Positions 1-64,000 of a stretch of DNA of 64,000 bases are shown one piece after another. The DNA is taken from assembly GCA_000092065.1 (NCBI GenBank), contig CP000594.1. One strand, given 5' to 3'. This stretch comes from Ostreococcus lucimarinus (lineage: Eukaryota). The notes under the pieces were generated by a model that saw nothing but the letters and a program-made list of their open reading frames with translations, was not told the origin of the DNA and did not search any database. A program made the translations under genes and the position numbers. The number at the start of each line of letters is the position of its first letter. The stretch's first letter is position 1.

Positions 1-1067
1 CGAGAGAGCAAGCGCGCCAAAGAAATCACCATCGTCGGCGCCGTGTTCAAGTTCGCATTCGCCACGGCGGCGATGGGCGCCATCAGCCCTACGATCGTGT
101 CCGCGCTCACGCCTTCGCTGCCGTCATCGGCATCCATCGTGGGCGAATTTGCGAGCGCCAGAAGCGCTTCCGTGGCGTGTTGCGTGAGCAAAGGCTCATC
201 CAAATCCAATAATCCCGCGCACGCATCCGCGCACGCCCCGCACGCGGGTTCGGCGAGTTCGGGCAACAAAACCTTCATCGCGCCGAGCATGTACAGCGCC
301 TCCGTCGCCGCCGCCGTCGCGCGCGCGCGAGCATCTTTCGCACCCGCCGCACCTCGCGCCTTTTGCATCTCCGCCGCCGCGCGTTCGGGCGCCTCGCCAA
401 TCTTTCTCGCGAACGCCGCCGTCATCTCCCCGTACGCCGCCGCGCGCGCCGCGTCCCCACGCACCCTTCGCACGACGTCTCCCAGCGCGTGCACCGCCGC
501 CTTCCGCACCTTTGGCCTTCCATCGATCGACAGATTCAACGTCGCCTGAAACGCGCGCTTCCCGTGTTTCTCGCTCGTCTCTCCTCCCGACTCGCCCTTC
601 GTCGTCGCCGCCGCCGCCGCGCACGACGCCAACAATCTCGCCACGTGTCGCATGCTCTTCGGCGACCTCTCGCTCACCACTCGTCCGCATCCCATCACCA
701 CCTCGATCGTCCGCTCCATCTTCGCCCGTATCACGCGTCCATCGACGTCCGCCGCCGCCTCGGCCGCGCACGCGCACACCGCCTCGAGCGCCTCCAGCGC
801 GTCCTCGCTCCCGTCCGTCCCCGCCCGCGCGCTCGCCCGCTCCAGCGCCCCGAACGCCGCCGCGAACACCGACGTCGCGTTCACTCGCATGTCTCCCTCC
901 GCGATCGCGCGCTCGACCGCGTCGCACGCGCGCACGACGCGCGCCGAGCTCGCGCTCGCGCTTCGTCCGTGCGCGCGCCGCAACCGCTCGAGCGCGCCCT
1001 CGGGCGTCGCGCGCGCGTCGCGCGCGTCCGCGGTCGGGCGCGCGTCGTCGTCATCGCTCGACGCCAT
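1..1067 (-). CDS. Partial CDS (N-terminal ~355 aa; gene continues past window start): Ala/Leu-rich helical-repeat (ARM/HEAT-like) protein, begins MASSDDDDARPTADARD
   Basis: Manual minus-strand translation from the ATG at ~1067 runs without stops to position 1. Composition is protein-like (…ALGDVVRRVRGDAARAAAYGEMTAAFARKIGEAPERAAAEMQKARGAAG…EALYMLGAMKVLLPELAEP…TQHATEALLALANSPTMDADD…). It is absent from the ORF track, presumably because there is no stop inside the window. The listed ORFs over this interval (43..549, 196..927, 363..1250, 512..1429, 652..1320) are R/G/P/S-rich frame artefacts of 70% GC DNA. Confidence 0.4.
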   Translation of the reverse strand, partial: MASSDDDDARPTADARDARATPEGALERLRRAHGRSASASSARVVRACDAVERAIAEGDMRVNATSVFAAAFGALERASARAGTDGSEDALEALEAVCACAAEAAADVDGRVIRAKMERTIEVVMGCGRVVSERSPKSMRHVARLLASCAAAAATTKGESGGETSEKHGKRAFQATLNLSIDGRPKVRKAAVHALGDVVRRVRGDAARAAAYGEMTAAFARKIGEAPERAAAEMQKARGAAGAKDARARATAAATEALYMLGAMKVLLPELAEPACGACADACAGLLDLDEPLLTQHATEALLALANSPTMDADDGSEGVSADTIVGLMAPIAAVANANLNTAPTMVISLARLLS

Positions 1068-1371
1068 CGCGTCGAGCGCGTCGAGCGCGTCGAGCGTCGG
1101 CGCGCGCGCGAATGGCGTCGCGCGCGCGTGGCGGCGGATGGCGGCGATCGACGTCGCGCGCTCGATCCGACGCCGTTCGCGCGGCGCGCGCGGAGGGGCG
1201 CGCGCGAGCGTTTTTATCGGCGAGTCCGTCCGCGCGACGACGCGCGATGACTCGCGTCGCGTCCACGCGCGACGATTCATTCATTCGTGCATTCATTCAC
1301 GGTTCGCTGGCTACCGCTAACGCGCGCGCCGGCGCTGGCTATCGCCGATGCGCGCGACGACGCGCGCGCGA

Positions 1372-1614
1372 TCACGCGCCCTCGAGCGTCGCCGCGCGCG
1401 CCTCGCGCACGGCGCCCGCGAAGGCGTAGAACTGCGCGACGCTCATCTCCATCTGCTCGAACCAACGCCCGTCTCGCGCGTCGTCGTCGCTTCGCGCGTC
1501 GTCGTCCTCGAGCGTCAGCCTGACGACGACGCGCGAGACGCCGCTGGCGTTCGTCTCGCTCGTGCTCGCGGTCACGGCGAGGCGCCAGGCGAGATCGACG
1601 CACCGCGGCGGCAT
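1372..1614 (-). CDS. Small hypothetical protein (80 aa), ATG start confirmed
   Basis: ORF with a non-degenerate composition (…WFEQMEMSVAQFYAFAGAVREARAATLEGA). It may equally be an upstream exon or UTR of the neighbouring genes. Confidence 0.15.
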   Translation of the reverse strand: MPPRCVDLAWRLAVTASTSETNASGVSRVVVRLTLEDDDARSDDDARDGRWFEQMEMSVAQFYAFAGAVREARAATLEGA

Positions 1615-1646
1615 GGAGTGCGGCGCGCGCGGGACACCGCGACGCG

Positions 1647-2657
1647 ATGGCGAACCCGTTCGCGACGCTCGACGGCGACGCGCGCGGCGACGACGGGCGA
1701 GACGACGGCGAGAGTGGCGACGCGGCGCGCGGCGCGCGCGCGGCGACGGCGGCGACGCGCGCGAGACGGACGACGACGACGACGACGAGGGCGGCGAAGA
1801 AGCGCGAGACGGCGGCGCGGCGAGCCGAGGCGGAGGCGATGCGCGCGCGCGCGCACGCGGCGATGGCGATGGAAAAACGAGAGGACGATCGTTGGGGGAA
1901 GGTGGCGAAGGGATCGGGAATCGCGAGGAAGGCGGCGAAGGAGATGGCGAAGACGATGACGACGACGGCGGCGAGGGACGACGACGACGCGACTGGAGAG
2001 ACGACGACGGAGACGACGGAGACGACGGAGACGACGACGACGACGAGTGATGCGATGGCGAAGGTGAGTGAGGTGTTCTGGCACACGTTCGAGGACACGG
2101 GGGCGTCGTGTTGGTGCGTGCGAGTGGAGGACGAGGACGGCGAGTCGACGACGATGTCGATTACGAAATCCGTGCCTCGCGCGAGAAAAATTCCGAGCGA
2201 TGGGGGCGAACGACCGGTGTTGGTGAGCGGCGAGATTCGACTATTACTCGCTGAGTGGGACGATCGCACGCGCATCGATCGAGCGAGGCGCGCGAAGGCG
2301 AAATTGAAGGCGGCCAAGGCGGCGGCCAAGGCGGCCGCGGAGGCGGCCGAGGCGCCGGCCGAGGCGCCGGCCGAGGCGCCGGCGGTCGAGACATCGCCCG
2401 CGCCGGTGGCGGAGACGCTGTCCGCGGCACCGCCTGATTTCGGCGCGACGCGTAGAGCGCCGCCGCCCGGGTTCGAAAAACCTGCGTTTCGAGTCGTGCA
2501 CGTGCCGGTTGTCGATCCTGCTGTCGAGGCGAGGCAACGCGAGCTCGAGGCGCAAGTCGCGGCGTTGCAAGCGCAACTCGCCGCACAGCAGATGATGCAA
2601 CAGACGACGTACGCGCCACCGCCGCCAAGCTTTTCGGGAGGATCATCGATCTGGTAA
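1647..2657 (+). CDS. Hypothetical protein: acidic/Thr-rich N-terminus, conserved-looking core (VSEVFWHTFEDTGASCWCVRVEDEDGE…PVLVSGEIRLLLAEWDDR), Ala/Pro-rich repeats and a coiled-coil C-terminus
   Basis: ATG at 1647 confirmed. The TAA stop at 2655 is followed by an AT-rich 3' region. It is convergent with the PDZ gene. Overlapping minus ORFs 1277..2329 and 1572..2084 are R-rich artefacts. Confidence 0.35.
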   Translation: MANPFATLDGDARGDDGRDDGESGDAARGARAATAATRARRTTTTTTRAAKKRETAARRAEAEAMRARAHAAMAMEKREDDRWGKVAKGSGIARKAAKEMAKTMTTTAARDDDDATGETTTETTETTETTTTTSDAMAKVSEVFWHTFEDTGASCWCVRVEDEDGESTTMSITKSVPRARKIPSDGGERPVLVSGEIRLLLAEWDDRTRIDRARRAKAKLKAAKAAAKAAAEAAEAPAEAPAEAPAVETSPAPVAETLSAAPPDFGATRRAPPPGFEKPAFRVVHVPVVDPAVEARQRELEAQVAALQAQLAAQQMMQQTTYAPPPPSFSGGSSIW

Positions 2658-2732
2658 CTCGTTATTTGTTCGTTGTAATTGTCACATTGACAAATCTAGC
2701 AAACGCGAGCGCAAAATAATCTACAAATAATC

Positions 2733-3185
2733 TCAAGACGATTCTTCGTCGTCGCAACGCTGGAACTCGAGCTTCATCTTTCGAGGCGCGGGCCACGTAG
2801 AGATAGCCGCCATAACGACGTCGAACGACTCTCCACGAGTGGAAAATCTGATTTGCTCTTCGCCTTTTTTAACGCTCACTCCGCCGTAGTCCATTTCGCT
2901 GTTGAACACGATCGCCGACGTAGCGATTAATCTATCACCCACGCTAATCAGGCCGCTCTGCTCGGCCGCACCGCCGGGCACGAGTTCTTCGACAAAAATA
3001 TTTCCATTTTTATCGTTCGCCAGAAACATGCCGAGCGGTTTCTTCAGTTCCACCGCGTATCTCGCGCATCCCGGGGGAACCGGTTCGTCGTCCGCCGCCG
3101 CCGCGCGGCGGCGGGTGAGCCGACGCCGAGACGGTCCCGCGCGCGGCGTCGCGACGGCGCAACGAATGGCAGCACTCGTTGTCAT
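2733..3185 (-). CDS. PDZ-domain protein with N-terminal transit-peptide-like region
   Basis: ATG confirmed. PDZ-like core LKKPLGMFLANDKNGNIFVEELVPGGAAEQSGLISVGDRLIATSAIV. The N-terminus is Arg/Ala/Thr-rich and acid-free, like an organellar targeting peptide. Confidence 0.5.
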   Translation of the reverse strand: MTTSAAIRCAVATPRAGPSRRRLTRRRAAAADDEPVPPGCARYAVELKKPLGMFLANDKNGNIFVEELVPGGAAEQSGLISVGDRLIATSAIVFNSEMDYGGVSVKKGEEQIRFSTRGESFDVVMAAISTWPAPRKMKLEFQRCDDEESS

Positions 3186-4387
3186 CTGCGTTCGAAAATA
3201 AGAAGCGAAAAAGTGAAAATGTCAGTCTTCGTCCGCTCGCTCGTTCATCGTCTCAGAGAGTATGGTCACAAAATATCCACATTGGGTATTCGGTAAAGTT
3301 TTTGGGTTAAAGGTTTTCATCTTCCTTGACGACGGCGCGATGAAGTCGAAGAAAAACGAACGTCGAGAACGACGACGACGACGACGGATGTAGCAGGGGT
3401 TCTAGAGGCCGTTAGTCATGGACAGACACGAAGCCCGCTTTACCCAAGCGTCACTCTACGGGCGTCTTCTGACGCGTCCGCGAATCTTTGAATCGCGGCG
3501 CGCACGTTCGAGATAAATCTCGCACCCAACATCGATCGAAAAGTAAAATGAATCCATTCAGCGGCGTGTCAGTGTTTCGTGAATCTTTTCACCGCGCCGA
3601 AACGCTCTAAAGGTGTCCTAAGATATATTGACGAAGTCATCACCCACACCGCCGAAACGGCGAGAAAAACCAAACAAACAAACCAACGATCGCGTCAGGA
3701 ATCAAAAATGATTTCGTTTCAAAGGAAGCCACTGAACACGGAGTCCTCAATTGAACTATGCCTTGATTCGAGCATCACCCGCGTCGTCGTCCGTCGTCTT
3801 CGTCGTCTTCGTCGTCGCTCGACGAGAGAAAAATCCACCCGCCGCTCGCGCGCGTTTCCAAGCCTCAGCTTAACGAGATTCACAAGTTTGATCGTCACCG
3901 AAATCAGATGGTACGGACAAGTGTGTCTCATCATCGGCTTCGCGCGCGCGACGGGCGGTCGCGCGTTTTCGTTTATCCGGCTAGCGTTCCGGCGTCGCGG
4001 GACCGGCCCGCGCGCCTCGCTCACGGTTCGCCGCGTCTCGCGCGTCGGCTCGCGCTCTCGCGCCCGTCCCGAGAGACGCGCGCTCGATCGCGTGCGTCAT
4101 CGCTCGACGGTGGTTTATCTCGGCGCGACCGAGCGCTGCGCGCGTCATGAGCGGGACGCGGCAGTGACTCTAGAGTGGATCGGCCTCTCGCGTTCTCGCG
4201 CGTCGCGTCGTCGTCGTCGTCGTCGTCGTCCTCGTCGCGTCGCGTCGCGTCGTCGCGCACCTCGTCGCGCGTCTCTCGCGCGCGCGTCTCGCGTTCGCGC
4301 GCGCTCGCGTCGCGCGGTGCGGTCGGGTCCGATTCGCCGCCGCCGCCGCACACCGCGACGCCGCGTCGACGCGCCGCGACGACGCGC

Positions 4388-5422
4388 ATGGAGACGGACG
4401 CCGACACCGGACGGGTGCGCGTGAAACCTGCGCTCGAGGCCGTGCGCGCGCACGACGGCCCGCTCGAGATCGATCTCGGGACGCTGCGCGTCGTCGACGC
4501 CGCGCCGCTCGATGTCACCGCCGCCGACTCGGGCGAGGCGGAGGCGCACGCGCGCGAGCGCGCGCGAGACGTCCTCCAGCGCCTGGTCGCGGAGTTGTTC
4601 GCGCTGCCGAGCGAAACGGACGCGCACGGACGGTTCGCGCAGTTGCCCGAACCGACGACGACGTTCCCGAGGCTGCGCGCGTTGCCCCCGAGCGAGGCGC
4701 CGCTGACGAAGTGGGAAAAGTTCGCGAAGGAGAAGGGGATCAAGAAACGGAAGCGAAGCAAGGAGGTGTTCGATGAGAAGACGGATGAATGGAAACGGCG
4801 GTATGGGTATCAACGCGCGAGGGACGGGAACGATGTCATCATCGCGCCGGGGAAGATGACGGACGTGCCGGGGAAGACGGAGGACCCGTTTACGCGCGAG
4901 GAGCGAGAGAAACGGGAACGGACGTTGAAGAATCGAGAGAAACAAGATAAGAATTTGATGAACGCGGTGGCGGAGAAGGGTGCGAAGGCGTTACCGCCGA
5001 CGCTGCGATTGGCGGTGACTGGTAAGAAGGACTCCGTGGGGAGCGGGAAGCTAGGGAAACGGGAGATGAAGGACGTGGCGGCGCGCGTCTCGCACTCCAC
5101 GGCGTCGGTCGGCAAATTCAACGCCCCAGTGCCGGGAGACGATAAGGTCAAGGTTCGCGGCAAGCGACGTCAGTTTGCGAGCGTGACGGATATGGATTCT
5201 GAGCGTAAGAAGAGCTCGGAAATCATCGATAAGTTGCTCGCGAAGGAGAAGCGCGGCGGCGTCGTCGACGTCAACGCGGCGGCGCGGAAGATTCAGCAAG
5301 AGAAGGAAAAGGCGAACCGCGTGAGCAAGCGCAAGAAGGCTGACGGCGAGAGTAAGGAGCGGGCGTCCGGTAAGCGAGGGAAACCATCCGCAGCCGGAGG
5401 CGCTCGCGCGAAGAAGAAGTGA
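4388..5422 (+). CDS. RRS1: Ribosome biogenesis regulatory protein RRS1 homolog
   Basis: LEIDLGTLRVVD … PLTKWEKFAKEKGIKKRKRSKEVFDEKTDEWKRRYGY … a lysine-rich C-terminus matches the RRS1 family signature (W-x-KFAK-x-KGI). The track ORF 4175..5422 begins at a GTG, and the first ATG in frame is at 4388 (METDADTG). The upstream part is Ser/Arg low-complexity. Confidence 0.7.
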   Translation: METDADTGRVRVKPALEAVRAHDGPLEIDLGTLRVVDAAPLDVTAADSGEAEAHARERARDVLQRLVAELFALPSETDAHGRFAQLPEPTTTFPRLRALPPSEAPLTKWEKFAKEKGIKKRKRSKEVFDEKTDEWKRRYGYQRARDGNDVIIAPGKMTDVPGKTEDPFTREEREKRERTLKNREKQDKNLMNAVAEKGAKALPPTLRLAVTGKKDSVGSGKLGKREMKDVAARVSHSTASVGKFNAPVPGDDKVKVRGKRRQFASVTDMDSERKKSSEIIDKLLAKEKRGGVVDVNAAARKIQQEKEKANRVSKRKKADGESKERASGKRGKPSAAGGARAKKK

Positions 5423-5582
5423 TTAGATTGTGATATAACCAAACGACGACACGACGTTAAAGAACCGTAACAAACATCGCGAGTACATGTCGCGACCCGG
5501 GGCGACCACGACTTATGTTCCCTCGTATAGTTGCGTCTTCTCATAGTGATTTGAAGTCGTAAAGTATGAAAAAAGTTGGTGA

Positions 5583-5680
5583 TCAACAGGTCCGGAGTTC
5601 GATTCTCCGAGGCCCCTACGACAGACCCATACCTAGGGCACTCGGGGTCTTAGCTCAGTGGTAGAGCGGTTGACTGCAGT
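5583..5680 (+). tRNA. Permuted tRNA-Cys(GCA): 3' half (5583-5617: anticodon-stem 3' strand TCAAC, V-loop AGGTC, T-arm CGGAG/TTCGATT/CTCCG, acceptor 3' strand AGGCCCC + discriminator T), 26-nt linker, then 5' half (5644-5680: acceptor GGGGTCT, D-arm GCTC/AGTGGTA/GAGC, anticodon-stem 5' strand GTTGA, loop CTGCAGT)
   Basis: All stems pair canonically when the upstream 3' half is joined to the downstream 5' half (acceptor 7 bp with one G-U, D 4 bp, T 5 bp, anticodon stem GTTGA/TCAAC). There is no T-arm downstream of the 5' half and no 5' half upstream of the 3' half, so the halves are circularly permuted with the breakpoint in the anticodon loop after position ~37. Confidence 0.55.
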
Positions 5681-5810
5681 TAAAAACCATTTCTTTTTTG
5701 GACGTTTCTCGTCTCGACGCGTTTAGGGCACTCGGGGTCTTAGCTCAGTGGTAGAGCGGTTGACTGCAGTTAAAAACCATTTCTTTTTTGGACGTTTCTC
5801 GTCTCGACGC
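5631..5810 (+). repeat. 90-bp x2 tandem duplication containing a second, orphan copy of the tRNA-Cys 5' half (5734-5770)
   Basis: 5631-5720 and 5721-5810 are identical by eye. Confidence 0.8.
5693..5698 (+). terminator. Oligo-T (T6) run downstream of the tRNA 5' half, a candidate RNA polymerase III terminator
   Basis: tttttt lies 13 nt after the anticodon-loop breakpoint and repeats in the tandem copy at 5783-5788. Confidence 0.3.
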
Positions 5811-5909
5811 GTAACGCGATAGACGTGCGCGCGCCGACGTGTCTTCGTGATGTCTTCGTCTAAATCAGCACTTCACTTTTTATCACAATAGTTGACGACG
5901 ACGACGCGT

Positions 5910-7706
5910 CTATTTCTTCGCGACGACTTGCGCGAAGCTCACTTTGACCTTCTTCGCCGCCGCGGTCTCCGTCCCCGCGTGTAAATCATCGTTGAGCGAG
6001 TCCAATTGCGTGATTGAATCGTCTTCTTGCATTTCTTTGCGTTTGCGAGCCGCCTTCGTATCGTCTCCCAGGGGCAAAGGTTTCTCTTCGGAGATTTTCT
6101 TTTCCTCGTCCTCCGCGCTCGCCGCTTTCTTCTCCTTCTCCGGCGCGTAGATGTCCTTGACGTAGCCGTCGATTTCTTCTTTCACGAAGCTCGGTAAATC
6201 CTTGCGCTTCAAATATTTGACGTTCGCCTGCATCCCGGGTACCCAGTTCGATTCCCCAGTCGCGCGATCCATCCACGACGTCACAGTCATTTGGAACTGC
6301 TCCACCGCGGGATTCAAGTTGAGCGAAACCTTCTCCTCCTTCTTCTTCAGGCTCGAAGGAAATAACCCCAAGAACAGCGTGACGTGCGAGTTTTCGTCCT
6401 TCTCCGGATCTTTGTACCTCGACGTGCCGGGATGCGCAAGCATTTGCCCTCCCGTGGCGTTTTCGATGCCTTGGATTAAAAGCTTGATTCGCGAGCCGAC
6501 CCAACCTTCCCACTTCTTAAAGTCATCTTCGTTCTTGGCCGAGATGGTAACCATCAAATAATGCTTGTATTTTTCTAAAAAGTTCAACGAACACCACAGC
6601 TGCTCCCACTTCGCGGTGTTTAAAAGAATCATCTTGGTCACTTCCTTGCCGCGCTTGAACTCGGCTTTGAGCACCTCGAGCGTGCTGACGCTCACGTTGA
6701 ACGTAGAGTTTTGCGCCGGATACGCCGGAGTTAAGATTTTCATCAACTGATATCGCTCTGCCTTGTTCACACGCTCGTCCCACACTCGCATCCCGGGTAA
6801 GCCTTCGTCGACGATGGGTACGAGCATCACCGGCGTCGTCCATTGCCACGCCGACCATAGTTGGAAAAAGCTGTACACGAGCATGGAAGGTGCGGCGTTG
6901 GGGTACAACTGACACACGCGCGCTACTAAAATCGCCAGGTTTACGCCACCGAAAAACCCGACGACGTTGCTATACACCCCGCGCCGCTGCGCCCACAGAC
7001 GCAACGTGCGAAGCGCCACTCGAAACGCGTCGTGGTTTGGCACGACGCGCAACAACTGATCCGCCACGCGACAACCATTCAGGGATTTCACCCCTGGGTC
7101 GTCCAAATTCATCATCACCGACGTCTGACACACGTCTAAGTCCTCTGGCACGTGCGTGTACGACGGTAAGCTCGTGTACGCCATATCTATTTCAAAACCT
7201 CTAAACACGAGTTTGATTTCTGGCACGATGGCGTCGCGCACGGGCACGATGCTCTCCGTTCCAGGGTGTTTCCGCATCACGTCATAAAACGACCCTTCGT
7301 AATCATTCTCATCCCATCCAAAGAAATCCTCCTCTCGGCTCAGATGTCTCGGCCCGAGGCACAGCGTATCGATATCCGCAGCCGGTCCGTGCACGCCCAA
7401 TCTATAGCTCCCAAACGTGTACAAGTTACACGACGGCCGCATATCCTCTGTGATCCCCTTTCGCTCGCTCGCCGCCAGCACCCAGTCTTGCAACAACGCG
7501 TTTATCTCCCCCAGCACCTCCTCGCGTCGCACGCACTCGTCCGCGTCTTCGTACACGTCCTCTTCCCGCAGTTTGTCATCGAGCGCCTTGCTCAACTTTT
7601 CGTCGAACGCCGTCGGCATCTCGTTCGACATCACGCGATTCAGCGCCTCCGCGGACGCCGACTGGGTCATGACCGACGGTGCGGAGGGCGTCTGCGCGCC
7701 GATCAT
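5910..7706 (-). CDS. PAP: Nuclear poly(A) polymerase (canonical PAP)
   Basis: ATG confirmed. Nucleotidyltransferase motif LYTFGSYRLGVHGPAADIDTLCLGP. PAP central-domain motifs (VPEIKLVFRGFEIDMAYTSL, VNLAILVARVCQLYPNA). Lys/Glu-rich C-terminus with an NLS-like KKVKV. Confidence 0.85.
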   Translation of the reverse strand: MIGAQTPSAPSVMTQSASAEALNRVMSNEMPTAFDEKLSKALDDKLREEDVYEDADECVRREEVLGEINALLQDWVLAASERKGITEDMRPSCNLYTFGSYRLGVHGPAADIDTLCLGPRHLSREEDFFGWDENDYEGSFYDVMRKHPGTESIVPVRDAIVPEIKLVFRGFEIDMAYTSLPSYTHVPEDLDVCQTSVMMNLDDPGVKSLNGCRVADQLLRVVPNHDAFRVALRTLRLWAQRRGVYSNVVGFFGGVNLAILVARVCQLYPNAAPSMLVYSFFQLWSAWQWTTPVMLVPIVDEGLPGMRVWDERVNKAERYQLMKILTPAYPAQNSTFNVSVSTLEVLKAEFKRGKEVTKMILLNTAKWEQLWCSLNFLEKYKHYLMVTISAKNEDDFKKWEGWVGSRIKLLIQGIENATGGQMLAHPGTSRYKDPEKDENSHVTLFLGLFPSSLKKKEEKVSLNLNPAVEQFQMTVTSWMDRATGESNWVPGMQANVKYLKRKDLPSFVKEEIDGYVKDIYAPEKEKKAASAEDEEKKISEEKPLPLGDDTKAARKRKEMQEDDSITQLDSLNDDLHAGTETAAAKKVKVSFAQVVAKK

Positions 7707-7833
7707 GATCGCGGGCGACGACGCGCGCGCGTCGATCGCGTCGGAGTGTGAAGTCGGGCGCGATTAATTTCGACGGCGCGACCGTATTTCGCGGCGCGCG
7801 CGCGCGCGTTCGTTCGCGCGCGATTCGGTTTCG

Positions 7834-8724
7834 ATGCTCGGGACTCAATCTCGCGGTCACGCCGCGGGCGATCGCAAGAGCGCGCTCGTGCGCTACGGAC
7901 TCGTGGCGATCGCGTTGATGAATGTCGGTGTCGAATTGATTAAGATGTACTTTGGAACGAGCGCGCGCGGCGTGGAGGGGCGATACGGACGCGTGCGCGC
8001 GGAGGTGGCGTCGGTAAATCATCGCACGTCGTCGCTCGAGCGGACGATGCCGCGCGCGGATGCGCTGGCGCCCGAGGTGGAGGAGACGCGGGCCGAAACG
8101 GCGGCGGCGACGGCGCTGGCGCCCGAGGTGGAGGAGACGACGACGCCGGCGAACGTTCGGCGGCGAGAGAGAGAGTGCGGTTCGCCCGCCGTCGATGGCT
8201 ACGCGCACGTAAATTTGACGTGCTTGGCGATGAGTGCGACGGCGAGAGAATTCGCTCACGCGTCGGCGAGCGGGCGCGAGAAGTTGCGAGCGCACATCGA
8301 AGAACACGCGTCGTACGACGGCGTGGCGGTTCGTTGGGGAATCCATCACACGACGGAAACCGCGGAGGAGTGCGGTGAGCGGTGCAAAGAACACGTGGTA
8401 AAGCCGGACGGAATCGGTGCAGAAGTTTTGCCGTGCAACGTGTTCGTTTGGTGTCCCAAAGACGTCGGTGAGGGCGGTTGCTTTGAACCAGACGCGCACC
8501 AGCACTTCGCGGGCGACTGTTGGCTCAAGTTTAGCGAGACTCCGGAGAACGTCGAGGTGAACCAGCGAGGGGCCAACGACGCACCTGGGTTCGTGAATAA
8601 GGATGGAAAGACGTTCGCCGAGCGACACGCGAACGCGCCGAAATTAGTCCATTGGTCGAGCGGCGTGCTGCTTCCGGAATCGATGACAGCTTCGAGCACG
8701 CTCGGGCCGCGCGCAACGTGGTAG
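7834..8724 (+). CDS. Hypothetical membrane-anchored/secreted Cys-rich protein
   Basis: ATG confirmed. Hydrophobic N-terminus (LVRYGLVAIALMNVGVELI) and a C-terminal half with 7 Cys. It is divergent from PAP with a 127-bp shared promoter region, and is the last gene before the GC drop. Confidence 0.35.
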   Translation: MLGTQSRGHAAGDRKSALVRYGLVAIALMNVGVELIKMYFGTSARGVEGRYGRVRAEVASVNHRTSSLERTMPRADALAPEVEETRAETAAATALAPEVEETTTPANVRRRERECGSPAVDGYAHVNLTCLAMSATAREFAHASASGREKLRAHIEEHASYDGVAVRWGIHHTTETAEECGERCKEHVVKPDGIGAEVLPCNVFVWCPKDVGEGGCFEPDAHQHFAGDCWLKFSETPENVEVNQRGANDAPGFVNKDGKTFAERHANAPKLVHWSSGVLLPESMTASSTLGPRATW

Positions 8725-8768
8725 ACATGTAGAAAATTTGTTGTTATACATATACTTGTACACTTTGA

Positions 8769-9389
8769 TTACTGTACGCGGGCCATCCAGTTTGCAGGCG
8801 GTGACCAGGTTGTCACCGCCGCATGGTGATCTCTCTGGTCTTTAGGTGGGCAAGGCCCCATAGCCAAAAACTTCAAAGAACTACTATATTCCAGCGTGTC
8901 CAGTGCTTCCACATTGCGAAGCTTTTCGTCATCTCTTTTTTCCACCAACACGCAGAATTCATTTACTTCCACTGCCCAGGCCTGGCCGGTGTTTCTTTCT
9001 ATTTTGTACATGCCGGCTCTGCATTGGAGGCCCATATTGAAAAGCTTAGCCTCGTTGACTTGCTAACAAACTTTCTCAAATGCCTCTACCATTTTCGGCG
9101 GTGTGCAACCCACCGGGAAGCGTATAGCAGACCAGCATCGGATCGTTTCACAAATGGGCCACCCCCCCATGTCCTTCAGTGCGCCGTTCAAGATATCTAC
9201 AAGCTCGATCGCCACGGGTGAGTTTCTCGACCAATCTGGGTCACGGGCACGCATGTAGAGAGGCGACGGCGCATGGGTTTTCAGCAGGGGGGCGATGCGC
9301 CAGGACGTGAAGTCGTGTTTCCCCTGAACTTGAAGAACTGCGAGCAGGTCGGGGTGATAGAATGCTGGGGTGCTCAGGCAACAACCCAT
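8769..9389 (-). pseudogene. MGCCLS… (N-myristoylation/palmitoylation-like start) hypothetical ORF interrupted by a single in-frame TAG at 9063-9065. Track ORFs 9063..9389 and 8769..9035 are the same frame.
   Basis: Both ORFs share a frame (start coordinates are both 2 mod 3). Only one stop and 9 codons separate them. Both halves have a non-degenerate composition. Confidence 0.3.
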
Positions 9390-9595
9390 GATGCGCTGTG
9401 TTTCTTTTCTCGGCCACGCGCGCGTTTTCTTTTGTCCGCCTCTCTCTCGCGCGCGCGTCGTCGAGTGATGCTGGTGCCGCTCGTGACGGATTTAAGGGCG
9501 TGAACACCCGCGTGTAAAAGCAGACACTTTATATAGCACTTTGGGAGGTTAAAAGGTGTCCCAAAGTCTCATACATTGGCCTATACTTTGGCAAC

Positions 9596-9637
9596 ATCCC
9601 GCGCTTTGATTACTGTACAGTAATCAAAGCGCGGGAT
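9596..9637. repeat. 42-bp perfect palindrome atcccgcgctttgattactgt|acagtaatcaaagcgcgggat
   Basis: Read directly. A half-copy (ctttgattactgtacgcggg) at 8763-8785 and a 9+6+9 hairpin (ggcggtgac caggtt gtcaccgcc) at 8800-8823 bound the ~0.85-kb unit containing the MGCCLS pseudogene. Confidence 0.85.
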
Positions 9638-9730
9638 ACCGTGGAATGGACTCGGAAAAACCTCTAGAAGTTCGGCGGCGCCATTCCGCGCGCGATCTCA
9701 GCGGGCGAGCGTGATCACCAACGTGGACCG

Positions 9731-11800
9731 ATGAGGCACCGATCGTACCGTGTATGCAATGGACGCACGCTCGCACTCATCGCGCTCGTCGTGCTTGTCG
9801 CACGCACGCAGCGCGTCTTCGCTTCGCCGACCGACGAGCGAAGATTCTGGACGCCCACTGTCGTCGCCGTGGACGACGGCGTCGGTTCGAAGATCCGACG
9901 CATGGGAAACGATGTGGAGAAATCGAAGTCTTTCGTGTTTGAGAACACGGTAGCGGAATCGCTGACAAGAGATGGCGTCGTCGCGGTGCGAGTGCGAGGC
10001 TTGAACGAAGCAAAGACACAGAGCGCAAAACTCTTCATGGATTGCGCGCGGGTTACGGATAATGTTGCAGTAGAAGAGTACGACGATGGATCCAGGCGCG
10101 TGACGCTCGCCACGACGACGAAGCAGAGGGGGAGTGGTTTCGGGGAACCCACGTCCAAAGCATGTAAGAAGTTCGAGGTCACGACGAAAATGCTTCGCGC
10201 GAAAGTTTCTGTGGCCGAACAAGCAATCACGGACGTGTTTCAGAGCAAGTTTTCAGATCTGAGTGAATTTGCGAACGGGGTACTGATGCAGGGAGAGAAC
10301 GGCGAGACCTATAAAACTTTCTCGGAAGTATTGAAAGACTGCGAGCACCTTGAACATTTTCACGGCTACACGATTTCACCACAACAAAAATTGAAGAATA
10401 GTAAAGTGCGGACGATCGAAGAGCACACGGATCAAGGTCTACTCATCGCATTCGTCCCGGCCATAATTGTCGATGCAGTGACGGGAAGGCGCGATAAGTT
10501 TTCCTCAACCGGCGATTTTTATATGACGCTTCCTGGGCATCGCAAGGTGCTTCTCCATTTTGACACGCTTCCAGACGATGTCGTTATTTTTATGCTGGGT
10601 CAAGCAATCGAGCAACAAATCACTCCCAAACTTGCAAACGGCCTTGAGCTTCACGCTGTACCACACGCAATGGATATGCCCAATCTTAAATCTAATCAGT
10701 TCAGATTTTGGTATGGGCGAATGTTCCTCCCACCTGAGAATGCCTTGGACGAAAGCCATGGTCTCTCTTTTGGGACAGTGCGCGCTAACATCATCGAAGA
10801 TTTCGCACGTGGGCTGAAGACATCCGTGGGATGTGGTCGTGAGCTCCTCTCCGTGGCAGGGAGCGGTTCATGCGCTAGCAACCAGATATGGTGCTGGATG
10901 CGATGCATGAATCACTCAGCGCCGGCGAGCAATCCACTCACATGCAGGACGGGTCATAGTGTCCAATGTTTGAGCCAAAGACTGGAAGTCTGGACGGATG
11001 CCGACAGTCATGGTGATTATAATCCTGGATGCACCGACGAGACCAACGAGACAAAGCCCGTCACCGATCCACCGACCATCCCAGCTCGAGCAGCCTCTTG
11101 TACAGATGGAAACGCCTGGGAAACTTTTTTGAACCACTCCGAATATGAAAACAGCTTGGAGCTGTTACAAGATAAGTTATATTTACTCTGGACTGTTCAA
11201 AATGGTAAGTTAAAAGCCCGAGTTGCCTTCAATGGCAAGATTGGTTGGTTTGCTCTCGGCATCAAAAACCTAGGAGGGAAACACAACGGGATGAACGGGG
11301 CGAACATCGTCATGGGCGTCCACGACCCTCATCCAATGGGTCACGACAGCAATTTCGGTTCTCCTTATGTTGGAAAGAGCAGTGCGAAACAATACAAAAT
11401 CCACGATCATTCTTCTGCTTTTCGACATTGGAATGACACTGCTGACGTTGCCTCACCCTTCGTGAGTTCGACGACGTTCAATTCATGTTTCAGTTGTATG
11501 CGTTTCGAGACGGCCTCGATACGGGGCGAGGCTCTGAATCTCACCTCTGGTATTAATGAACTCATCTGGGCTGCTCATGATGGCACTTACCTCAAAGGCT
11601 ACCATGAAGTACAAGGATTCGATCGGAGAGATGCACGCGGGCATCTCACGCTTGACCTGACGCGAAATTACGGTCGTGTAACGTGCGGCTTCTCAAGAGG
11701 CTGGGCTGCGGCGAGTCAAACATGTGCTTTTTCGGCAGCAAGCACTCCTTCAGCGATAGTTTCTATATCCATTGCTGTCATTGCAATCCTCGTTATGTGA
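9731..11800 (+). CDS. Secreted/membrane-anchored protein with an N-terminal 2OG-Fe(II)-oxygenase-like domain (HTD…H) and a C-terminal DOMON-like domain, plus a hydrophobic C-terminal tail (GPI/TM-like)
   Basis: ATG confirmed, followed by a signal peptide (LALIALVVLVARTQRVFA). HxD…H: EEHTDQGLLIAFVP … KVLLHFDT. DOMON-like: GKIGWFALGIKNLGG…MNGANIVMG…SAFRHW…ELIWAAHDG. C-terminus IVSISIAVIAILVM. Confidence 0.45.
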   Translation: MRHRSYRVCNGRTLALIALVVLVARTQRVFASPTDERRFWTPTVVAVDDGVGSKIRRMGNDVEKSKSFVFENTVAESLTRDGVVAVRVRGLNEAKTQSAKLFMDCARVTDNVAVEEYDDGSRRVTLATTTKQRGSGFGEPTSKACKKFEVTTKMLRAKVSVAEQAITDVFQSKFSDLSEFANGVLMQGENGETYKTFSEVLKDCEHLEHFHGYTISPQQKLKNSKVRTIEEHTDQGLLIAFVPAIIVDAVTGRRDKFSSTGDFYMTLPGHRKVLLHFDTLPDDVVIFMLGQAIEQQITPKLANGLELHAVPHAMDMPNLKSNQFRFWYGRMFLPPENALDESHGLSFGTVRANIIEDFARGLKTSVGCGRELLSVAGSGSCASNQIWCWMRCMNHSAPASNPLTCRTGHSVQCLSQRLEVWTDADSHGDYNPGCTDETNETKPVTDPPTIPARAASCTDGNAWETFLNHSEYENSLELLQDKLYLLWTVQNGKLKARVAFNGKIGWFALGIKNLGGKHNGMNGANIVMGVHDPHPMGHDSNFGSPYVGKSSAKQYKIHDHSSAFRHWNDTADVASPFVSSTTFNSCFSCMRFETASIRGEALNLTSGINELIWAAHDGTYLKGYHEVQGFDRRDARGHLTLDLTRNYGRVTCGFSRGWAAASQTCAFSAASTPSAIVSISIAVIAILVM

Positions 11801-12051
11801 CGCGGAAGTTTGCATTCTTCACGATCTTTCAATCGACACCCGAAACAGTCTGAGCACGCACCGACAGTCACGCCGTTGTAGGTCCCGGCGTGATAACAGA
11901 ACTCTTCGCTTGATGCGAGTGCGTTCGTGCTCGCGTACGCACTCGAAACGGTGCAGTCGGCGTGAGAGAAACACACGTCGCCCGGGTCCGCGCGCGCGGT
12001 GTGCGCGACGGCGAGAGCGAAAACGAACGGCACGAGGAGGTTCTGAAACAT
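11716..12051 (-). CDS. Small secreted Cys-rich protein (111 aa, 8 Cys)
   Basis: The track ORF starts at a TTG (12108). The first ATG at 12051 gives a signal peptide (MFQNLLVPFVFALAVAHTARA). Its 3' end overlaps the convergent 9731..11800 gene by 85 nt, which lowers confidence. Confidence 0.25.
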   Translation of the reverse strand: MFQNLLVPFVFALAVAHTARADPGDVCFSHADCTVSSAYASTNALASSEEFCYHAGTYNGVTVGACSDCFGCRLKDREECKLPRHITRIAMTAMDIETIAEGVLAAEKAHV

Positions 12052-12119
12052 TTTTGGTGTGGGTTTAGCTCGCGAAAAAGTTTCAGCGAGGCTTGACGTG
12101 CGCCGCAAAGTGAGGTTCG

Positions 12120-12310
12120 GAGATCCGGAGATCCGCCGGTTGACGCCCCGCGGGGCGTGTGTGCCAGCCCGTAGGGTTTAGGGGATCGGACATATGGAGC
12201 CTCACTATTAAGACACACTGTCATATATATTAATGGATTTATGACAGTGTGTCTTAATAGTGAGGCTCCATATGTCCGACCGCGGGCACACATCCCCGCG
12301 GGGCGCCAGC
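12120..12310. repeat. ~190-bp foldback: perfect 37-bp arms (ggacatatggagcctcactattaagacacactgtcat / rc) around an 18-nt AT loop. Arms are extended imperfectly by cgccccgcgggg(c/a)gtgtgtgcc, and the left arm contains tagggtttagggg.
   Basis: Read directly. A related end-sequence (ggcgccccgcgggtgtgtgtgtcagccc … gtcggacatatggagcctcaca) recurs at 29290-29410. Confidence 0.75.
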
Positions 12311-12439
12311 AGGGTCAGGTCGCAATTTTGCGTTTTCCCGCTCAGCCTTCACTAGAAACGTGTCTAAACCGGCCACTTTTTAAATCTTGTTTTTTGCTAG
12401 GTTTTTACTGTCTCCGGGTCTCGGAGGAATCGCGTGGAG

Positions 12440-12955
12440 TGACCGGTTATGGGTTTAGTGGTTGGAGGTCCTGTGAGGAACTTTCTCTCCGTCACTTTTT
12501 TTCCATTTTTGAAAAAAAAAACGTCACATGTAAACTTTATAAATAAACCTATAACCTATAACCTATAACCTTGAAGGTTGAAATTTCTTAAGACCCGGGG
12601 TCCGCTGTTAAGGGGGGTCGGAACGCACAGAGAAATCGGGCTCGTCGTCCTGTGTATCAGCAGTCCTGTAGTAGGAAGTCATTTTTTGCTGTTTTGGGCA
12701 TCCCTTGCGTTCAGAGATTCCATTCTGAAGAAATCTTAAGCGAGGGCACCAAAAACTCAAGGTCTCAACGGTCGCACGCTTCAGACTAGTTACATCTTCT
12801 GTACCTCCAAGCAGCGAAGTGCTCCTGTGTGTCAGGTTTGTCTCACCAAACACCGAGATCTTCGAGAAGACGAACACGTTCCGCTGAGAGTTTGCACGTG
12901 CACCTGTCTTCCTTTGCCTGATTTGTGAGCCATCACCCCAGATTTGAATGTGGCG
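12440..12955. repeat. Dispersed repeat R, copy 1 (~515 bp). An inverted partner lies at 46500-47045, ~90% identical.
   Basis: Manual alignment of the reverse complement of 46500-47045 to 12440-12955. It includes the (ctataac)n microsatellite and the spurious ORFs 12608..12877 / 46505..46726. Confidence 0.75.
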
Positions 12956-13013
12956 TATCTTATCGCGACACTCTCGCTTAAGATCTCTTCAGAATGGAAT
13001 CTCTGAACGCAAG
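12704..13013. mobile_element. MITE-like 310-bp unit with 41-bp terminal inverted repeats (cttgcgttcagagattccattctgaagaaatcttaagcgag … ctcgcttaagatctcttcagaatggaatctctgaacgcaag, 40/41). Solo TIR copies at 27029-27069 and 46718-46758.
   Basis: TIRs read directly. No clear target-site duplication. The left TIR and interior are shared with repeat R. Confidence 0.45.
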
Positions 13014-13244
13014 CCGTGGATGTATTAAACTGTGAACGAGGCTAGTCATGGTTCGATTTTTTGGATTACAAGTGTAGGTCTACTTTTACGTTTCGTGGAC
13101 TCCGCTTGAGTCGGCCGATGTCACCACGTCAGGTGTTTCGAGTGCACTAGAGACGTGACCGCCGATACACAGGACGTCGAGCTCGGCGTGCCTGATTTCA
13201 CGACTCGGTGACCATGGTTTGAAACCGAAATGACCATCGGCTTC

Positions 13245-13375
13245 AGGCCCAGGCGCGGCCGCAATGCTACTTTAAACTTAATATATTTTTTTTGAAAAAA
13301 GAGTAGTAAGAGTAATAAAAATAAACTTTTTTTTTGAGTTGGGGCACCCCAACATGATAAAACCGCACATCGCGG
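13245..13375. repeat. Module M: ggcccaggcgcggccgcaatgctactttaaactta…(AT-rich)…gagttggggcaccccaacatgataaaaccgcacatcg. The same module flanks the GIY-YIG gene of the primase element (36335-36540, with an internal 75-bp duplication, and partial at 47175-47210).
   Basis: Direct comparison. It contains the inverted repeat ttgggg-ca-ccccaa. Confidence 0.7.
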
Positions 13376-13837
13376 CGAGCCATGCGCGACCATCAATTTG
13401 ATGTCATGTCTAGTCAGGCTCTCGTGGTAAAAACGTAAGATGTGCTTATTACAGCATATGCCAATTGCGCAGTAAATCTCGAAGGACGACATCAAACATA
13501 TCACAGAGCGCGCGCTTCACACCGTACAACACCATCTAAGGTACTTTCGACCGACGTTTTAGGCAATTTTGACTCGCCGACTGGTCTTTTCCAGTTGTGA
13601 CGTCAGATTCGATACGATACTGGGTTACGATGCGTTGAGTTGGACTGTAGAGGCCTGTACCCTTACATGCACATCTTCCATGGAGCGCTGGAGAAAAGGC
13701 ATTGTTGCATAATTATTGTCAAAATATAGATATTTTAATTTGACGCCACCATTATTAACTTTAAAATCAAGCCAGATCGCGACGACACTGAACATTTGAA
13801 TGTGTATTCACACTTGAGAGACACTGGTTTCGGCAAC

Positions 13838-14821
13838 TCACGATCGAGTACCGAAGACAAAATTAGCGCACTTTTTTCTATCATCTGCAGAATGCGAGTT
13901 TGGCGCATTTTTTACTGCGTCGCAGTGTTTCTTAGCCGCTTTGCACTGTTTGGAGCAGACATGCGGACATGCTGCCACCCAGGTTGGGTTGGAACATAGA
14001 TGGCGCCTGCCTTCCGGCTTGCCGCAGCCCCGCGGAATCGATTCACAGGGAGCCATGTTGGGTAGATCAGGCGTTTCCCAGACGGTACCAGAGATACCAT
14101 CGAAACCTGGGCACGTGTAATCGTCACTCAGAGTACAGCCAGTCGCCGCCGAGCCTTGACAAGATCTTTTCCAACCACCCAAACGCCTATGGCCCTTTGT
14201 ACGCTTTTGGCAAGTACCCGTCGACACGTTGTACGCTTGTTTAGCTTCCTTAGTATCAAACGAGTGACACACGCATGAATCAATCAGTGGCAAAGCGCGG
14301 ACCTGTACGGCCGGCTCATGCTCGCACGCCCAACACGAGTGTCCTCCAATACTGATCCCGAACCGCTGGCGCATCTCTGACGCGCAGACTTTCGCGCGTT
14401 CCTCCTCGTTGAGCTCCATTCCCGCGCAGGCACAAGCGCACTGTGCACGCGACCACTCCACTCCATCTGTCGCACCAACATAACCTCTCATATCATTCTC
14501 CAGTTGGGCGTGTTGGTCGTGGCATATTCTCGCACACGCCGCGAATGTCTTCATAGATTCTGGTAGTCCGTAGTGCACCGCGGCCTGGGACACCGCGTCG
14601 TCATCCATGAGTTTCCACCCCGTGACCCCCGAGCTCACTGGCCGCCGCCGCCGCCCGAGCTCACTTGACGGTGCATCCAAATCACCGCCCGCATCGCCTG
14701 GGTCCGTCGCCACCGCCGTGAACGGCGCATCCGCGTCAACGCCCGCGGCGACGTTCAGCGCCGCGGCCCCCACGAACAGCGCCAACGTCAAAGGTGACAC
14801 ACATTGCCTTCGAAACCCCAT
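13838..14821 (-). CDS. Secreted Cys-rich protein (~327 aa after signal peptide MGFRRQCVSPLTLALFVGAAALNVAAG)
   Basis: The track ORF starts at TTG 14962. The first ATG at ~14820/14821 is followed by a signal peptide. There are >25 Cys in CxC/CxxC arrays (…QCACACAGMELNEE…SCWACEHE…). Confidence 0.4.
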   Translation of the reverse strand: MGFRRQCVSPLTLALFVGAAALNVAAGVDADAPFTAVATDPGDAGGDLDAPSSELGRRRRPVSSGVTGWKLMDDDAVSQAAVHYGLPESMKTFAACARICHDQHAQLENDMRGYVGATDGVEWSRAQCACACAGMELNEEERAKVCASEMRQRFGISIGGHSCWACEHEPAVQVRALPLIDSCVCHSFDTKEAKQAYNVSTGTCQKRTKGHRRLGGWKRSCQGSAATGCTLSDDYTCPGFDGISGTVWETPDLPNMAPCESIPRGCGKPEGRRHLCSNPTWVAACPHVCSKQCKAAKKHCDAVKNAPNSHSADDRKKCANFVFGTRS

Positions 14822-15111
14822 CCCGCGCGCGCGATCTGCTTTTTCGTCCACGCGGCGTCCACTCGCGAACGCGCGGATACCGTTCGCTCTCTCAGCGCCC
14901 TCCACGTCCGATCGGTTCGGAAGTGACGCGCGCGCGCAGAATAGTTTCGCGTCACAACGCAATTATTCATTCCCGTGTTGATTTTATTCTATTCCAGGGG
15001 GTATGGGTATAGAGTTTACAGTGCCTTCGTACGAGATATTTCCCAACACCCTTTAGTACCAAAACCTAATTGCGTATCTTCCCTCACTTTCCGACGTCAC
15101 GCGCGCACGCG

Positions 15112-18100
15112 ATGACGTCGGCGACGCCGAAACGACGGCGCGCGCGCAGATTTTTGTATGCGTTCGGAGGACCGACACTCTTATTTAACCTCATGCGCGT
15201 GTTTGCCATGTCCGGGCTCGTGGCAACAATTACAATGTCAACAGCCGCGGGCGCCGCCCACGGTGGAGGTGCGAGCATGGACGAGGGACCGGCGCAAATG
15301 CATTATATGCCTGATCGATTTCGCAGCCTCGCGGGCGGCGGCTGGCTTACTATCTCATCGAGAGACGTGCACAAGAGCCTGATGCCCATGCCTGGGATGC
15401 GCGGTGGCGGGGAAGGCGCGAATGAGTCAGCAGTAAGTGGCAGCGCGATGAAGGACGAGGTGAAGATCGATCTGGCCCACGGTGACCCAGACGGTGAGCG
15501 ATCGTGCGATCTCGTGCATTACAAGTCATCCTCGAATGAGTTGGTGTGTTCACCACGTGCGGTGGATTGCTGTTTGGACGGACTCACGGCGCAGGAGCTC
15601 GCCAGCGTAAGCGATGGGTGCCCGTCGGTGAGACCAGAGCTGAACGTCGAGGTCAACGGTCAGCGATTGACGTGGGGCAGCGCTGGTAGAAATGGAAGGG
15701 ACACGCTCACGGACGAAAGTCTCAAAGTGAGCCATGGGCAGACGCCGACGATCGTGGCGGTCGAGCCGGCTGAGGTTCGTCCCGGTGAGTTGATCACGGT
15801 GTACGGACGAACGTGCTTTGGCGATGTTTGGAAGAAAGATGAAGATGATGGTTCGTCTCTACGTGATGATCCCGACGCACTGCGAGATCTATTCTCGGTT
15901 GAAGCGAGCGCAAGAGAGGATCCGCGCCAAGAAATTGGATTGGAAAAGTCTCTCTACAAGGTGCTCATCGGTGACCTACCGTGCGAGGTTCGAGATCCAC
16001 TCACAAACAGGTACTACCGATCCGAGCGCGGCGATGGTCCATACACAGCCCACCGGCAAACAGAGTGTGGACCCGTTAACGGTTGGTTTCAGTGCCGTGT
16101 ACCCCAAGACATCGATTCCGGTCTTCATCTACTTCATTACGAGACGTACACCAGAGGCAATGCTGTGATCCTGTCTGAGGCGCTCAGATGGAATGCATCG
16201 GACGCGTCCAAGGGCTACGTGCTGTCAGTGGTTGATGATAAGTCGGAAGATGAAGATCCACCGCGTGTTTATAACATAACGCAGCTCTCGAAGGATGAGT
16301 CCAAACAGCGACTCCTTGTTGAGGGTGCGTCTCTTGATGCGCCAAATATCGTCGTCGAGCTTGACGGGGAGCGCTGTGGTGGAAAAAAGGTTGTGTCCAG
16401 ATCTGGCATCGAGGTTGAATGCTCAGGTTCAGCTGGAGCGAGCTCGCAGTATCACTACGGCCCCCCCGCGTGGCTGCGTGAAGACTGGGTGTTCAAGGAC
16501 AAGAATAATAAGTTTGTCGGTGGCAAAGCGTGGTCTAACGCTCTCCACGTTTTGAAGCAGCGTGGAGAAAGGTACAACCCTCTCGCCGACGAAGTCATGG
16601 ACGCTTTAAGCTCGGCATTGGCAACGAATGGCATTGTCCGCGGGTACAAGATCGAGAAAGTTCAACAGTATCTCACGAGCCCATCGGTTGGATCACCATA
16701 TGTTGAGGCAACTAGCGGCATGAAAGCGGCGCACGCCGGACTCATCCGTCACCGAAGGATACGGAATGCTGTGTTTGAACGTGTAAGCGGAGTCATCACC
16801 GCCAAAGCAAACGGGCGAATGCGCGTGGCGATCGCCAATGCGGCGGGCAATAACATGGTGCTTCGTGTGCGACATGTTTCCGACAACTTAAATGTATTCA
16901 AACCTTGGTTGTTAGTTTCCAAATTTTGCGGCACCAGATACAGCAGACAAAACATTTATCGATACGGCTTTTCACAGTGGTTCAGTGTTCGTGGTAACGA
17001 AAAATACTATATGGAATTTCTGATGAACTTGGACCCCAGATACTTGCACAATTTCGGGGGATTCGATGTTAAGATGGAATTTTCCTACGACGCGGGTAAT
17101 CCTGCGGGATCAATTGGGCAACTTACGCACACGACAACGCCTCACGTGCCCAAACGAGCGCATGGTGGCGATTACGTCGTGCGCTTTAGCGGCGCTTCGA
17201 AAACTGCGATCAGATTCGCTCATAATGCAACTTCTTCAAGAAGCAATTTTGAGTGGAAACTCTTCAGTGGCGGCAAGACCATCGAGTTCAATACGAAGAA
17301 TTGGTTGCATGCACGCGAACACGTGCGGAAAGTTAGAGACGCTCTGCGATGGGCTAACTGTACCGCGCTGCCTGAAGACTCAAAGATGTGGGACGCGGAC
17401 TCGACCCATTCTTCGCACCCATTCGACGTCGAGAATCGATGGCTCATGGTGCGTGATACGCAGACCTTCAAAGAGCCCACCACAGATTGGAACTTCATAT
17501 GGCAACGTCGCATGGGCGGATTCAGAGGCGCGTCGATCGACTGGAGTACCTCGTACTGTTCGACACACAGTCAAAAATTTGATTTGTCGTCACTACCCCC
17601 AGGAAGAGTCATCACTCCTTCTTCTCATTTCGACGTACCTGCATCTTCTCGTGCGACGACGAATAAGTTTCTGAACTTTGCCTACAAAGTCACTCCGGGT
17701 ACGCGAGCGACCTTGTTACTTCGTCTAAAGTACCGAAGCGGTAATCGGGACATATCGACCACGTGCGCGGTTCTCCTCACCCATGAACAAGCGACTGGGA
17801 ACGTGAAGAACTTCGATCACCCAGCGTGTGTGGACCTTCGAAGCGTCTTCAAGGATGATGGAGAGTGGCACTTTATTTCATTCGATTGGCGAACTGCGTT
17901 GGCCGGTGGTGAGTATGCCCCGAGTTATTTGGGCGAGGCTATGTTCCCGCATAAAGTGCAAGTTCAACTCGATGGTATCGGTGTCGGCGCGCAGAGATTC
18001 CTCGGCAAGTGTCCGAATAAACAGCGCTTAGCGGAAATGTATGTCGGTGATGAAGGAAGTGAACTGCGCGGTTACCTCTGGTTGGATAGCGTTTCTGTGA

Positions 18101-21100
18101 CACAGGAACGCTACTCTCCTCAACGAGTCGAGACGCCCTCTGCACAGCTCGGAGGTATGCAAGAAGGCGTTCACGCAATCACAGATATTGAATATTCGGT
18201 CATCAGCCGAAGCGATGGCTCTAAGTGCAAATCGCTGTCGGACTGTGATATCATCGTGAGCCTGCGTCAGGTGAAGAGATGCATTGATGCGCAGTCGCGA
18301 GGCGATTTCAATATTTCGCCGATGGTGATGTCACAGACGAGTCCAAACCCGCAACCCGCGACGGTCTCGTGTGGTCGTCACTATGCAGCGAACTGCTCGA
18401 CTTGTCCGTGGAAGGTGTCCGCGGAAGGTGTCCGTGGAAGGTGGATGGGCTGGAAATATTGCAATGGTGCGTGCGAATGGAGATGGCACGGGCGTATCAA
18501 TGCAGGTGGCACGTGCGTGTCAAAGCCAGCTCCAACTCCTCCGGCAATAACAGTCACGGATCGTACTTCTTCAACACGTGGAACCGTCACTGCACAGATC
18601 ACAGGGGGGACGATGACGCAATTTTCCACCTCTGCCAATTCATCTGAAGTGCAGGACGCATTACGTCATGTCCTCGGAGCGCACGACGGAGGCTTCGTGG
18701 TGAGTCCAAGCATGGATTTGTTTGATGCGTGCGGTGTGAGCGCTCATCGCATGCGCGTTGCGCATGCGAGCGATCTCGAATCGATCCAAGCGCGGTACAA
18801 AGAAGTCGTCAATGGTGTGCCCCTGGGAATGCTACCGAAATCTTCCCGAGGCCGCACTGCGGAAAATGACGCAGGTCTCCTTAATATAACTGTGAATGTC
18901 TCAGGCGGCCTCGCTGAGATAGTCGCGACAGACGAGTCGAGCGATTTCATCGGTATGGTGCCCCTGGACACGAGAACAGATCTCGATGTGCGCGCCTTGA
19001 TTCGCGGTGGCGACGCCGTGTTGGCGACGGCTGTTGTGACGGATGGCGACACAGTCGTACCATGTTCTGTCTCACCTGACCGTATGTCTGCGACTGGCTT
19101 CAAACAAGTTCCGAACGGGCAGGCATTCGTTGGCGATGCTTCTTGCCACATCATTGTGCCACACGAGGAAGTTGCATCTGACGCGACCGTGCACGCTCCG
19201 ACGGAGTTGAATCAGGATGGTTTTCCCTCACTCGGTGAGTCCGTGAGTCAATCGAGTCCGACAGACCAGAAACGTCGACGGGACGTCGAAACTATCCGTC
19301 GGCGCAGCATGTCAAACTCGCTAAAATTTCCTGGCCATGATACCTGGGCAAAACGAGATCTATCGATGAGTAGATCCGATCTTGGACGATTAACAGTCAC
19401 AGTGGTTGGTTTTGGTGCGCGTGTGCACAACGGCGCCGCGCACCGTAGAGCTGCGAATCACGCGCGGAAACTGTTGAAAACGGAACTCGTCGCGAAGGAT
19501 GCAGGTCAGGGGAGTCTCAACAATACGAAAAGCAAGTATGAATTTCCGGCGGGCGCGGGTCGATTCAGTGATCCATCGACGTGGGGTCCTCGGGGAGTGC
19601 CGGACCAAAACTCGACGGATATGCTCTTTATTCCTGCCGGTTTCAATCTTACTCTGGATGTCGCCGATACGTACTTCCGCGTGTGGGTGATTGAGGGGCA
19701 CCTAAATTTCCAACGGGGCATGAACATCACGATGCAAGCAGAAATGATCGTCATCAACGGCGACGACGCACACTTTAGCATTGGGAGTGAAACACGTCCC
19801 TTTGAAGATCAGGCGAATATCATCATGCACGGTCACTGGCGATCCCTCGGCTTGCCCAAATATGGGGTGAAGTGCATCTCACTGACGAGCGGACGATTAA
19901 CATTCTATGGTCAGCACGTCACGCCTTGGATGGAACTGGCCACTACGGCTTCAGCTAACGCAAACGTTATTTCCGTCAGAAGCAAGGAAGGCAAGACTCC
20001 AGATCTCGCCGGATGGAAACCGGGTGCGAGTATTGTGGTGACGTCAACCTCTTACGGGGACAGGAGATGTCGGCAAAACCGTACAGACGACTGTCAACCC
20101 GAGGAGCGCGTTATTGAATCTGTCACTCCTAGAGGCAACTTTGCGGACATAACTCTCGATCGACCGTTGAAGTATGAACATTTGGGTGAATCCGTGAATG
20201 TGGCGGGAAGCCCCCGCGGGGCTACGATTGAGCGTCGTGCTGAAGTAATGCTTCTCACGAGAAATATCAACGTGCGCGGCACGACTGAACACAATGGGTA
20301 TAAGCTCGTCGGCTTTGGCGCGCACACTATGATGATGTCTGGTCAAATGGTGTTGAAAAATGTTGAATTCGGCCCAAACGTCGGACAGGCCTTCCAACTG
20401 GGTCGGTATGCCATCCACTACCACACGCCCAATGAAAAGATGTTCAAATATGGTTTGACAGCCTCAAATGACCCGAGGATGCAGGGCGCAGACCAGCGCT
20501 TGAGTCGTGTGGAGGGAGTCTCGGTCCACCAATCAAACAACCGTGCGATCGCGGTGCATGGTTGTTATCGACTGAACATCATTAACAACGTCGCGTACAA
20601 CATCTTGGGACATGGGATGTTCGTTGAAGATGGTGTGGAAATGTGGAACCTCTTCAAGGACAACGTTGTTTCTCTAGTGCATCGCTCTTTCTCTCTTTTG
20701 AACACTGATCAAACACCTGCAGCGTTTTGGATATCGAACGCTAACAATTTCTTCATCGGTAATCGAGTGTCATCGAGTAATCATCATGGATATTGGTTTG
20801 ACCCACCAGGAGGACCTACCGGACCGTCGTCGCGAACGCTCACGGGGCCTTTGGAAATCCAAAAATTAAGCACTCGGAAGGTACCGCTCGGCCAGTTTGA
20901 AAATAACAGAGCCCACTCGAATGGCCACTCCGGACTTTGGATTGATCAAATAAACACGGTCTTGCAGCAAGGCGGCAGGCTCAGAATGTACATGGTCGGT
21001 ACCCACGTATGGAACAATGGAATCAACGGTTTCGGAATGATTACCGGCGTTGGGCATCTACAGATTGTGAATACGTTTGCCATGGGCAACGGGATTGACA

Positions 21101-24100
21101 TCATGTATATCAAGTCGACTGGTGCGACGTGGGCGATGCCGACGAATGGTTGGTCCGGTAACTTGGTGTACAACGCCACCCTTCGCGGTGACCCGAAACG
21201 CAATACCCAGGCAATCGGCTGTCCGCACGGCGGATGGGTAACATTTAACGATATCCTCATTAGTGGCTATCAAAGTAGGTTGCCCCCAATACACCACTGC
21301 GCTGTGTGTCCGGGTTTCAAAGGCGGCATGGAAGTTCGTTTCATGAATATGAAATTCGTCGACAGTGATACAAGGCGGCTCCGCGGTGGTTCAACATCTC
21401 GACCGCGCGTATTCTGGAACGGGTACAACTCCAACCTTTTGCTCGACGTGGATGGGACCCTGAGTGGATCGCCAGGTCCACGATGGGCGCATTCAGTCAA
21501 GGGCGCCAGTGATGATCCCAGGAACCGGCCGACGGGTCATTTTCCGCCAGAACACTGCACCCTCAATGATCACATCGGAGGTGTTGTTTGCGACGCCAAC
21601 ACTGTGTCGTTGCGAGAGGTGCAGTGGCGCCGTATCAAGCCCATGACCCTTATACCCATGGCGATGCAGACAGCACCTGATCAAAATGCAGGGCAAGTGA
21701 ACTTTTATCATTACGACCATATCGAGCGACGTTTCAATTGGCGTACGACATTGGTTATGGTTAAAAGTCCGAACGCGAAGCCATACATCCATAACTTTAC
21801 GTTTAAGTTTAAAACATGGCAAATTGATGACCCGGACGCTTGGTACATGGAGGTCCGTGAGCTTCAGCCCAATGAATGGGCTATAATGCGATTCCCCACA
21901 CTCCGCAATCCGTGGCGTTGGAACTTGAATTCAAGAATACCGACGGTCACATTGAATAACTACAATCAAAGTGATTATAGTTTCAATGAGAGCAAGGCCA
22001 TCACCACCACGAGCAACGAATGGCTGAGTTGGAAAAATCACAAGTTCGGCGACCACACATACCTACCCGTTGTGGAGACAAGGGATGTTAATGTAAAGCC
22101 AGATCCAGGGCTGCTCGATATCATGATATCTGGCAAGCGCGAACAAGGATGGACACAATCGTACGCCCTCGGTGCCAACTATGATGGCGCGCGTGAAGAT
22201 ATGCCCGTCTGCACCACTTCATGCGGAAGCTCGGCAAAGTCAACATGTGGCATGAAACGCTACAACTGCAGACCGGGCGACAAGAAACGATGTTTGCCGA
22301 TGGAAAAGCCTGCAAACTGCTTCGACAATCGACCTATACCCGAGGTAGATCCCGAGCCTAAAACTTTTTCCTGGTGCGACTCAAACGAAGTTTGGTCTCC
22401 GCCGGCATTCGGGGATGACGTCATGATCAAGGCTGGTTGGACGGTCATCTTAGATGAAACCTGTCTGGTGACCAACATAACTAGACACGTGGATTTATAT
22501 GGGTCCCTGTTGCTTCGTGATCCAGGCGCTGGTAAAACCATCAAGTTCCGAGCGCAGACCATCCACGTCGCGGCTGGGATTGGATACCTCGAAGCTGGTG
22601 ACCAGGATGATCCGATATCGAATGGCGACGTTCGTATCGAGCTTTATGGGAACAGATTTTCTAACGCTCGAATGGGCTACGGTATGGAGACAAAGTACAT
22701 CGCCGTTCTCGGACACCTCAGCCTCGTCGGAAAGGCGAGCGTGGAGCAAACGTGGTCGACGCTTAGAAGCGATGCGCCCGCGGGAAGCAGTACAATTGAA
22801 ACGACAGCCTGTGGCGGTTGGAATACTGGCGACACGCTCATGATTGGTGGCGCTATGCACAATTGGACCGGGATCAAGCATGCTTGGTTTTTGAGCGCGG
22901 AGCGCTGTGATATTTCCTCCATAGCAGTTGCGAGCGAAGGTTGCGTCATACGGTGTACTTCCAGCTTCAACTACACGCACTCAGGCCCGGCCCAAAAGCA
23001 CGAGGTCAGTTTTGGTGGAATGCCAGTGACTCTCATGCATAGGCGCTCTCCAGGTGGGCGCGTGCAGGTAGTTGGCATGGAAGACAAAAACAAGGCACTG
23101 GCAGAGCAGCACTATGGTGCTGTTATTACTATCCTGAAACCGAAAAAGAAAGGCTATGACGCAAAATTGGCTAAGAGATTCAAGATAGAACTCAAGACGC
23201 CCGAGCGCATGCAAGCGGCAACTGAAAGCATGAAACATGATCCCCCGCCTGAATGCCACCGCAGACAAGGTTCGGCTGTGATCGTCAATGTCAACTTTGC
23301 GCATTGCGGTCAGCGGCACTCTAGTCGCGCGTGTGTTTCTTTTGCCGCCGGTATTGGCGCTGAGTATCGAGCTACGTTCGCAGAAACGACATCGATGGCA
23401 CTCGTTGCGAACAACACATTTGCGGACGCCTACAATTTTGCCGTGAGCGCAGCAGGAGATGGAATTATTATAGAGAATAACGCCATCGCACAAACCTATC
23501 ACGGTGGATTCGAGGTCTCTGGTGCGAACAACACAATGTCTAATAACGCAGCTGTTCGATTATTCGACGATGTTAGTGATTACTTTCACGACATTGGGTC
23601 GGTTGGTTTCAAGTTGTCGGGATCAGGGAAATGGTATACTAACGTCGTCGCCTCCGTGCAGTACACTGGGTTTAAAATTCCTGGATATCCGTGCGAAATG
23701 ATGACTCCAGACGTGGAGGATGAGGGTTTAGACGTTCGCGCTGTGACCACCGTTCCCGCCGAACCTACAATGCGTGACCTTCGCGCGTATGGTGGCATGG
23801 TAGGCGTGAATCTGCGGGGCGGGCGTACTCGGATGGTCACACGTGAACCGGTGGAGGCCTACGCGCCGCTCGAGTGTCGCCAATGGAGCGACTTCGAGAT
23901 TCGTTCAATGGTTTGGTACGGCGTAACCACGTTTGGTCAGGGAAAAACGTCTATTGTGTTGAAAAACTTTAATATTTGGGACACCGGACTTGGTTTCGCG
24001 CTGTGGATGGTCAACGGTGGCTCAGCCGCAGGTTCGAGCAGCGAGCGAGGGCATTTCGCAGAAATCAGTGACACGACGATAATCGGTTCTGCAAGTCGAT

Positions 24101-26946
24101 GTAGAAACGACGGCATTGGGTTTCCCGCGTTTTACTTAACGGCAGAACCGTACCGGCCGGATCAAGGAGTGAAAACGCCATCGCGCTTTGGTGGAACGAC
24201 GCTAAGAAACATAAGGTTTCGCGATTTCGGCGCATGTGAAAAGAAAGGCGTTCGTCAAGTTCGTCAAAAGAATTACGCATTGGTGAACGCCATGAACCGT
24301 GGGCGATACGCGTGGGTTTACTACGACAACGCGAACCCCGTGCGATCTTCTGGCTTGAGCTTTAAGGGTGTACCATTCGAAAACAGGTTACTCATGATCC
24401 ATCCAAGCTGGGGTCGAATAGGCAATGGGAAATGGGGCTGTGCCCAAATGTACTGCGACGGACATCGCAACACGTTTGTGATGGATGAGGACGGTTCGCT
24501 GCTCGGTGATAACGCCGCATTCGGGACCATCTTGCCCGAAAACGAGATTGGTTGGTTCAAGAAACTGGCCTATATCGATCCGCTCAGCCGTGACATTCTT
24601 GAAGATTTGGTTCCATTCACACACCAGTGGCTGCCCAACGGTACCAAACTGACGCCCATGCGAGGGAAGCTCTACGACGAGCCAGGCCATCTCAAAATGG
24701 GCTGTCGAAAGGAGGCTTCATGGCAGGCGTGGCTCTGTCCCGAACACAGGCACAGGCAAATAATCCACGAAAGTTTGGACGGCGATCACACGAAGAGGCG
24801 CATCTCCCCAACTTCTGTTCTCACAGAGCTACCATCTCAGAGCAAGCGTTTCATGTCTCTGTACACTGGGCCTGCGAAATACGGAGGAAACTGGGCAGGT
24901 AAAATAACCAGACATAACACACTCTGGATTACCGGCCATGTCGGCGCGACGCACACGATCCACCACTCGAGCACGAATCCATCCATTTCGCGCGTAACAT
25001 TTGCCGATGCCACGGAGGATGAGGCCGTGCATGTCAAGCTTTATTACGGCGTACCAAATCGTGTCGACGTTTACGTCGATGGAAGGTACGTCCCACCGCT
25101 TGCGAACATCACTTGGGATCAGCCGGACGTTCCTGATATCAGTAGCTCGGGCAGTCTTGAGACTATGCCACACGGCGCGAACTTTTACAATCGTCTGAAC
25201 GGTTATCTCGAATTCGTGCTGAGAGGCCCTAAAGAAGTGCAAATTCGCGTCTCGAACATCGTCGTACTCAGCGCTACCGTCACAGTCACCGAGGACACAT
25301 TCTTCGTGCCGGGAATAAAAGCACTGGTGAACAACATTCGTCTCTTGCTTAACATTCCGGAGGAACGAATCGCAGTCGCGGGAGTTGGCGATTTCAAGCT
25401 AGCGAAACAAATCGCAAAAACTGAAGCATCCTCCCTTGGGTCATCTGGAGACAGTACTGAGCACGTCATCGAATTGCTCATAGAGGAGGCAACTACAACA
25501 CAGCTCAGTTCGAGCGAGGAAGACGTCGAAGACGTAGATCCGGTCGCAGAGGCAAACGCGTACTCGAACTCTAGTTCTGAGCTTACTTCGCTGGCTCGGC
25601 GTGTGCAGCAAAACGCTAAAAATTTGACGTTGGGAACTGCTCTGGGGTTGGCAAATTCAACATTACCAGTTGAAAAGTCACCTATTGACATGGTGGCGGG
25701 CTGGACGTGTGAAACCAGAATGTATAACGATGGCACTTGCGATTGTGATTGTGGCGCGTGGGATCCTGATTGTGACGGTGGGCAGACTATCTTGCGAGGC
25801 TGCCCATCGCACGCGGAGATCAACAGCACCGGTACCCCATTTGAATTCGCAAATAGTGTACGGGCATACTGCGTTAACAATTCAGACGTCGTGACGTGTA
25901 GTTTAGCAGTGCCTCCTGATGACCTCTGCAACGAGTGGCCATGCCTGGATAGTGATCCGTCTGATGTTCTCGTCTCTTACTTACAACGGGCCTCTAGTAA
26001 TGAGTTAAAATGCGTCAAGCGGCAGAGTTCGCCACATGCAATGCATACGGGAGAGTGTGCTTTAAGCATGTTGGACGAGCGTGGCGACACCCTTGAACCG
26101 ATTCTGAGCTGGAACTCCACAGATTTGCCTGCTTCACCACAACCACAAACGTCATCTTCGGTACCGTCTTCACCGCGTCCGGATGTCCCCGCACCAGTAC
26201 CGTCTTCATCGCGTCCGGATGTACCCGCACCAGTACCGTCTTCGCTGCGTCCAGATGTACCCGCACCGGTACCGTCTTCGCCGCGTCCGGATGTACCCGC
26301 ACCGGTACCGTCTTCGCCGCGTCCGGATGTACCCGCACCGGTACCGTCTTCGCCGCGTCCGGATGCTCCGCATCGAGGCCCCTCACGAGAGTCAGCACAA
26401 GCGCGACGAGACCGCCGTCGTGACGACCGCGCGCGTCAAAGACGAAGCATTAGAAGGCTTCAAAGACAAATCGCTAGAAGATTTTCTGTCTCACAGGAAG
26501 ACTTGAGAAATGCGACAACATTGAGCTCGATTGTTGAGCTTGCGCAGGCTGAGGTGCAAGAAGCCCAACGCTCCGTACCAACACTACAGACGAAATATGA
26601 GTCGGCGAAGGCTCTGTACAAAGGGAACAGAACTACTACAAATAAAGCGGCGCGCCGCCAGGCAAAGATAAATTTGCGCGTTGGAAGAAAACAACTGAGG
26701 CGCGCGAACAAGAAGCTTGAATTACTTGAAGAACTCAGCAGGGCACTCACCACACCGGAACAAGGCGGCGCTTTTGCCCTTGGTATCGGTAACCCACGCG
26801 GACGAGAAAATTCGATGCTCGTCGTCGCTGTCGCGATGGGCGCGTGCGCCATGGCCTCCCTCGCCGTGCGATCTCACCGCAGAGCGAACAAACGACTTTA
26901 CGTGGATGAATCCACGGCACTCTTGAGGAATCGTAGGCGTTTTTGA
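15112..26946 (+). CDS. Giant (~3,944 aa) intron-less type-I membrane protein with a fibrocystin/PKHD1L1/CEMIP/TMEM2-like architecture. It has an N-terminal signal-anchor, two G8 domains, parallel beta-helix (PbH1) repeats, (PSSPRPDVPAPV)x6 Pro-rich repeats, a basic coiled-coil, a C-terminal TM and a short tail.
   Basis: The track ORF starts at TTG 15070 and the first ATG is at 15112 (MTSATPKRRRARRFLYAFGGPTLLFNL…). G8-1: WGPRGVPDQNSTDMLFIPAGFNLTLDVADTYFRVWVIEGHLNFQRG…IVINGDDAHFSIGSETRPFEDQANIIMHG (DNA ~19.58 kb). G8-2: WSPPAFGDDVMIKAGWTVILDETCLVTNITRHVDLYGSLLLRD…VRIELYG (DNA ~22.39 kb). Beta-helix: NNVAYNILGHGMFVEDGVEMWNLFKDNVV. TM MLVVAVAMGACAMASLAV near the C-terminus. The ORF is uninterrupted for 11.9 kb. 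Confidence 0.7.
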   Translation: MTSATPKRRRARRFLYAFGGPTLLFNLMRVFAMSGLVATITMSTAAGAAHGGGASMDEGPAQMHYMPDRFRSLAGGGWLTISSRDVHKSLMPMPGMRGGGEGANESAVSGSAMKDEVKIDLAHGDPDGERSCDLVHYKSSSNELVCSPRAVDCCLDGLTAQELASVSDGCPSVRPELNVEVNGQRLTWGSAGRNGRDTLTDESLKVSHGQTPTIVAVEPAEVRPGELITVYGRTCFGDVWKKDEDDGSSLRDDPDALRDLFSVEASAREDPRQEIGLEKSLYKVLIGDLPCEVRDPLTNRYYRSERGDGPYTAHRQTECGPVNGWFQCRVPQDIDSGLHLLHYETYTRGNAVILSEALRWNASDASKGYVLSVVDDKSEDEDPPRVYNITQLSKDESKQRLLVEGASLDAPNIVVELDGERCGGKKVVSRSGIEVECSGSAGASSQYHYGPPAWLREDWVFKDKNNKFVGGKAWSNALHVLKQRGERYNPLADEVMDALSSALATNGIVRGYKIEKVQQYLTSPSVGSPYVEATSGMKAAHAGLIRHRRIRNAVFERVSGVITAKANGRMRVAIANAAGNNMVLRVRHVSDNLNVFKPWLLVSKFCGTRYSRQNIYRYGFSQWFSVRGNEKYYMEFLMNLDPRYLHNFGGFDVKMEFSYDAGNPAGSIGQLTHTTTPHVPKRAHGGDYVVRFSGASKTAIRFAHNATSSRSNFEWKLFSGGKTIEFNTKNWLHAREHVRKVRDALRWANCTALPEDSKMWDADSTHSSHPFDVENRWLMVRDTQTFKEPTTDWNFIWQRRMGGFRGASIDWSTSYCSTHSQKFDLSSLPPGRVITPSSHFDVPASSRATTNKFLNFAYKVTPGTRATLLLRLKYRSGNRDISTTCAVLLTHEQATGNVKNFDHPACVDLRSVFKDDGEWHFISFDWRTALAGGEYAPSYLGEAMFPHKVQVQLDGIGVGAQRFLGKCPNKQRLAEMYVGDEGSELRGYLWLDSVSVTQERYSPQRVETPSAQLGGMQEGVHAITDIEYSVISRSDGSKCKSLSDCDIIVSLRQVKRCIDAQSRGDFNISPMVMSQTSPNPQPATVSCGRHYAANCSTCPWKVSAEGVRGRWMGWKYCNGACEWRWHGRINAGGTCVSKPAPTPPAITVTDRTSSTRGTVTAQITGGTMTQFSTSANSSEVQDALRHVLGAHDGGFVVSPSMDLFDACGVSAHRMRVAHASDLESIQARYKEVVNGVPLGMLPKSSRGRTAENDAGLLNITVNVSGGLAEIVATDESSDFIGMVPLDTRTDLDVRALIRGGDAVLATAVVTDGDTVVPCSVSPDRMSATGFKQVPNGQAFVGDASCHIIVPHEEVASDATVHAPTELNQDGFPSLGESVSQSSPTDQKRRRDVETIRRRSMSNSLKFPGHDTWAKRDLSMSRSDLGRLTVTVVGFGARVHNGAAHRRAANHARKLLKTELVAKDAGQGSLNNTKSKYEFPAGAGRFSDPSTWGPRGVPDQNSTDMLFIPAGFNLTLDVADTYFRVWVIEGHLNFQRGMNITMQAEMIVINGDDAHFSIGSETRPFEDQANIIMHGHWRSLGLPKYGVKCISLTSGRLTFYGQHVTPWMELATTASANANVISVRSKEGKTPDLAGWKPGASIVVTSTSYGDRRCRQNRTDDCQPEERVIESVTPRGNFADITLDRPLKYEHLGESVNVAGSPRGATIERRAEVMLLTRNINVRGTTEHNGYKLVGFGAHTMMMSGQMVLKNVEFGPNVGQAFQLGRYAIHYHTPNEKMFKYGLTASNDPRMQGADQRLSRVEGVSVHQSNNRAIAVHGCYRLNIINNVAYNILGHGMFVEDGVEMWNLFKDNVVSLVHRSFSLLNTDQTPAAFWISNANNFFIGNRVSSSNHHGYWFDPPGGPTGPSSRTLTGPLEIQKLSTRKVPLGQFENNRAHSNGHSGLWIDQINTVLQQGGRLRMYMVGTHVWNNGINGFGMITGVGHLQIVNTFAMGNGIDIMYIKSTGATWAMPTNGWSGNLVYNATLRGDPKRNTQAIGCPHGGWVTFNDILISGYQSRLPPIHHCAVCPGFKGGMEVRFMNMKFVDSDTRRLRGGSTSRPRVFWNGYNSNLLLDVDGTLSGSPGPRWAHSVKGASDDPRNRPTGHFPPEHCTLNDHIGGVVCDANTVSLREVQWRRIKPMTLIPMAMQTAPDQNAGQVNFYHYDHIERRFNWRTTLVMVKSPNAKPYIHNFTFKFKTWQIDDPDAWYMEVRELQPNEWAIMRFPTLRNPWRWNLNSRIPTVTLNNYNQSDYSFNESKAITTTSNEWLSWKNHKFGDHTYLPVVETRDVNVKPDPGLLDIMISGKREQGWTQSYALGANYDGAREDMPVCTTSCGSSAKSTCGMKRYNCRPGDKKRCLPMEKPANCFDNRPIPEVDPEPKTFSWCDSNEVWSPPAFGDDVMIKAGWTVILDETCLVTNITRHVDLYGSLLLRDPGAGKTIKFRAQTIHVAAGIGYLEAGDQDDPISNGDVRIELYGNRFSNARMGYGMETKYIAVLGHLSLVGKASVEQTWSTLRSDAPAGSSTIETTACGGWNTGDTLMIGGAMHNWTGIKHAWFLSAERCDISSIAVASEGCVIRCTSSFNYTHSGPAQKHEVSFGGMPVTLMHRRSPGGRVQVVGMEDKNKALAEQHYGAVITILKPKKKGYDAKLAKRFKIELKTPERMQAATESMKHDPPPECHRRQGSAVIVNVNFAHCGQRHSSRACVSFAAGIGAEYRATFAETTSMALVANNTFADAYNFAVSAAGDGIIIENNAIAQTYHGGFEVSGANNTMSNNAAVRLFDDVSDYFHDIGSVGFKLSGSGKWYTNVVASVQYTGFKIPGYPCEMMTPDVEDEGLDVRAVTTVPAEPTMRDLRAYGGMVGVNLRGGRTRMVTREPVEAYAPLECRQWSDFEIRSMVWYGVTTFGQGKTSIVLKNFNIWDTGLGFALWMVNGGSAAGSSSERGHFAEISDTTIIGSASRCRNDGIGFPAFYLTAEPYRPDQGVKTPSRFGGTTLRNIRFRDFGACEKKGVRQVRQKNYALVNAMNRGRYAWVYYDNANPVRSSGLSFKGVPFENRLLMIHPSWGRIGNGKWGCAQMYCDGHRNTFVMDEDGSLLGDNAAFGTILPENEIGWFKKLAYIDPLSRDILEDLVPFTHQWLPNGTKLTPMRGKLYDEPGHLKMGCRKEASWQAWLCPEHRHRQIIHESLDGDHTKRRISPTSVLTELPSQSKRFMSLYTGPAKYGGNWAGKITRHNTLWITGHVGATHTIHHSSTNPSISRVTFADATEDEAVHVKLYYGVPNRVDVYVDGRYVPPLANITWDQPDVPDISSSGSLETMPHGANFYNRLNGYLEFVLRGPKEVQIRVSNIVVLSATVTVTEDTFFVPGIKALVNNIRLLLNIPEERIAVAGVGDFKLAKQIAKTEASSLGSSGDSTEHVIELLIEEATTTQLSSSEEDVEDVDPVAEANAYSNSSSELTSLARRVQQNAKNLTLGTALGLANSTLPVEKSPIDMVAGWTCETRMYNDGTCDCDCGAWDPDCDGGQTILRGCPSHAEINSTGTPFEFANSVRAYCVNNSDVVTCSLAVPPDDLCNEWPCLDSDPSDVLVSYLQRASSNELKCVKRQSSPHAMHTGECALSMLDERGDTLEPILSWNSTDLPASPQPQTSSSVPSSPRPDVPAPVPSSSRPDVPAPVPSSLRPDVPAPVPSSPRPDVPAPVPSSPRPDVPAPVPSSPRPDAPHRGPSRESAQARRDRRRDDRARQRRSIRRLQRQIARRFSVSQEDLRNATTLSSIVELAQAEVQEAQRSVPTLQTKYESAKALYKGNRTTTNKAARRQAKINLRVGRKQLRRANKKLELLEELSRALTTPEQGGAFALGIGNPRGRENSMLVVAVAMGACAMASLAVRSHRRANKRLYVDESTALLRNRRRF
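26150..26350 (+). repeat. 60-bp x ~3.5 near-perfect tandem coding repeat (PSSPRPDVPAPV units) inside the G8 giant gene
   Basis: Repeated gtaccgtcttcgccgcgtccggatgtacccgcaccg… units read directly. Antisense ORFs 26015..26398 and 26183..26506 are repeat artefacts. Confidence 0.8.
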
Positions 26947-27234
26947 ACAGTACAATTTTGTCATACCTACAGTCGCAAGCAAAAACGCCACATTCAAATT
27001 TGGGCGTCCCGCTTAAGATTTCGGTACCCTCGCTTAAGATTTCTTCAGAATGGAATCTCTGAACGCAAGGCGTGAAATCACTTAGCCATCCTGCCCGAGT
27101 CTGACGAAAGTAGCAAAGTAGCACTTTTTGCACGCCTCCCAAAGGTGGCCCCTGGGGAAATTATTTATTTTGTGGAGTGGTGAAAAATAAAAATTCCCAC
27201 TGGATACCTTCTGGGACACTGCTTTTTTGCTACT

Positions 27235-27530
27235 TTTGCTACTTTTTCGACGAGATCGGGGTACTGCAAAGCACACGGCGAAGACGGGTGGCCGATGATC
27301 CGTGTGCGCGTGTCGCCTTTGATGGGTCGCTCCCGTTCATGACTCAAGAGTTGTCGCGCGACCTCGCGCGTGCACGAGGGTGCCACGTTTTAGGTACCAG
27401 AGGTGCCCATTTCTTCGTGGTAAGATGGTCCCTCGTGTATCACGCCGCTCCCCTTTAAGCATGAAAAGTTGTGTCCAATATATTGCGCGCGATGTCCGAT
27501 GGTACATCATACAATATCATAGTTAAGCCA
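27235..27530 (-). repeat. Inverted fragment (~300 bp) of the 5'/promoter region of the primase-helicase element, with no ORF attached
   Basis: The reverse complement of 27240-27530 aligns to 33660-33955 (upstream of primase copy A). 27235-27290 also matches 50500-50560. Confidence 0.7.
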
Positions 27531-27544
27531 CACTTATCATACGA

Positions 27545-27700
27545 CGGTGGCGGTCCACCTGTCGGTCGTCACAGAAAAGTTGCGTCTGAGACTGAGGATG
27601 TGTGTTGCTCATGTGTCTTATATATACCTCATACATACATATATTAACATTTACAACGATATGTATGGGGTGCCCAGCCCATCCGCGCGGCGTGGCTTCT
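27545..27700. repeat. ~160-bp repeat, second copy at 28450-28620. Both end in the ggtgcccagcccatccgcgcgg motif. 27665-27875 additionally forms an inverted-repeat pair (gggtgcccagcc … ggctgggcaccc) around 170 bp of AT-rich DNA. A 46-bp x2 tandem lies at 28030-28120.
   Basis: Direct comparison. Confidence 0.65.
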
Positions 27701-28644
27701 GCCGGTTTTTGCCATTCGAACCATGAGAAACTACAACTCTATAATAACTTAAACTTAAAATTTTTTTAAGTTTAAGTACCTACACGTTAGTAATTTTGAA
27801 AATTTTTGTGACCCGTGACTCCCAAGCAAAAAGTCGCGCGTTGCTCCAGTGGCTGGGCACCCAAACATGGACCCAGACTCATGAATCATGAACCGTGAAT
27901 AGCCGAGTCCCAGGATTGACGAATCATGACTCGTATCAATCCGCCGCTCCCGAATGCGTGTGCCCCGTGTGACGAAATCGTCTCCGGGATCCGGAGGAAA
28001 AAACCTCCAGGAGGAAAACCTAAAGCGCGCGATCGACGTCTCCGAACGTCAAAGCCCGCCGCCTCCCTCCGCGCGCGATCGACGTCTCCGAACGTCAAAG
28101 CCCGCCGCCTCCCTCTGCGCGTGCTCGCGCGCCCGAGGAACGGTCAGCGTTTCCGCTCCGGCGTCCAGTAGGAGTTCCCGTGAAACGGACCAAAAGGAGG
28201 CTTTGTTGCGTGTTTGCCAGTTTTCGAGGACGTTGGAGTGAGAGGGCGCTTGCCGAGATGCCCTCCATCTTGATCTCGCGCGAAAACTGTTTCATGTTCC
28301 GCCGGGCCATCGTCGCCGATCGCGTCGCCGTGCATACTGTCCACGGGCTTAAAAAGGTCGCGGAGGTCAACGTTATCACTCATGGTCATTTTTTGACGTT
28401 TTGTTTCTGTCGCGCCCGACATCTTGCGTCGGAGTGGGTCAATGGCGACGGCGGCGGCGGCCCACCTGTCGGTGTTTACGGAAAAGTTGCGGCTCGAAAT
28501 GAGGATGGCGTGGCCCATGTTTCTTATAGATACCTCATGAATACATATATTACAAGTTATAATGCTATTAATATATAATTGATTGGATGGGTGCCCAGCC
28601 CATCCGCGCGGGCTGTATCTAGCTAGCTATGTATGTGCGACGGA

Positions 28645-29145
28645 TTAAAAACAGCACCAAATATTTTTTAAACAGCACCAACATTTTTTATAGTCGGTTT
28701 CATCGGTTTCCTCGATGGTCGAGCCTAGTTCCAGTTCACCGAGGAGCTGCTCGTCTTCTTCATGCAACCACGGTTCGTCCGCGCGTCCAGGCACAACGTT
28801 CGGACACTGGTTCACAAAATGGCCCAACTGACCACACCTGAAGCATCGATCACCCGCACCTCGCATCATGAGTTCGATAATCTCGAGGTGCGATCTCGGG
28901 AGAACGATCTGACTGAACGTCCCACCGCGTACGTTCTCAACGCCGTGTTCGGCCATGAGTCGTAACACGTGCTTGTCCTCGTCAAATGGTCCACATTCCT
29001 CGATGAACAGTCGACGGTACGGTTTGTATTTTTTCGTCCACGCGGCACCCATGCCGCGAAAATGGTCGTCGATCCTCGACCTGTTGTCGCACCGCCCCAC
29101 GTAGTATTTGCCCTGCGCACACGCGAGGCCGTATATCAGTGACAT
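28645..29145 (-). CDS. GIY-YIG nuclease domain protein with a CCHC zinc knuckle and a Cys-rich C-terminal tail
   Basis: ATG confirmed. GIY-YIG: LIYGLACAQGKYYVGRCDNRSRIDDHFRG. Knuckle CFRCGQLGHFVNQC (CX2CX4HX4C). C-terminus KKCWCCLKNIWCCF. Confidence 0.5.
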   Translation of the reverse strand: MSLIYGLACAQGKYYVGRCDNRSRIDDHFRGMGAAWTKKYKPYRRLFIEECGPFDEDKHVLRLMAEHGVENVRGGTFSQIVLPRSHLEIIELMMRGAGDRCFRCGQLGHFVNQCPNVVPGRADEPWLHEEDEQLLGELELGSTIEETDETDYKKCWCCLKNIWCCF

Positions 29146-29873
29146 GATCCATGTGGTCTAGTGCCCCCGGGCCGTCGTCGCGCGCGCCGCGGTGTGCGGG
29201 GGCACGCAGACCAGCGGCGGCGGTCGAGTCGCAGATGCGTCCATCACTGACGTCGAACGAGAATCGGGATCACCCGTGGGTCCGTTGGCGCCCCGCGGGT
29301 GTGTGTGTCAGCCCTCAGGATAACCAGCCGCGCGAGGATCAAATCAAACATGGACCCGAACTCGCGGGTGTCGACACGGTCGGTCGGACATATGGAGCCT
29401 CACAATTTGGCCGTATGACCACATATATTAATTTATGTATGGCTATCATCCCGTGCTATCCCGGGGGTAAATTACAGTACAGTAATCTATACCCGGGATA
29501 GCGCGGGCTGAATAGAATAAATCCAGTAATATACGTTGTTTTTTGGTGTTGCACATTTTTTTAGTGTTACACCGCGCGTGCAAGCGACACTTCGTCCCGC
29601 GGTGGCGGAAGTTCTGTCATCTATAGAAAGCGATCTTCACCATTGATCAGTTCGATTAGCTCTGTTCTTTGAGCGTACTCATTATTCTTGGATCACTTAA
29701 ATAATCTTAAGCGGTGACAGAAAAAACAAAATTTTGGTGATTTTGGTGATAATCCGACCGACCGAACAACACGCGCGCTCGAACGAACGTCGAGTGTTAC
29801 GCCATCATTCGTCCGCGCTCTTGCACGTGAACTCGAGGCACCGACGAAAGAAAAATCACCACATAATCGCCCG

Positions 29874-31805
29874 ATGCCTCTCTCGACGCGCGCCATGCGC
29901 GAGGCCGAACTCGACGTCGATTCCTTCCGGACGGACCTCTTCGCGAATCGCGACCGCGCGCGTCAACGGCGGGAGCGCCGTTCGAGGCTCGGACTCATGT
30001 TCACGTGTGCGTTAGCGATCGTGGCGCTGATGATATTCGTTGACAATGCGTGCGCAGAGGCCATAATGAATGACGTCGGTGAAGCGGTAATGCCGAAGAT
30101 GCGTTTCCAGCGCCAACCCCATAACACCATCGCTAATCTCGGCGGATGGAAGAAGTGGACGAAAAAAGCTTCAAAAGCCGCGAAGAAAGCAGCCGATCAG
30201 GCAGCCGCGGCGCGGGCAGCCGCGGAGGCAGCCGCACGGGCAGCCGCAGAAAGGGCAGCCGCGGAGGCAGCCGCACGGGCAGCCGCGGCAAAGAAAGCCG
30301 CGGAGGAAGCCGCGAGGAGAGCCGCGGAGGAAGCCGCGGCGAGGGCAGCCGCGGCAGAAGCGGCCGCGAAGGCAGCCGCGGAGGAAGCCGCGGCGAAGGC
30401 AGCCGCAGAGGCAGCCGCAGCAAAGAAAGCCGCGGAGGAAGCCGCGGCGAAAGCAGCCGCAGAGGCAGCCGCGGCTAAGGCAGCCGTGGCGCAAGCCGCA
30501 ACCGACGCGTACGACGCGGGTAAGACACTCGCTGGAAACACGTATTCCCAGACACTCTCCAATGTGAGAAACAAGTTTGGCGATGCCAAAGTGAACGCGT
30601 ACTTCGGTAACCAGAGAGATATGCTGCAAAATAAGTACGACTCGGCTAAGGGCTTCACCGATGCCGCTGTGAATGACATGAAGTCCGAAGTGAAAGAGCT
30701 CAGGAAGGATCTCGTCGGCGTCGCAGAAATGGTCGTCGCTTTCTTTAACGGCTTGAATTGCAACATCGGCCCATCAACGATGACCAGTTTTACCACGTCT
30801 TTGAAAAATGCTTTCAAGTCCAGCGGTACTGCTGATTTGGTAAACAAAATTAAAAACGAGCCGTCGCGATTCTACAGAGACATGGATGCGGCGACATGCG
30901 ATTTGATCTGGAATACGGTGTTCACTTCATCTTCTGCTGCCATCACGACCTTCGGGACTGCCATTAAGACGCTTAAGAGCGATTGCCCCGCGCTCGGTGG
31001 TGCCAACCCTGCGTTTACGCTCGGTTTCACACTCGACGTCGACGTAACCTTTGCGTCAAGGACGGGCGGCATTGGCACAGAGATTGGCGTCGGATTTGAT
31101 ATGACGGGCCAAAAGTTCTGCTACGTCGGCGGGTGTGTCACTGCTGGCCGGACTTTTGGTTCCAACTCAGCTGCCAACGCGGATCTCACTCCAGGCCTCG
31201 CTTTGTCCGGCTACAAAGAACTCACTTCTGTCCCGGGTGAATGTTCTTTGCTCGACGTCGGCATTGATATCAATCTTCCGACTCCCATTAAAGTCGAGGG
31301 CGGCGGCGGCCTCACATATCTGTATGGCGGAGGTATGGGAGATTTTGTTGGCCTTTCATACCCAATGGAGCTCGGCGCTGGTGATCCGGTGCCTGGTGCT
31401 GATGTTTCCATCAAACGTGGCATGTGCTGCACGCCCATCTGTTTGAAGACGGACGGTACCTCGTGCGCGCCGACGAACTGGAAAAACCCGTGCCCGACGA
31501 TGGCAGATCCGAATGCGTACCTAAATCTCATCACGACGTCGTCGAGCGCTGCTCTTGGTGGAGAGCGAACGCTCGATATGAGCCACGAGGACCATACTAA
31601 GTACTACCGACGCATCGGTGATCCGAAATCGCACACATACGATGCAATCTCTGAGCGTCTGTCGCAGTCGACCATCGTTGCTTCAGTGTTGACGATCTCC
31701 GTGCTGGCGCTCGCCATCGTCGCACATCGTCGCCGCGTCGCTCGCAAGATTACCGCGGACGAATCCACGCCTCTTCTCGAAGAAGCGTGCTTAAAACATG
31801 AGTGA
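29874..31805 (+). CDS. Hypothetical bitopic membrane protein: N-terminal TM, ~130-aa poly-Ala/Glu/Lys helical repeat (AAEAAARAAAEK…), a Gly/Thr/Cys-rich globular region, C-terminal TM
   Basis: ATG confirmed. TM1 LGLMFTCALAIVALMIFV. TM2 IVASVLTISVLALAIVAHRRR. Coding tandem repeats at 30170-30480 account for antisense ORFs 30133..30847. Confidence 0.45.
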   Translation: MPLSTRAMREAELDVDSFRTDLFANRDRARQRRERRSRLGLMFTCALAIVALMIFVDNACAEAIMNDVGEAVMPKMRFQRQPHNTIANLGGWKKWTKKASKAAKKAADQAAAARAAAEAAARAAAERAAAEAAARAAAAKKAAEEAARRAAEEAAARAAAAEAAAKAAAEEAAAKAAAEAAAAKKAAEEAAAKAAAEAAAAKAAVAQAATDAYDAGKTLAGNTYSQTLSNVRNKFGDAKVNAYFGNQRDMLQNKYDSAKGFTDAAVNDMKSEVKELRKDLVGVAEMVVAFFNGLNCNIGPSTMTSFTTSLKNAFKSSGTADLVNKIKNEPSRFYRDMDAATCDLIWNTVFTSSSAAITTFGTAIKTLKSDCPALGGANPAFTLGFTLDVDVTFASRTGGIGTEIGVGFDMTGQKFCYVGGCVTAGRTFGSNSAANADLTPGLALSGYKELTSVPGECSLLDVGIDINLPTPIKVEGGGGLTYLYGGGMGDFVGLSYPMELGAGDPVPGADVSIKRGMCCTPICLKTDGTSCAPTNWKNPCPTMADPNAYLNLITTSSSAALGGERTLDMSHEDHTKYYRRIGDPKSHTYDAISERLSQSTIVASVLTISVLALAIVAHRRRVARKITADESTPLLEEACLKHE

Positions 31806-32026
31806 AGACGATTGAAGCTTCTTCACTTATTCGCGGGCTTCGTCCCGGCGCCGCAATTTTCGCCCTTTATTTCACTTCAACTCAACTAAAACTAAAAGCC
31901 TTTAAATACTCCTTAACTACTCAAGTACTTTTTGTAAATCTTGCAATCAAAACTTTCGTCATAAGCTGTCGCGCGTAGCTTTATCGGGAGCGACCTGCGA
32001 TTCCCTCCGCCACGAGCGCCGCGACG

Positions 32027-33499
32027 ATGGTAGCCGACGATCGACAGCGAAATCGCGCGCTCGGACGGCGTCGTGCGACGGCAATACGCTTAGCCTTTAG
32101 TGCGCTCATGTTCACGTGCGCGGCGAACTCGCTGGTGTGGCTTCAGGGATTGACGTCGAGCGCGGGTGCTACCGAACGCGAAGTGTCATCACGCGCGCGA
32201 CGTCGAGATGCGGAGACGTGTAAAGTCGATGCGCCGACGAGGCTGGCTGAACGTACGGCGCGTGATAGACTTTTCGGGTACAGACGACGAGACGTAGGCG
32301 CGCTCGCGGCGTTGCGAGGCGATGGTGTGACGCTCTCAACGTCGACGACGCGCTGGCGCGATCTCCAATATGGAGACGCACTGGATCGGTACGGGTTCTT
32401 TGTTACGTCTGAACCGGTTTTAAGCGAGAAAGAGGCGGACAAGACGCGGGCGCACCTGCTCAGTCTGTTGCGAAGTACGGATGTGTACGAGCAAAACGAT
32501 GGGTGTCTCGGCGAACTTGCGGACTGTCAGGAGAGATTTGATTTGTCTCTTCGACTCACAACGACTGTGACACGCGCGGTGAATAAGATTGTGTCCACAC
32601 TTAAGCCCGCACTGGTGGATATATTCGGCGATGAAGACTGTGAACTCGTAGAACTGAGTGCGTTGATCACATGTAAAGGCTCACCCACGCAAGGCATCCA
32701 CAGTGATGCGGAAGGGGTGAAAGGAGACGATCGACTTGTCAGCGTGTTCGTATCATTACAAGACACCCCCACGAATCTTGGTCCAACGCACGTTTTCTTT
32801 AACTCACCGAATGCTGTAACAGAGTTTGACTACTATTCCGCACTCATGCTGATGAGGATTGTGGCGGCCGAGCTCAAGAACTCGACGGTTGCGTTAAGAG
32901 ATCATGGTCTTGGTGATATTTATATCAAGCAAGGCGTCGCAGCCATCCCAGAAAACGAGGTTGCGACAGAAGAAGAACTAAAATTCTTCAATGCGCACTG
33001 TAGAGTCGATGAGAGGGATAATACACTGGCATTCTATCCCCCTTGGGAGTCCTCCCCAAACGCCCGTCTCGTGTTTGGCGTCGTCGCTGCTACGCGACAG
33101 GGAGCCGCTCTCGTGTATGACTCGCGGACTCAACACAGAGGTGGAGCTAACACAGTAGGAGCGCGAGTACAACTTATGTTTAGTTTTCAGACGAAGCGTG
33201 CTTTTGTGGCTGGGTCGACATTCACAATGCGACGTAGGTATCATCGCATTGAACGCATGCCACTGACCCTCATGGAGAGAGCGACTCTGACATCATTTGG
33301 GCATGAATACGAGAAAAGCAAGTCGAACCTTGCGTGGTACCTGCGAGTATTCGGAAAGATACGCCTTCGAGACTTCCCATTACGAGCTGACACCACTGAT
33401 CAGGAACGTGAATGGGTGAATGCTGACTTAGTGCAAAACTCTGAAAACAAGTCGGACTTTGATGTCGATAGGATGGGGTTACAAGGTGGAGTGTTGTGA
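32027..33499 (+). CDS. Membrane-anchored phytanoyl-CoA-dioxygenase (PhyH)-like 2OG-Fe(II) oxygenase
   Basis: ATG confirmed. TM AIRLAFSALMFTCAANSLVWL. HxD: GIHSDAEG. Distal H/R: LVYDSRTQHRGGANTVGARVQLMFSF. Confidence 0.45.
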   Translation: MVADDRQRNRALGRRRATAIRLAFSALMFTCAANSLVWLQGLTSSAGATEREVSSRARRRDAETCKVDAPTRLAERTARDRLFGYRRRDVGALAALRGDGVTLSTSTTRWRDLQYGDALDRYGFFVTSEPVLSEKEADKTRAHLLSLLRSTDVYEQNDGCLGELADCQERFDLSLRLTTTVTRAVNKIVSTLKPALVDIFGDEDCELVELSALITCKGSPTQGIHSDAEGVKGDDRLVSVFVSLQDTPTNLGPTHVFFNSPNAVTEFDYYSALMLMRIVAAELKNSTVALRDHGLGDIYIKQGVAAIPENEVATEEELKFFNAHCRVDERDNTLAFYPPWESSPNARLVFGVVAATRQGAALVYDSRTQHRGGANTVGARVQLMFSFQTKRAFVAGSTFTMRRRYHRIERMPLTLMERATLTSFGHEYEKSKSNLAWYLRVFGKIRLRDFPLRADTTDQEREWVNADLVQNSENKSDFDVDRMGLQGGVL

Positions 33500-34073
33500 T
33501 GTAGATGTTGGTATAATTGCAGTTACCTCGACTACCGCTACATCATGCTCATGTTTGTTTTAAGTTCCTCTTCGAATCGAACGGTGCTCGGGTAATGCTC
33601 GGCGACCGGCGGCTCCTCAGAAATTTCTCCAGGTTCGTCAGAAGGCTCTTCAGATTGAACTGGATTCTTAACTATGATATTGTATGGTGTACCATCGGAC
33701 ATCGCGCGCAATATATTGGACATAACTTTTCATACTTAAAGGGGAGCCGCGTGATACACGAGGGACCATCTCACCACGAAGAAATGGGCACCTCTGGTAC
33801 CGAAAAACGTGGCACCCTCGTTCACGCGCGACCACTCTTGAGCCATGAACGGGAGCGACCCATCAAAGGAGACACGCGCACACCGATTCTCGACCACCCG
33901 TCTTCGCCGTGTGCTTTGCAGTACCCCGATCTCGTCGAAAAAGTAGCAAAATGTTGACCAGTGGGGCGTGCTGGCGTGCTTTTCCAGGCTGTTGAAAAAC
34001 TTGAAAATCAGTCATCGCGCCGATGTGACCAGGAAAAACACGGCTTAAAGAATTCTTTTCTTATGTGATATAT

Positions 34074-35345
34074 ATGGACGCCAGAGAATTTACGAACGGC
34101 ATGCATCTGATCCCACTCGACCAGGACAAGGAACCAACATGCGGCAGGGGGTTCCTCGATGAAGCAAACTATGAACAGAACACGCAGAAAGTCATCCCAG
34201 GAGAAATGTACGGCGTGCTGACAGGGCGACCGAACCGTGTCCTCGTCGTCGACTGGGATTGTTACGGTGGCAAGTGCGAGTTTGAACTCACGGAAGAAAT
34301 GTTGACGCGCAAGGTTGGCGGGGAAGGCGCGTACATCGTCAAAACGCGATCAGGCGGGTACCACACGTACTTCGCATGGGACGAAGAACGAGTCGGCGAT
34401 TGGAAAGGCACAGTAGGCATCGAAGGGTTCGTCGATATCCGTACGACGGGTAACTACGTGGTCGGTGCCCATGCCCCGGGCTACGAGCTACTCCGAGGAG
34501 ACATCAACAATTTACCACCAATGCCCAACGATTTGTACAGTTTCTTTGATGGCAAAGTCGGTCACAAGGTCGAACGCGCCGACACGGAGTGCAGCTTTAC
34601 GCAAGCATCTGTGACACCTTTGCTCGAGGACATGGGGTTCACCGGCATACATTGGCTCAGTGGAGCGACATCGTATGATTTTGAATGCGACCAATGTCGC
34701 CCACAGCGAGGCACCTCTGTGGGCCAATGTCCTTGCTGTGGGGGCTTCCACGAAGGCAATGGAAAGGGCGGCGGGAACCACTTTTACGTCGCCGAGGTCG
34801 GCCTCGGCGTGCTCACCGTGAAAAACCATGGCAACTGCAAGCCCAGGCAGTTTCGCTTTGAGGTTGGGTGTCTGGTGACCGGTATCACCGAAAAGGAGCA
34901 GAACGAAATCAAAGAGGGCACGTCTGCGGGCTACATCGAGGTCCGCCGTGAGTTCGAGAAGCACGTCGCAAAGATCTTGACCAAGGACCTCTTCTGCGAC
35001 GATAGCTGTTATGGAACCACCGGGGAGATCGCCAAATTCAGCGAGGCCGCTTTGGTGAGGCGCTATCGAGAACTCTCCTTTGTCGATGAGAACGGCGCGT
35101 CCGATGAGCGTCTTGCTCACGGTGCAACCGTCCTGTTGGACCTTGAACTGAATTTTGGCGAAAGAGAGAAAGTCCTCGGGATCATTTGTCTTTTCAAAGA
35201 GCGCATTCAGACGGTCGCAGAGGTCGTCGTTCTCCGCCCATTCGGCGATGCTCTTCCTCACTGCATCGGGCGCGACGGGCTTCGTCGCCTCGTACGCCTT
35301 GAGGAGCAGCGAACGCGAAACGAACCGGTGATATATATATATTAA
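34074..35345 (+). pseudogene. Truncated primase-helicase. The Prim-Pol domain is intact for ~330 aa, then it diverges into unrelated sequence and terminates, with no helicase domain.
   Basis: The first ~330 aa are ~98% identical to the 48183..50384 protein (DWD, SGGYH, VDIRTTG motifs). The track start 34065 is a GTG and the ATG is at 34074. The divergence point at ~35105 coincides with a 36-nt segment also found at 47118-47153. Confidence 0.6.
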
Positions 35346-35415
35346 GTAAAATTTGGCTATTGAGTCTTCATATGGGAAGCGTACCGATTACAAATTTCTA
35401 CTTCTGGCCCATCAC

Positions 35416-36132
35416 TTACTCAGCTGACTGGCACGAGGTGTACAGGTTCGCTGGGTCGTCCACCTTGACGAACTCGTACTTCGCGTGAGGGCTTATGGTA
35501 CCGGGGAAAGAGCACTCTTGCTTGCCACCCTTATCTTGACAGTACTTGTTCCGCTGCTGACTATAGATGGAGGTCTTGCCGTCTGCCAGCGTGGCGAGAG
35601 TAAACTTGGCGCCGACGAAAATTTCTTCGCCCTCAGCCTCCTTCGGCACGTCACACATAATTAGAGTCTTCCTCCATCCCGGGGGACCACGACTGAGGGT
35701 GTCATCAGCGTCCGTCGCGCAACGGAACTCGGCACCCGTCTCGTCCAAGCGAGTGAGGGTGTAAAAATTGCCCTCGTTCTTCAGGTACACGAGCTTTGGA
35801 GCGTTGTTCGCCGCCGAGGGATCCTCAGACGCAACGCATCGCTGCGAACAGGCGAAGCCCCACTGTCCATTTCCAGCGGTTCCGATGTTATAGTTGCAGA
35901 AGTTTTGATTCATCATGTTAGTCCCATACTTCGATGGGACCCAACCCCCTCGCATCAAGTACGCTCCGTCCTCGAGCGTCGCGCCTTGGCCGAGCGTCGG
36001 AAAGTGTGTTGAACCGACTCCCACGAGCGCGACGACACCGAGACAAGCGATCACGAGCGTTTTACCTCGGCGCACGTCGCTCGCCGCCTTGGCCGCGCGC
36101 ACTTCATCGCGCAGAGGCGTCGATTCGTCCAT
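35416..36132 (-). CDS. Hypothetical type-II membrane protein (cytoplasmic N-terminus, TM LVIACLGVVALVGV, Cys-containing lumenal domain)
   Basis: The track ORF starts at TTG 36270 and the first ATG is at 36132 (MDESTPLRDEVRAAKAASDVRRGKTLVIACLGVV…). It sits inside the rearranged element copy A. Confidence 0.35.
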   Translation of the reverse strand: MDESTPLRDEVRAAKAASDVRRGKTLVIACLGVVALVGVGSTHFPTLGQGATLEDGAYLMRGGWVPSKYGTNMMNQNFCNYNIGTAGNGQWGFACSQRCVASEDPSAANNAPKLVYLKNEGNFYTLTRLDETGAEFRCATDADDTLSRGPPGWRKTLIMCDVPKEAEGEEIFVGAKFTLATLADGKTSIYSQQRNKYCQDKGGKQECSFPGTISPHAKYEFVKVDDPANLYTSCQSAE

Positions 36133-36583
36133 CGAATTAGTGTTGAGCGAACCCCTTCCGGCTGCTGTTTCGATCCCGTCGACCACGATTAACGACGCGC
36201 GTGTTTCACTCGTGCGTCCGACGCGCTTTTTCCCGACGCGGTTCCCGACTGCACTGACGTGCGTCGTCAAGTGCCTCGTCGTCGAGGGTGCTCGAGTTTT
36301 ACTTTTACTGTTGACGCGCCACGTCGGATTCCGACAGGCCCAGGCGCGGCCGCAATGCTACTTTAAACTTAGTATATTTTTTTTGAAAAAAGAGTAGTAA
36401 GAGTAATAAAAACAAACTTTTTGCTACTTTAAACTTAGTATATTTTTTTTGAAAAAAGAGTAGTAAGAGTAATAAAAACAAACTTTTTTTTGAGTTGCGG
36501 CACCCCAACATGATAAAACCGCACATCGACGTCGATGTACCACATGTAAGATTTCTCCAGAACCAATCGTGTGAGTGAAGTGG

Positions 36584-37081
36584 TCAAACCAAGCCACGCA
36601 ACTCGTCTACCGTAAATTGATACTTGTCGAGACTGCGCTTCGAAGGCAGCGTGCCGCGCGCTCGAGCATTCTTGAGGCACGTCTTACGCAGTATTCTTTT
36701 CGCGTGCTGCTTGTAATAATTGAGTTGTCTGTAGTTACCATCGCCGCCGTCCCGCTTCGGCGTATATTTAGCTCTGCCAAGGGTTCGACTCTCGTCCACG
36801 TTCTCGTGGCACGTGTGTTTCTGGCTGAGTCCAGCAGCTCGGGAGTTGAATAAGCCGTCACGCTTCTCTCTCATGTAGGCACTTTTACGTTGATGGAGCT
36901 CTCCAGCTGGAATGTCCTTTTCGAGAACTCTCACGTTCGCGTCGCCAAACTTGAAGATTGGATGCCGTGCGTATTTATGCGAGGCAAGGCGCGCTCTGAG
37001 CGAACCTGTCGTCGATCCGATGTACGTTTTGTTACATTTTGCATTATCGCTAAACATTTCGTACACGCATCCCGACGGCAT
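36584..37081 (-). CDS. GIY-YIG nuclease (165 aa), element copy A
   Basis: ATG confirmed. CVYEMFSDNAKCNKTYIGSTTGSLRARLASHKY is a GIY-(10)-YIG-type motif with a downstream R…H…E. It is 95% identical to 47262..47759. Confidence 0.55.
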   Translation of the reverse strand: MPSGCVYEMFSDNAKCNKTYIGSTTGSLRARLASHKYARHPIFKFGDANVRVLEKDIPAGELHQRKSAYMREKRDGLFNSRAAGLSQKHTCHENVDESRTLGRAKYTPKRDGGDGNYRQLNYYKQHAKRILRKTCLKNARARGTLPSKRSLDKYQFTVDELRGLV

Positions 37082-37689
37082 TTGTCCTGGTCACCTATCT
37101 ATCCCTAAGAAAATATAGTTGCCAAAAGTGCTCCTCTTGCGGTTTGCAGTCACATTCGAGAGATCATAGGTGCTCGTGTTGCTGCGTGGGGTGCAAGGTC
37201 TGGGATGTAGATATCGAACCGCCTGATTTCACACCTGGACGTTCGTGATCCGACGAGACCTGACGAAATGACGAACTTGTTTTGTCGTCCCCAAATTCGT
37301 CAGCCCGTCGTTCGGTCACACTTTGTGTGTACCAATGATGAAAATGACGAAATGTTAAAATATTTCAATGTTTATTTTTATTTTAGATCTATGAAAAGCA
37401 ACAGTGTAGACCTTTATGAAAACAGTTCGTCATTCGTCATTTCGTCAGGATCCAAACCATGGTCTTTTTGGTGTCTTGTTGAGTCTTCATATTGCAAATG
37501 TACGAATCACAAAATTAGTATGAACACCAGACGACCGCCGGCGCGAGCTCCGTCTCCCCCGTTTACCCATTGTCCTTCAGCCACTCGAAGCACCCGTCGC
37601 GGTCAATTTCCCAATAGACGCCATTCTCGTCCCTAGCTTGCCTCAGGTGGTCCTCTTAATACACCAAAAAGTAAATGCAATTATGGTGT

Positions 37690-37870
37690 TTCATTATTCC
37701 ATACGAGTACCCCAGAACGACGAGTCGTGACCCATACGGTAAAAATATCACGTCCCGCCGGTCCGGTCCCCATAGTATATAGAATTTATACAATTCAGCC
37801 CGCGTCATTACGGGGGTACAGTAATCTATGTGTCCGACATTAAACTCGATTTTTGCTAGGGTTTAGCGTC
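37690..37870. repeat. Repeat upstream of DUF285 gene 1, partner at 51885-52000. Sequence: cgagtaccccagaacgacgagtcgtgacccatacggtaaaaatatcacgtcccgccggtccggtccccata…attcagcccgcg … gtacagtaatct … ctagggtttag.
   Basis: Direct comparison. It contains the interstitial plant-type telomere motif TTTAGGG. Confidence 0.7.
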
Positions 37871-38366
37871 CCCGGTGTCCCGCGCGCGCATGCGTTGGCG
37901 CCGTCGACACTCGTCGACGCCCCGGCCCGCGGTCGTTCGCGTCCACACGGTTCAAGTAGTGCCCTTGGACGACGAACGTGCGCTTGTGCACCCTTGCGCG
38001 GATGAAGTGCGTTTCCATCGTGCGTCGCCGCCGTTCGGTCCTTTAAGGGCGACCGTAGCGCAACCGGGCGATCTCCGTGCGGACGGCGCGATGCCGGCGT
38101 ACGCATCGCAAGGAGTGCACACCGGGGGCACTGCGCCATTCGCGACGTACCGTGCAGCACAACACGCGTTTGCAACGCCAGACGGCATGCATTGGCGCGG
38201 TGGACGCAGCGTTTCATTGAAAATTGCGCGCAGCACTAGTGGGCAAAGCGGCTCGTTGGCACCCCAACGGGTCTTAAACACAATACTTGTTTTGTTCGGA
38301 TACTCGCCCAGGGATCTAGACACACGTGAGGGTAGTCGAAGGGCTAGCGTCCGGTGCCAAAAGAAC

Positions 38367-41300
38367 ATGCTCTTTGCTACGGCCACGTGGATGCTGCTAT
38401 TGCTCACGTCGTTTGTCGATGGGGCAATAGTAGACCGCGACGCTTTGAAAGTTGCAGTGGACAACTGTTTGGCGGCAAATGCCACTGGTAACTGCGATTG
38501 TAGCAGTGACTCTGTGGACTGCGGTACCGCTGGAAGTCTTCCCATCTCGCAGTGGGATACGAGCCGCGTGAACGATATGAATAGACTATTCAGCAACCAG
38601 GGTTCATTTAACGCGAATATCTCCGCGTGGGACGTGAGCGGCGTGACGGACATGACTCGAATGTTCGAGGGCGCTAATAGTTTCGCTCAGGACATCAGCT
38701 CGTGGAACGTGGTGAACGTCACGAGCATGGACACTATGTTCTATCGCGCGGATGCGTTCAACGCGCCCATCGGCAGTTGGAACACAGACGGCGTGACAAA
38801 CATGTTTCAGATGTTCCACTCAGCACATTTGTTCGATCAACCGATCGGAAGCTGGAACACGGAACGGGTGACGACCATGCAGTGTATGTTCATGTATGCG
38901 CGTGAATTCAATCAGGATATCAGCTCCTGGAACACGGCCAACGTGGTAAATATGTGGGATATGTTTTATAGTGCGGATGCGTTCAACCAGAACATTGGGT
39001 CATGGAACACAGAGGAGGTGACGGATATGAGGTACATGTTTTATAGTGCGGATGCGTTCAACCAGAACATTGGGTCATGGAACACAGAGAAGGTGACGGA
39101 TCTGAGCGGAATGTTTCAGGGCGCAGCGGCGTTCAACCAGGACATTGGCTCATGGAACACAGAGGAGGTGACAGACATGAGCGGAATGTTTCAGGGCGCA
39201 GCGGCGTTCAACCAGGACATTGGTTCATGGACGACGACGTCGGTGAAGAACATGGAGAGCATGTTCGAGGATGCGACGGCGTTCAACCAGAACATTAGCT
39301 CCTGGAACGTCAGTGCCGTCACAGACTTCGATCGGATGTTCTACACAGCGACCGCCTTCAACAAAGGCATAATCACCACGAAAACGACATGGACTGGCGC
39401 CACCGGCGCGTCCGCGACAGACATGTTCTCCGCCGCCACGGCGTGGCTGCAGAGGTATGAGTACACGACGAATCCCAGCGGAAGCGTCGTGAATGGTCCC
39501 GCGTCGGCTTGGAGTGTGAAGAAGTGTTCGTCCAATCAGTACGTTTTGAGCAACACATGCAAGGCGTGTGCCTCTGGCAAATTTCGCAGTGCTGGTGACG
39601 ACCCTGATGGCTCCAATACGGCGTGTACGTACGCGTCGCCGTTTGCTTCAAATACCCAGCTGAAAGACACGATCGAGTCTTCGTACTGCTTGGGAGGCAG
39701 CGACGCCACGGGCGCGAATTGCACGGACGGCAAGGGTATGTATATAGCGCAGTGGGATACGAGCTTGATCACGGATATGAATCACTTGTTCTACAACAAA
39801 ATTTCATTCGACGCCAATATCAGCACGTGGAACACGGCGAAAGTGACAAAAATGGATAGCATGTTTTCTCAAGCACGTGCATTTAACCAGAGGATTAATG
39901 AATGGAATACATCGAGCGTGGTGACAATGGAAGCTATGTTCCGCTACGCCGAGTCCTTTGACCAGCCCATTGGTGAGTGGAATACCGGAAGAGTCACCAA
40001 TATGAAAGACATGTTTTCGCAGGCGTCTGAATTCAATCAGAATATCGGTAATTGGGATACATCGAGTGTGACGACGATGGATACTATGTTTCGCTACACC
40101 GAGTCCTTTAACCAGCCCATTAGTGAGTGGAATACCGGAAGAGTCACCAATATGAAAGACATGTTTTCGCATGCGTACGCATTCAATCATTCAATCGGTG
40201 ACTGGAACACGGGTGCCGTGGAGAATATGGAGCTTATGTTCCAAAATACCGGCGTTTTCAACCAGGACATCAGCAGTTGGAACACGGCGGCGGTGACTCA
40301 GATGGACTCAATGTTTTACGGTGCTTCAGCCTTCAATTATGACATCACTGGTTGGAGTTCAGCAAGCCTTACGTCGTCGACGGACATGTTTCTCTCCGCG
40401 ACGGCTTGGCTGGCGAGGTACAAGAACACCGCCTCCCCAGGTAGCAAAAATGGGCCATCGTCGAACTGGCTCGGTCCCGGTCCGTTCACGACCAAGTCGG
40501 CGTTGGAGACCGCTACATGGAACTGCTTGGCGGGGAGCGCCGATGCCGATGGCAACTGCGACTGTACGACCGTCGATTGTGGCGCGGCGGTGTATGAATC
40601 GATTTCGAACTGGAACACGAGTTTGATCACGGACATGACCGGTTTGTTTGAAGGTAAGTCTTCATTCAACGCGAATATCGGCGGATGGAACACGGGGAGC
40701 GTCACAAACATGCACCAGATGTTTAACGGCGCGACTGCTTTCAACCAAGACATCGGTTCTTGGGATGTCTCGGATGTAGCGGACATGTATCAAATGTTCG
40801 GTAGCGCGTCCTCGTTCAATCAAAACATTGGGTCGTGGAACACAGGCAGTGTGACGGATATGAGCGGTATGTTCATGAATGCATCTGCGTTTAACCAGCC
40901 CGTTGGTGACTGGAACACAGGCAGCGTCGTGGATATGAGCGGCATGTTTGAGAGCGTGTCTGCGTTTAACCAGCCCATTGGTGAGTGGAATACCGGAAGA
41001 GTCACCAATATGAAAGAAATGTTTTCGCAGGCGTCTGAATTCAATCAGAATATCGGTAATTGGGATACATCGAGTGTGACGACGATGGATACTATGTTTC
41101 GCTACACCGAGTCCTTTAACCAGCCCATTAGTGAGTGGAATACCGGAAGAGTCACCAATATGAAAGACATGTTTTCGCATGCGTACGCATTCAATCATTC
41201 AATCGGTGACTGGAACACGGGTGCCGTGGAGAATATGGAGCTTATGTTCCAAAATACCGGCGTTTTCAACCAGGACATCAGCAGTTGGAACACGGCGGCG

Positions 41301-44300
41301 GTGACTCAGATGGACTCAATGTTTTACGGTGCTTCAGCCTTCAATTATGACATCACTGGTTGGAGTTCAGCAAGCCTTACGTCGTCGGCGAGCATGTTTC
41401 TCGACGCGCCGGCTTGGCTGGCGAGGTACAAGAACACCGTCGCCTCTGGTAGCAAAAATGGGCCATCGTCGAACTGGCTCGGTCCCGGTCCGTTCACGAC
41501 CAAGTCGGCGTTGGAGACCGCTACATGGAACTGCTTGGCGGGGAGCGCCGATGCCGATGGCAACTGCGACTGTACGACCGTCGATTGTGGCGCGGCGGTG
41601 TATGAATCGATTTCGAACTGGAACACGAGTTTGATCACGGACATGACCGGTTTGTTTGAAGGTAAGTCTTCATTCAACGCGAATATCGGCGGATGGAACA
41701 CGGGGAGCGTCACAAACATGCACCAGATGTTTAACGGCGCGACTGCTTTCAACCAAGACATCGGTTCTTGGGATGTCTCGGATGTAGCGGACATGTATCA
41801 AATGTTCGGTAGCGCGTCGTCGTTCAATCAAAACATTGGGTCGTGGAACACAGGCAGTGTGACGGATATGAGCGGTATGTTCATGAATGCATCTGCGTTT
41901 AACCAGCCCGTTGGTGACTGGAACACAGGCAGCGTCGTGGATATGAGCGGCATGTTTGAGAGCGTGTCTGCGTTTAACCAGCCCATTGGTGAGTGGAACA
42001 CAGGTAGCGTGGCGGATATGAACGGTATGTTCAGGAGCGCATCCGCGTTTAACGAGCCCGTTGGTGCATGGAACACAGGCAGCGTGACGGATATGAGCGG
42101 CATGTTTGAGAGCGTGTCTGCGTTTAACCAGCCCATTGGTGAGTGGAACACAGGTAGCGTGGCGGATATGAACGGTATGTTCAGGAGCGCATCCGCGTTT
42201 AACCAGCCGATTGGTGAGTGGGCCACAGGAAGCGTGGCGGATATGAGCGGCATGTTTGAGAGTGCATCCGCGTTTAACCAGCCGATTGGTGAGTGGGACA
42301 CAGACAGCGTGACGGATATGAGCAGCATGTTTGAGAGCGCGTCTGAATTCAATTATAACATCACTGATTGGAGTTCAGCTAGTCTCACGACGGACATGTT
42401 TCTCGATGCGACAGCTTGGCTGGGAAGATTTGCACGCAAAGATGGCGAAGACACCACTGATGGCCCACCATCCAAGTGGGGCGAACCGTGTGGCAATGAG
42501 TGGTACGATGCGACCTTTGAGGAGAAGTGTGAGCCAAGAGTGAACGGGATTGAAGTGAAAGGATGCAATTCTACGTGCGGGATAAAAGACAACTGGCGGT
42601 GCGACAATTTCGACTTGCTACGCCCCCCCGGTGATGACTTAGATAGCTACAATTGTACGTGCGACAACCCGGCGGGCACGTACGCATCGCCTGATCTTGA
42701 TTGTGCTCGCACAGATTGCATTTACGGCGAGCGGTGTCTCGCTAACGGCCTAGGCTGTGCGCCCGGTGCCGGTGGAAACGCATGCGACCGGTGTTTGACG
42801 GCCGCTGATATTGCCGAGCTTCCACTCAACGAACGAAGTCTCAGCAAGAATGGCTATTACAAGACTGGGCAGATGTGCACGGCTTGTCCAGAGACATCGG
42901 CTGGTCAACTTTTCGCTGCGGCTGCGGTTGTCGTCGTCCTCGCTTTTTGTGGTTTCAAAGCCTCTCAATTGATGGGCGCTCAAGCGACGAACAATTTGAA
43001 GAAAATTGTCGAGTCGCTGCAGTTCTTCTCTCTTTCGCTCAGTATGAGTATCAAGTGGCCTGGACCCGTACTCAATCTCGGTAAATATTTGGAAGCTTTC
43101 ACGTTCAGTATTGAGTTTCTACGACCCGAATGCGTCGCTACGGGGCTGAATTGGCTCAATATATTTTTGTCCTCAGTGTTTTTCGTTCCCGCTCTCATCT
43201 TCATAATCATCGTCGTGAACAATAGACGGGCGAAGCACCGTTACAAAACAACGGTGCGCGCGATCGACAGTGAACGACACGAGGATGGCGAAACAGTCTA
43301 CTGGATCAAGAAACCAGGTTTCTTGTGGGGTACGCGGAGAGCTTACGAGTCCAAGGGTGGAGATAAGATTGTTCGCGAGTTGCAGCGCCAGTATCGGTTT
43401 CGAGCCGCGCTTCGATCTTTCGGCGTACTGTCGCTGACCGTCCTATACCTTCCCATCGTGCGTATGTGCCTTCAGTCATACGATTGCATAAAGATAGACG
43501 GCGTGGATGGGCTTCGATTGGAGCATGACATAGATATCCTCTGTGAAAGCGAAGGGCACGTGATCATCCAGGCCGCCGCCGCGGTGATGTTGGCCATTGT
43601 CGGTATCGGCATGCCAATTTACGTCATAATGCAAGTTCGTAAGATCCGTTTGAGCGGTAAACTGGATGATCCACAGACTATCGACTCGTATGGTCCGTTC
43701 TACGACGTCTACCGGCGCGAGGAGCTCACACACGATCACAAATTGGAGATTGCGAGCATTCGACAAACCGCGGTCGAGTCGTCCTCATTTCGACGAGGCG
43801 AAGGCACGAGCGACGAACGTCCTTTCGATGCAGCAACTGATGATATTGCAGAAGAAATCGCAAATGAAGCCAGGGTCGATACGGAAGAAGATTCAAGCGA
43901 CGTTGATCGTGTTGACGTCGAGGACGATAGTGATACTCCACCACCTCAGAAAGTTGCATCCGGTCTCGGTAAGCTCGCTCGGGCGTTAACGATGACGAAG
44001 TCTGCTTTAGGCCGGACGACGTCAGCGAAAGCGCGCGAACGGGCACATCGAATGCACTGGAAGGACAGGTTCGCGCTTCACTACCTGGCCGTTGAACTAG
44101 TGCAGAAGAGTTGCGTCATTTTGACGACGTCTCCGCTAGTGGCCGAAACCGCGGTGAGCGGTTGGGCTCTGGTTGTCGTACACTGGTTTACCGGCGCCTT
44201 CGTCTACGTGTGTCAGCCTTGGCGCATCATGACGCTCGGCTTCGGCAAATACAAGGTGCGAAATTGCTTAAACAAAGTCGAGTCCTTGGCTGGATTTTTG

Positions 44301-44597
44301 CAGGGCGTGGGACCGTTCTTGGCGATGATCTTCCCTGTTCAGAGAAACGAGTTGGGCGAGGTGAAGCAAACTGTGACACTCTCAGCCATAACTGTCCTGC
44401 TGACCATCATAATCACCGGGCTGCTTTCTATTCGTATCATTGTTTTCGTCGGCGAACGCGTCGCCGTCAAACGAAAGAAGATGGACATTGACAAGGATCC
44501 CGAGAAATGCATGCAAAATGTTCACAAACAACTGGTCAAGCTCGCAACCAACAGAGCGATTGTGAGCATGTTGCTTTCAAGGCAGATTTCGACATAA
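38367..44597 (+). CDS. Giant (~2,076 aa) membrane protein. It has a signal peptide, >30 DUF285-type repeats (F-x-x-A-x-x-FNQ-x-I-x-x-W-N/D-T-x-x-V-T-x-M-x-x-MF), Cys-rich EGF-like modules, a multi-TM C-terminal region and an acidic tail.
   Basis: The track ORF starts at GTG 37875. The signal peptide [19 protein letters not shown] begins at ATG 38367. Example repeats: [33 protein letters not shown]…, [20 protein letters not shown]…. TMs [68 protein letters not shown]. Confidence 0.65.
   Translation: [2076 protein letters not shown]
39961..41976 (+). repeat. 1008-bp x2 near-identical (>99%) in-frame tandem duplication (336 aa = 13 DUF285 units) inside DUF285 gene 1
   Basis: ORF pairs are offset by exactly 1008 nt (40321..40626/41329..41634; 40337..40786/41345..41794). 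A direct read of 39961-40180 versus 40969-41188 shows 1-2 differences. Confidence 0.85.
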
Positions 44598-46399
44598 AGC
44601 GCCGTAAAGCACGCGCGAGGCTGGAAGATACCCGCCAAGCGATGTTATCGCGCATCGATATCTTGAAGTCACAACAGACCGACGAGGACCATTCCGATAA
44701 AATTACCGCGTTGTACGAAGTGGCGAATGAAATGGCACACATCGTGAATACGATCGTACCCCAAGCACCCCCAACCGGTCCCAACGCAGAAGGGTCTATC
44801 GAATTGCTGGATGAACAACTGGCATCAATTCTCAAGGACGTCGACGTCCGAGCGCGGGCGAACGCGTTAGATGCCCCAAATTCTGCGGCAGTACATATCG
44901 TGATGAAAGTCCACGCGTTCGATACAATCATATGTCGACTTGACGAACATTTGCTCGAATTCGCGGCGGCAGAACTTGTGAGTGAGCTTGCCGAGCTGGG
45001 TCGAAGACACGCTGAATTACGACATACGCGAAGTTGTGTCGCGATAGGTTTCGGTGACGCAGAGCTTCGAGCTACTTTCGATGCGCTACGATCGTCTATC
45101 GAGACACTTCGCCATGCCGTTGAGAACGACGACTTCGAAGCTGTATTCACCACTTTGAATGGTGGGAAGGAGATCATTGATTCTCACTTACGATGGTGTC
45201 GGGATCAATGTGAATTGTTCAAGAGCGCCGAGGACGAGCACCCCGATTTCCTCGAGGACGAGCCTCCACTGACGACCAAGTTTTTCAAGGCGACAGTCAA
45301 GGTGATACAATCCCATGAAAAGCAACTGTCTAAATTCAAATCGGAGTGTATTCGTAACTGGCCCCCGCTTTTCAAGAACTTTGGCCGCGTCAAGTACATA
45401 CAAGGCTTTGCTGAGCAACTTCAGAATCAACTCCATCTCGATCTCAATGAAAGCACGCCGGAGGAGGCCAAGGCTGTTTTCGATCAGGTGTTGGCCTTCA
45501 CAGATGGCTTCGCGGTTTGGTGCGGCGATTTAGTGGCACAGGTCGAAGGCTCAGATGTCTTCATCTTGTTTGAGCCAATCGCCCGCGCGATGATGGAAAG
45601 CTTGAAAGCCATCAGAACAGACGCTGAGTCGCAAAGTGCACTCGCGAGGCAAGCATTGAGTATGATAGATTATGCGGTGACGCAACGGGCGTTGGCCGCA
45701 ACGACGCGATCGGGCTTGCAGACAGCACTCGCAGATGGTACGTCTGCGCTTGAAGACCAGCTCGCCGCAGAAATTGCACACATGGACGCTGCGAAGATTT
45801 CTCGAGAGACTACTTTCGAGACCGACAAGATGCGCATCGAGGAAGCTTTGACTACATCAGAGCAAGAGTCGGACGGTAGGCGAGCGGTTTTAGAGGATGA
45901 CATTCGATCGCAACAGGACACTATCGCGCGGCTACAAAACTTGAAACGGGAAGAGGCCGCGGCATCGAGCTCTATAAACCCGTTGAAATGGGAGCGTTTC
46001 AGTCGAAGCACTGAGCTCGCCGAAGCTGTAAGTGCACTCCGTATGAGCAAACAAAACTTGAAGAATGAAGAGCTTGCAAATGAGAAGGCCCGCGGGGATG
46101 CCCGTAAGGCTGTTCATTCGTTGGAACGGGGCCTGAAAAAGGACCTGGTCGAATGTGACGTCCGAGCAAAAAAAATCCGAGACGATGTGGCAAAGGAGCT
46201 GAAGAAACAAACTCTGGATGCTCAGAGGAAGACACCCGAAGACGCTAAAGCCCATAAGGCTAGTCTGGCTTCCAGGCGCGCGGTGTTCCAGCAACAACGC
46301 GCCGCCGCCAAACTCATCGCGAGCGAAAGTAGAGAAGCTACGCGAATCCAAGCACAGCTTGCATACTACATGCGAAATTTAAAGGCGCGCGAATCGTGA
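44507..46399 (+). CDS. Hypothetical coiled-coil protein (~590-630 aa), Gln/Glu/Ala/Lys-rich C-terminal half
   Basis: ATG confirmed at 44507, but it overlaps the previous gene's last 91 nt in another frame. The next in-frame ATG is ~44642 (MLSRIDILKSQQTDEDH…), just after that gene's stop. Either may be the real start. Confidence 0.4.
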   Translation: MHAKCSQTTGQARNQQSDCEHVAFKADFDIKRRKARARLEDTRQAMLSRIDILKSQQTDEDHSDKITALYEVANEMAHIVNTIVPQAPPTGPNAEGSIELLDEQLASILKDVDVRARANALDAPNSAAVHIVMKVHAFDTIICRLDEHLLEFAAAELVSELAELGRRHAELRHTRSCVAIGFGDAELRATFDALRSSIETLRHAVENDDFEAVFTTLNGGKEIIDSHLRWCRDQCELFKSAEDEHPDFLEDEPPLTTKFFKATVKVIQSHEKQLSKFKSECIRNWPPLFKNFGRVKYIQGFAEQLQNQLHLDLNESTPEEAKAVFDQVLAFTDGFAVWCGDLVAQVEGSDVFILFEPIARAMMESLKAIRTDAESQSALARQALSMIDYAVTQRALAATTRSGLQTALADGTSALEDQLAAEIAHMDAAKISRETTFETDKMRIEEALTTSEQESDGRRAVLEDDIRSQQDTIARLQNLKREEAAASSSINPLKWERFSRSTELAEAVSALRMSKQNLKNEELANEKARGDARKAVHSLERGLKKDLVECDVRAKKIRDDVAKELKKQTLDAQRKTPEDAKAHKASLASRRAVFQQQRAAAKLIASESREATRIQAQLAYYMRNLKARES

Positions 46400-46499
46400 T
46401 ATAGCGGTCGTCTACGAGGAATACACGCATAGTCTAAACATGACCATCCTGTTGGAGAAGGAGCTGAGTTTCCGCTTCGTTACGGATGAGATTGTCGCG

Positions 46500-47045
46500 A
46501 GGAGATGAGCCTTCAAATTCGGGGCGATGGCTCACAAATCAGGCAAGGGAAGACAGGTGCACGTGCAAACTCTCAGCGGAAAGAGTTCATCGTCTCGAAG
46601 ATCTCGGTGTTTGGTGAGACAAACTCGACACACAGCAGGAGCACTTCACTGCCTGAGTGTACAGAAGATGTAACTAGCCTGAAGCGTTCGACCGTTGAGA
46701 CCTCAAGTTTTGGTGCCCTCGCTTAAGATTTCTTCAGAATAGAATCTCTGAAAGCAAGGGATGCTCAAAGCAGCAAAAATGACTTCCTACTACGGGCCAC
46801 ACAGGACGCCGAGCCCGATTTCTCTGTGCGTTCCGACCCCCCTTAACAGCGGACCCTTGGGTCTTAAGAAATTTCAACCTTTAAGGTTATAGGTTATATA
46901 GGTTATAGGTTTATTTATAAAGTTTACATGTGACGTTTTTTTTCAAAAATGGAAAAAAAAGTGACGGAGAGAAAGTTCCTCACAGGACCTCCAACCACTA
47001 AACCCATAACCGGTCACTCTTCCTCGCCCCGTTCTTTGATACACG
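46500..47045. repeat. Dispersed repeat R, copy 2, inverted relative to 12440-12955
   Basis: See 12440-12955. Confidence 0.75.
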
Positions 47046-47261
47046 TTCGCCCCACGACGGTTCGACCTGAAATTTTTTTCGGTTTGGCTTCGAACCCGAG
47101 CTTGGTCAGCGCGCGTCCGATGAGCATCTTGCTCACGGTGCAGCCGTTAAAAATATCAACTTTTTTGTTTCAGTTGGGGCACCCCAACATGATAAAACGC
47201 TCATCGACGTTGATGTACCGCATGTACGATTTCTTCAGAACCAATCGTTCGAGTGAAGTGG

Positions 47262-47759
47262 TCAAACCAAGCCACGCAACTCATCTACCGTAAATTGATA
47301 CTTGTCGAGACTGCGCTTCGAAGGCAGCGTGCCGCGCGCTCGAGCATTCTTGAGACACGTCTTACGCAGTATTCTTTTCGCGTGCTGCTTGTAATAATTG
47401 AGTTGTCTGTAGTTACCATCGCCGCCGTCCCGCTTCGGCGTATATTGAGCTCTGCTGTAGGCCAGACTCTCGTCCACGTTCTCGTGGCACGCGTGTTTCC
47501 GACTGCGTCCAGGAACTCGGGAGTTGAATACGCCGTCGCGCTTCTCTCTCATGTATGCACTTTTACGTTGACGGAGCTCTCCAGCTGGAATGTCCTTTTC
47601 GAGAACTCTCACGTCCGCGTCGCCAAACGTGAAGATTGGATGCCGTGCGTATTTATGCGAGGCAAGGCGCGCTCTGAGCGAACCTGTCGTCGATCCGATG
47701 TACGTTTTGTCACATTTCGCATTATCGCTAAACATTTCGTACACGCATCCCGACGGCAT
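47262..47759 (-). CDS. GIY-YIG nuclease (165 aa), element copy B
   Basis: ATG confirmed. CVYEMFSDNAKCDKTYIGSTTGSLRARLASHKY…. Confidence 0.6.
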   Translation of the reverse strand: MPSGCVYEMFSDNAKCDKTYIGSTTGSLRARLASHKYARHPIFTFGDADVRVLEKDIPAGELRQRKSAYMREKRDGVFNSRVPGRSRKHACHENVDESLAYSRAQYTPKRDGGDGNYRQLNYYKQHAKRILRKTCLKNARARGTLPSKRSLDKYQFTVDELRGLV

Positions 47760-48182
47760 TTGTCCTGGTTACCTGTCTATCCCTAAGAAAATATTGTTGT
47801 CAAAAGTCCTCCTGCTGCGGTTTGCAGTCGCATTCGAGAGACCGTATCGCTGCGTGGGCTGCAAGGTCTGGGATGTAGATATCGAACCGCCCGATTTCAC
47901 ACCTGGACGTTCGTGATCCGTCGAGACCTGACGAAATGACGAACTTGTTTTGTCGTCCCGAAATTCGTCAGCCCGTCGTTCGGTCACACTTTGTGTGTAC
48001 CAATGATGAAAATGACGAAATGTTAAAATATTTTAATGTTTATTTTTATTTTAGATCTACGACAAGCAACAGTGTAGACCTTTATGAAAACAGTTCGTCA
48101 TTCGTCATTTCGTCAGGATCCAAACCATGGTCTTTTCGGTGTCTTGTTGAGTCTTCATATTGCAAATGTACGAATCACAAAA

Positions 48183-50384
48183 TTAGTATGAACACCAGAC
48201 GACCGCCGGCGCGAGCTCCGTCTCCCCCGTGTACCCATTGTTCTTCAGCCACTCGAAGCACCCGTCGCGGTCAATTTCCCAATAGACGCCATTCTCGTCC
48301 CTACCTTGCCTCAGGTGGTCCTCGCGCATTGGGATCCTGTGGCCCTTTTCCTTCTTGAAGAAGTCCTTGAGCTTATTGCCGACCCTGGTCGCGCTATCTT
48401 GACCGCGCGTAGCCGCTGGCAACCACGTCTGGTATTCGATGAAGATGTCACTGTTGCGGATTTTATTTCCAACCCACTTCTCAGGGAATTCAACAGTGAC
48501 GCAATGCTCAAACCATCGAGTGAACTTGGGCATGCAGCCACGCTTCATTTCCGAATACGCGTCGGTCGTAGGTCTGTCTTTCACGTAGTCAAAAGTCGAT
48601 AGGTCGAGCCCCATGAGGTGGTCGTAGATCGCCCTCAAGTTCCTCAGATCCTTGATGTACACGTCGCGGAATTCCTTCAAGAATCCAGTCTGGTCGTTCA
48701 AGTGCGTGAGCAGTGGCTCCATAACGACGAACCGACGATCACTCATTTCCAGAAAAACGGGGTAGTCGTCGTTCGAGAAAAATAGGAACCCAACCAGATT
48801 CATGATGACGTACAGCTGCACGTGCTTCGGGTTGATTGTGAAACTCGTGTCCGTGAGCATCGATTTCAGCAACTTTCTATACATTTTCATGATGCACTCA
48901 TCTGCTTCGTTCAACGCGAGACACTTTTTGCCTTCAATCATGTTCGCATGCGTCCCAAATATGTCCTTTTTCGGATCAGCCGTCTCATGAAACGTCTTGC
49001 CCATGAGCGCATGAAGCAGGTGCAGGAAAGTGCCCTTGCCGGTACCTTGGACTCCTCGAAACACGAGCGACGTGATCGGCTTCTCTTCGGGTCTCTGGAA
49101 GAGACACGCGAACCAATTCAAAGCGTACTCGAGCGCATTTTCTGAACCGCCACATAGCACCAGGAGGAGCTCGAGGAAAGGCTTTACGTCGCCCTCTTTG
49201 CCCAGTTCACTGGGGATGCCTTCGACCGGATAGCCTCGCCACAGATTGTACGTCTTGTTGCTGCAGTTTTTCGGGACGACATCGAGGGTATCGTACACCC
49301 GTTTATTGTCGTCGTCGAGCCACTTTTCGATGAACCCGTTCTTCTTGCCTTTCCTCAAGACACCGTTCTCATCGACAAAGGAGAGTTCTCGATAGCGCCT
49401 CACCAAAGCGGCCTCGCTGAACTTGGTAATGTCCCCGGTGGTTCCATAACAGCTATCGTCGCAGAAGAGGTCCTTGGTTAAGATCTTTGCGACGTGCTTC
49501 TCGAACTCACGGCGGACCTCGATGTAGCCCGCAGACGTGCCCTCTTTGATTTCGTTCTGCTCCTTTTCGGTGATACCGGTCACCAAACACCCAACCTCAA
49601 AGCGAAACTGTCTGGGCTTGCAGTTGCCATGGTTTTTCACGGTGAGCACGCCGAGACCGACCTCGGCGACGTAAAAGTGATTCCCACCGCCCCTTCCATT
49701 GCCTTCGTGGAAGCCCCCACAGCAAGGACATTGGCCCACAGTGGTGCCTCGCTGTGGGCGACATTGGTCGCATTCAAAATCATACGATGTCGCTCCACTG
49801 AGCCAATGTATGCCCGTGAACCCCATTTCCTCGAGCAAAGGTGTCACAGATGCTTGCGTAAAGCTGCACTCCGTGTCCGCGCGTTCGACCTTGTGACCGA
49901 CTTTGCCATCAAGGAAACTGTACAAATCGTTGGGCATCGGTGGTAAATTGTTGATGTCGCCTCGGAGTAGCTCGTAGCCCGGGGCATCGGCACCGACCAC
50001 GTAGTTACCCGTCGTACGGATATCGACGAACCCTTCGATGCCCACCGTGCCTTTCCAATCGCCGAATCGTTCTTCGTCCCATGCGAAGTACGTGTGGTAC
50101 CCGCCTGATCGCGTTTTGACGATGTACGCGCCTTCCCCGCCAACCTTGCGCGTCAACATTTCTTCCGTCAGTTCAAACTCGCACTTGCCACCGTAACAAT
50201 CCCAGTCGATGACGAGGACACGGTTCGGTCGCCCTGTCAGCACGCCGTACATTTCTCCTGGGATGACTTTCTGCGTATTCTGTTCATAGTTTGCTTCATC
50301 GAGGAACCCTCTGCCGCATGTTGGCTCCTTGTTCTGGTCGAGTGGGATCAGATGCATGCCGTTCGTAAATTCTCTGGCGTCCAT
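48183..50384 (-). CDS. Primase-helicase. N-terminal bifunctional Prim-Pol domain plus Cys-rich Zn-binding segment, central/C-terminal D5-like SF3 helicase (Walker A GVQGTGKGT, Walker B LALNEADE, motif C FFSND), ~733 aa.
   Basis: The track start 50393 is a GTG. The ATG is at 50384 (MDAREFTNG…). Prim-Pol motifs VLVIDWDCYGG (DxD), RSGGYHTYF (sGGxH), VDIRTTGNYVVG. Zn segment CDQCRPQRGTTVGQCPCCGGFHEGNG. Confidence 0.75.
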   Translation of the reverse strand: MDAREFTNGMHLIPLDQNKEPTCGRGFLDEANYEQNTQKVIPGEMYGVLTGRPNRVLVIDWDCYGGKCEFELTEEMLTRKVGGEGAYIVKTRSGGYHTYFAWDEERFGDWKGTVGIEGFVDIRTTGNYVVGADAPGYELLRGDINNLPPMPNDLYSFLDGKVGHKVERADTECSFTQASVTPLLEEMGFTGIHWLSGATSYDFECDQCRPQRGTTVGQCPCCGGFHEGNGRGGGNHFYVAEVGLGVLTVKNHGNCKPRQFRFEVGCLVTGITEKEQNEIKEGTSAGYIEVRREFEKHVAKILTKDLFCDDSCYGTTGDITKFSEAALVRRYRELSFVDENGVLRKGKKNGFIEKWLDDDNKRVYDTLDVVPKNCSNKTYNLWRGYPVEGIPSELGKEGDVKPFLELLLVLCGGSENALEYALNWFACLFQRPEEKPITSLVFRGVQGTGKGTFLHLLHALMGKTFHETADPKKDIFGTHANMIEGKKCLALNEADECIMKMYRKLLKSMLTDTSFTINPKHVQLYVIMNLVGFLFFSNDDYPVFLEMSDRRFVVMEPLLTHLNDQTGFLKEFRDVYIKDLRNLRAIYDHLMGLDLSTFDYVKDRPTTDAYSEMKRGCMPKFTRWFEHCVTVEFPEKWVGNKIRNSDIFIEYQTWLPAATRGQDSATRVGNKLKDFFKKEKGHRIPMREDHLRQGRDENGVYWEIDRDGCFEWLKNNGYTGETELAPAVVWCSY

Positions 50385-50695
50385 ATATATCACATAAGAA
50401 AAGAATTCTTTAAGCCGTGTTTTTCCTGGTCACATCGGCGCGATGACTGATTTTCAAGTTTTTCAACAGCCTGGAAAAGCACGCCAGCGCGCCCCACTGG
50501 TCAACGTTTTGCCACTTTTTCGACGAGATCGGGGTACTGCAAAGCACACGGCGAAGACCCGAGAGATCAGCAGATCGACGAACTCCGCAGTGAGCTCAGT
50601 GACATCGTGTCAAGACTGGAGGCGGTGGAGAGCGCCTAATCATCGTTTTTCTATATCGCGCCATTCGTGGACAACAAAATATACGTCCACATATA

Positions 50696-51691
50696 TTAAC
50701 TCCCCGTGCTTGCCTCGTCCAAATTGGCATCGCCCATGCGCCGTCGAAGCGAAGACGTGTCATCTCCCGAACCACTGAGCGCCTTTAGCGCGCCCTCTAC
50801 GCCACGAAGCGCGCTGTAAAGAAGGTCTTGGGCGCCAACTTTGTTGTACCAATCTTGGAAGCTTTTGCACGCACAAAATTGCTTCTCAGGTCCCCATTCA
50901 GGCTGCCACTTTGGTACGTTACACTGACCATAACCATCATAGTTAACGTATCCATCAACGCTGAGGTTACTGCCATCGCAGCCAATGACACCCACAGGAT
51001 GAACAATGAAGCTACTTGAGCCACTTCGGTGGCCAACATACTGGGGTGGACATGACCCATAATTCCCACGATAATTCCACAGTGTGAGCCTCTGTTGTTC
51101 CATTTTCGCCTCGTAGCTGCGCAACGCATCGCTCAACTCCTCGAGGTTGCGTTCCAAAGATACACTAGTCCTTTTTCTTTTGTGTTGCTGGAGTTGTTCA
51201 GAGGCGTGTTCTTTTATGTCGGCAATTTTATCGGGCAAGCCTTTCAAATCTGCGATAACCGCATCCACATCGGCGCACATCGCGTTCAATGAATTGTCTT
51301 TCTCTTTTAATTTCGCACGAGTGTCCTCGATGTGCTGCGGGATAACCGACCGTCGCGTTTCGGAGATATTCTCGTCTTGTAGCTGCGCTTCCAGAACTCG
51401 GATATCTTTATCGATGCGCTCTACGGTGCGAAGATAACTCGCCCGTAAGAGGCGCTTGAACTCCTCGAGGCCGTCGGGCGTCGGTTTGTCATACTCGTCT
51501 CGTGATCTGGCGAATTTCTCGTAGCATGGGTCCTTGAAGAATGGCTTGTTCTTGTACGAGCGCTCGAGATCATCCTCCGCTGTTTTGACCGCCTCTGACT
51601 CCGCCGTGCCGTTCATCCAGTCCGGTTGCAGCGACGGGTCTAATGAGTTCGTTCTCCATGTCGGTGAGGCGTGCGCGACTGAATCGGTCAT
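50696..51691 (-). CDS. Hypothetical cytosolic coiled-coil protein with a C-terminal Cys/Trp-rich domain
   Basis: The track ORF starts at TTG 51769. The first ATG is ~51691 (MTDSVAHASPTWRT…). No signal peptide. Confidence 0.35.
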   Translation of the reverse strand: MTDSVAHASPTWRTNSLDPSLQPDWMNGTAESEAVKTAEDDLERSYKNKPFFKDPCYEKFARSRDEYDKPTPDGLEEFKRLLRASYLRTVERIDKDIRVLEAQLQDENISETRRSVIPQHIEDTRAKLKEKDNSLNAMCADVDAVIADLKGLPDKIADIKEHASEQLQQHKRKRTSVSLERNLEELSDALRSYEAKMEQQRLTLWNYRGNYGSCPPQYVGHRSGSSSFIVHPVGVIGCDGSNLSVDGYVNYDGYGQCNVPKWQPEWGPEKQFCACKSFQDWYNKVGAQDLLYSALRGVEGALKALSGSGDDTSSLRRRMGDANLDEASTGS

Positions 51692-51719
51692 CGCGTGCGT
51701 CGATGAGTGGCGCCGACAC

Positions 51720-51751
<32 letters not shown>

Positions 51752-51753
51752 GC

Positions 51754-51759
<6 letters not shown>

Positions 51760-51786
<27 letters not shown>

Positions 51787-52130
51787 TTGTCGATTTTTAA
51801 CACGTTTACAGTGGAACCTCTGCGGTTTTTGACGCCTAAACCCTAATTTCTAAACCCTAATGTGTAAATACGAGTACGACGTTTCATTAACCCATACGAG
51901 TACCCCCGAACGACGAGTCGTGACTCATACGGTAAAAATATCACGTCCCGCCGGTCCGGTCCCCATATACTATGGAATTTATGCTATTCAGCCCGCGCAA
52001 ACAGTCGGGTAGATTACTGTACAGTAATCTACCCGTATCTTACTGTACAGTAATCTGTGCGCGGAATCAGTAATCTGTACCCGGAATGACGCGGGATGTG
52101 GCGTAATCTATACCCGACATCCCGTGTTCT
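51760..52130. repeat. Composite repeat: interstitial telomere-like motifs (ctaaaccctagc; taaaccctaatttctaaaccctaatg), a copy of the 37.7-kb repeat, then palindromes gggtagattactgt|acagtaatctaccc (52029-52056) and ttactgtacagtaa
   Basis: Read directly. 51760-51792 is the reverse complement of 37835-37862. Confidence 0.75.
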
Positions 52131-52437
52131 GTACACTGTGGGGCTTCAGGCCGCCGAGTATGATTAAGCCTATTTTGCATCACAATTGTCGGTCTACTCT
52201 TAACATTTGGCGGACTCGCGTTACATGCTATTCTGATCGAGTGGAATTTTCCATAGTTATTGTCCGTATGTTGAACGGCCCTCTCTTAAGATTGGGTGCG
52301 CATCTGAAGCGAGGCTTCCAGGATCTGAACAGTCGTGTACAGGTGGTTCGGTTAACGGCGTCTTCTGTACCCTCAGGTGGCGAACTTCATCTCCAAGATA
52401 TCAGGTTTTTGTGCCAAAACACACTCACTTCTTCGAC

Positions 52438-55400
52438 TCAACGGCTTGATTCCAAGGTCGAGCCGTAATCATACGCTCGCGAGCCTACGAACACCGCATC
52501 GCACTCGTTTATTGGCGCGCGTCGCGACTTACGACGTACAATCGCCACAAACGCAACAAAGGTAAACATCGCAAGGTACAGAGTTAATGTGAAGGGTCGA
52601 GGCGCCCCCAATCTGGCTCTCGACTGTTGCACGGCGTTACATTCGCACAGTTCCAATGCCTTGCTTCGTTGCTCGGCATTTTTCCAGTTACGCGTGAAGC
52701 TGACATTAAAGTTTGCGACTCCACGAAACATTTCGTCGACGTTCGCGTCAGCGCTCAATACCCACGAATTCAGATCTTGATTGAAACTTTTGGCGAAAGC
52801 AAACATCCGATGAAAGCTCTTGACGTTGGAGACGTTCCAATCGCTTAGGTTTTGATTGAAATTTCGATTGTACGCGAACATTTCTGACATGTCCGTAGCA
52901 GACGCCGTGTTCCACGCACTGATGATGGTCGCCGCCGTCGATCCAACGCCATTCAGACTATCGTAATGTGTTTGAAATAGACTTCTGAAATTCCTCACCT
53001 CACTTGTATCCACCATGTTTAGAGGCCCAAATCTACAACAGTAGCTGTACTTCGAGAAATTCGACCCCATGCAGTTACTCCGAGCTGACTCTTGGCTTCG
53101 GCAGGAGCGTATCACTTGGTATAAACTCGAACGATCGCCACGAAGTGGTGATAAACCTTGCGCCGTACCAGAATACGCAAAGAGATCTATAAACTGTTGA
53201 TGATCGCTTCGGTGAGTATTGACTTGTTTTTCCTTGATATTTTCGGCAAATGACGGCGAACGATAGCTTGGATTCAGAAAGTAGGTGGAATGGAACATCC
53301 CGTAAGCGGTCGTAACCGAGGAAACATCCCACGTCCACTTTCGCAAATCGCGCGAGAATGCGCGCGCGCCATTGAACATGTATTGCATGTTCTGAACTTT
53401 TTTCACGTTCCATGACGACAAATCCTGATCAAAACTTGTCGCATATTGAAACATTTTCACCATCGTCCCGACTTGCGCGACATTCCAAGATCCGATTGAC
53501 GCGTTGAAGTCTCTCCGATTTTGGAAAAGTTCATTCATGTTCGTTACCCTACTGACATCCCACGTCTCCATGGTCCCAAACTGTAAGTCTCGACACATAC
53601 CTCCGACGGGATCGACTTCCAAACATTTATCTATGATATCATCGATGTTGTCGTTATCGATGTGCTCCATAACTTTGGTTTCAGCGATTTTCGGTTTCCA
53701 ATTGCACGGGGGGCCATGTCTCATGTTCGACTTGCTGATTGAGACGAGTTTGAAATCGAACGAGCTCCGTCTGCCTCTTGCATAGTGACTGAACCATTTG
53801 GTAACGCGAACTTCGTCCTTCAATGCGTACTTCACCTTCCACGCGGCGGCGTTCAGGAACATGTCACCCACGATTGGCTGCAGAACGGTCGATTGCGACG
53901 TTGCGTGCTGGGCGAGACAAACGTACTCGCCTCGAACGGCAGCTTCGCCGCGGCCCCAATTTGTAATGTCGGCATCAAACATCCAAGCGTCGTCAAACAT
54001 TTTATAAAAGTCTGTGACTGATCTCACGTTCCAATCCCCCAAGTCTCCGTTAAATTTATAGGCGTTGGAAAACATCTGGTTCATGTCTTCAACCTGGGCG
54101 ACGTTCCAAAGTTTCAAAGAGCCCCGGAATCGACGCGCGCCGTAGAACATGCGGAACATACTCGTGACTGAAGCAACGTTCCAGTTTTCGATATTGCCAT
54201 TGAAGTCGCGTGCGCCCGAGAAGGCTTCAGACATATCGAACACACCTGAAGTATTCCAGGTTGACATCGCGCCATACTTGGAGTCGACGCAAGCGCCATC
54301 AGTGGGATGTGTCTCCAAACATTTGCCGACGGCGTACAAGAAATTACCTTGATGTACTTCGGCGAAGGTTGATGAATTCGTTGAGTTCTTGCTCGTTGTA
54401 GGCACGGTGCACTTAGCTGGCGAAGCACGATTTGGTTTCTTCGCCAACCCAACACAGTCGACATCACCATATATGGCGTGGCGACCATATTTCCCGTCTT
54501 TGTCGCGCCCCCACTTGTAGCCAATTTTCGTATTGTATTCCAGGCAAGTGCGCGGCTTGCAGGTCCACTTCGACACGGGACCAGAGAGAGACCACGTTCT
54601 TCTACGTTCGTGGCCTTCGCGCGTGCATGCCTCAAGCCAGGCCGTCGCAAGACCAAACATATTGGCACTCCCCAACCTGTCCAGACTCGCGGAATCCCAC
54701 TTGGAGATATCTTGCGCAAACTTCGACGCGCCGTAAAACATCCCCTCCATATTGTACACGTTGCGTACGTCCCAATTGCCAATGTCTTGATTGAAACTCG
54801 AAGCGCCTTGAAACATGCGCAACATAAATGTTACGGAACTCACATCCCAAGCAGATATATCGCCATCGAACTGGTCTCTGCCCTTAAATGCCTCGCGCAT
54901 GTCGGTGACTCGGCTTACGTCCCAGCCAGACATACATCCGTGTCTAAATCCAGAGCAGTCTCCGTACTTTGGGTCTTCACTCAAGCATTCTTCAATCGCA
55001 TCATAGAAGACAGCATTTTCAATGTTTACGTGCTTTCGTTTCCAAACAATCGGTGGTCCATCACTTTTCCCTCCGACGGCGAGAGGATCGCGATAAAACT
55101 CCATTTGAAACTCCGTGATGCCGTCGAACATCTTCGTCGAAACTTCCAACGAAGCCGTCGACCAAGAAGTGACATCAGGAAAGTCTGGGACCACTACTCT
55201 GGAAAACATCTCGCGCATGTTTTTCACTTTTCGCACATTCCAGTGCGATATCTCTGATGGGATCTTTCCAAAGCGAACGCCCTTGAACATCATTTCCATA
55301 CTTGTAGCCGAACTCGTGTCCCATGAAGCAAATCCTGAAGGCAAGCGGGTAGTGCGATATCGCGATGAAAACATGCTCCTAAAGTTCGTTATACCAATGG

Positions 55401-58400
55401 TGCGCATGTTGGATACATCGCAGGTCGTCGACACGGGTGAATTCAAACCAGAAAACATGGAATCAGCATCGACGTTTGATCCGAAACTCCATGAGATGTT
55501 GACATCCGTGCACTCAGAACCCTTCATCATTGCCTTGATATCATTGGCAGAGTCTAGTTTCCACGCGCTCGCTTGACGAAGAATGGGTGGTTTTGAGAAA
55601 GCAAACGCGGATTGCATCTTCTGAACTCGTTTAGGATCCCATTTGCCAAGACCGTCGATGGCGTCGTGACCAATCCGAGCAAATGCAAGCTCCATGCTCT
55701 TCACATTCCTCACGTCCCAAGAACCAATATCGCCGATGCGTCCTTGATTTGTCATTTTGAAGAATATTCCGTCCATGTTGGTGACCGAGGAGACATCCCA
55801 ATGTTTGAACATATTGTGCCAATCACGCCCCAGACCACTGAAGGTGAACCGCATGCTCCGCACGCTACTTACATTCCACGCACCCAAGTTACCAAAAGTC
55901 GCTCCCGGTAGAATGACCACAGTGCGTGGAACATCTAATCTGAAACGCGTTTCGGAATGCGAAGATGCCTTCCATTCTCCCGTATCATTGAAATACCGTT
56001 CTCCATATCTGAAAATGTGGTAATTATAGCGCTGCATGAACATTGCATCCATGTTCACGACTGAACTCGTGTTCCACTGTGACAAGTCGCCCACGTCGCC
56101 TTCAAAATCCTCAAACATCGCACCCATGTCCGTCACGGAGCTCACGTCCCATCTCGACAGGTCACGTGAAAAGTTGGGCGCGTCCTTGTATGCAGCACCA
56201 AACTCTCCAGGGCTTGCTTGAAAGAATTTCCATCGCAAACATACGTAGCCGAACGTTCGGTAATGTCCCGGAAACGCGGCTTGGTCAAACTGAAAGTGGT
56301 TAACAGTACCAATTTTGAACGCGTACGACATGTCGGTTACTCGCGAGACATCCCATTCTGACATCGGCCCGTATCTCAATTCGCATGTCGTTAAATTCTT
56401 TCTGCATGCGATGATCGCGGTATAGAAATCATCATCTGTACGAGTCAAGTTGAGTGGTTTGGATACCAGAGCGCTCAAAAGTCGGCGTCCAAGTGGAAGC
56501 CGAACAGGATCGTCGATACTTTTACCCAAACGTGCGCTGACGCTCATCGCCGGCGACTTGGCGGAGGTGAGCTCCTCTTCGAGCCTTCGCAGCTTGGCCC
56601 GCAAACCTACAAGCCCTCGGTTCCTCGGATTGCGAGCCTCGATCCGCGCAATTTTTGTGCGGAGCTTTGTCATTTCCGGCGTCGGGCTCGGTGGCGGCGG
56701 GCTCGGACTTGTCGACGGCGTGTCGCCGAAGAGCTCCTCTTCGAGCCTTCGCAGCTTGGCCCGCAAACCTACAAGCCCTCGGTTCCTCGGATTGCGAGCC
56801 TCGATCCGCGCAATTTTTGTGCGAAGCTTTGTCATTTCCGGCGTCGGGCTCGGTGGCGGCGGGCTCGGACTTGTCGACGGCGTGTCGCCGAAGAGCTCCT
56901 CTTCGAGCCTTCGCAGCTTGGCCCGCAAACCTACAAGCCCTCGGTTCCTCGGATTGCGAGCCTCGATCCGCGCAATTTTTGTGCGGAGGTTTGTCATTTC
57001 CGGCGTCGGGCTCGGTGGCGGCGGGCTCGGACTTGGTGTAGTCGTCAGATAATCGATCGATGAGCTCGGCGATTGACTCGGACTCGGCGAGCTCTTCTCT
57101 TCGTCAGCGTCCTCCTCTTCGTCAGCATGTTCGACTTCGTCTTTGTCTGCCTCTTCGTCCTCCTCTTCGTCTGCATTGTAAGGCGATGGACTCGGACTCG
57201 GCGAGCTCTTCTCTTCGTCAGCGTCCTCCTCTTCGTCAGCATGTTCGACTTCGTCTTTGTCTGCCTCTTCGTCCTCCTCTTCGTCTGCATTGTAAGGCGA
57301 TGGACTCGGACTCGGCGAGCTCTTCTCTTCGTCAGCGTCCTCCTCTTCGTCAGCATCTTCGACTTCGTCTTTGTCTGCCTCTTCGTCCTCCTCTTCATCT
57401 GCATTGTAAGGCGATGGACTCGGACTCGGCGAGCTCTTCTCTTCGTCAGCGTCCTCCTCTTCGTCAGCATGTTCGACTTCGTCTTTGTCTGCCTCTTCGT
57501 CCTCCTCTTCGTCAGCATTGTAAGGCGATGGACTCGGACTCGGCGAGCTCTTCTCTTCGTCAGCGTCCTCCTCTTCGTCAGCATGTTCGACTTCGTCTTT
57601 GTCTACCTCTTCGTCCTCCTCTTCGTCAGCATTGTAAGGCGATGGACTCGGACTCGGCGCACTTGCTTGTGCGTCGATACCTGTATATTCTGGTTCATCG
57701 GATGGCGTGTAGTTCTGAAATGGTTCATACGAATCTGTGGTTGTATTCGTTTTACTCGACGCAGCACGATGACCGATGGTATCCGCGTCGACCTCAAAAC
57801 TAAAATTGCCATTAAGACGGAAACTGGACTCCTTAGAGTCAAGAATTGCTTGGTCGTCGTCACTCACGGATACTTTATCGAGAATTTTGAGCGAATGTAT
57901 CGTTGGTAGCGGAGCACCTAGTACACTGCGGCGTACGTCATGAAGACGATCGCGAGTGGACAGCAAACGACGGTGACTTGGGCTCGTGGCAGTACACATC
58001 TTGAACAGTTTCTCGTCGTGCAATGACGAATATAGTACCTTTTTGCTTCGGGCGAGCACATCAAAGCTTGAAGTAAGTAGCGCGTCTAAATGACTCGGTA
58101 TACCAACGCCCCTCACGGACGTTAACAATTCAAACGAAGAAGCTCGTGGCGGTAAACTTTTCAGCTTTTCACGCCTCGCCCACGGGAGAGGCTTGGCAAG
58201 GTCTACCATTTCTTCCTCACCGTCTTCATTTTCGCATTTCCCATCGTCGTCGTAGACGCACATTTGACAGGTTGTCTCGTTGATGCTTGCTACATACTTG
58301 AGCGGTAGTTCGGGCAGTACAATATTCTGTAAAAAGCCAGTCACGTTTCCCACGATACTCAAACCCTGCTCTGAATCGGGATATTTCCCCCAGAAATTGA

Positions 58401-61400
58401 GCACCGGTTTGACGTGAAGATCCAGAAGGGTCCCGAATCGACTCTTCACATCACGCGCACCGTGGAAATTACTCTTTGATCGGTTCACCATGGCGTACAA
58501 AGGCCGAAGCGCATCTGTTGGCTCGACAAGTCGAGTTTCACATTCACCCCATGCCGCGCGAATCAAATCTTCGTACACATACGTCACATCCGATGTGTTG
58601 AACCATTGGCGTTTGCAATTATGATTCAGCGTGTGCAGCATCCATTTTCGCGCTTCGATATCGCAGAACGGCCGAGTAACTTGAATGACATCCTCCATGA
58701 GAATTTTGTGTATCTCTGGGTCCTCTTTGCATTTTAATGTCATAGATACTGAGCGTATCATCTTGTAGAATGTGCTCGGGTAATACATCGCGTGTGGGCG
58801 AAATACGGCGTACACACGCTTGATGAGGGTTTGATTCGTGATTGACGCCACGTCGATGTGGTTAATGAGCGTCTCCCAAGCCTCGATGTTGTGTGGATTC
58901 GATTCTAACGCTGAGAGTAAAATCGCACCGACGCGATCGACAACTTGAGCGCCAGCATCCATGTACACGTTCTGGAACAAAAGCATCGCCAAGCGCGTCT
59001 CAACGTACGAATCCAACCCTTTGCTTACCGCTCTTGAAAGTGCACGGACATGGTCGACGGAAACGATGGCATTCTTCTTCACACCTGGCGCGTTACGATG
59101 TTCCAAAATACTCAACGTCGTTCTCGCAAACGTCGAGTTGGTGGGCCAATGCAGTGGTACCGTACGCCACAAGCGCGAGAGTTCATCAAATTTAAAGCTA
59201 ATACCTCCAGGAATGGCTCCCCTCTTTTTGGAAACTTTCGTCGGGATCCCGAGACATGTTTGCATACCGATGGACAGATAAGCGATCATCGCGGCGTCAC
59301 CGCCGTCTTGAGCGATCCGTGGAAGAGAATTCGGGTGCCAGTTTGACGCCTTGCATAGAGTTTCCGCGCGTTCGGTGACGTTTGCGTGATTCAACCTCAA
59401 CCAAGTTGTATTGAGATTCCTTCTGCTGGCAATGTGCATGCATTCACTCGTTGGAAAGTGCGCACCAGCGTGCATGGCTACGACTGGCCACGGAATTCGA
59501 CCAAAATTCATCGCTCCGTTGACGTTTGCATTCAACGTGCTGTGCATGTAGTGAATTGCCTGGAGCGGACTCGGATTCAATTCTCGACTTCCTGGCATGG
59601 CCAATGTCCCATTTATGAGCTTCTTCCTGATTTCACAGACATCGCCGACTTCTTCATCCCGAGACTGATCCAAAAGCGTTGAAGTAGAGTCTGCGATGAA
59701 ATTCATATGACGATAATTGAAAGCTGTCGCAAGGATAGCATCGGATATGTTCGCGGCATCACCTCTAAAATAATTTGCCAAATATCGCACGTGATCCAAC
59801 GCTTTCATGTGCGTCGGCATCGTTAGACTATAAAGTGCTTTTCGAAACGAAACGCCTTGGCTTAACTTGGTGTGTTCTATCCATTCCCAAATAGGGTCGC
59901 TCTGCGGTATTCTCGTCAGCCGCTTGCTGAGACGCTCGTTGGATTCGAGAACTTGTTTTGAAAGCGCCTCACTCCAAGCACCCTTTGCATTTTGAACAGC
60001 AATCAAGAGCTCGTCTTGTGGAAACGCTGTGAGGAAACCACGACGCATAAATGTGTGCTCAGCAGAAATGTCCGAACGTGATAGAGAGGACAAATCAAAT
60101 TGAAGATGATGAATGAGCCGACACGTACCCGCGGCCGCAAACCCAATGAAGACGAATCCTGGGCACTTGGGCGTGTTCATACACAGAGAAGAGCACACAT
60201 CGACGGACACAGACACCGGCGACACTGGATAACTCGTCATCGTCATTTGCGGGAGGAGAACAAAATGAGTTGCAGCCGCTCGTCGCGCTGTGGTGTTCCA
60301 TGCGTGCGGTAAATCCATGATCGGTGTTGACCCTGAGACGCTGATTCTCGGCCGCGAGCCTTTAAACAGATTTGAGGAGCACCCTGTCTGTTGTTCCGAG
60401 GGTTTTGTCACGGGGTCGCAGACGACATCGCAATGCGCGTCTTCGTCATCCCTTCGAACACACTCTACGTCACGAATACGGATGCCGTTGATGCACGCGC
60501 CCCACGTAGTTTTCACGCGCCAGGACGCGCCTACACATCTGGGAATCTGAACATCGCAAGCGCCAGTTTCACCGCGTGTCCAACCATTCAAGCAGGTACA
60601 CTTGTAGTCGTAAGTCCAAGGTTTCGTGTCGTGATAATGTTTCTCACATGCGCCATTCGCGCACGACGTTGCGCCTCTTCTGGTTAAAGAGCAAGCTTGA
60701 GGAGGACACTCTTCACGCGTGTTGCAACTCCGAATACTTTCTGGCCTCGCGAGGGGACATAGAGCGCTTCTGGCGAGAGTCCCATTGGCATACGTACACG
60801 ATAACGATCTGACTTGAAAGGGCCGAGCGTCGTAGTCCAAAGTAGCACACTGTGCGCTGCACTCGCCATATGGCATACTGATCCAGTCAGCGTCGTCTCG
60901 TGGAGGCGGCGCGTAACATTCACGTTCGCGAAAATCTGTCATGATTACCCCGTCAGGTCGAGGGACAAAGCAACATCCATGATCTTCGCATACCAAAGCA
61001 CGAACTTCAGGGCTCGTGGAGCCCCGTCGATCATCGCTCTCGTAGCCAGCACACACCATTCTTCCGGAGTCTTGTCTACACTGCGCATCGCAATGGAAAT
61101 GATTACAGAATTCCTTTTCAGTAGGCTTTTCTGCGTGCGTACAGTGATCATCGGGCAGCGTTATATTTGTGCCTCTTTCGTCTTCGTGCGAGCACCAGAC
61201 CCTACGAATGCGCACTCCACCACCACACGATTTGGAACAAGAGGTAAAAGGGGAGGATTTCCAACGCACGAATTTGAGCTTTGTGAAGAAGCTTGACTGG
61301 ACGGAACTCACCACGAATTCGCGTAGGCCGTCGATCGTGACTGGGTGTTCGTACTCGACATTCGTGTACAACGTTGATCCAGATTCGCTCTCAATCGGCT

Positions 61401-64000
61401 TTGGTAAATCACTTCGTGAACGCACACCGTGAGGTTGTTCGGCGTCACCGCACGCAGATGACCATAAAGTACACTGTCCACTCGGCGAATATTCAGCCGC
61501 CGTGCACGAATTCTCTAGCGCGCATAGCGAAACGCATTCACTTGAAGAATTTGCATCTCGTGTCGCACCATTTCCAGTACAACGCTTCTTCAAGCATGAA
61601 CGAGAGAAAGTGCCATCCCGAACTAGGTCCGGCTCGGTAAATTCAATGGTCGCACACAATGGTATCACTTCACTAGGATTTTCCATCGGCGATCCGGACT
61701 TTTTAACTTGTCTTGTACCCCAAGTACCGTAGATTGGTGGGAGTGTGGGTATGACGTTATCCATCGCGCTCCAAAAGAAGCCAATCGCCACGCTATCAGC
61801 GTCGCACGCAAGATGATCGATATCGGAACTTTCCGGTATATCGTGCTCGGTGTAGTCCTTGACGCTGAATCCTGCCGGCACCCCGCATCGAGGCATGACA
61901 CCTGTAGTGTTTTCCGAAGATCCAAGAATGCCGGCAATACCGGTGAGGACTTGGCCGGGTGGACATAAAATACGAATCATACTTTCACCTCGATTGCGAT
62001 AGGCAGCGTTAACACTACGAGGTTTCCATCCATCGGTGTTGTAAATCTTGTTGCCTTGAGCGCTACCGCTTAAAACCTCTCCGGTAGTGGGATCAGTATA
62101 TCCATAGCCTGAAGTGAGGCTCAACGGGTGCGCCAACATACGCGATGTCATACCATGAATCTCCCCATTGAATCCAGGCCAATGTTGGAACTCTGTGTAT
62201 CTTTCGCTTGAAACGCACAAAGAGCTGCGAAGACGAAGTCGACACGTGCGGCGTAAGTGCTCAGAGCCAACGTTTAGGAATGGCACACCACTGGAAGTGC
62301 GATAACTTCCTCCAAAACGATTAACTCCATTGTCACCGAATGTGTTGGCCTTGGCCTGAAAAGCCATCCACAGCGAGTTGTCGCACGCAATCGCGTCCAC
62401 GGGCGCGTGCCAATCATCGGTGAGCATTTGAACTTCGCCACCCCTAAATCGTGTGTTATGCGATGCCTTCTCGCGTCCAAAAGGTCTGGTCCATTGCTCC
62501 TTGACTATAGCTTCGCATTCGCAGTAACCCCATCGGGAAAGCTTTTTGTTTGTGAAACAAGCTAGACGCGTACGATTTGGATCAATGTCTATAGAACACT
62601 GCGGATTAATCACGTCAGCGTTGCGTGGGTCTCTACTGAACATGACGTTACACGGAGCGCCATTCGCGTTTCCACCACAGGTTCGTCTCGGTTTCGCTTG
62701 ATACAGTCCCCCCTTAATTTTAGTGACGCTTCGAGGGGCGGCGCACTTTTGCGATTCGTCAAGCGATCCAGGAACATCATCTGATTCTGTGATGACAACC
62801 GAGACGTTTGCAAGTCGACCTCGGTTTTCTTCAGACGCGTACGGATATACAATAACTTTGGAAATGTCGACAACCCGACCAAGATCAATCATGAGGAAGT
62901 TTTGAGGGGTGTCCATCCGCATCGTGCTATAACGTTGCCATGTGCTATAACGTTGCCATGATATAGCACGATCGCTATATCCCGGTGATTTCTCCCCGTC
63001 GATGAGTGCAGGCCAATTTCCGGTTGCAGGCCAATTTCCGGTTCCGGTTGCGCTGATGGCAACATTCTCACCATTTTTGTCAATGATTTCCAATTCAGCA
63101 ATGTAGTAGCGGTACTCTCTACAACAAGAATTCCTCCAAGAGCTGCAGCAACTGTACGCGTACGTTTGATGATCTCCAGGTTTGACGTGCTTCCGCACGA
63201 TGACGTATCGTCCCCGTCCCCCCGCCACGGTGTAGTTGTCGTGAACGCCACTCAACTCACGAGTAACGCAGGGGGCATGAGTACGCATGTTCTCTTTGAC
63301 GCAGGAATCAAGCCCACTACGCCGTGGTATTTTTTCACTTGTTGAGCCGATGAACACGCCCCCCGTGGGAGGCGAGAAAGAGCCAGTTCGCTGGGCGGGA
63401 AGAAAATCGAATATTTGACCGTCTCCAGAATGCACGCTGTAATGACGGTCTTCGACGCCATCAATATGATCAGTTCGATCACCTTCAGCACGAAGGTATT
63501 CCAAATTGGAATTCCGCACGTATCGGCGCTGAGCCATTCCGTATGGTTTCCGACCAAACACGTGCATTGACATGAAGAAGTTCCGTAAACGTCTAAAGGA
63601 GACAGCAGAGACGTTGAAGAAATGAGCTCGGAATCCAGCCAGGCCCTCTGGAAGCTCTTGATCAAATCCAGCGGGAATTTGAATAACTCTGCGAGACGCA
63701 TACGTTTCATTTACCGAAGGATACCAATCCCAGTCTTCTCTTCGTGCAATTGTATCGAAATAAAATTCGTGCAAGGCTGATGGTACCTTGTGCAGAACGT
63801 AATTTTCACCACGTAGTCGACAGAACCGTTGAATAAGTCCGCGTTCGTCGACGCTGTCGGCGTGTACGAATTCGCCCTTGAGCCAAGAGTGAGGCATATG
63901 CGTTCTCAACTGCGACCCGTCGTGATTCATCTCATCGAGAGAAAGCGCGCTCGGACCGTAATCAAATCCGACGCACAGCGCATTCGCCTTGCAGCGTTGC
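52438..64000 (-). CDS. Giant (>3,850 aa, 5' end beyond the window) type-I membrane protein. The N-terminal ectodomain has a discoidin/F5-8-type-C-like module, a PAN/apple-like module and TSP1 repeats. This is followed by a large helical region, acidic 40-aa x5 and basic 54-aa x3 tandem repeats, and a C-terminal block of ~35 DUF285 repeats. It ends in a TM (TLTLYLAMFTFVAFVAIV) and a short tail.
   Basis: The listed ATG at 63930 is internal: the frame stays open upstream to 64000 (…QRCKANALCVGFDYGPSALSLDE-M…), and no signal peptide is seen. TSP1: SPFTSCSKSCGGGVRIRRVWCS. Discoidin-like: NFLMIDLGRVVDISKVIVYPYASEENRGRLANVSVV. PAN-like: CVSLCALENSCTAAEYSPSGQCTLW. DUF285 units: e.g. FKGRDQFDGDISAWDVSSVTFMLRMFQGASSFNQDIGNWDVRNVYNMEGMF. 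Confidence 0.7.
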   Translation of the reverse strand, partial: QRCKANALCVGFDYGPSALSLDEMNHDGSQLRTHMPHSWLKGEFVHADSVDERGLIQRFCRLRGENYVLHKVPSALHEFYFDTIARREDWDWYPSVNETYASRRVIQIPAGFDQELPEGLAGFRAHFFNVSAVSFRRLRNFFMSMHVFGRKPYGMAQRRYVRNSNLEYLRAEGDRTDHIDGVEDRHYSVHSGDGQIFDFLPAQRTGSFSPPTGGVFIGSTSEKIPRRSGLDSCVKENMRTHAPCVTRELSGVHDNYTVAGGRGRYVIVRKHVKPGDHQTYAYSCCSSWRNSCCREYRYYIAELEIIDKNGENVAISATGTGNWPATGNWPALIDGEKSPGYSDRAISWQRYSTWQRYSTMRMDTPQNFLMIDLGRVVDISKVIVYPYASEENRGRLANVSVVITESDDVPGSLDESQKCAAPRSVTKIKGGLYQAKPRRTCGGNANGAPCNVMFSRDPRNADVINPQCSIDIDPNRTRLACFTNKKLSRWGYCECEAIVKEQWTRPFGREKASHNTRFRGGEVQMLTDDWHAPVDAIACDNSLWMAFQAKANTFGDNGVNRFGGSYRTSSGVPFLNVGSEHLRRTCRLRLRSSLCVSSERYTEFQHWPGFNGEIHGMTSRMLAHPLSLTSGYGYTDPTTGEVLSGSAQGNKIYNTDGWKPRSVNAAYRNRGESMIRILCPPGQVLTGIAGILGSSENTTGVMPRCGVPAGFSVKDYTEHDIPESSDIDHLACDADSVAIGFFWSAMDNVIPTLPPIYGTWGTRQVKKSGSPMENPSEVIPLCATIEFTEPDLVRDGTFSRSCLKKRCTGNGATRDANSSSECVSLCALENSCTAAEYSPSGQCTLWSSACGDAEQPHGVRSRSDLPKPIESESGSTLYTNVEYEHPVTIDGLREFVVSSVQSSFFTKLKFVRWKSSPFTSCSKSCGGGVRIRRVWCSHEDERGTNITLPDDHCTHAEKPTEKEFCNHFHCDAQCRQDSGRMVCAGYESDDRRGSTSPEVRALVCEDHGCCFVPRPDGVIMTDFRERECYAPPPRDDADWISMPYGECSAQCATLDYDARPFQVRSLSCTYANGTLARSALCPLARPESIRSCNTREECPPQACSLTRRGATSCANGACEKHYHDTKPWTYDYKCTCLNGWTRGETGACDVQIPRCVGASWRVKTTWGACINGIRIRDVECVRRDDEDAHCDVVCDPVTKPSEQQTGCSSNLFKGSRPRISVSGSTPIMDLPHAWNTTARRAAATHFVLLPQMTMTSYPVSPVSVSVDVCSSLCMNTPKCPGFVFIGFAAAGTCRLIHHLQFDLSSLSRSDISAEHTFMRRGFLTAFPQDELLIAVQNAKGAWSEALSKQVLESNERLSKRLTRIPQSDPIWEWIEHTKLSQGVSFRKALYSLTMPTHMKALDHVRYLANYFRGDAANISDAILATAFNYRHMNFIADSTSTLLDQSRDEEVGDVCEIRKKLINGTLAMPGSRELNPSPLQAIHYMHSTLNANVNGAMNFGRIPWPVVAMHAGAHFPTSECMHIASRRNLNTTWLRLNHANVTERAETLCKASNWHPNSLPRIAQDGGDAAMIAYLSIGMQTCLGIPTKVSKKRGAIPGGISFKFDELSRLWRTVPLHWPTNSTFARTTLSILEHRNAPGVKKNAIVSVDHVRALSRAVSKGLDSYVETRLAMLLFQNVYMDAGAQVVDRVGAILLSALESNPHNIEAWETLINHIDVASITNQTLIKRVYAVFRPHAMYYPSTFYKMIRSVSMTLKCKEDPEIHKILMEDVIQVTRPFCDIEARKWMLHTLNHNCKRQWFNTSDVTYVYEDLIRAAWGECETRLVEPTDALRPLYAMVNRSKSNFHGARDVKSRFGTLLDLHVKPVLNFWGKYPDSEQGLSIVGNVTGFLQNIVLPELPLKYVASINETTCQMCVYDDDGKCENEDGEEEMVDLAKPLPWARREKLKSLPPRASSFELLTSVRGVGIPSHLDALLTSSFDVLARSKKVLYSSLHDEKLFKMCTATSPSHRRLLSTRDRLHDVRRSVLGAPLPTIHSLKILDKVSVSDDDQAILDSKESSFRLNGNFSFEVDADTIGHRAASSKTNTTTDSYEPFQNYTPSDEPEYTGIDAQASAPSPSPSPYNADEEEDEEVDKDEVEHADEEEDADEEKSSPSPSPSPYNADEEEDEEADKDEVEHADEEEDADEEKSSPSPSPSPYNADEEEDEEADKDEVEDADEEEDADEEKSSPSPSPSPYNADEEEDEEADKDEVEHADEEEDADEEKSSPSPSPSPYNADEEEDEEADKDEVEHADEEEDADEEKSSPSPSQSPSSSIDYLTTTPSPSPPPPSPTPEMTNLRTKIARIEARNPRNRGLVGLRAKLRRLEEELFGDTPSTSPSPPPPSPTPEMTKLRTKIARIEARNPRNRGLVGLRAKLRRLEEELFGDTPSTSPSPPPPSPTPEMTKLRTKIARIEARNPRNRGLVGLRAKLRRLEEELTSAKSPAMSVSARLGKSIDDPVRLPLGRRLLSALVSKPLNLTRTDDDFYTAIIACRKNLTTCELRYGPMSEWDVSRVTDMSYAFKIGTVNHFQFDQAAFPGHYRTFGYVCLRWKFFQASPGEFGAAYKDAPNFSRDLSRWDVSSVTDMGAMFEDFEGDVGDLSQWNTSSVVNMDAMFMQRYNYHIFRYGERYFNDTGEWKASSHSETRFRLDVPRTVVILPGATFGNLGAWNVSSVRSMRFTFSGLGRDWHNMFKHWDVSSVTNMDGIFFKMTNQGRIGDIGSWDVRNVKSMELAFARIGHDAIDGLGKWDPKRVQKMQSAFAFSKPPILRQASAWKLDSANDIKAMMKGSECTDVNISWSFGSNVDADSMFSGLNSPVSTTCDVSNMRTIGITNFRSMFSSRYRTTRLPSGFASWDTSSATSMEMMFKGVRFGKIPSEISHWNVRKVKNMREMFSRVVVPDFPDVTSWSTASLEVSTKMFDGITEFQMEFYRDPLAVGGKSDGPPIVWKRKHVNIENAVFYDAIEECLSEDPKYGDCSGFRHGCMSGWDVSRVTDMREAFKGRDQFDGDISAWDVSSVTFMLRMFQGASSFNQDIGNWDVRNVYNMEGMFYGASKFAQDISKWDSASLDRLGSANMFGLATAWLEACTREGHERRRTWSLSGPVSKWTCKPRTCLEYNTKIGYKWGRDKDGKYGRHAIYGDVDCVGLAKKPNRASPAKCTVPTTSKNSTNSSTFAEVHQGNFLYAVGKCLETHPTDGACVDSKYGAMSTWNTSGVFDMSEAFSGARDFNGNIENWNVASVTSMFRMFYGARRFRGSLKLWNVAQVEDMNQMFSNAYKFNGDLGDWNVRSVTDFYKMFDDAWMFDADITNWGRGEAAVRGEYVCLAQHATSQSTVLQPIVGDMFLNAAAWKVKYALKDEVRVTKWFSHYARGRRSSFDFKLVSISKSNMRHGPPCNWKPKIAETKVMEHIDNDNIDDIIDKCLEVDPVGGMCRDLQFGTMETWDVSRVTNMNELFQNRRDFNASIGSWNVAQVGTMVKMFQYATSFDQDLSSWNVKKVQNMQYMFNGARAFSRDLRKWTWDVSSVTTAYGMFHSTYFLNPSYRSPSFAENIKEKQVNTHRSDHQQFIDLFAYSGTAQGLSPLRGDRSSLYQVIRSCRSQESARSNCMGSNFSKYSYCCRFGPLNMVDTSEVRNFRSLFQTHYDSLNGVGSTAATIISAWNTASATDMSEMFAYNRNFNQNLSDWNVSNVKSFHRMFAFAKSFNQDLNSWVLSADANVDEMFRGVANFNVSFTRNWKNAEQRSKALELCECNAVQQSRARLGAPRPFTLTLYLAMFTFVAFVAIVRRKSRRAPINECDAVFVGSRAYDYGSTLESSR
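56540..57665 (-). repeat. In-frame coding tandem repeats of giant gene 2. 162-bp x3 (56551-57036; basic/coiled-coil unit …KLRTKIARIEARNPRNRGLVGLRAKLRRLEEEL…) and 120-bp x5 (~57065-57665; acidic unit SSPSPSPSPYNADEEEDEEADKDEVEHADEEEDADEEK).
   Basis: Periods measured between repeated strings (gacggcgtgtcgccgaagagc every 162 nt; cgagctcttctcttcgtcagcg every 120 nt). They produce the spurious ORFs 56450..57052, 57045..57584, 57060..57803 and 57073..57909. Confidence 0.85.

Follow-up and report, generated by a model that had tools for sequence, protein, structure and literature searches.

A 37-nucleotide sequence shared by two rearrangement junctions in Ostreococcus lucimarinus is most probably the overlap of two truncated copies of a decayed helicase gene

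A segment of 37 nucleotides occurs twice in a 64-kb stretch of the Ostreococcus lucimarinus genome (here called the window; all copy counts apply within it). The first copy, J, starts exactly where primase copy A ceases to match primase copy B; the second copy, J', adjoins R, a repeat block of 1.18 kb, at its left edge (R at 47148-48323 matches 36473-37655 at 94% identity). What is a sequence doing at two separate junctions? A sequence-only reading of this DNA had taken the segment for a preferred recombination or target site, possibly the recognition site of a GIY-YIG protein. A different answer is given here. The 37-mer very probably has no function of its own; it is the overlap of two independently truncated copies of one gene, H, beside a primase/GIY-YIG cassette in a rearrangement-prone region.

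The window is nuclear DNA of O. lucimarinus CCE9901 and lies in a low-GC region. Six ORFs of the window have identical database proteins, five of them with O. lucimarinus CCE9901 accessions in a 708,927-bp record. The first ~9 kb have a GC content of 60-74%, which then drops to about 51%; the low-GC 'outlier' regions reported from Mamiellales have a similar boundary (10.1101/2025.04.21.649811). Positions of the features discussed are given in Table 1.

Table 1. Positions and main characteristics of features in the 64-kb window
Feature	Positions	Strand	Description
Third relic locus	12437..13378		last few bases of H, then region D (12437-12975, +); J lost
Primase copy A	33900..35095	+	upstream region and first ~343 codons (PrimPol part) of a PrimPol/SF3-helicase gene
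H fragment 1	35095..35319	-	75 codons, ..SLLLKAYEATKP...DGCTVSKTLIGR; truncated at both ends; 98.7% identical to L003 1020-1243
J, copy 1 of the 37-mer	35095..35131	- (coding strand)	left edge is the junction with primase copy A
ORF284	35416..36270	-	284 aa, no family match; between H fragment 1 and R at locus 1
AT-rich repeats, 66-67-nt unit	36335..36488		flank the left end of R; unit also at 13244-13331
R copy 1	36473..37655	-	palindrome GTTGCGGCACCCCAAC; GIY-YIG-like ORF 36584-37081, 165 aa; primase 3' remnant
Region D, downstream of H	46488..47019	-	continuous with H fragment 2; third copy inverted at 12437-12975
H fragment 2	47014..47147	-	last 44 codons and stop, NGCTVSKMLIGRALTKLGFEAKPKKISGRTVVGRTCIKERGEEE (stop)
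J', copy 2 of the 37-mer	47111..47147	- (coding strand)	right edge is the junction with repeat block R
R copy 2	47148..48323	-	94% identical to copy 1; GIY-YIG-like ORF 47262-47759; true 3' end of primase B
Primase copy B	48183..50393	-	intact, 733-736 aa

The shared segment is real, and self-BLAST of the window extends it to 37 nt, with 35/37 identical positions (94.6% identity, E 1e-8). A 35-mer search finds 35097-35131 at zero mismatches and 47113-47147 at two; these are the sole two occurrences in the window, and 100 dinucleotide-preserving shuffles contain no match. The limits of ~35105-35150 and 47118-47153 that had been proposed for the two copies are off by several bases (Table 1). Both copies are oriented on the plus strand of the window, as direct repeats 12 kb apart; since the two primases lie on opposite strands, J and J' are opposite in orientation relative to them. 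The second copy had been placed immediately outside the 3' end of primase copy B. It lies 1,036 nt beyond the stop codon of that gene (position 48183), and the 165-aa GIY-YIG-like ORF of R copy 2 (minus strand) is situated between the two. An exact search of IMG/VR viral contigs with the 37-mer gave no match, nor did an Rfam scan of the 37-mer region; no unusual DNA secondary structure is found in this region, with z about -1.4 on either strand.

The minus strand reveals what the segment encodes. Both copies read ..DGCTVSK(T/M)LIGRA.., from the C-terminal region of H. J translates to ..(D)GCTVSKTLIGR(A) of this helicase pseudogene; of the two substitutions in J', one changes Thr to Met and one is synonymous. 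At the first locus (locus 1), the minus strand reads ..KAYEATKP..FKVQQDGCTVSKTLIGR and then breaks; the longer reading, ..SLLLKAYEATKPVAPDAVRKSIAEWAENDDLCDRLNALFEKTNDPEDFLSFAKIQFKVQQDGCTVSKTLIGR, switches abruptly to antisense primase. At the second (locus 2), it starts straight after R with NGCTVSKMLIGRALTKLGF..GEEE and the stop codon. Locus 1 retains H upstream of the 37-mer as well as the 37-mer itself, while locus 2 retains the 37-mer, the final 31 codons of H and the stop. On these readings, the two loci are complementary halves of one frame which overlap in the 37-mer.

In marine metagenomes, the two halves of H are found joined. A composite peptide of H, used as query, recovers the metagenome protein P0042 (168 aa), to which 95% of its length aligns at 100% identity, together with many variants. 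A scan of JGI metagenomes for the 37-mer core gave 11 contigs. ENA, Tara and JGI assemblies were also queried by exact look-up with proteins derived from H and with primase proteins, which added more contigs; the set comprises 21 loci (L001-L021). In L003, window positions 35319-35095 align at 1020-1243 and window positions 47147-46762 align at 1207-1592; the overlap between the two alignments is exactly the 37-mer. H fragment 2 together with its downstream DNA is 98.5% identical to L003 1207-1592. L003 is not a chimera formed through the 37-nt overlap, because it was assembled at k=119 and continues into upstream gene sequence which is missing from the window. The same contiguity of both halves of H is seen, independently, in L008, L016 and L021. 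J and J' are therefore alike because both descend from one coding sequence, the 3' part of H. The possibility that the 37-mer occurs at many unrelated loci, raised in the sequence-only reading, is not borne out; each occurrence found is a piece of H.

H is a decayed D5-like (D5_N and SF3) helicase gene, and the 37-mer is part of its C-terminal coding sequence. L004 carries a more complete but frameshifted copy with a D5_N domain (E 2e-9). A composite of L004 and L003 matches D5_N (E 2e-9 to 3e-9), DUF5906 (weakly) and the SaPI5 primase-helicase 7ola (E 4e-4); the window fragments correspond to residues 456-529 and 516-559 of this composite, in the C-terminal region. PHROGs, NCBIfam and PDB sequence searches with the C-terminus of H alone gave nothing useful. 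H resembles the D5-like/P4-type primase-helicases of large DNA viruses, virophages, polinton-like viruses and bacterial islands in its D5_N domain, SF3 core and C-terminal region. Unlike these, it is decayed in every copy seen. The Walker A motif in the SF3 helicase core of L004 reads GNSGLGT, in which the Lys is gone; frameshifts are common, and the copies in L004 and L016 are split over several frames.

The primases of the window resemble the same group. Primase B matches Pfam DUF5906 (E 2e-14) and the PHROG DNA primase family of phages (E 5e-31), and its homologues carry the Prim-Pol domain PF09250. Look-ups of the exact product of primase B gave none on record, and no relatives of it were found in IMG/VR. 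Among the ORFs tested, none was identified as encoding a capsid protein or another viral hallmark. In the literature searched, an H-type gene beside a primase/GIY-YIG cassette was not found for Ostreococcus.

No part of H other than the two fragments was found in the window. This rules out the simple form of a model in which the cassette was inserted into H. The two fragments each end at a junction of their own, and the histories of these junctions can be considered separately.

At junction 1 (35095/35096), primase A sequence ..GTCGATGAGAACGG runs into H sequence CGCGTCCGATGAGC.., with 1 nt of microhomology, a single G common to both parents. From its sequence, this junction looks like an end-joining of H to an inverted partial primase copy. 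Copy A is an inverted partial duplicate of copy B (50558-49363, minus strand) and is 97.4% identical to it over 1196 nt. The 37-mer had been regarded as lying inside the primase ORF that was disrupted there. It is not part of that gene by descent; ORF 34065-35345 simply runs on beyond the breakpoint through foreign DNA, the antisense of H.

Junction 1 recurs base for base in L009, L010, L013 and L015. In L010 and L013 it is followed by ORF284, AT-rich repeats, R and a complete primase, and the segment 37656-47147 is absent. This order indicates that copy A is an extra, inverted partial duplicate and not the flipped 5' part of the neighbouring gene. An inversion model, in which copy A was the flipped 5' part of a primase once located after the R of locus 1, was rejected, since L010 and L013 hold copy A and a full primase after R. 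ORF284 is 100% conserved in L010, L013 and L015 and is missing from locus 2; PHROGs, NCBIfam and PDB sequence searches with it gave nothing useful. No contig was found that contains the direct precursor of junction 1 (ORF284, AT-rich repeats, then H through its stop codon).

Junction 2 (47147/47148) recurs with both J' substitutions in L006 and L014. Both junctions are thus reproduced in independent metagenome assemblies, at 97-100% identity, and are therefore real and inherited rather than assembly errors. This bears on the simplest explanation of the 37-mer, namely that the two copies resemble each other by chance or through faulty assembly. That explanation would fit the presence of just two copies in the window; it is extremely improbable given the BLAST and shuffling results above, the recurrence of both junctions in other assemblies and the location of both copies in frame within fragments of the same gene.

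The history of junction 2 is recorded in a JGI contig, L008. This contig matches locus 2 across the aligned junction stretch, from the end of R through ..AAAAAAGTTGATATTTTTA; it then has 102 additional nt before it rejoins locus 2 at ACGGCTGCACC.. These 102 nt comprise what remains of the AT-rich unit and then H, starting from ..CDRLNALFEK; subtracting them from L008 gives locus 2. An AC dinucleotide is present at both sides of the deleted stretch, the compared flanks are identical except for one SNP, and L008 carries one of the two J' substitutions. Of the AT-rich unit, only about 19 nt are left at locus 2, beside J'. This comparison indicates that the GIY-YIG block came into contact with the 37-mer secondarily, through a microhomology-type deletion, and that the earlier overlap with locus 1 was about 128 nt. 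The earlier AT/H junction of L008 is also present in L005 and in the proteins P0050, P0051 and P0062.

L008 also bears on the proposal that J and J' were produced by a single event, either as an att core (attL/attR) or as a long target-site duplication around a 12-kb insert (35132-47110). Like such sequences, J and J' are two short direct copies 12 kb apart, each at a junction of unrelated sequences. The order primase A - J - upstream H ... downstream H - J' - R formally fits integration of a circle which carried an intact H. This proposal is largely refuted by L008, which implies that the lineage of locus 2 earlier overlapped locus 1 by ~128 nt, as opposed to 37. In addition, the segment 37656-47147 is missing from L010 and L013, in which R and a full primase follow junction 1, and the empty site, primase A - J - R, is found in 0 of the 21 related loci. 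For a target-site duplication, the order of the flanks is wrong. J and J' differ at 2/37 positions, and the repeats around them have diverged to a similar degree (3-6%). The ORFs tested between the copies (35416-36270, 36584-37081, 37268-37636, 37875-44597 and 44507-46399) have no Pfam match to a recombinase or transposase, and no terminal inverted repeats bounding the primase/GIY-YIG cassette were found. A single event of either kind is very unlikely.

Across the 21 loci, H homology ends at no fewer than eight upstream positions (1020, 1036, 1116, 1123, 1188, 1195, 1207 and 1335 in L003 coordinates) and at least four downstream positions (1243, 1266, 1335 and 1385), spread over >300 nt. H is contiguous across the 37-mer in L003, L005, L008, L016 and L017-L021; the sequence just downstream is lost in L005, where H is broken 22 nt downstream of the 37-mer, and in L017-L020. 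It is broken upstream of the 37-mer by 14 nt in L011 and L012 and by 21 nt in L007. Internal deletions of H (22 nt in L017-L020 and a larger one in P0058) and several frameshifts are also observed. R or its AT-rich flank meets H at five or more positions: 1020 via ORF284, 1036 via another flank, 1116/1123, ~1150 (in P0056) and 1207 (L003 coordinates). Since end positions are scattered in the 21 loci, the breaks are scattered; together with the internal deletions and frameshifts, this is the pattern of a decaying pseudogene. By our own estimate, two cuts made independently in a remnant of ~320 nt would leave 1-37 nt of overlap with a probability of about 0.11.

Three of the upstream boundaries (L003 1188, 1195 and 1207) fall close to the upstream edge of the 37-mer (within 20 nt) and could hint at a fragile spot. 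A breakpoint hot-spot at the 37-mer was considered and rejected; the boundaries are scattered, and the trio is not significant for eight points over about 315 nt. The sample is also biased towards the edges of the 37-mer, because the DNA search demanded the 37-mer core.

Relics of the same kind are seen elsewhere in the window. At the third relic locus, the 60-nt left end of R and the AT-rich unit are present at 13244-13378, beyond the inverted copy of region D. R itself includes the last ~140 nt of a primase gene; in R copy 1, this primase 3' remnant (about 37515-37655) has an in-frame stop. The sequence-only reading was correct in locating the 37-mer at rearrangement breakpoints and in implicating the primase/GIY-YIG repeat in the rearrangements.

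The remaining candidate for an active role is the GIY-YIG-like protein. The two 165-aa ORFs in the window are XP_001421473 and XP_001421474, named 'GIY-YIG domain-containing' in UniProt. Their score against the Pfam GIY-YIG family is 17.1 bits, which is below the cut-off of 22.6; PF01541 is nevertheless found in homologues at 48-63% identity. Sequence searches of PHROGs, NCBIfam and the PDB with the 165-aa ORF gave nothing useful. In an AlphaFold model (16 sequences, a shallow alignment, pLDDT 69), the best PDB match is 1mk0, the I-TevI catalytic domain (probability 1.00, E 0.022), and the next structural matches are UvrC, Slx1 and R.Eco29kI. The GIY, YIG, Arg and Asn motifs are present in the alignment of the ORF. 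On the basis of the model, both ORFs are predicted to possess the GIY-YIG fold.

Glu75 is a catalytic residue of I-TevI. In both window copies, and in relatives of at least 85% identity, the position paired with Glu75 appears to be Lys (..QRKSAYM..); the pairing comes from an hhalign alignment of weak support (E 0.061). In the homologues at 48-63% identity, the equivalent position is Glu (..KREGEYI..). Judged from these residues, the GIY-YIG proteins of the window may be catalytically impaired.

Could the 37-mer region nevertheless be a present or past cleavage or recognition site of the adjacent GIY-YIG endonuclease, the junctions having been made by repeated breaks and end-joining? The ORF belongs to the GIY-YIG family, by its PF01541-bearing homologues and its structural match to I-TevI (E 0.02). 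J' abuts the GIY-YIG block in locus 2; remnants of H lie beside the block or its AT-rich flank in loci 1 and 2 and in L005, L008 and L017-L021; and several distinct breakpoints fall within about 50 nt of the 37-mer. A specific version of this explanation can be stated. The 3' end of H, by the 37-mer, would have been a recurrent double-strand-break site of an ancestral, Glu-bearing GIY-YIG endonuclease, and the junctions in the population would be footprints of misrepair. That enzyme would have been encoded next door, in a primase/GIY-YIG cassette spreading within the low-GC regions of Ostreococcus.

The evidence makes both the general explanation and this version of it improbable. The adjacency in locus 2 is not primary, since by the L008 comparison it results from the later 102-nt deletion. 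The block or its flank joins H at five or more positions without one fixed insertion point, and the far side of the cassette is without any 5' part of H. The 37-mer is intact within contiguous H in several contigs, and the clustering of breakpoints beside it is statistically non-significant and drawn from a biased sample. Furthermore, the predicted Lys at the Glu75 position, in the window ORFs and their close relatives, would speak against cleavage by these proteins, Glu being present in the more distant homologues. The suggestion that the 37-mer is the recognition site of the GIY-YIG protein is not upheld on these grounds (the scattered joins of H, the secondary adjacency in locus 2 and the apparent Lys in both window ORFs).

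A comparison with the sites of free-standing GIY-YIG homing endonucleases (T4 seg/mob and the I-TevI family) leads to the same view. As in those systems, a small ORF of GIY-YIG fold is located between replication genes, and a neighbouring gene is disrupted. Unlike those systems, the cassette here has neither a fixed insertion point nor a conserved pair of flanks, the adjacency of the 37-mer is secondary, and the window copies appear to carry Lys for the catalytic Glu. The comparison with att cores and target-site duplications extends only to the direct copies at junctions; it fails in that no empty site or recombinase is found, the flank order does not suit a target-site duplication, and the overlap recorded in L008 was longer before the later deletion.

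Independent truncation of two H copies is very probably the correct explanation, and a history of the region can be proposed. In the ancestral module, the primase was probably followed by the GIY-YIG ORF, an AT-rich spacer and H, in this order. The module would have been duplicated several times in a low-GC region of the O. lucimarinus chromosome, and the non-functional copies of H would then have been trimmed independently. At locus 1, the 3' end of H was presumably lost when it was joined to the inverted partial primase copy; the 1 nt microhomology at 35095/35096 fits end-joining. Locus 2 would have been formed in two steps. Firstly, the AT-rich flank of the GIY-YIG block would have been joined to H at a point about 90 nt upstream of the 37-mer, as it still is in L008 and L005. 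Secondly, the 102-nt deletion between two AC dinucleotides would have placed the block against the 37-mer. What is observed directly is that both fragments match one contiguous gene, along with the sequences at the junctions, the intermediate state in L008 and the scattered break positions; the sequence in which the events occurred, the mode of repair and the gene order of the ancestral module are inferred.

The 37-mer explained as a relic is an already known kind of phenomenon. In pseudogene relics at end-joining or microhomology junctions of segmentally duplicated regions, the repeated pieces are likewise non-functional fragments of one gene family, as J and J' are. Junction microhomology is 1-2 nt in both cases, and paralogous and population copies show varied truncations, deletions and frameshifts. 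In both, the repeat exists by descent and not by function; there is no essential difference. The 37 nt are the residue common to two independent truncations of H, and the claim of a preferred recombination or target site does not stand. Because the 37-mer fails as a target of recombination or of a nuclease, the finding is of little importance in itself; it is a worked example of how an apparent 'shared junction motif' can arise from two truncated fragments of paralogous pseudogenes.

According to a preprint (10.1101/2025.04.21.649811), transposable elements are scarce in the low-GC outlier regions of O. lucimarinus. Yet the low-GC stretch considered here bears a repeated primase/GIY-YIG cassette and, with it, remnants of a second helicase of D5-like type. 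In marine metagenomes, the cassette exists in many structurally different forms; this polymorphism may be of interest for studies of structural variation in picoalgal genomes.

The module of primase gene, GIY-YIG ORF, AT-rich spacer and decayed D5-like helicase gene (H) has left a third relic in the window, in two parts (see table). The segment 12437-12975 consists of the extreme end of H and the region downstream of it; 13244-13378 consists of the left 60 nt of the ~1.18-kb repeat block R together with an AT unit, the AT-rich repeat that adjoins the left end of R. The mutual orientation of these two parts is inverted relative to that in five metagenome contigs from Tara and other ENA assemblies (L017-L021). 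The places where a dispersed motif, CTCGCTTAAGATTTCTTCAGAATGGAATCTCTGAACGCAAGG, is found include the DNA downstream of H, and several metagenome contigs contain it too.

The primase gene is likewise found as a third fragment, which is truncated at 37655/37656, the same point at which R copy 1 ends. Within the gene lies a near-palindrome, AACTGC-AAGCCCAG-GCAGTT (34833-34852). In contig L007, H is joined to the primase gene at this near-palindrome via an inverted 15-nt snippet with AACTG microhomology; this join looks like the product of template switching. In two further contigs (L009 and L015), a 120-bp tandem duplication ends at the position equivalent to 34843.

Features of the window by type, position and strand
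Feature	Position	Strand	Remarks
C/D-box snoRNA snoR117	3860-3939	-	Rfam, 43.4 bits
Perfect tandem duplication	5634-5722, 5724-5812		89-nt unit
Palindromic motif TTACTGTACAGTAATC	9605-9637, 29467-29499, 52009-52067		recurring; intergenic, low-GC part
Third module relic	12437-13378		primase/GIY-YIG/H
Dispersed motif CTCGCTTAAGATTTCTTCAGAATGGAATCTCTGAACGCAAGG	12704-12744, 12973-13013, 27012-27070, 46702-46759	both orientations	~40-60 nt
Giant intron-free ORF, 3958 aa	15070-26946	+	G8 and CEMIP beta-helix domains
GIY-YIG ORF fused to CCHC zinc knuckle	28645-29145	-	second small GIY-YIG ORF; Pfam zf-CCHC E 1.5e-6, GIY-YIG E 3.5e-4
GIY-YIG-fold ORFs, 165 aa	36584-37081, 47262-47759	-	one in each R copy
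Third primase fragment	37515-37655	-	last ~47 codons, in-frame stop
Giant intron-free ORF, 2240 aa	37875-44597	+	13 DUF285/PARCEL repeats, 75-nt periodicity
Giant intron-free ORF, 3830 aa	52438-63930	-	DUF285, TSP1 and PAN domains

In both 165-aa GIY-YIG-fold ORFs, the residue that aligns with I-TevI's catalytic Glu75 is Lys; Glu is kept at the equivalent position in homologues with 48-63% identity. The 90%-identity cluster of these ORFs has 898 metagenome members. The small GIY-YIG/zf-CCHC ORF is unrelated to this pair. Its counterpart in contig L005 (3869-4360) is flanked by two divergent primase/GIY-YIG cassettes.

Base composition changes abruptly near 9600: GC is 60-74% in the first ~9 kb and ~51% thereafter (1-9600 versus 9600-64000). 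This step resembles the edge of a Mamiellales low-GC outlier region. Two proteins encoded here each have two O. lucimarinus accessions lying ~35 genes apart: the poly(A) polymerase (5910-7706, - strand; ABO99724/ABO99758) and a 689-aa DOMON-domain protein (9731-11800, + strand; ABO99547/ABO99582). These double accessions imply a large segmental duplication in O. lucimarinus that includes the GC boundary.

The C/D-box snoRNA is the sole Rfam match at the gathering threshold in the 64-kb window. The start of the tandemly duplicated 89-nt unit resembles a tRNA 5' half (GGGGTCTTAGCTCAGTGGTAGAGCGGTTGACTGCAG..); neither ARAGORN nor Rfam makes a call for the unit. One possibility is a tRNA gene that is split or permuted.

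What the first reader, a model, noticed from the sequence alone, without database searches (positions are those of the whole stretch)
37875..64000. Two convergent giant DUF285-repeat membrane proteins, one combining discoidin/PAN/TSP1 modules
The DUF285 26-residue repeat (classically Mycoplasma lipoproteins, also marine protists) builds >30 units in each of two genes that face each other across the selfish-element copy. Gene 2 additionally carries metazoan/apicomplexan-style adhesion modules (TSP1 'CSKSCGGG', discoidin, PAN) and long acidic/basic tandem repeats. Both are flanked by the same telomere-motif-containing repeat. Together this looks like a rapidly evolving surface-adhesin locus.
Basis: partly seen in the sequence, partly recalled or inferred. 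Interest (0 to 1): 0.6.

Follow-up and report, generated by a model that had tools for sequence, protein, structure and literature searches.

The report
Giant repeat-rich algal surface protein genes
Two very large, real genes of the tiny marine green alga Ostreococcus lucimarinus encode modular cell-surface proteins built from 25-residue DUF285/PARCEL repeats (one also with animal-style TSP1 and PAN adhesion modules), and their repeat numbers and genomic arrangement differ between wild strains; this kind of protein was already known in the alga, but these architectures and this variability had not been described.

Summary
The window is nuclear DNA of Ostreococcus lucimarinus CCE9901. The core observation holds: two convergent, intronless giant ORFs carry DUF285 (= PARCEL, TIGR02167) repeats, far above Pfam and NCBIfam thresholds.

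Corrections:
- The repeat period is 25 residues, not 26.
- Gene 1 has 39 units. Gene 2 has only about 19-24, many degenerate.
- Gene 1 does not end at 44597. A missing T at about 44575 splits it from its 630-aa coiled-coil tail (to 46399). All environmental alleles are unbroken.
- Gene 2 runs off the window end. An orthologue extends about 4 kb further.
- TSP1 is solid (70 bits), PAN is borderline but backed by homologues, and discoidin is only sub-threshold.
- The 'telomere repeat' is a 158-nt, 83% repeat next to isolated AAACCCTAA motifs, not an array.

New findings:
- Gene 1 belongs to a family with a conserved multi-pass membrane plus coiled-coil chassis and interchangeable ectodomains. 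The chassis has no Pfam, PDB-sequence or fold match.
- Metagenomic alleles show 25, 27, 37 or 39 units.
- Gene 2 tandem-repeat counts also vary.
- dN/dS of 0.2-0.8 in most comparisons (one low-divergence value of 1.3) shows both genes are selected coding sequence.
- Synonymous divergence is usually higher than in the neighbouring PAP gene, by up to about tenfold.

Most likely these are variable surface adhesion/recognition proteins. The ligand is unknown. Interest is moderate.

The parts
38367..44597 (+). Gene 1, first reading frame (2076 aa from the likely start MLFATATWMLLLL...): signal peptide, four DUF285 blocks, Cys-rich stalk, multi-pass membrane domain
   Evidence: ORF list. Pfam DUF285 at 1409 bits. 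Full-length environmental allele P0293 starts at the same Met.
38553..39374 (+). Gene 1 DUF285 block 1: 11 units of 25 aa, preceded by a Cys-containing helical cap
   Evidence: Unit HMM. AF2 model with pLDDT 75 and one short strand per 25 aa. All top 50 Foldseek PDB hits are LRR proteins, but weak (best E 5e-3).
39753..40349 (+). Gene 1 DUF285 block 2: 8 units
40611..41357 (+). Gene 1 DUF285 block 3: 10 units. Part of it is a 99% identical copy of block 2 (39957-40256 = 40965-41264). The whole block is absent from alleles P0061 and P0258.
41619..42368 (+). Gene 1 DUF285 block 4: 10 units (8 in allele P0293)
42492..42899 (+). Cys-rich stalk between the repeats and the membrane; no Pfam match
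   Evidence: Translation. Conserved Cys columns in alignment A2. Pfam negative.
42900..44450 (+). Conserved multi-pass membrane domain ('chassis') with 7-8 hydrophobic helices and an acidic disordered loop
44573..44576 (+). Frameshift site: the window reads ATG-TTGC where L004, L002 and L006 read ATGTTTGC (one T missing)
   Evidence: DNA alignment A4. Protein junction ...AIVSMFAFKADFDIK... is intact in all the full-length homologues inspected.
44577..46399 (+). Gene 1 cytoplasmic coiled-coil tail (about 600 aa), read in the second frame. The reference annotation holds it as a separate 555-aa 'predicted protein' ABO99588.
   Evidence: Homologues cover both parts in one ORF. dN/dS 0.18-0.31. Cluster member P0287 = ABO99588.1.
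46900..52030 (.). Intergenic repeated element. Contains the 165-aa ORF 47262-47759(-), the Prim-Pol + DUF5906 / P4-type primase-helicase ORF 48183-50393(-), and the coiled-coil ORF 50696-51769(-).
   Evidence: Pfam and NCBIfam. Repeats shared with 33900-37575. The same element follows gene 1 in L005.
37671..37828 (+). 158-nt repeat upstream of gene 1. Its 83% copy lies at 51864-52021, downstream of gene 2. Telo-box-like AAACCCTAA motifs lie next to it, not inside it.
52438..64000 (-). Gene 2: at least 3853 codons open to the window edge. It is a type I mosaic protein, and its 5' end lies outside the window.
   Evidence: ORF. Open frame at the window edge. Orthologue L007 is colinear at 91-94% and carries about 4.2 kb more upstream ORF with an extra PAN (20.5 bits, just below the 21.4 cut-off) and TSP1. 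dN/dS 0.28-0.39.
52537..52593 (-). Gene 2 C-terminal transmembrane anchor (FTLTLYLAMFTFVAFVAIV), followed by RRKSRR and a 33-aa tail
   Evidence: hydropathy; translation
52681..56433 (-). Gene 2 DUF285 region: five blocks, 19-24 units. The membrane-distal block is degenerate with insertions. Each block has the same Cys cap as in gene 1.
   Evidence: Pfam at 538 bits; unit HMM; block alignment A3
56569..57035 (-). Basic, Pro-rich 54-aa tandem repeat: 2.9 copies here, 5.0 copies in L007
   Evidence: TRF
57068..57659 (-). Acidic 38-aa tandem repeat x 5.2. L007 has an 18-nt x 24 acidic array instead.
   Evidence: TRF
57660..60063 (-). Region of about 800 aa with no Pfam match. Its N-terminal part (to about aa 1570-1800) is conserved in homologues P0104, P0109, P0112, P0114 and in the L006 protein.
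60073..60267 (-). PAN/Apple domain (aa 1222-1286)
   Evidence: PAN_1 at 23.8 bits on a segment against a 21.4 cut-off, 18.0 bits on the whole protein. PAN is present in homologues.
60406..61263 (-). TSP1 repeat (aa 890-947), followed by two TSP1-like repeats and an EGF-like Cys module
   Evidence: TSP1_ADAMTS at 70 bits with 3 stretches. PDB hit to THSD7A TSP1 is sub-threshold (E 0.055). The EGF-like assignment is by eye only.
62521..62697 (-). Kringle/FN2-like Cys module (TCGGNANGAPC...WGYCEC)
   Evidence: Only weak Kringle hits in homologues P0134 and P0154 (15.6-16.9 bits against a 34.3 cut-off). 42% identical to the L006 protein.
62731..63084 (-). Possible galactose-binding-like (discoidin-like) domain; sub-threshold
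   Evidence: F5_F8_type_C 14.9 bits and F5_F8_type_C_2 17.1 bits. The best two PDB sequence hits are an F5/8 type C protein (8ayr, E 0.027) and a fucolectin-related protein (2j22, E 0.31).

Best explanation
Both ORFs are genuine, selected protein-coding genes of Ostreococcus lucimarinus. They encode giant modular proteins displayed on the surface of a naked alga that has no wall and no scales.

Gene 1 (about 2,677 aa once the 1-nt frameshift is repaired) has these parts in order:
- a signal peptide;
- four capped blocks of 25-residue DUF285/PARCEL repeats, predicted to form LRR-like solenoids that act as the binding surface;
- a Cys-rich stalk;
- a conserved multi-pass membrane domain;
- a cytoplasmic coiled coil of about 600 aa.
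This gives a receptor- or anchor-like protein that could couple outside binding to the cell interior.

Gene 2 (>3,853 aa, 5' end outside the window) is a type I mosaic adhesin. Its distal part carries PAN/Apple, TSP1, EGF-like, kringle-like and possibly galactose-binding-like modules. Next come a region of about 800 aa with no Pfam match (its first half conserved in homologues), charged tandem repeats that would act as an extended spacer, five DUF285 blocks near the membrane, and a single anchor.

Variation arises mainly from unequal recombination among near-identical 75-nt units and whole blocks, and from exchange of whole ectodomains on the constant gene 1 chassis. The locus is bracketed by copies of a primase-helicase element and differs in arrangement between strains.

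Shown here: domain content, membrane features, purifying selection, and allelic repeat-number and structural variation.
Inferred: surface exposure, an adhesion/recognition role, signalling through the chassis, and the ligand (virus, mate, bacterium or particle), which is unknown.
For: Organism:
- Exact protein matches to O. lucimarinus CCE9901.

Domains:
- DUF285 at 1409 and 538 bits; TSP1_ADAMTS at 70 bits; PAN at 23.8 bits on a segment.
- TIGR02167 PARCEL repeat.
- 39 and 19-24 units respectively.

Fold:
- The AF2 model of block 1 (pLDDT 75) has one strand per repeat. All top 50 PDB Foldseek hits are LRR ectodomains (LGR5, LRIG1, internalins, TLRs), although weak.

Membrane features:
- Signal peptide, 7-8 helices, or a single anchor with a basic stop-transfer sequence.

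One gene across the frameshift:
- Homologues are 100% colinear, and a single T is missing.

Selection:
- Gene 1 coiled coil dN/dS 0.18-0.31.
- Gene 2 dN/dS 0.28-0.39 over 3,252 codons.
- PAP next door has dN = 0 and dS 0.003-0.01, against dS 0.006-0.13 in gene 1 and 0.07-0.11 in gene 2.

Variation:
- Alleles with 25, 27, 37 or 39 units.
- Ectodomain replacement in P0065 and P0078 on an 88% / 48% identical chassis.
- The gene 2 basic repeat has 2.9 versus 5.0 copies.
- Three genomic contexts.

Linkage of the two families:
- A gene-2-like TSP1 giant lies next to a gene-1 homologue in L006.

Prior description:
- The repeat was described in Ostreococcus as PARCEL (PMC2996958).
Against: - There is no direct evidence of transcription, translation or surface location.
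- Gene 1 is frameshifted in this sequence. In this strain it may be truncated (losing the coiled coil), or the missing base may be a sequencing error.
- No signal peptide is visible for gene 2, because its start lies outside the window.
- The LRR-like fold rests on a medium-confidence model and weak Foldseek scores (best E 5e-3, TM about 0.2).
- The chassis has no recognisable fold, so 'receptor' is an inference from architecture alone.
- dN/dS is below 1 in all but one low-divergence comparison, so there is no sign of pervasive positive selection.
- Gene 2 was not found in JGI metagenome contigs. Elsewhere it appears only as fragments and on one long-read contig, so it may be rare.
Confidence: 0.7

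Rival explanations
1. Virus-interface proteins. The variable ectodomains would be attachment receptors for, or decoys and shields against, prasinoviruses. Cassette turnover and presence/absence of gene 2 would then reflect a host-virus arms race.
For: - Repeat-number and ectodomain polymorphism, and higher dS than in the neighbouring PAP gene in most comparisons.
- Gene 2 is missing at the corresponding place in L005 and rare in metagenomes.
- DUF285 proteins are also amplified in an algal giant virus genome (38 DUF285 proteins among 384 coding regions in Kratosvirus quantuckense; PMC10720644).
- From my own knowledge: virus resistance in Ostreococcus is linked to hypervariable genomic regions and cell-surface changes.
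Against: - No test was done here.
- The locus lies on a 709-kb chromosome, and nothing here identifies it as the small outlier chromosome linked to viral immunity in O. tauri (my own knowledge).
- dN/dS is mostly below 1.
- Roske et al. found no PARCEL sequence in the OtV5 prasinovirus genome.
Confidence: 0.25
2. Mate- or cell-recognition proteins. The two linked, variable giant surface proteins would mediate gamete or self/non-self recognition, like the variable adhesion glycoproteins of other protists and algae.
For: - Adhesion-type modules (TSP1, PAN, LRR-like) are present.
- Gene-1-like and gene-2-like genes lie together in two different strains (window; L006).
- Divergent alleles coexist in nature.
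Against: - From my own knowledge, the candidate mating-type region in Mamiellales is on the big outlier chromosome (chromosome 2). Nothing here links this locus to it.
- There are no two discrete allele classes. The alleles form a graded series of 25 to 46 units.
Confidence: 0.12
3. Decaying or selfish DNA. The ORFs would be passengers of mobile elements ('PARCEL' coding repeats spread by HGT) with no host function. Gene 1 would already be a pseudogene in this strain.
For: - Frameshift in gene 1.
- Primase-helicase element copies and 1-kb direct repeats bracket gene 1.
- The region has low GC (about 50-54%) compared with 57-72% in the first 10 kb of the window.
- Roske et al. argue that PARCEL ORFs are mobilised.
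- Short in-frame micro-duplications sit inside the putative discoidin-like region of gene 2.
Against: - Uninterrupted ORFs of 6.2 kb and more than 11.5 kb.
- dN/dS of 0.18-0.39 over thousands of codons, including the part downstream of the frameshift.
- All the full-length environmental alleles inspected are intact at the frameshift site.
- The chassis family is conserved down to 35% identity.
Confidence: 0.08
4. Ice-binding or other non-adhesive solenoid function, as has been suggested for polar diatom DUF285 proteins.
For: [quoted passage not shown] The repeat is predicted to be a regular solenoid.
Against: - From my own knowledge, O. lucimarinus CCE9901 is a temperate coastal strain.
- Both proteins are membrane-anchored mosaics with classical adhesion modules.
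Confidence: 0.03

Closest known systems
PARCEL / DUF285 (PF03382, TIGR02167) repeat surface proteins, e.g. Mycoplasma mycoides LppQ/LppC; described also in Ostreococcus, Micromonas and Phaeodactylum (Roske et al. 2010, PMC2996958)
   Same: Both have tandem 25-residue amphipathic repeats that match the same HMMs, arranged in blocks separated by spacers. Both are predicted extracellular, attached to signal peptides or TM anchors. Repeat number and sequence are variable, and the genes are associated with mobile DNA.
   Different: - These are eukaryotic giants of 2.7 to more than 3.9 thousand residues, not lipoproteins.
- The repeats are fused either to a multi-pass membrane plus coiled-coil chassis or to TSP1/PAN/EGF-type modules.
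- The nucleotide palindromes that gave PARCEL its name are not evident here: one short imperfect palindrome per 4 kb.
Apicomplexan micronemal adhesins (TRAP/MIC family) and metazoan TSP1-repeat matrix proteins (own knowledge)
   Same: Type I membrane mosaics that combine TSP1 repeats with PAN/Apple and EGF-like modules on a long extracellular stalk with a short cytoplasmic tail, as in gene 2.
   Different: - There is no vWA/integrin-I domain.
- The membrane-proximal half is DUF285 solenoids.
- The protein is much larger, and the organism is a free-living green alga.
- No homology exists beyond the individual modules. The best true relatives are uncharacterised metagenomic proteins of 33-41% identity.
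LRR-ectodomain 7TM receptors (LGR4/5, RXFP1) and adhesion GPCRs (own knowledge)
   Same: Gene 1 is laid out the same way: a large solenoid ectodomain, a Cys-rich hinge, several membrane helices and a cytoplasmic tail. LGR5 is the top Foldseek hit for the repeat block.
Variable surface-protein families of protists (Trichomonas/Entamoeba BspA-like LRR proteins, Giardia VSPs) (own knowledge)
   Same: Large, fast-changing repeat ectodomains on a conserved membrane-anchoring segment. Homologue P0065 carries a Cys-rich, VSP-like ectodomain on the gene 1 chassis.
   Different: The repeat family differs (DUF285, not LRR_5/BspA). This is a small family at a few loci rather than hundreds of genes, and there is no evidence of switching expression.

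Membership tests
DUF285 / PARCEL repeat proteins (PF03382, TIGR02167) | Tandem 25-residue repeats matching the family HMMs above the curated cut-off | tested here: met
   PF03382 at 1409 and 538 bits (cut-off 25). TIGR02167 at 484 and 100 bits (cut-off 30). 75-nt periodicity. 39 and 19-24 units.
DUF285 / PARCEL repeat proteins (PF03382, TIGR02167) | Imperfect nucleotide palindromes within the repeat-coding tracts (the 'palindromic' part of the PARCEL definition) | tested here: inconclusive
   Only one short imperfect palindrome (19-21 nt, 76-79%) was found per roughly 4-kb tract, using an 8-nt seed and a 16-nt minimum. The method of Roske et al. was not reproduced.
DUF285 / PARCEL repeat proteins (PF03382, TIGR02167) | Repeats predicted to lie outside the membrane on a secreted or anchored protein | tested here: met
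   Gene 1 has an N-terminal signal-like hydrophobic segment and downstream TM helices. Gene 2 has a C-terminal anchor plus basic residues after the repeats. This is prediction only.
Leucine-rich-repeat-like solenoid fold | Right-handed solenoid with one short beta-strand per repeat, and structural similarity to solved LRR proteins | tested here: inconclusive
   The AF2 model (pLDDT 75, pTM 0.74) shows one strand per 25 aa. All top 50 Foldseek PDB hits are LRR proteins, but E is at least 5e-3 and TM is 0.15-0.22. No solved structure was found by sequence.
Thrombospondin type 1 repeat (PF00090 / PF19030) | Cys-rich module of about 55 aa with a CSxxCGGG core, scoring above the curated cut-off | tested here: met
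   TSP1_ADAMTS at 70.0 bits (cut-off 23.8) at aa 890-947, with 3 stretches in the segment scan. TSP_1 scores 21.6-24.1 bits (cut-off 21.6).
PAN / Apple domain (PF00024) | HMM score above the cut-off of 21.4 bits | tested here: inconclusive
   18.0 bits on the full protein, 23.8 bits on a 500-aa segment (aa 1222-1286). Homologues P0103 and P0107 score 23.9 and 29.6 bits. The L007 upstream extension scores 20.5 bits.
Discoidin / F5_F8_type_C (PF00754, PF22633) | HMM score above the cut-off (about 28 bits), or a confident fold match | tested here: not met
   14.9 and 17.1 bits. Allele fragment P0108 scores 14.0 and 15.4 bits. The PDB phmmer top hits are an F5/8-type-C protein and a fucolectin-related protein, but with E 0.027 and 0.31. 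No structure model was made, because no usable homologue alignment was available. A galactose-binding-like fold remains possible.
GPCR / adhesion-GPCR superfamily (for the gene 1 membrane domain) | 7TM bundle with sequence or fold similarity to GPCRs; a GAIN domain for adhesion GPCRs | tested here: not met

The most novel reading that the evidence does not exclude
Gene 1 would represent an undescribed class of algal surface receptors. A constant multi-pass membrane plus coiled-coil 'chassis', with no known fold, accepts interchangeable ectodomain cassettes (DUF285 solenoids, Cys-rich VSP-like arrays, others). Together with the linked TSP1/PAN/DUF285 giant and the flanking primase-helicase elements, it would form a hypervariable surface-identity locus outside the known outlier chromosomes. 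That locus would determine virus susceptibility or mate recognition in one of the ocean's most abundant picoeukaryotes.
Probability: 0.2. Interest if true: 0.7.

Novelty: new variant of a known kind. Interest (0 to 1): 0.45.

Why it matters
Ostreococcus is a naked cell about 1 micrometre across, and its surface molecules are essentially uncharacterised. That surface decides infection by prasinoviruses, grazing, aggregation and (unobserved) mating.

This locus offers concrete candidates. Gene 1 is split by a frameshift in the reference annotation, gene 2 has no exact model in the protein collection searched, and a third giant (G8) gene beside them also appears unannotated. Metagenomes already show natural allelic series in repeat number and ectodomain type.

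The locus also shows that DUF285/PARCEL repeats in eukaryotes are combined with metazoan-style TSP1 and PAN modules and with a conserved membrane domain of unknown fold. That gives a handle on the function of a widespread repeat that still lacks any solved structure or assay.

In practical terms, the result flags an annotation error (ABO99588 is the tail of a protein of about 2,677 aa) and a possible 1-nt error or strain-specific truncation in the reference genome.

Tried and rejected
- The word-indexed homologue search on gene 2 (aa 1-2000 and aa 255-654) returned nothing. This was a false negative: exhaustive HMMER found 372 hits, including 94-99% identical fragments.
- Exact look-ups of both giant proteins were not on record.
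- Two JGI metagenome scans for gene 2 found only pattern matches, none confirmed.
- Telomere arrays: none, even with 1 mismatch.
- PDB sequence search for DUF285: no solved relative.
- Palindromes in the repeat DNA: essentially absent.
- I considered and rejected these readings:
  - Giant-virus or bacterial origin of the window: a nuclear poly(A) polymerase is present, with exact matches to O. lucimarinus proteins.
  - Two separate genes for 37875-44597 and 44507-46399: homologues are colinear across both.
  - Fragmentation of the orthologues in L005 and L007 as evidence of pseudogenes: both are pilon-polished long-read contigs where every large gene is chopped into same-strand ORFs.
- Palenik et al. 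2007 (PMC1863510) is not held in the library.

Full report
**Origin of the window**

Several ORFs are exact matches to annotated proteins of Ostreococcus lucimarinus CCE9901, on a 708,927-bp chromosome record:
- poly(A) polymerase, 5910-7706(-);
- a DOMON protein, 9731-11800;
- a 490-aa protein, 32027-33499.

The region from about 10 kb onward has 47-56% GC, against 57-72% in the first 10 kb.

**Observation check**

Two giant ORFs converge on each other: 37875-44597(+) and 52438-63930(-).
- Pfam scores DUF285 at 1409 bits (gene 1) and 538 bits (gene 2), against a cut-off of 25.
- NCBIfam TIGR02167 'PARCEL repeat' is also far above its cut-off.
- The unit is 25 residues (75-nt spacing), not 26.
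- An HMM built from the gene 1 units finds 39 units in gene 1, in four blocks of 11+8+10+10. It finds only 19-24 in gene 2, many degenerate. So '>30 in each' holds only for gene 1.

Other modules of gene 2:
- TSP1_ADAMTS scores 70 bits at aa 890-947, with two further TSP1-like stretches.
- PAN_1 is borderline: 18.0 bits on the whole protein and 23.8 bits on a segment, against a cut-off of 21.4. Real homologues carry PAN at 24-30 bits.
- Discoidin is sub-threshold (14.9 and 17.1 bits). The two best PDB sequence hits are an F5/8-type-C protein and a fucolectin-related protein, but neither is significant.
- The acidic (114 nt x 5.2) and basic (162 nt x 2.9) tandem repeats are real.

The 'telomere-motif repeat' is a 158-nt, 83% repeat (37671-37828 / 51864-52021). 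Two TAAACCCTAAT motifs lie beside one copy and one inverted motif lies near the other. There is no array, and CCCTAA occurs only 6 times in the window, which by my estimate is no more than chance.

**Gene 1 is longer than reported**

I queried with the membrane part joined to the overlapping 630-aa ORF 44507-46399. This found 36 homologues, and the best of them cover 100% of the query in one protein.
- The junction reads ...AIVSMFAFKADFDIK... in the homologues.
- At the DNA level the window lacks one T of a TTT run at about 44575.
- The tail downstream of the shift is under purifying selection (dN/dS 0.18-0.31).
- In the reference it is annotated as a separate 555-aa 'predicted protein', ABO99588.

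The repaired gene (38367-46399, about 2,677 aa) reads, in order:
- signal peptide;
- four capped DUF285 blocks;
- Cys-rich stalk;
- 7-8 hydrophobic helices with an acidic loop;
- a coiled coil of about 600 aa.

**Fold evidence**

DUF285 block 1:
- The AF2 model has pLDDT 75 and pTM 0.74, with one short strand per repeat.
- All 50 best PDB Foldseek hits are LRR ectodomains, but the scores are weak.
- No solved DUF285 structure exists by sequence search.

Membrane 'chassis':
- The AF2 model has pLDDT 69 and pTM 0.63.

**Variation in gene 1**

Near-identical (>=98%) metagenomic alleles carry these unit counts:
- 9+8+8 (P0061);
- 11+8+8 (P0258);
- 11+8+10+8 (P0293);
- 11+8+10+10 in the window.

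More distant alleles carry 41-46 units. Block 3 of the window partly copies block 2 at 99% identity.

Other homologues keep the chassis but replace the ectodomain:
- P0065 (88% chassis identity) has a Cys-rich array with only four DUF285 units.
- P0078 (48%) has no DUF285 at all.

In four contigs where the PAP protein is identical (dS 0.003-0.01), gene 1 shows dS from 0.006 up to 0.13 and dN/dS of 0.2-0.8. One low-divergence comparison gives 1.3.

**Gene 2**

- The frame is open to base 64000.
- A long-read contig, L007, is colinear at 91-94% over 52040-64000. It carries about 4.2 kb more same-strand ORF upstream, with another TSP1 (36 bits) and a PAN hit just below cut-off (20.5 bits).
- dN/dS against L007 is 0.28-0.39 over 3,252 codons.
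- L007 has 5.0 copies of the basic repeat, and a differently organised acidic array.
- Exhaustive HMMER finds near-identical fragments, and true homologues at 33-41% identity with the same PAN-TSP1 order.
- The earlier null results were limitations of the search tool.
- JGI metagenome scans were negative.
- The protein ends in one TM helix, followed by RRKSRR and a 33-aa tail.

**Context**

- Between the genes lies an element with a Prim-Pol/DUF5906 primase-helicase ORF, 48183-50393(-). A truncated inverted copy lies at 33900-35345.
- One-kb direct repeats (36516-37575 / 47194-48180) bracket gene 1.
- The same element follows gene 1 in L005, but gene 2 is absent there.
- Contigs L001-L004 join window 46897 to the reverse complement of 9617, which is a different arrangement. 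Inverted repeats lie at 12437-12975 and 46512-47019.
- In L006 a 3,501-aa TSP1 protein sits in tandem upstream of a gene 1 homologue. It is 31% identical to gene 2 aa 646-1798.

**Interpretation**

Both genes are real and under selection. They encode modular surface proteins, and their variation comes mostly from repeat and cassette turnover. Adhesion/recognition is the best-supported role, but the ligand is unknown. The rival readings (virus interface, mating recognition, selfish or decaying DNA, ice binding) are ranked in the Rival explanations section.

The repeat family is already known in Ostreococcus as PARCEL (PMC2996958). The new points are:
- the two architectures;
- the chassis family with no known fold;
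- the annotation and frameshift problem in the reference;
- the population-level variation.

Noticed in passing
window 15070-26946 (+): A third giant intronless ORF (3,958 aa) with G8, CEMIP beta-helix and right-handed beta-helix domains lies about 11 kb upstream of gene 1. The accession numbering (ABO99582, then ABO99583) suggests it may have no model in the reference annotation.
   Followed up: partly
window 33900-37575 and 46900-52030: Two copies of an element encoding a Prim-Pol + DUF5906 (P4/D5-type) primase-helicase. The full ORF is at 48183-50393(-), and a truncated copy is at 34065-35345(+). The arms are 97% identical and inverted. One-kb direct repeats with a 165-aa ORF bracket gene 1. 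No capsid or integrase was recognised.
   Followed up: partly
window 9617 / 46897; inverted repeats at 12437-12975 and 46512-47019: Four environmental contigs (96-99% identical) join the 3' flank of gene 1 directly to the PAP side in inverted orientation. They skip the DOMON gene, the G8 gene and the first element copy, so the locus is structurally polymorphic or rearranged in CCE9901.
   Followed up: partly
window 5910-7706 and 9731-11800: The PAP and DOMON proteins each have two GenBank and two RefSeq accessions in O. lucimarinus (ABO99724/ABO99758; ABO99547/ABO99582). This implies a duplicated segment in the reference genome.
   Followed up: no
window 5634-5722 and 5724-5812: Two identical tandem 89-nt copies begin with a tRNA-like 5' half (GGGGTCTTAGCTCAGTGGTAGAGCGG...). 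ARAGORN calls no tRNA, and Rfam gives only a sub-threshold YrlA match (32.8 bits against a gathering score of 69).
   Followed up: partly
window 1-2000: GC is 72% in the first 2 kb, against 47-62% in the rest of the window. The cause was not examined.
   Followed up: no
window 51836-51862 and about 37857-37866: Plant 'telo-box'-like motifs: TAAACCCTAAT twice, 14 nt apart, and one inverted copy just upstream of the gene 1 ORF. They could be promoter elements (my own knowledge of the plant telo-box).
   Followed up: no
window 62900-63000 (-), gene 2 aa 300-335: Short in-frame tandem micro-duplications (TGNWPA-TGNWPA and WQRYST-WQRYST) sit inside the putative discoidin-like region. They suggest replication slippage in a part of the protein that tolerates change.
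   Followed up: no
loci L005 and L007: In the pilon-polished long-read metagenome contigs, both giant genes are broken into many same-strand ORFs. This most likely reflects residual indel errors rather than pseudogenes.
   Followed up: partly
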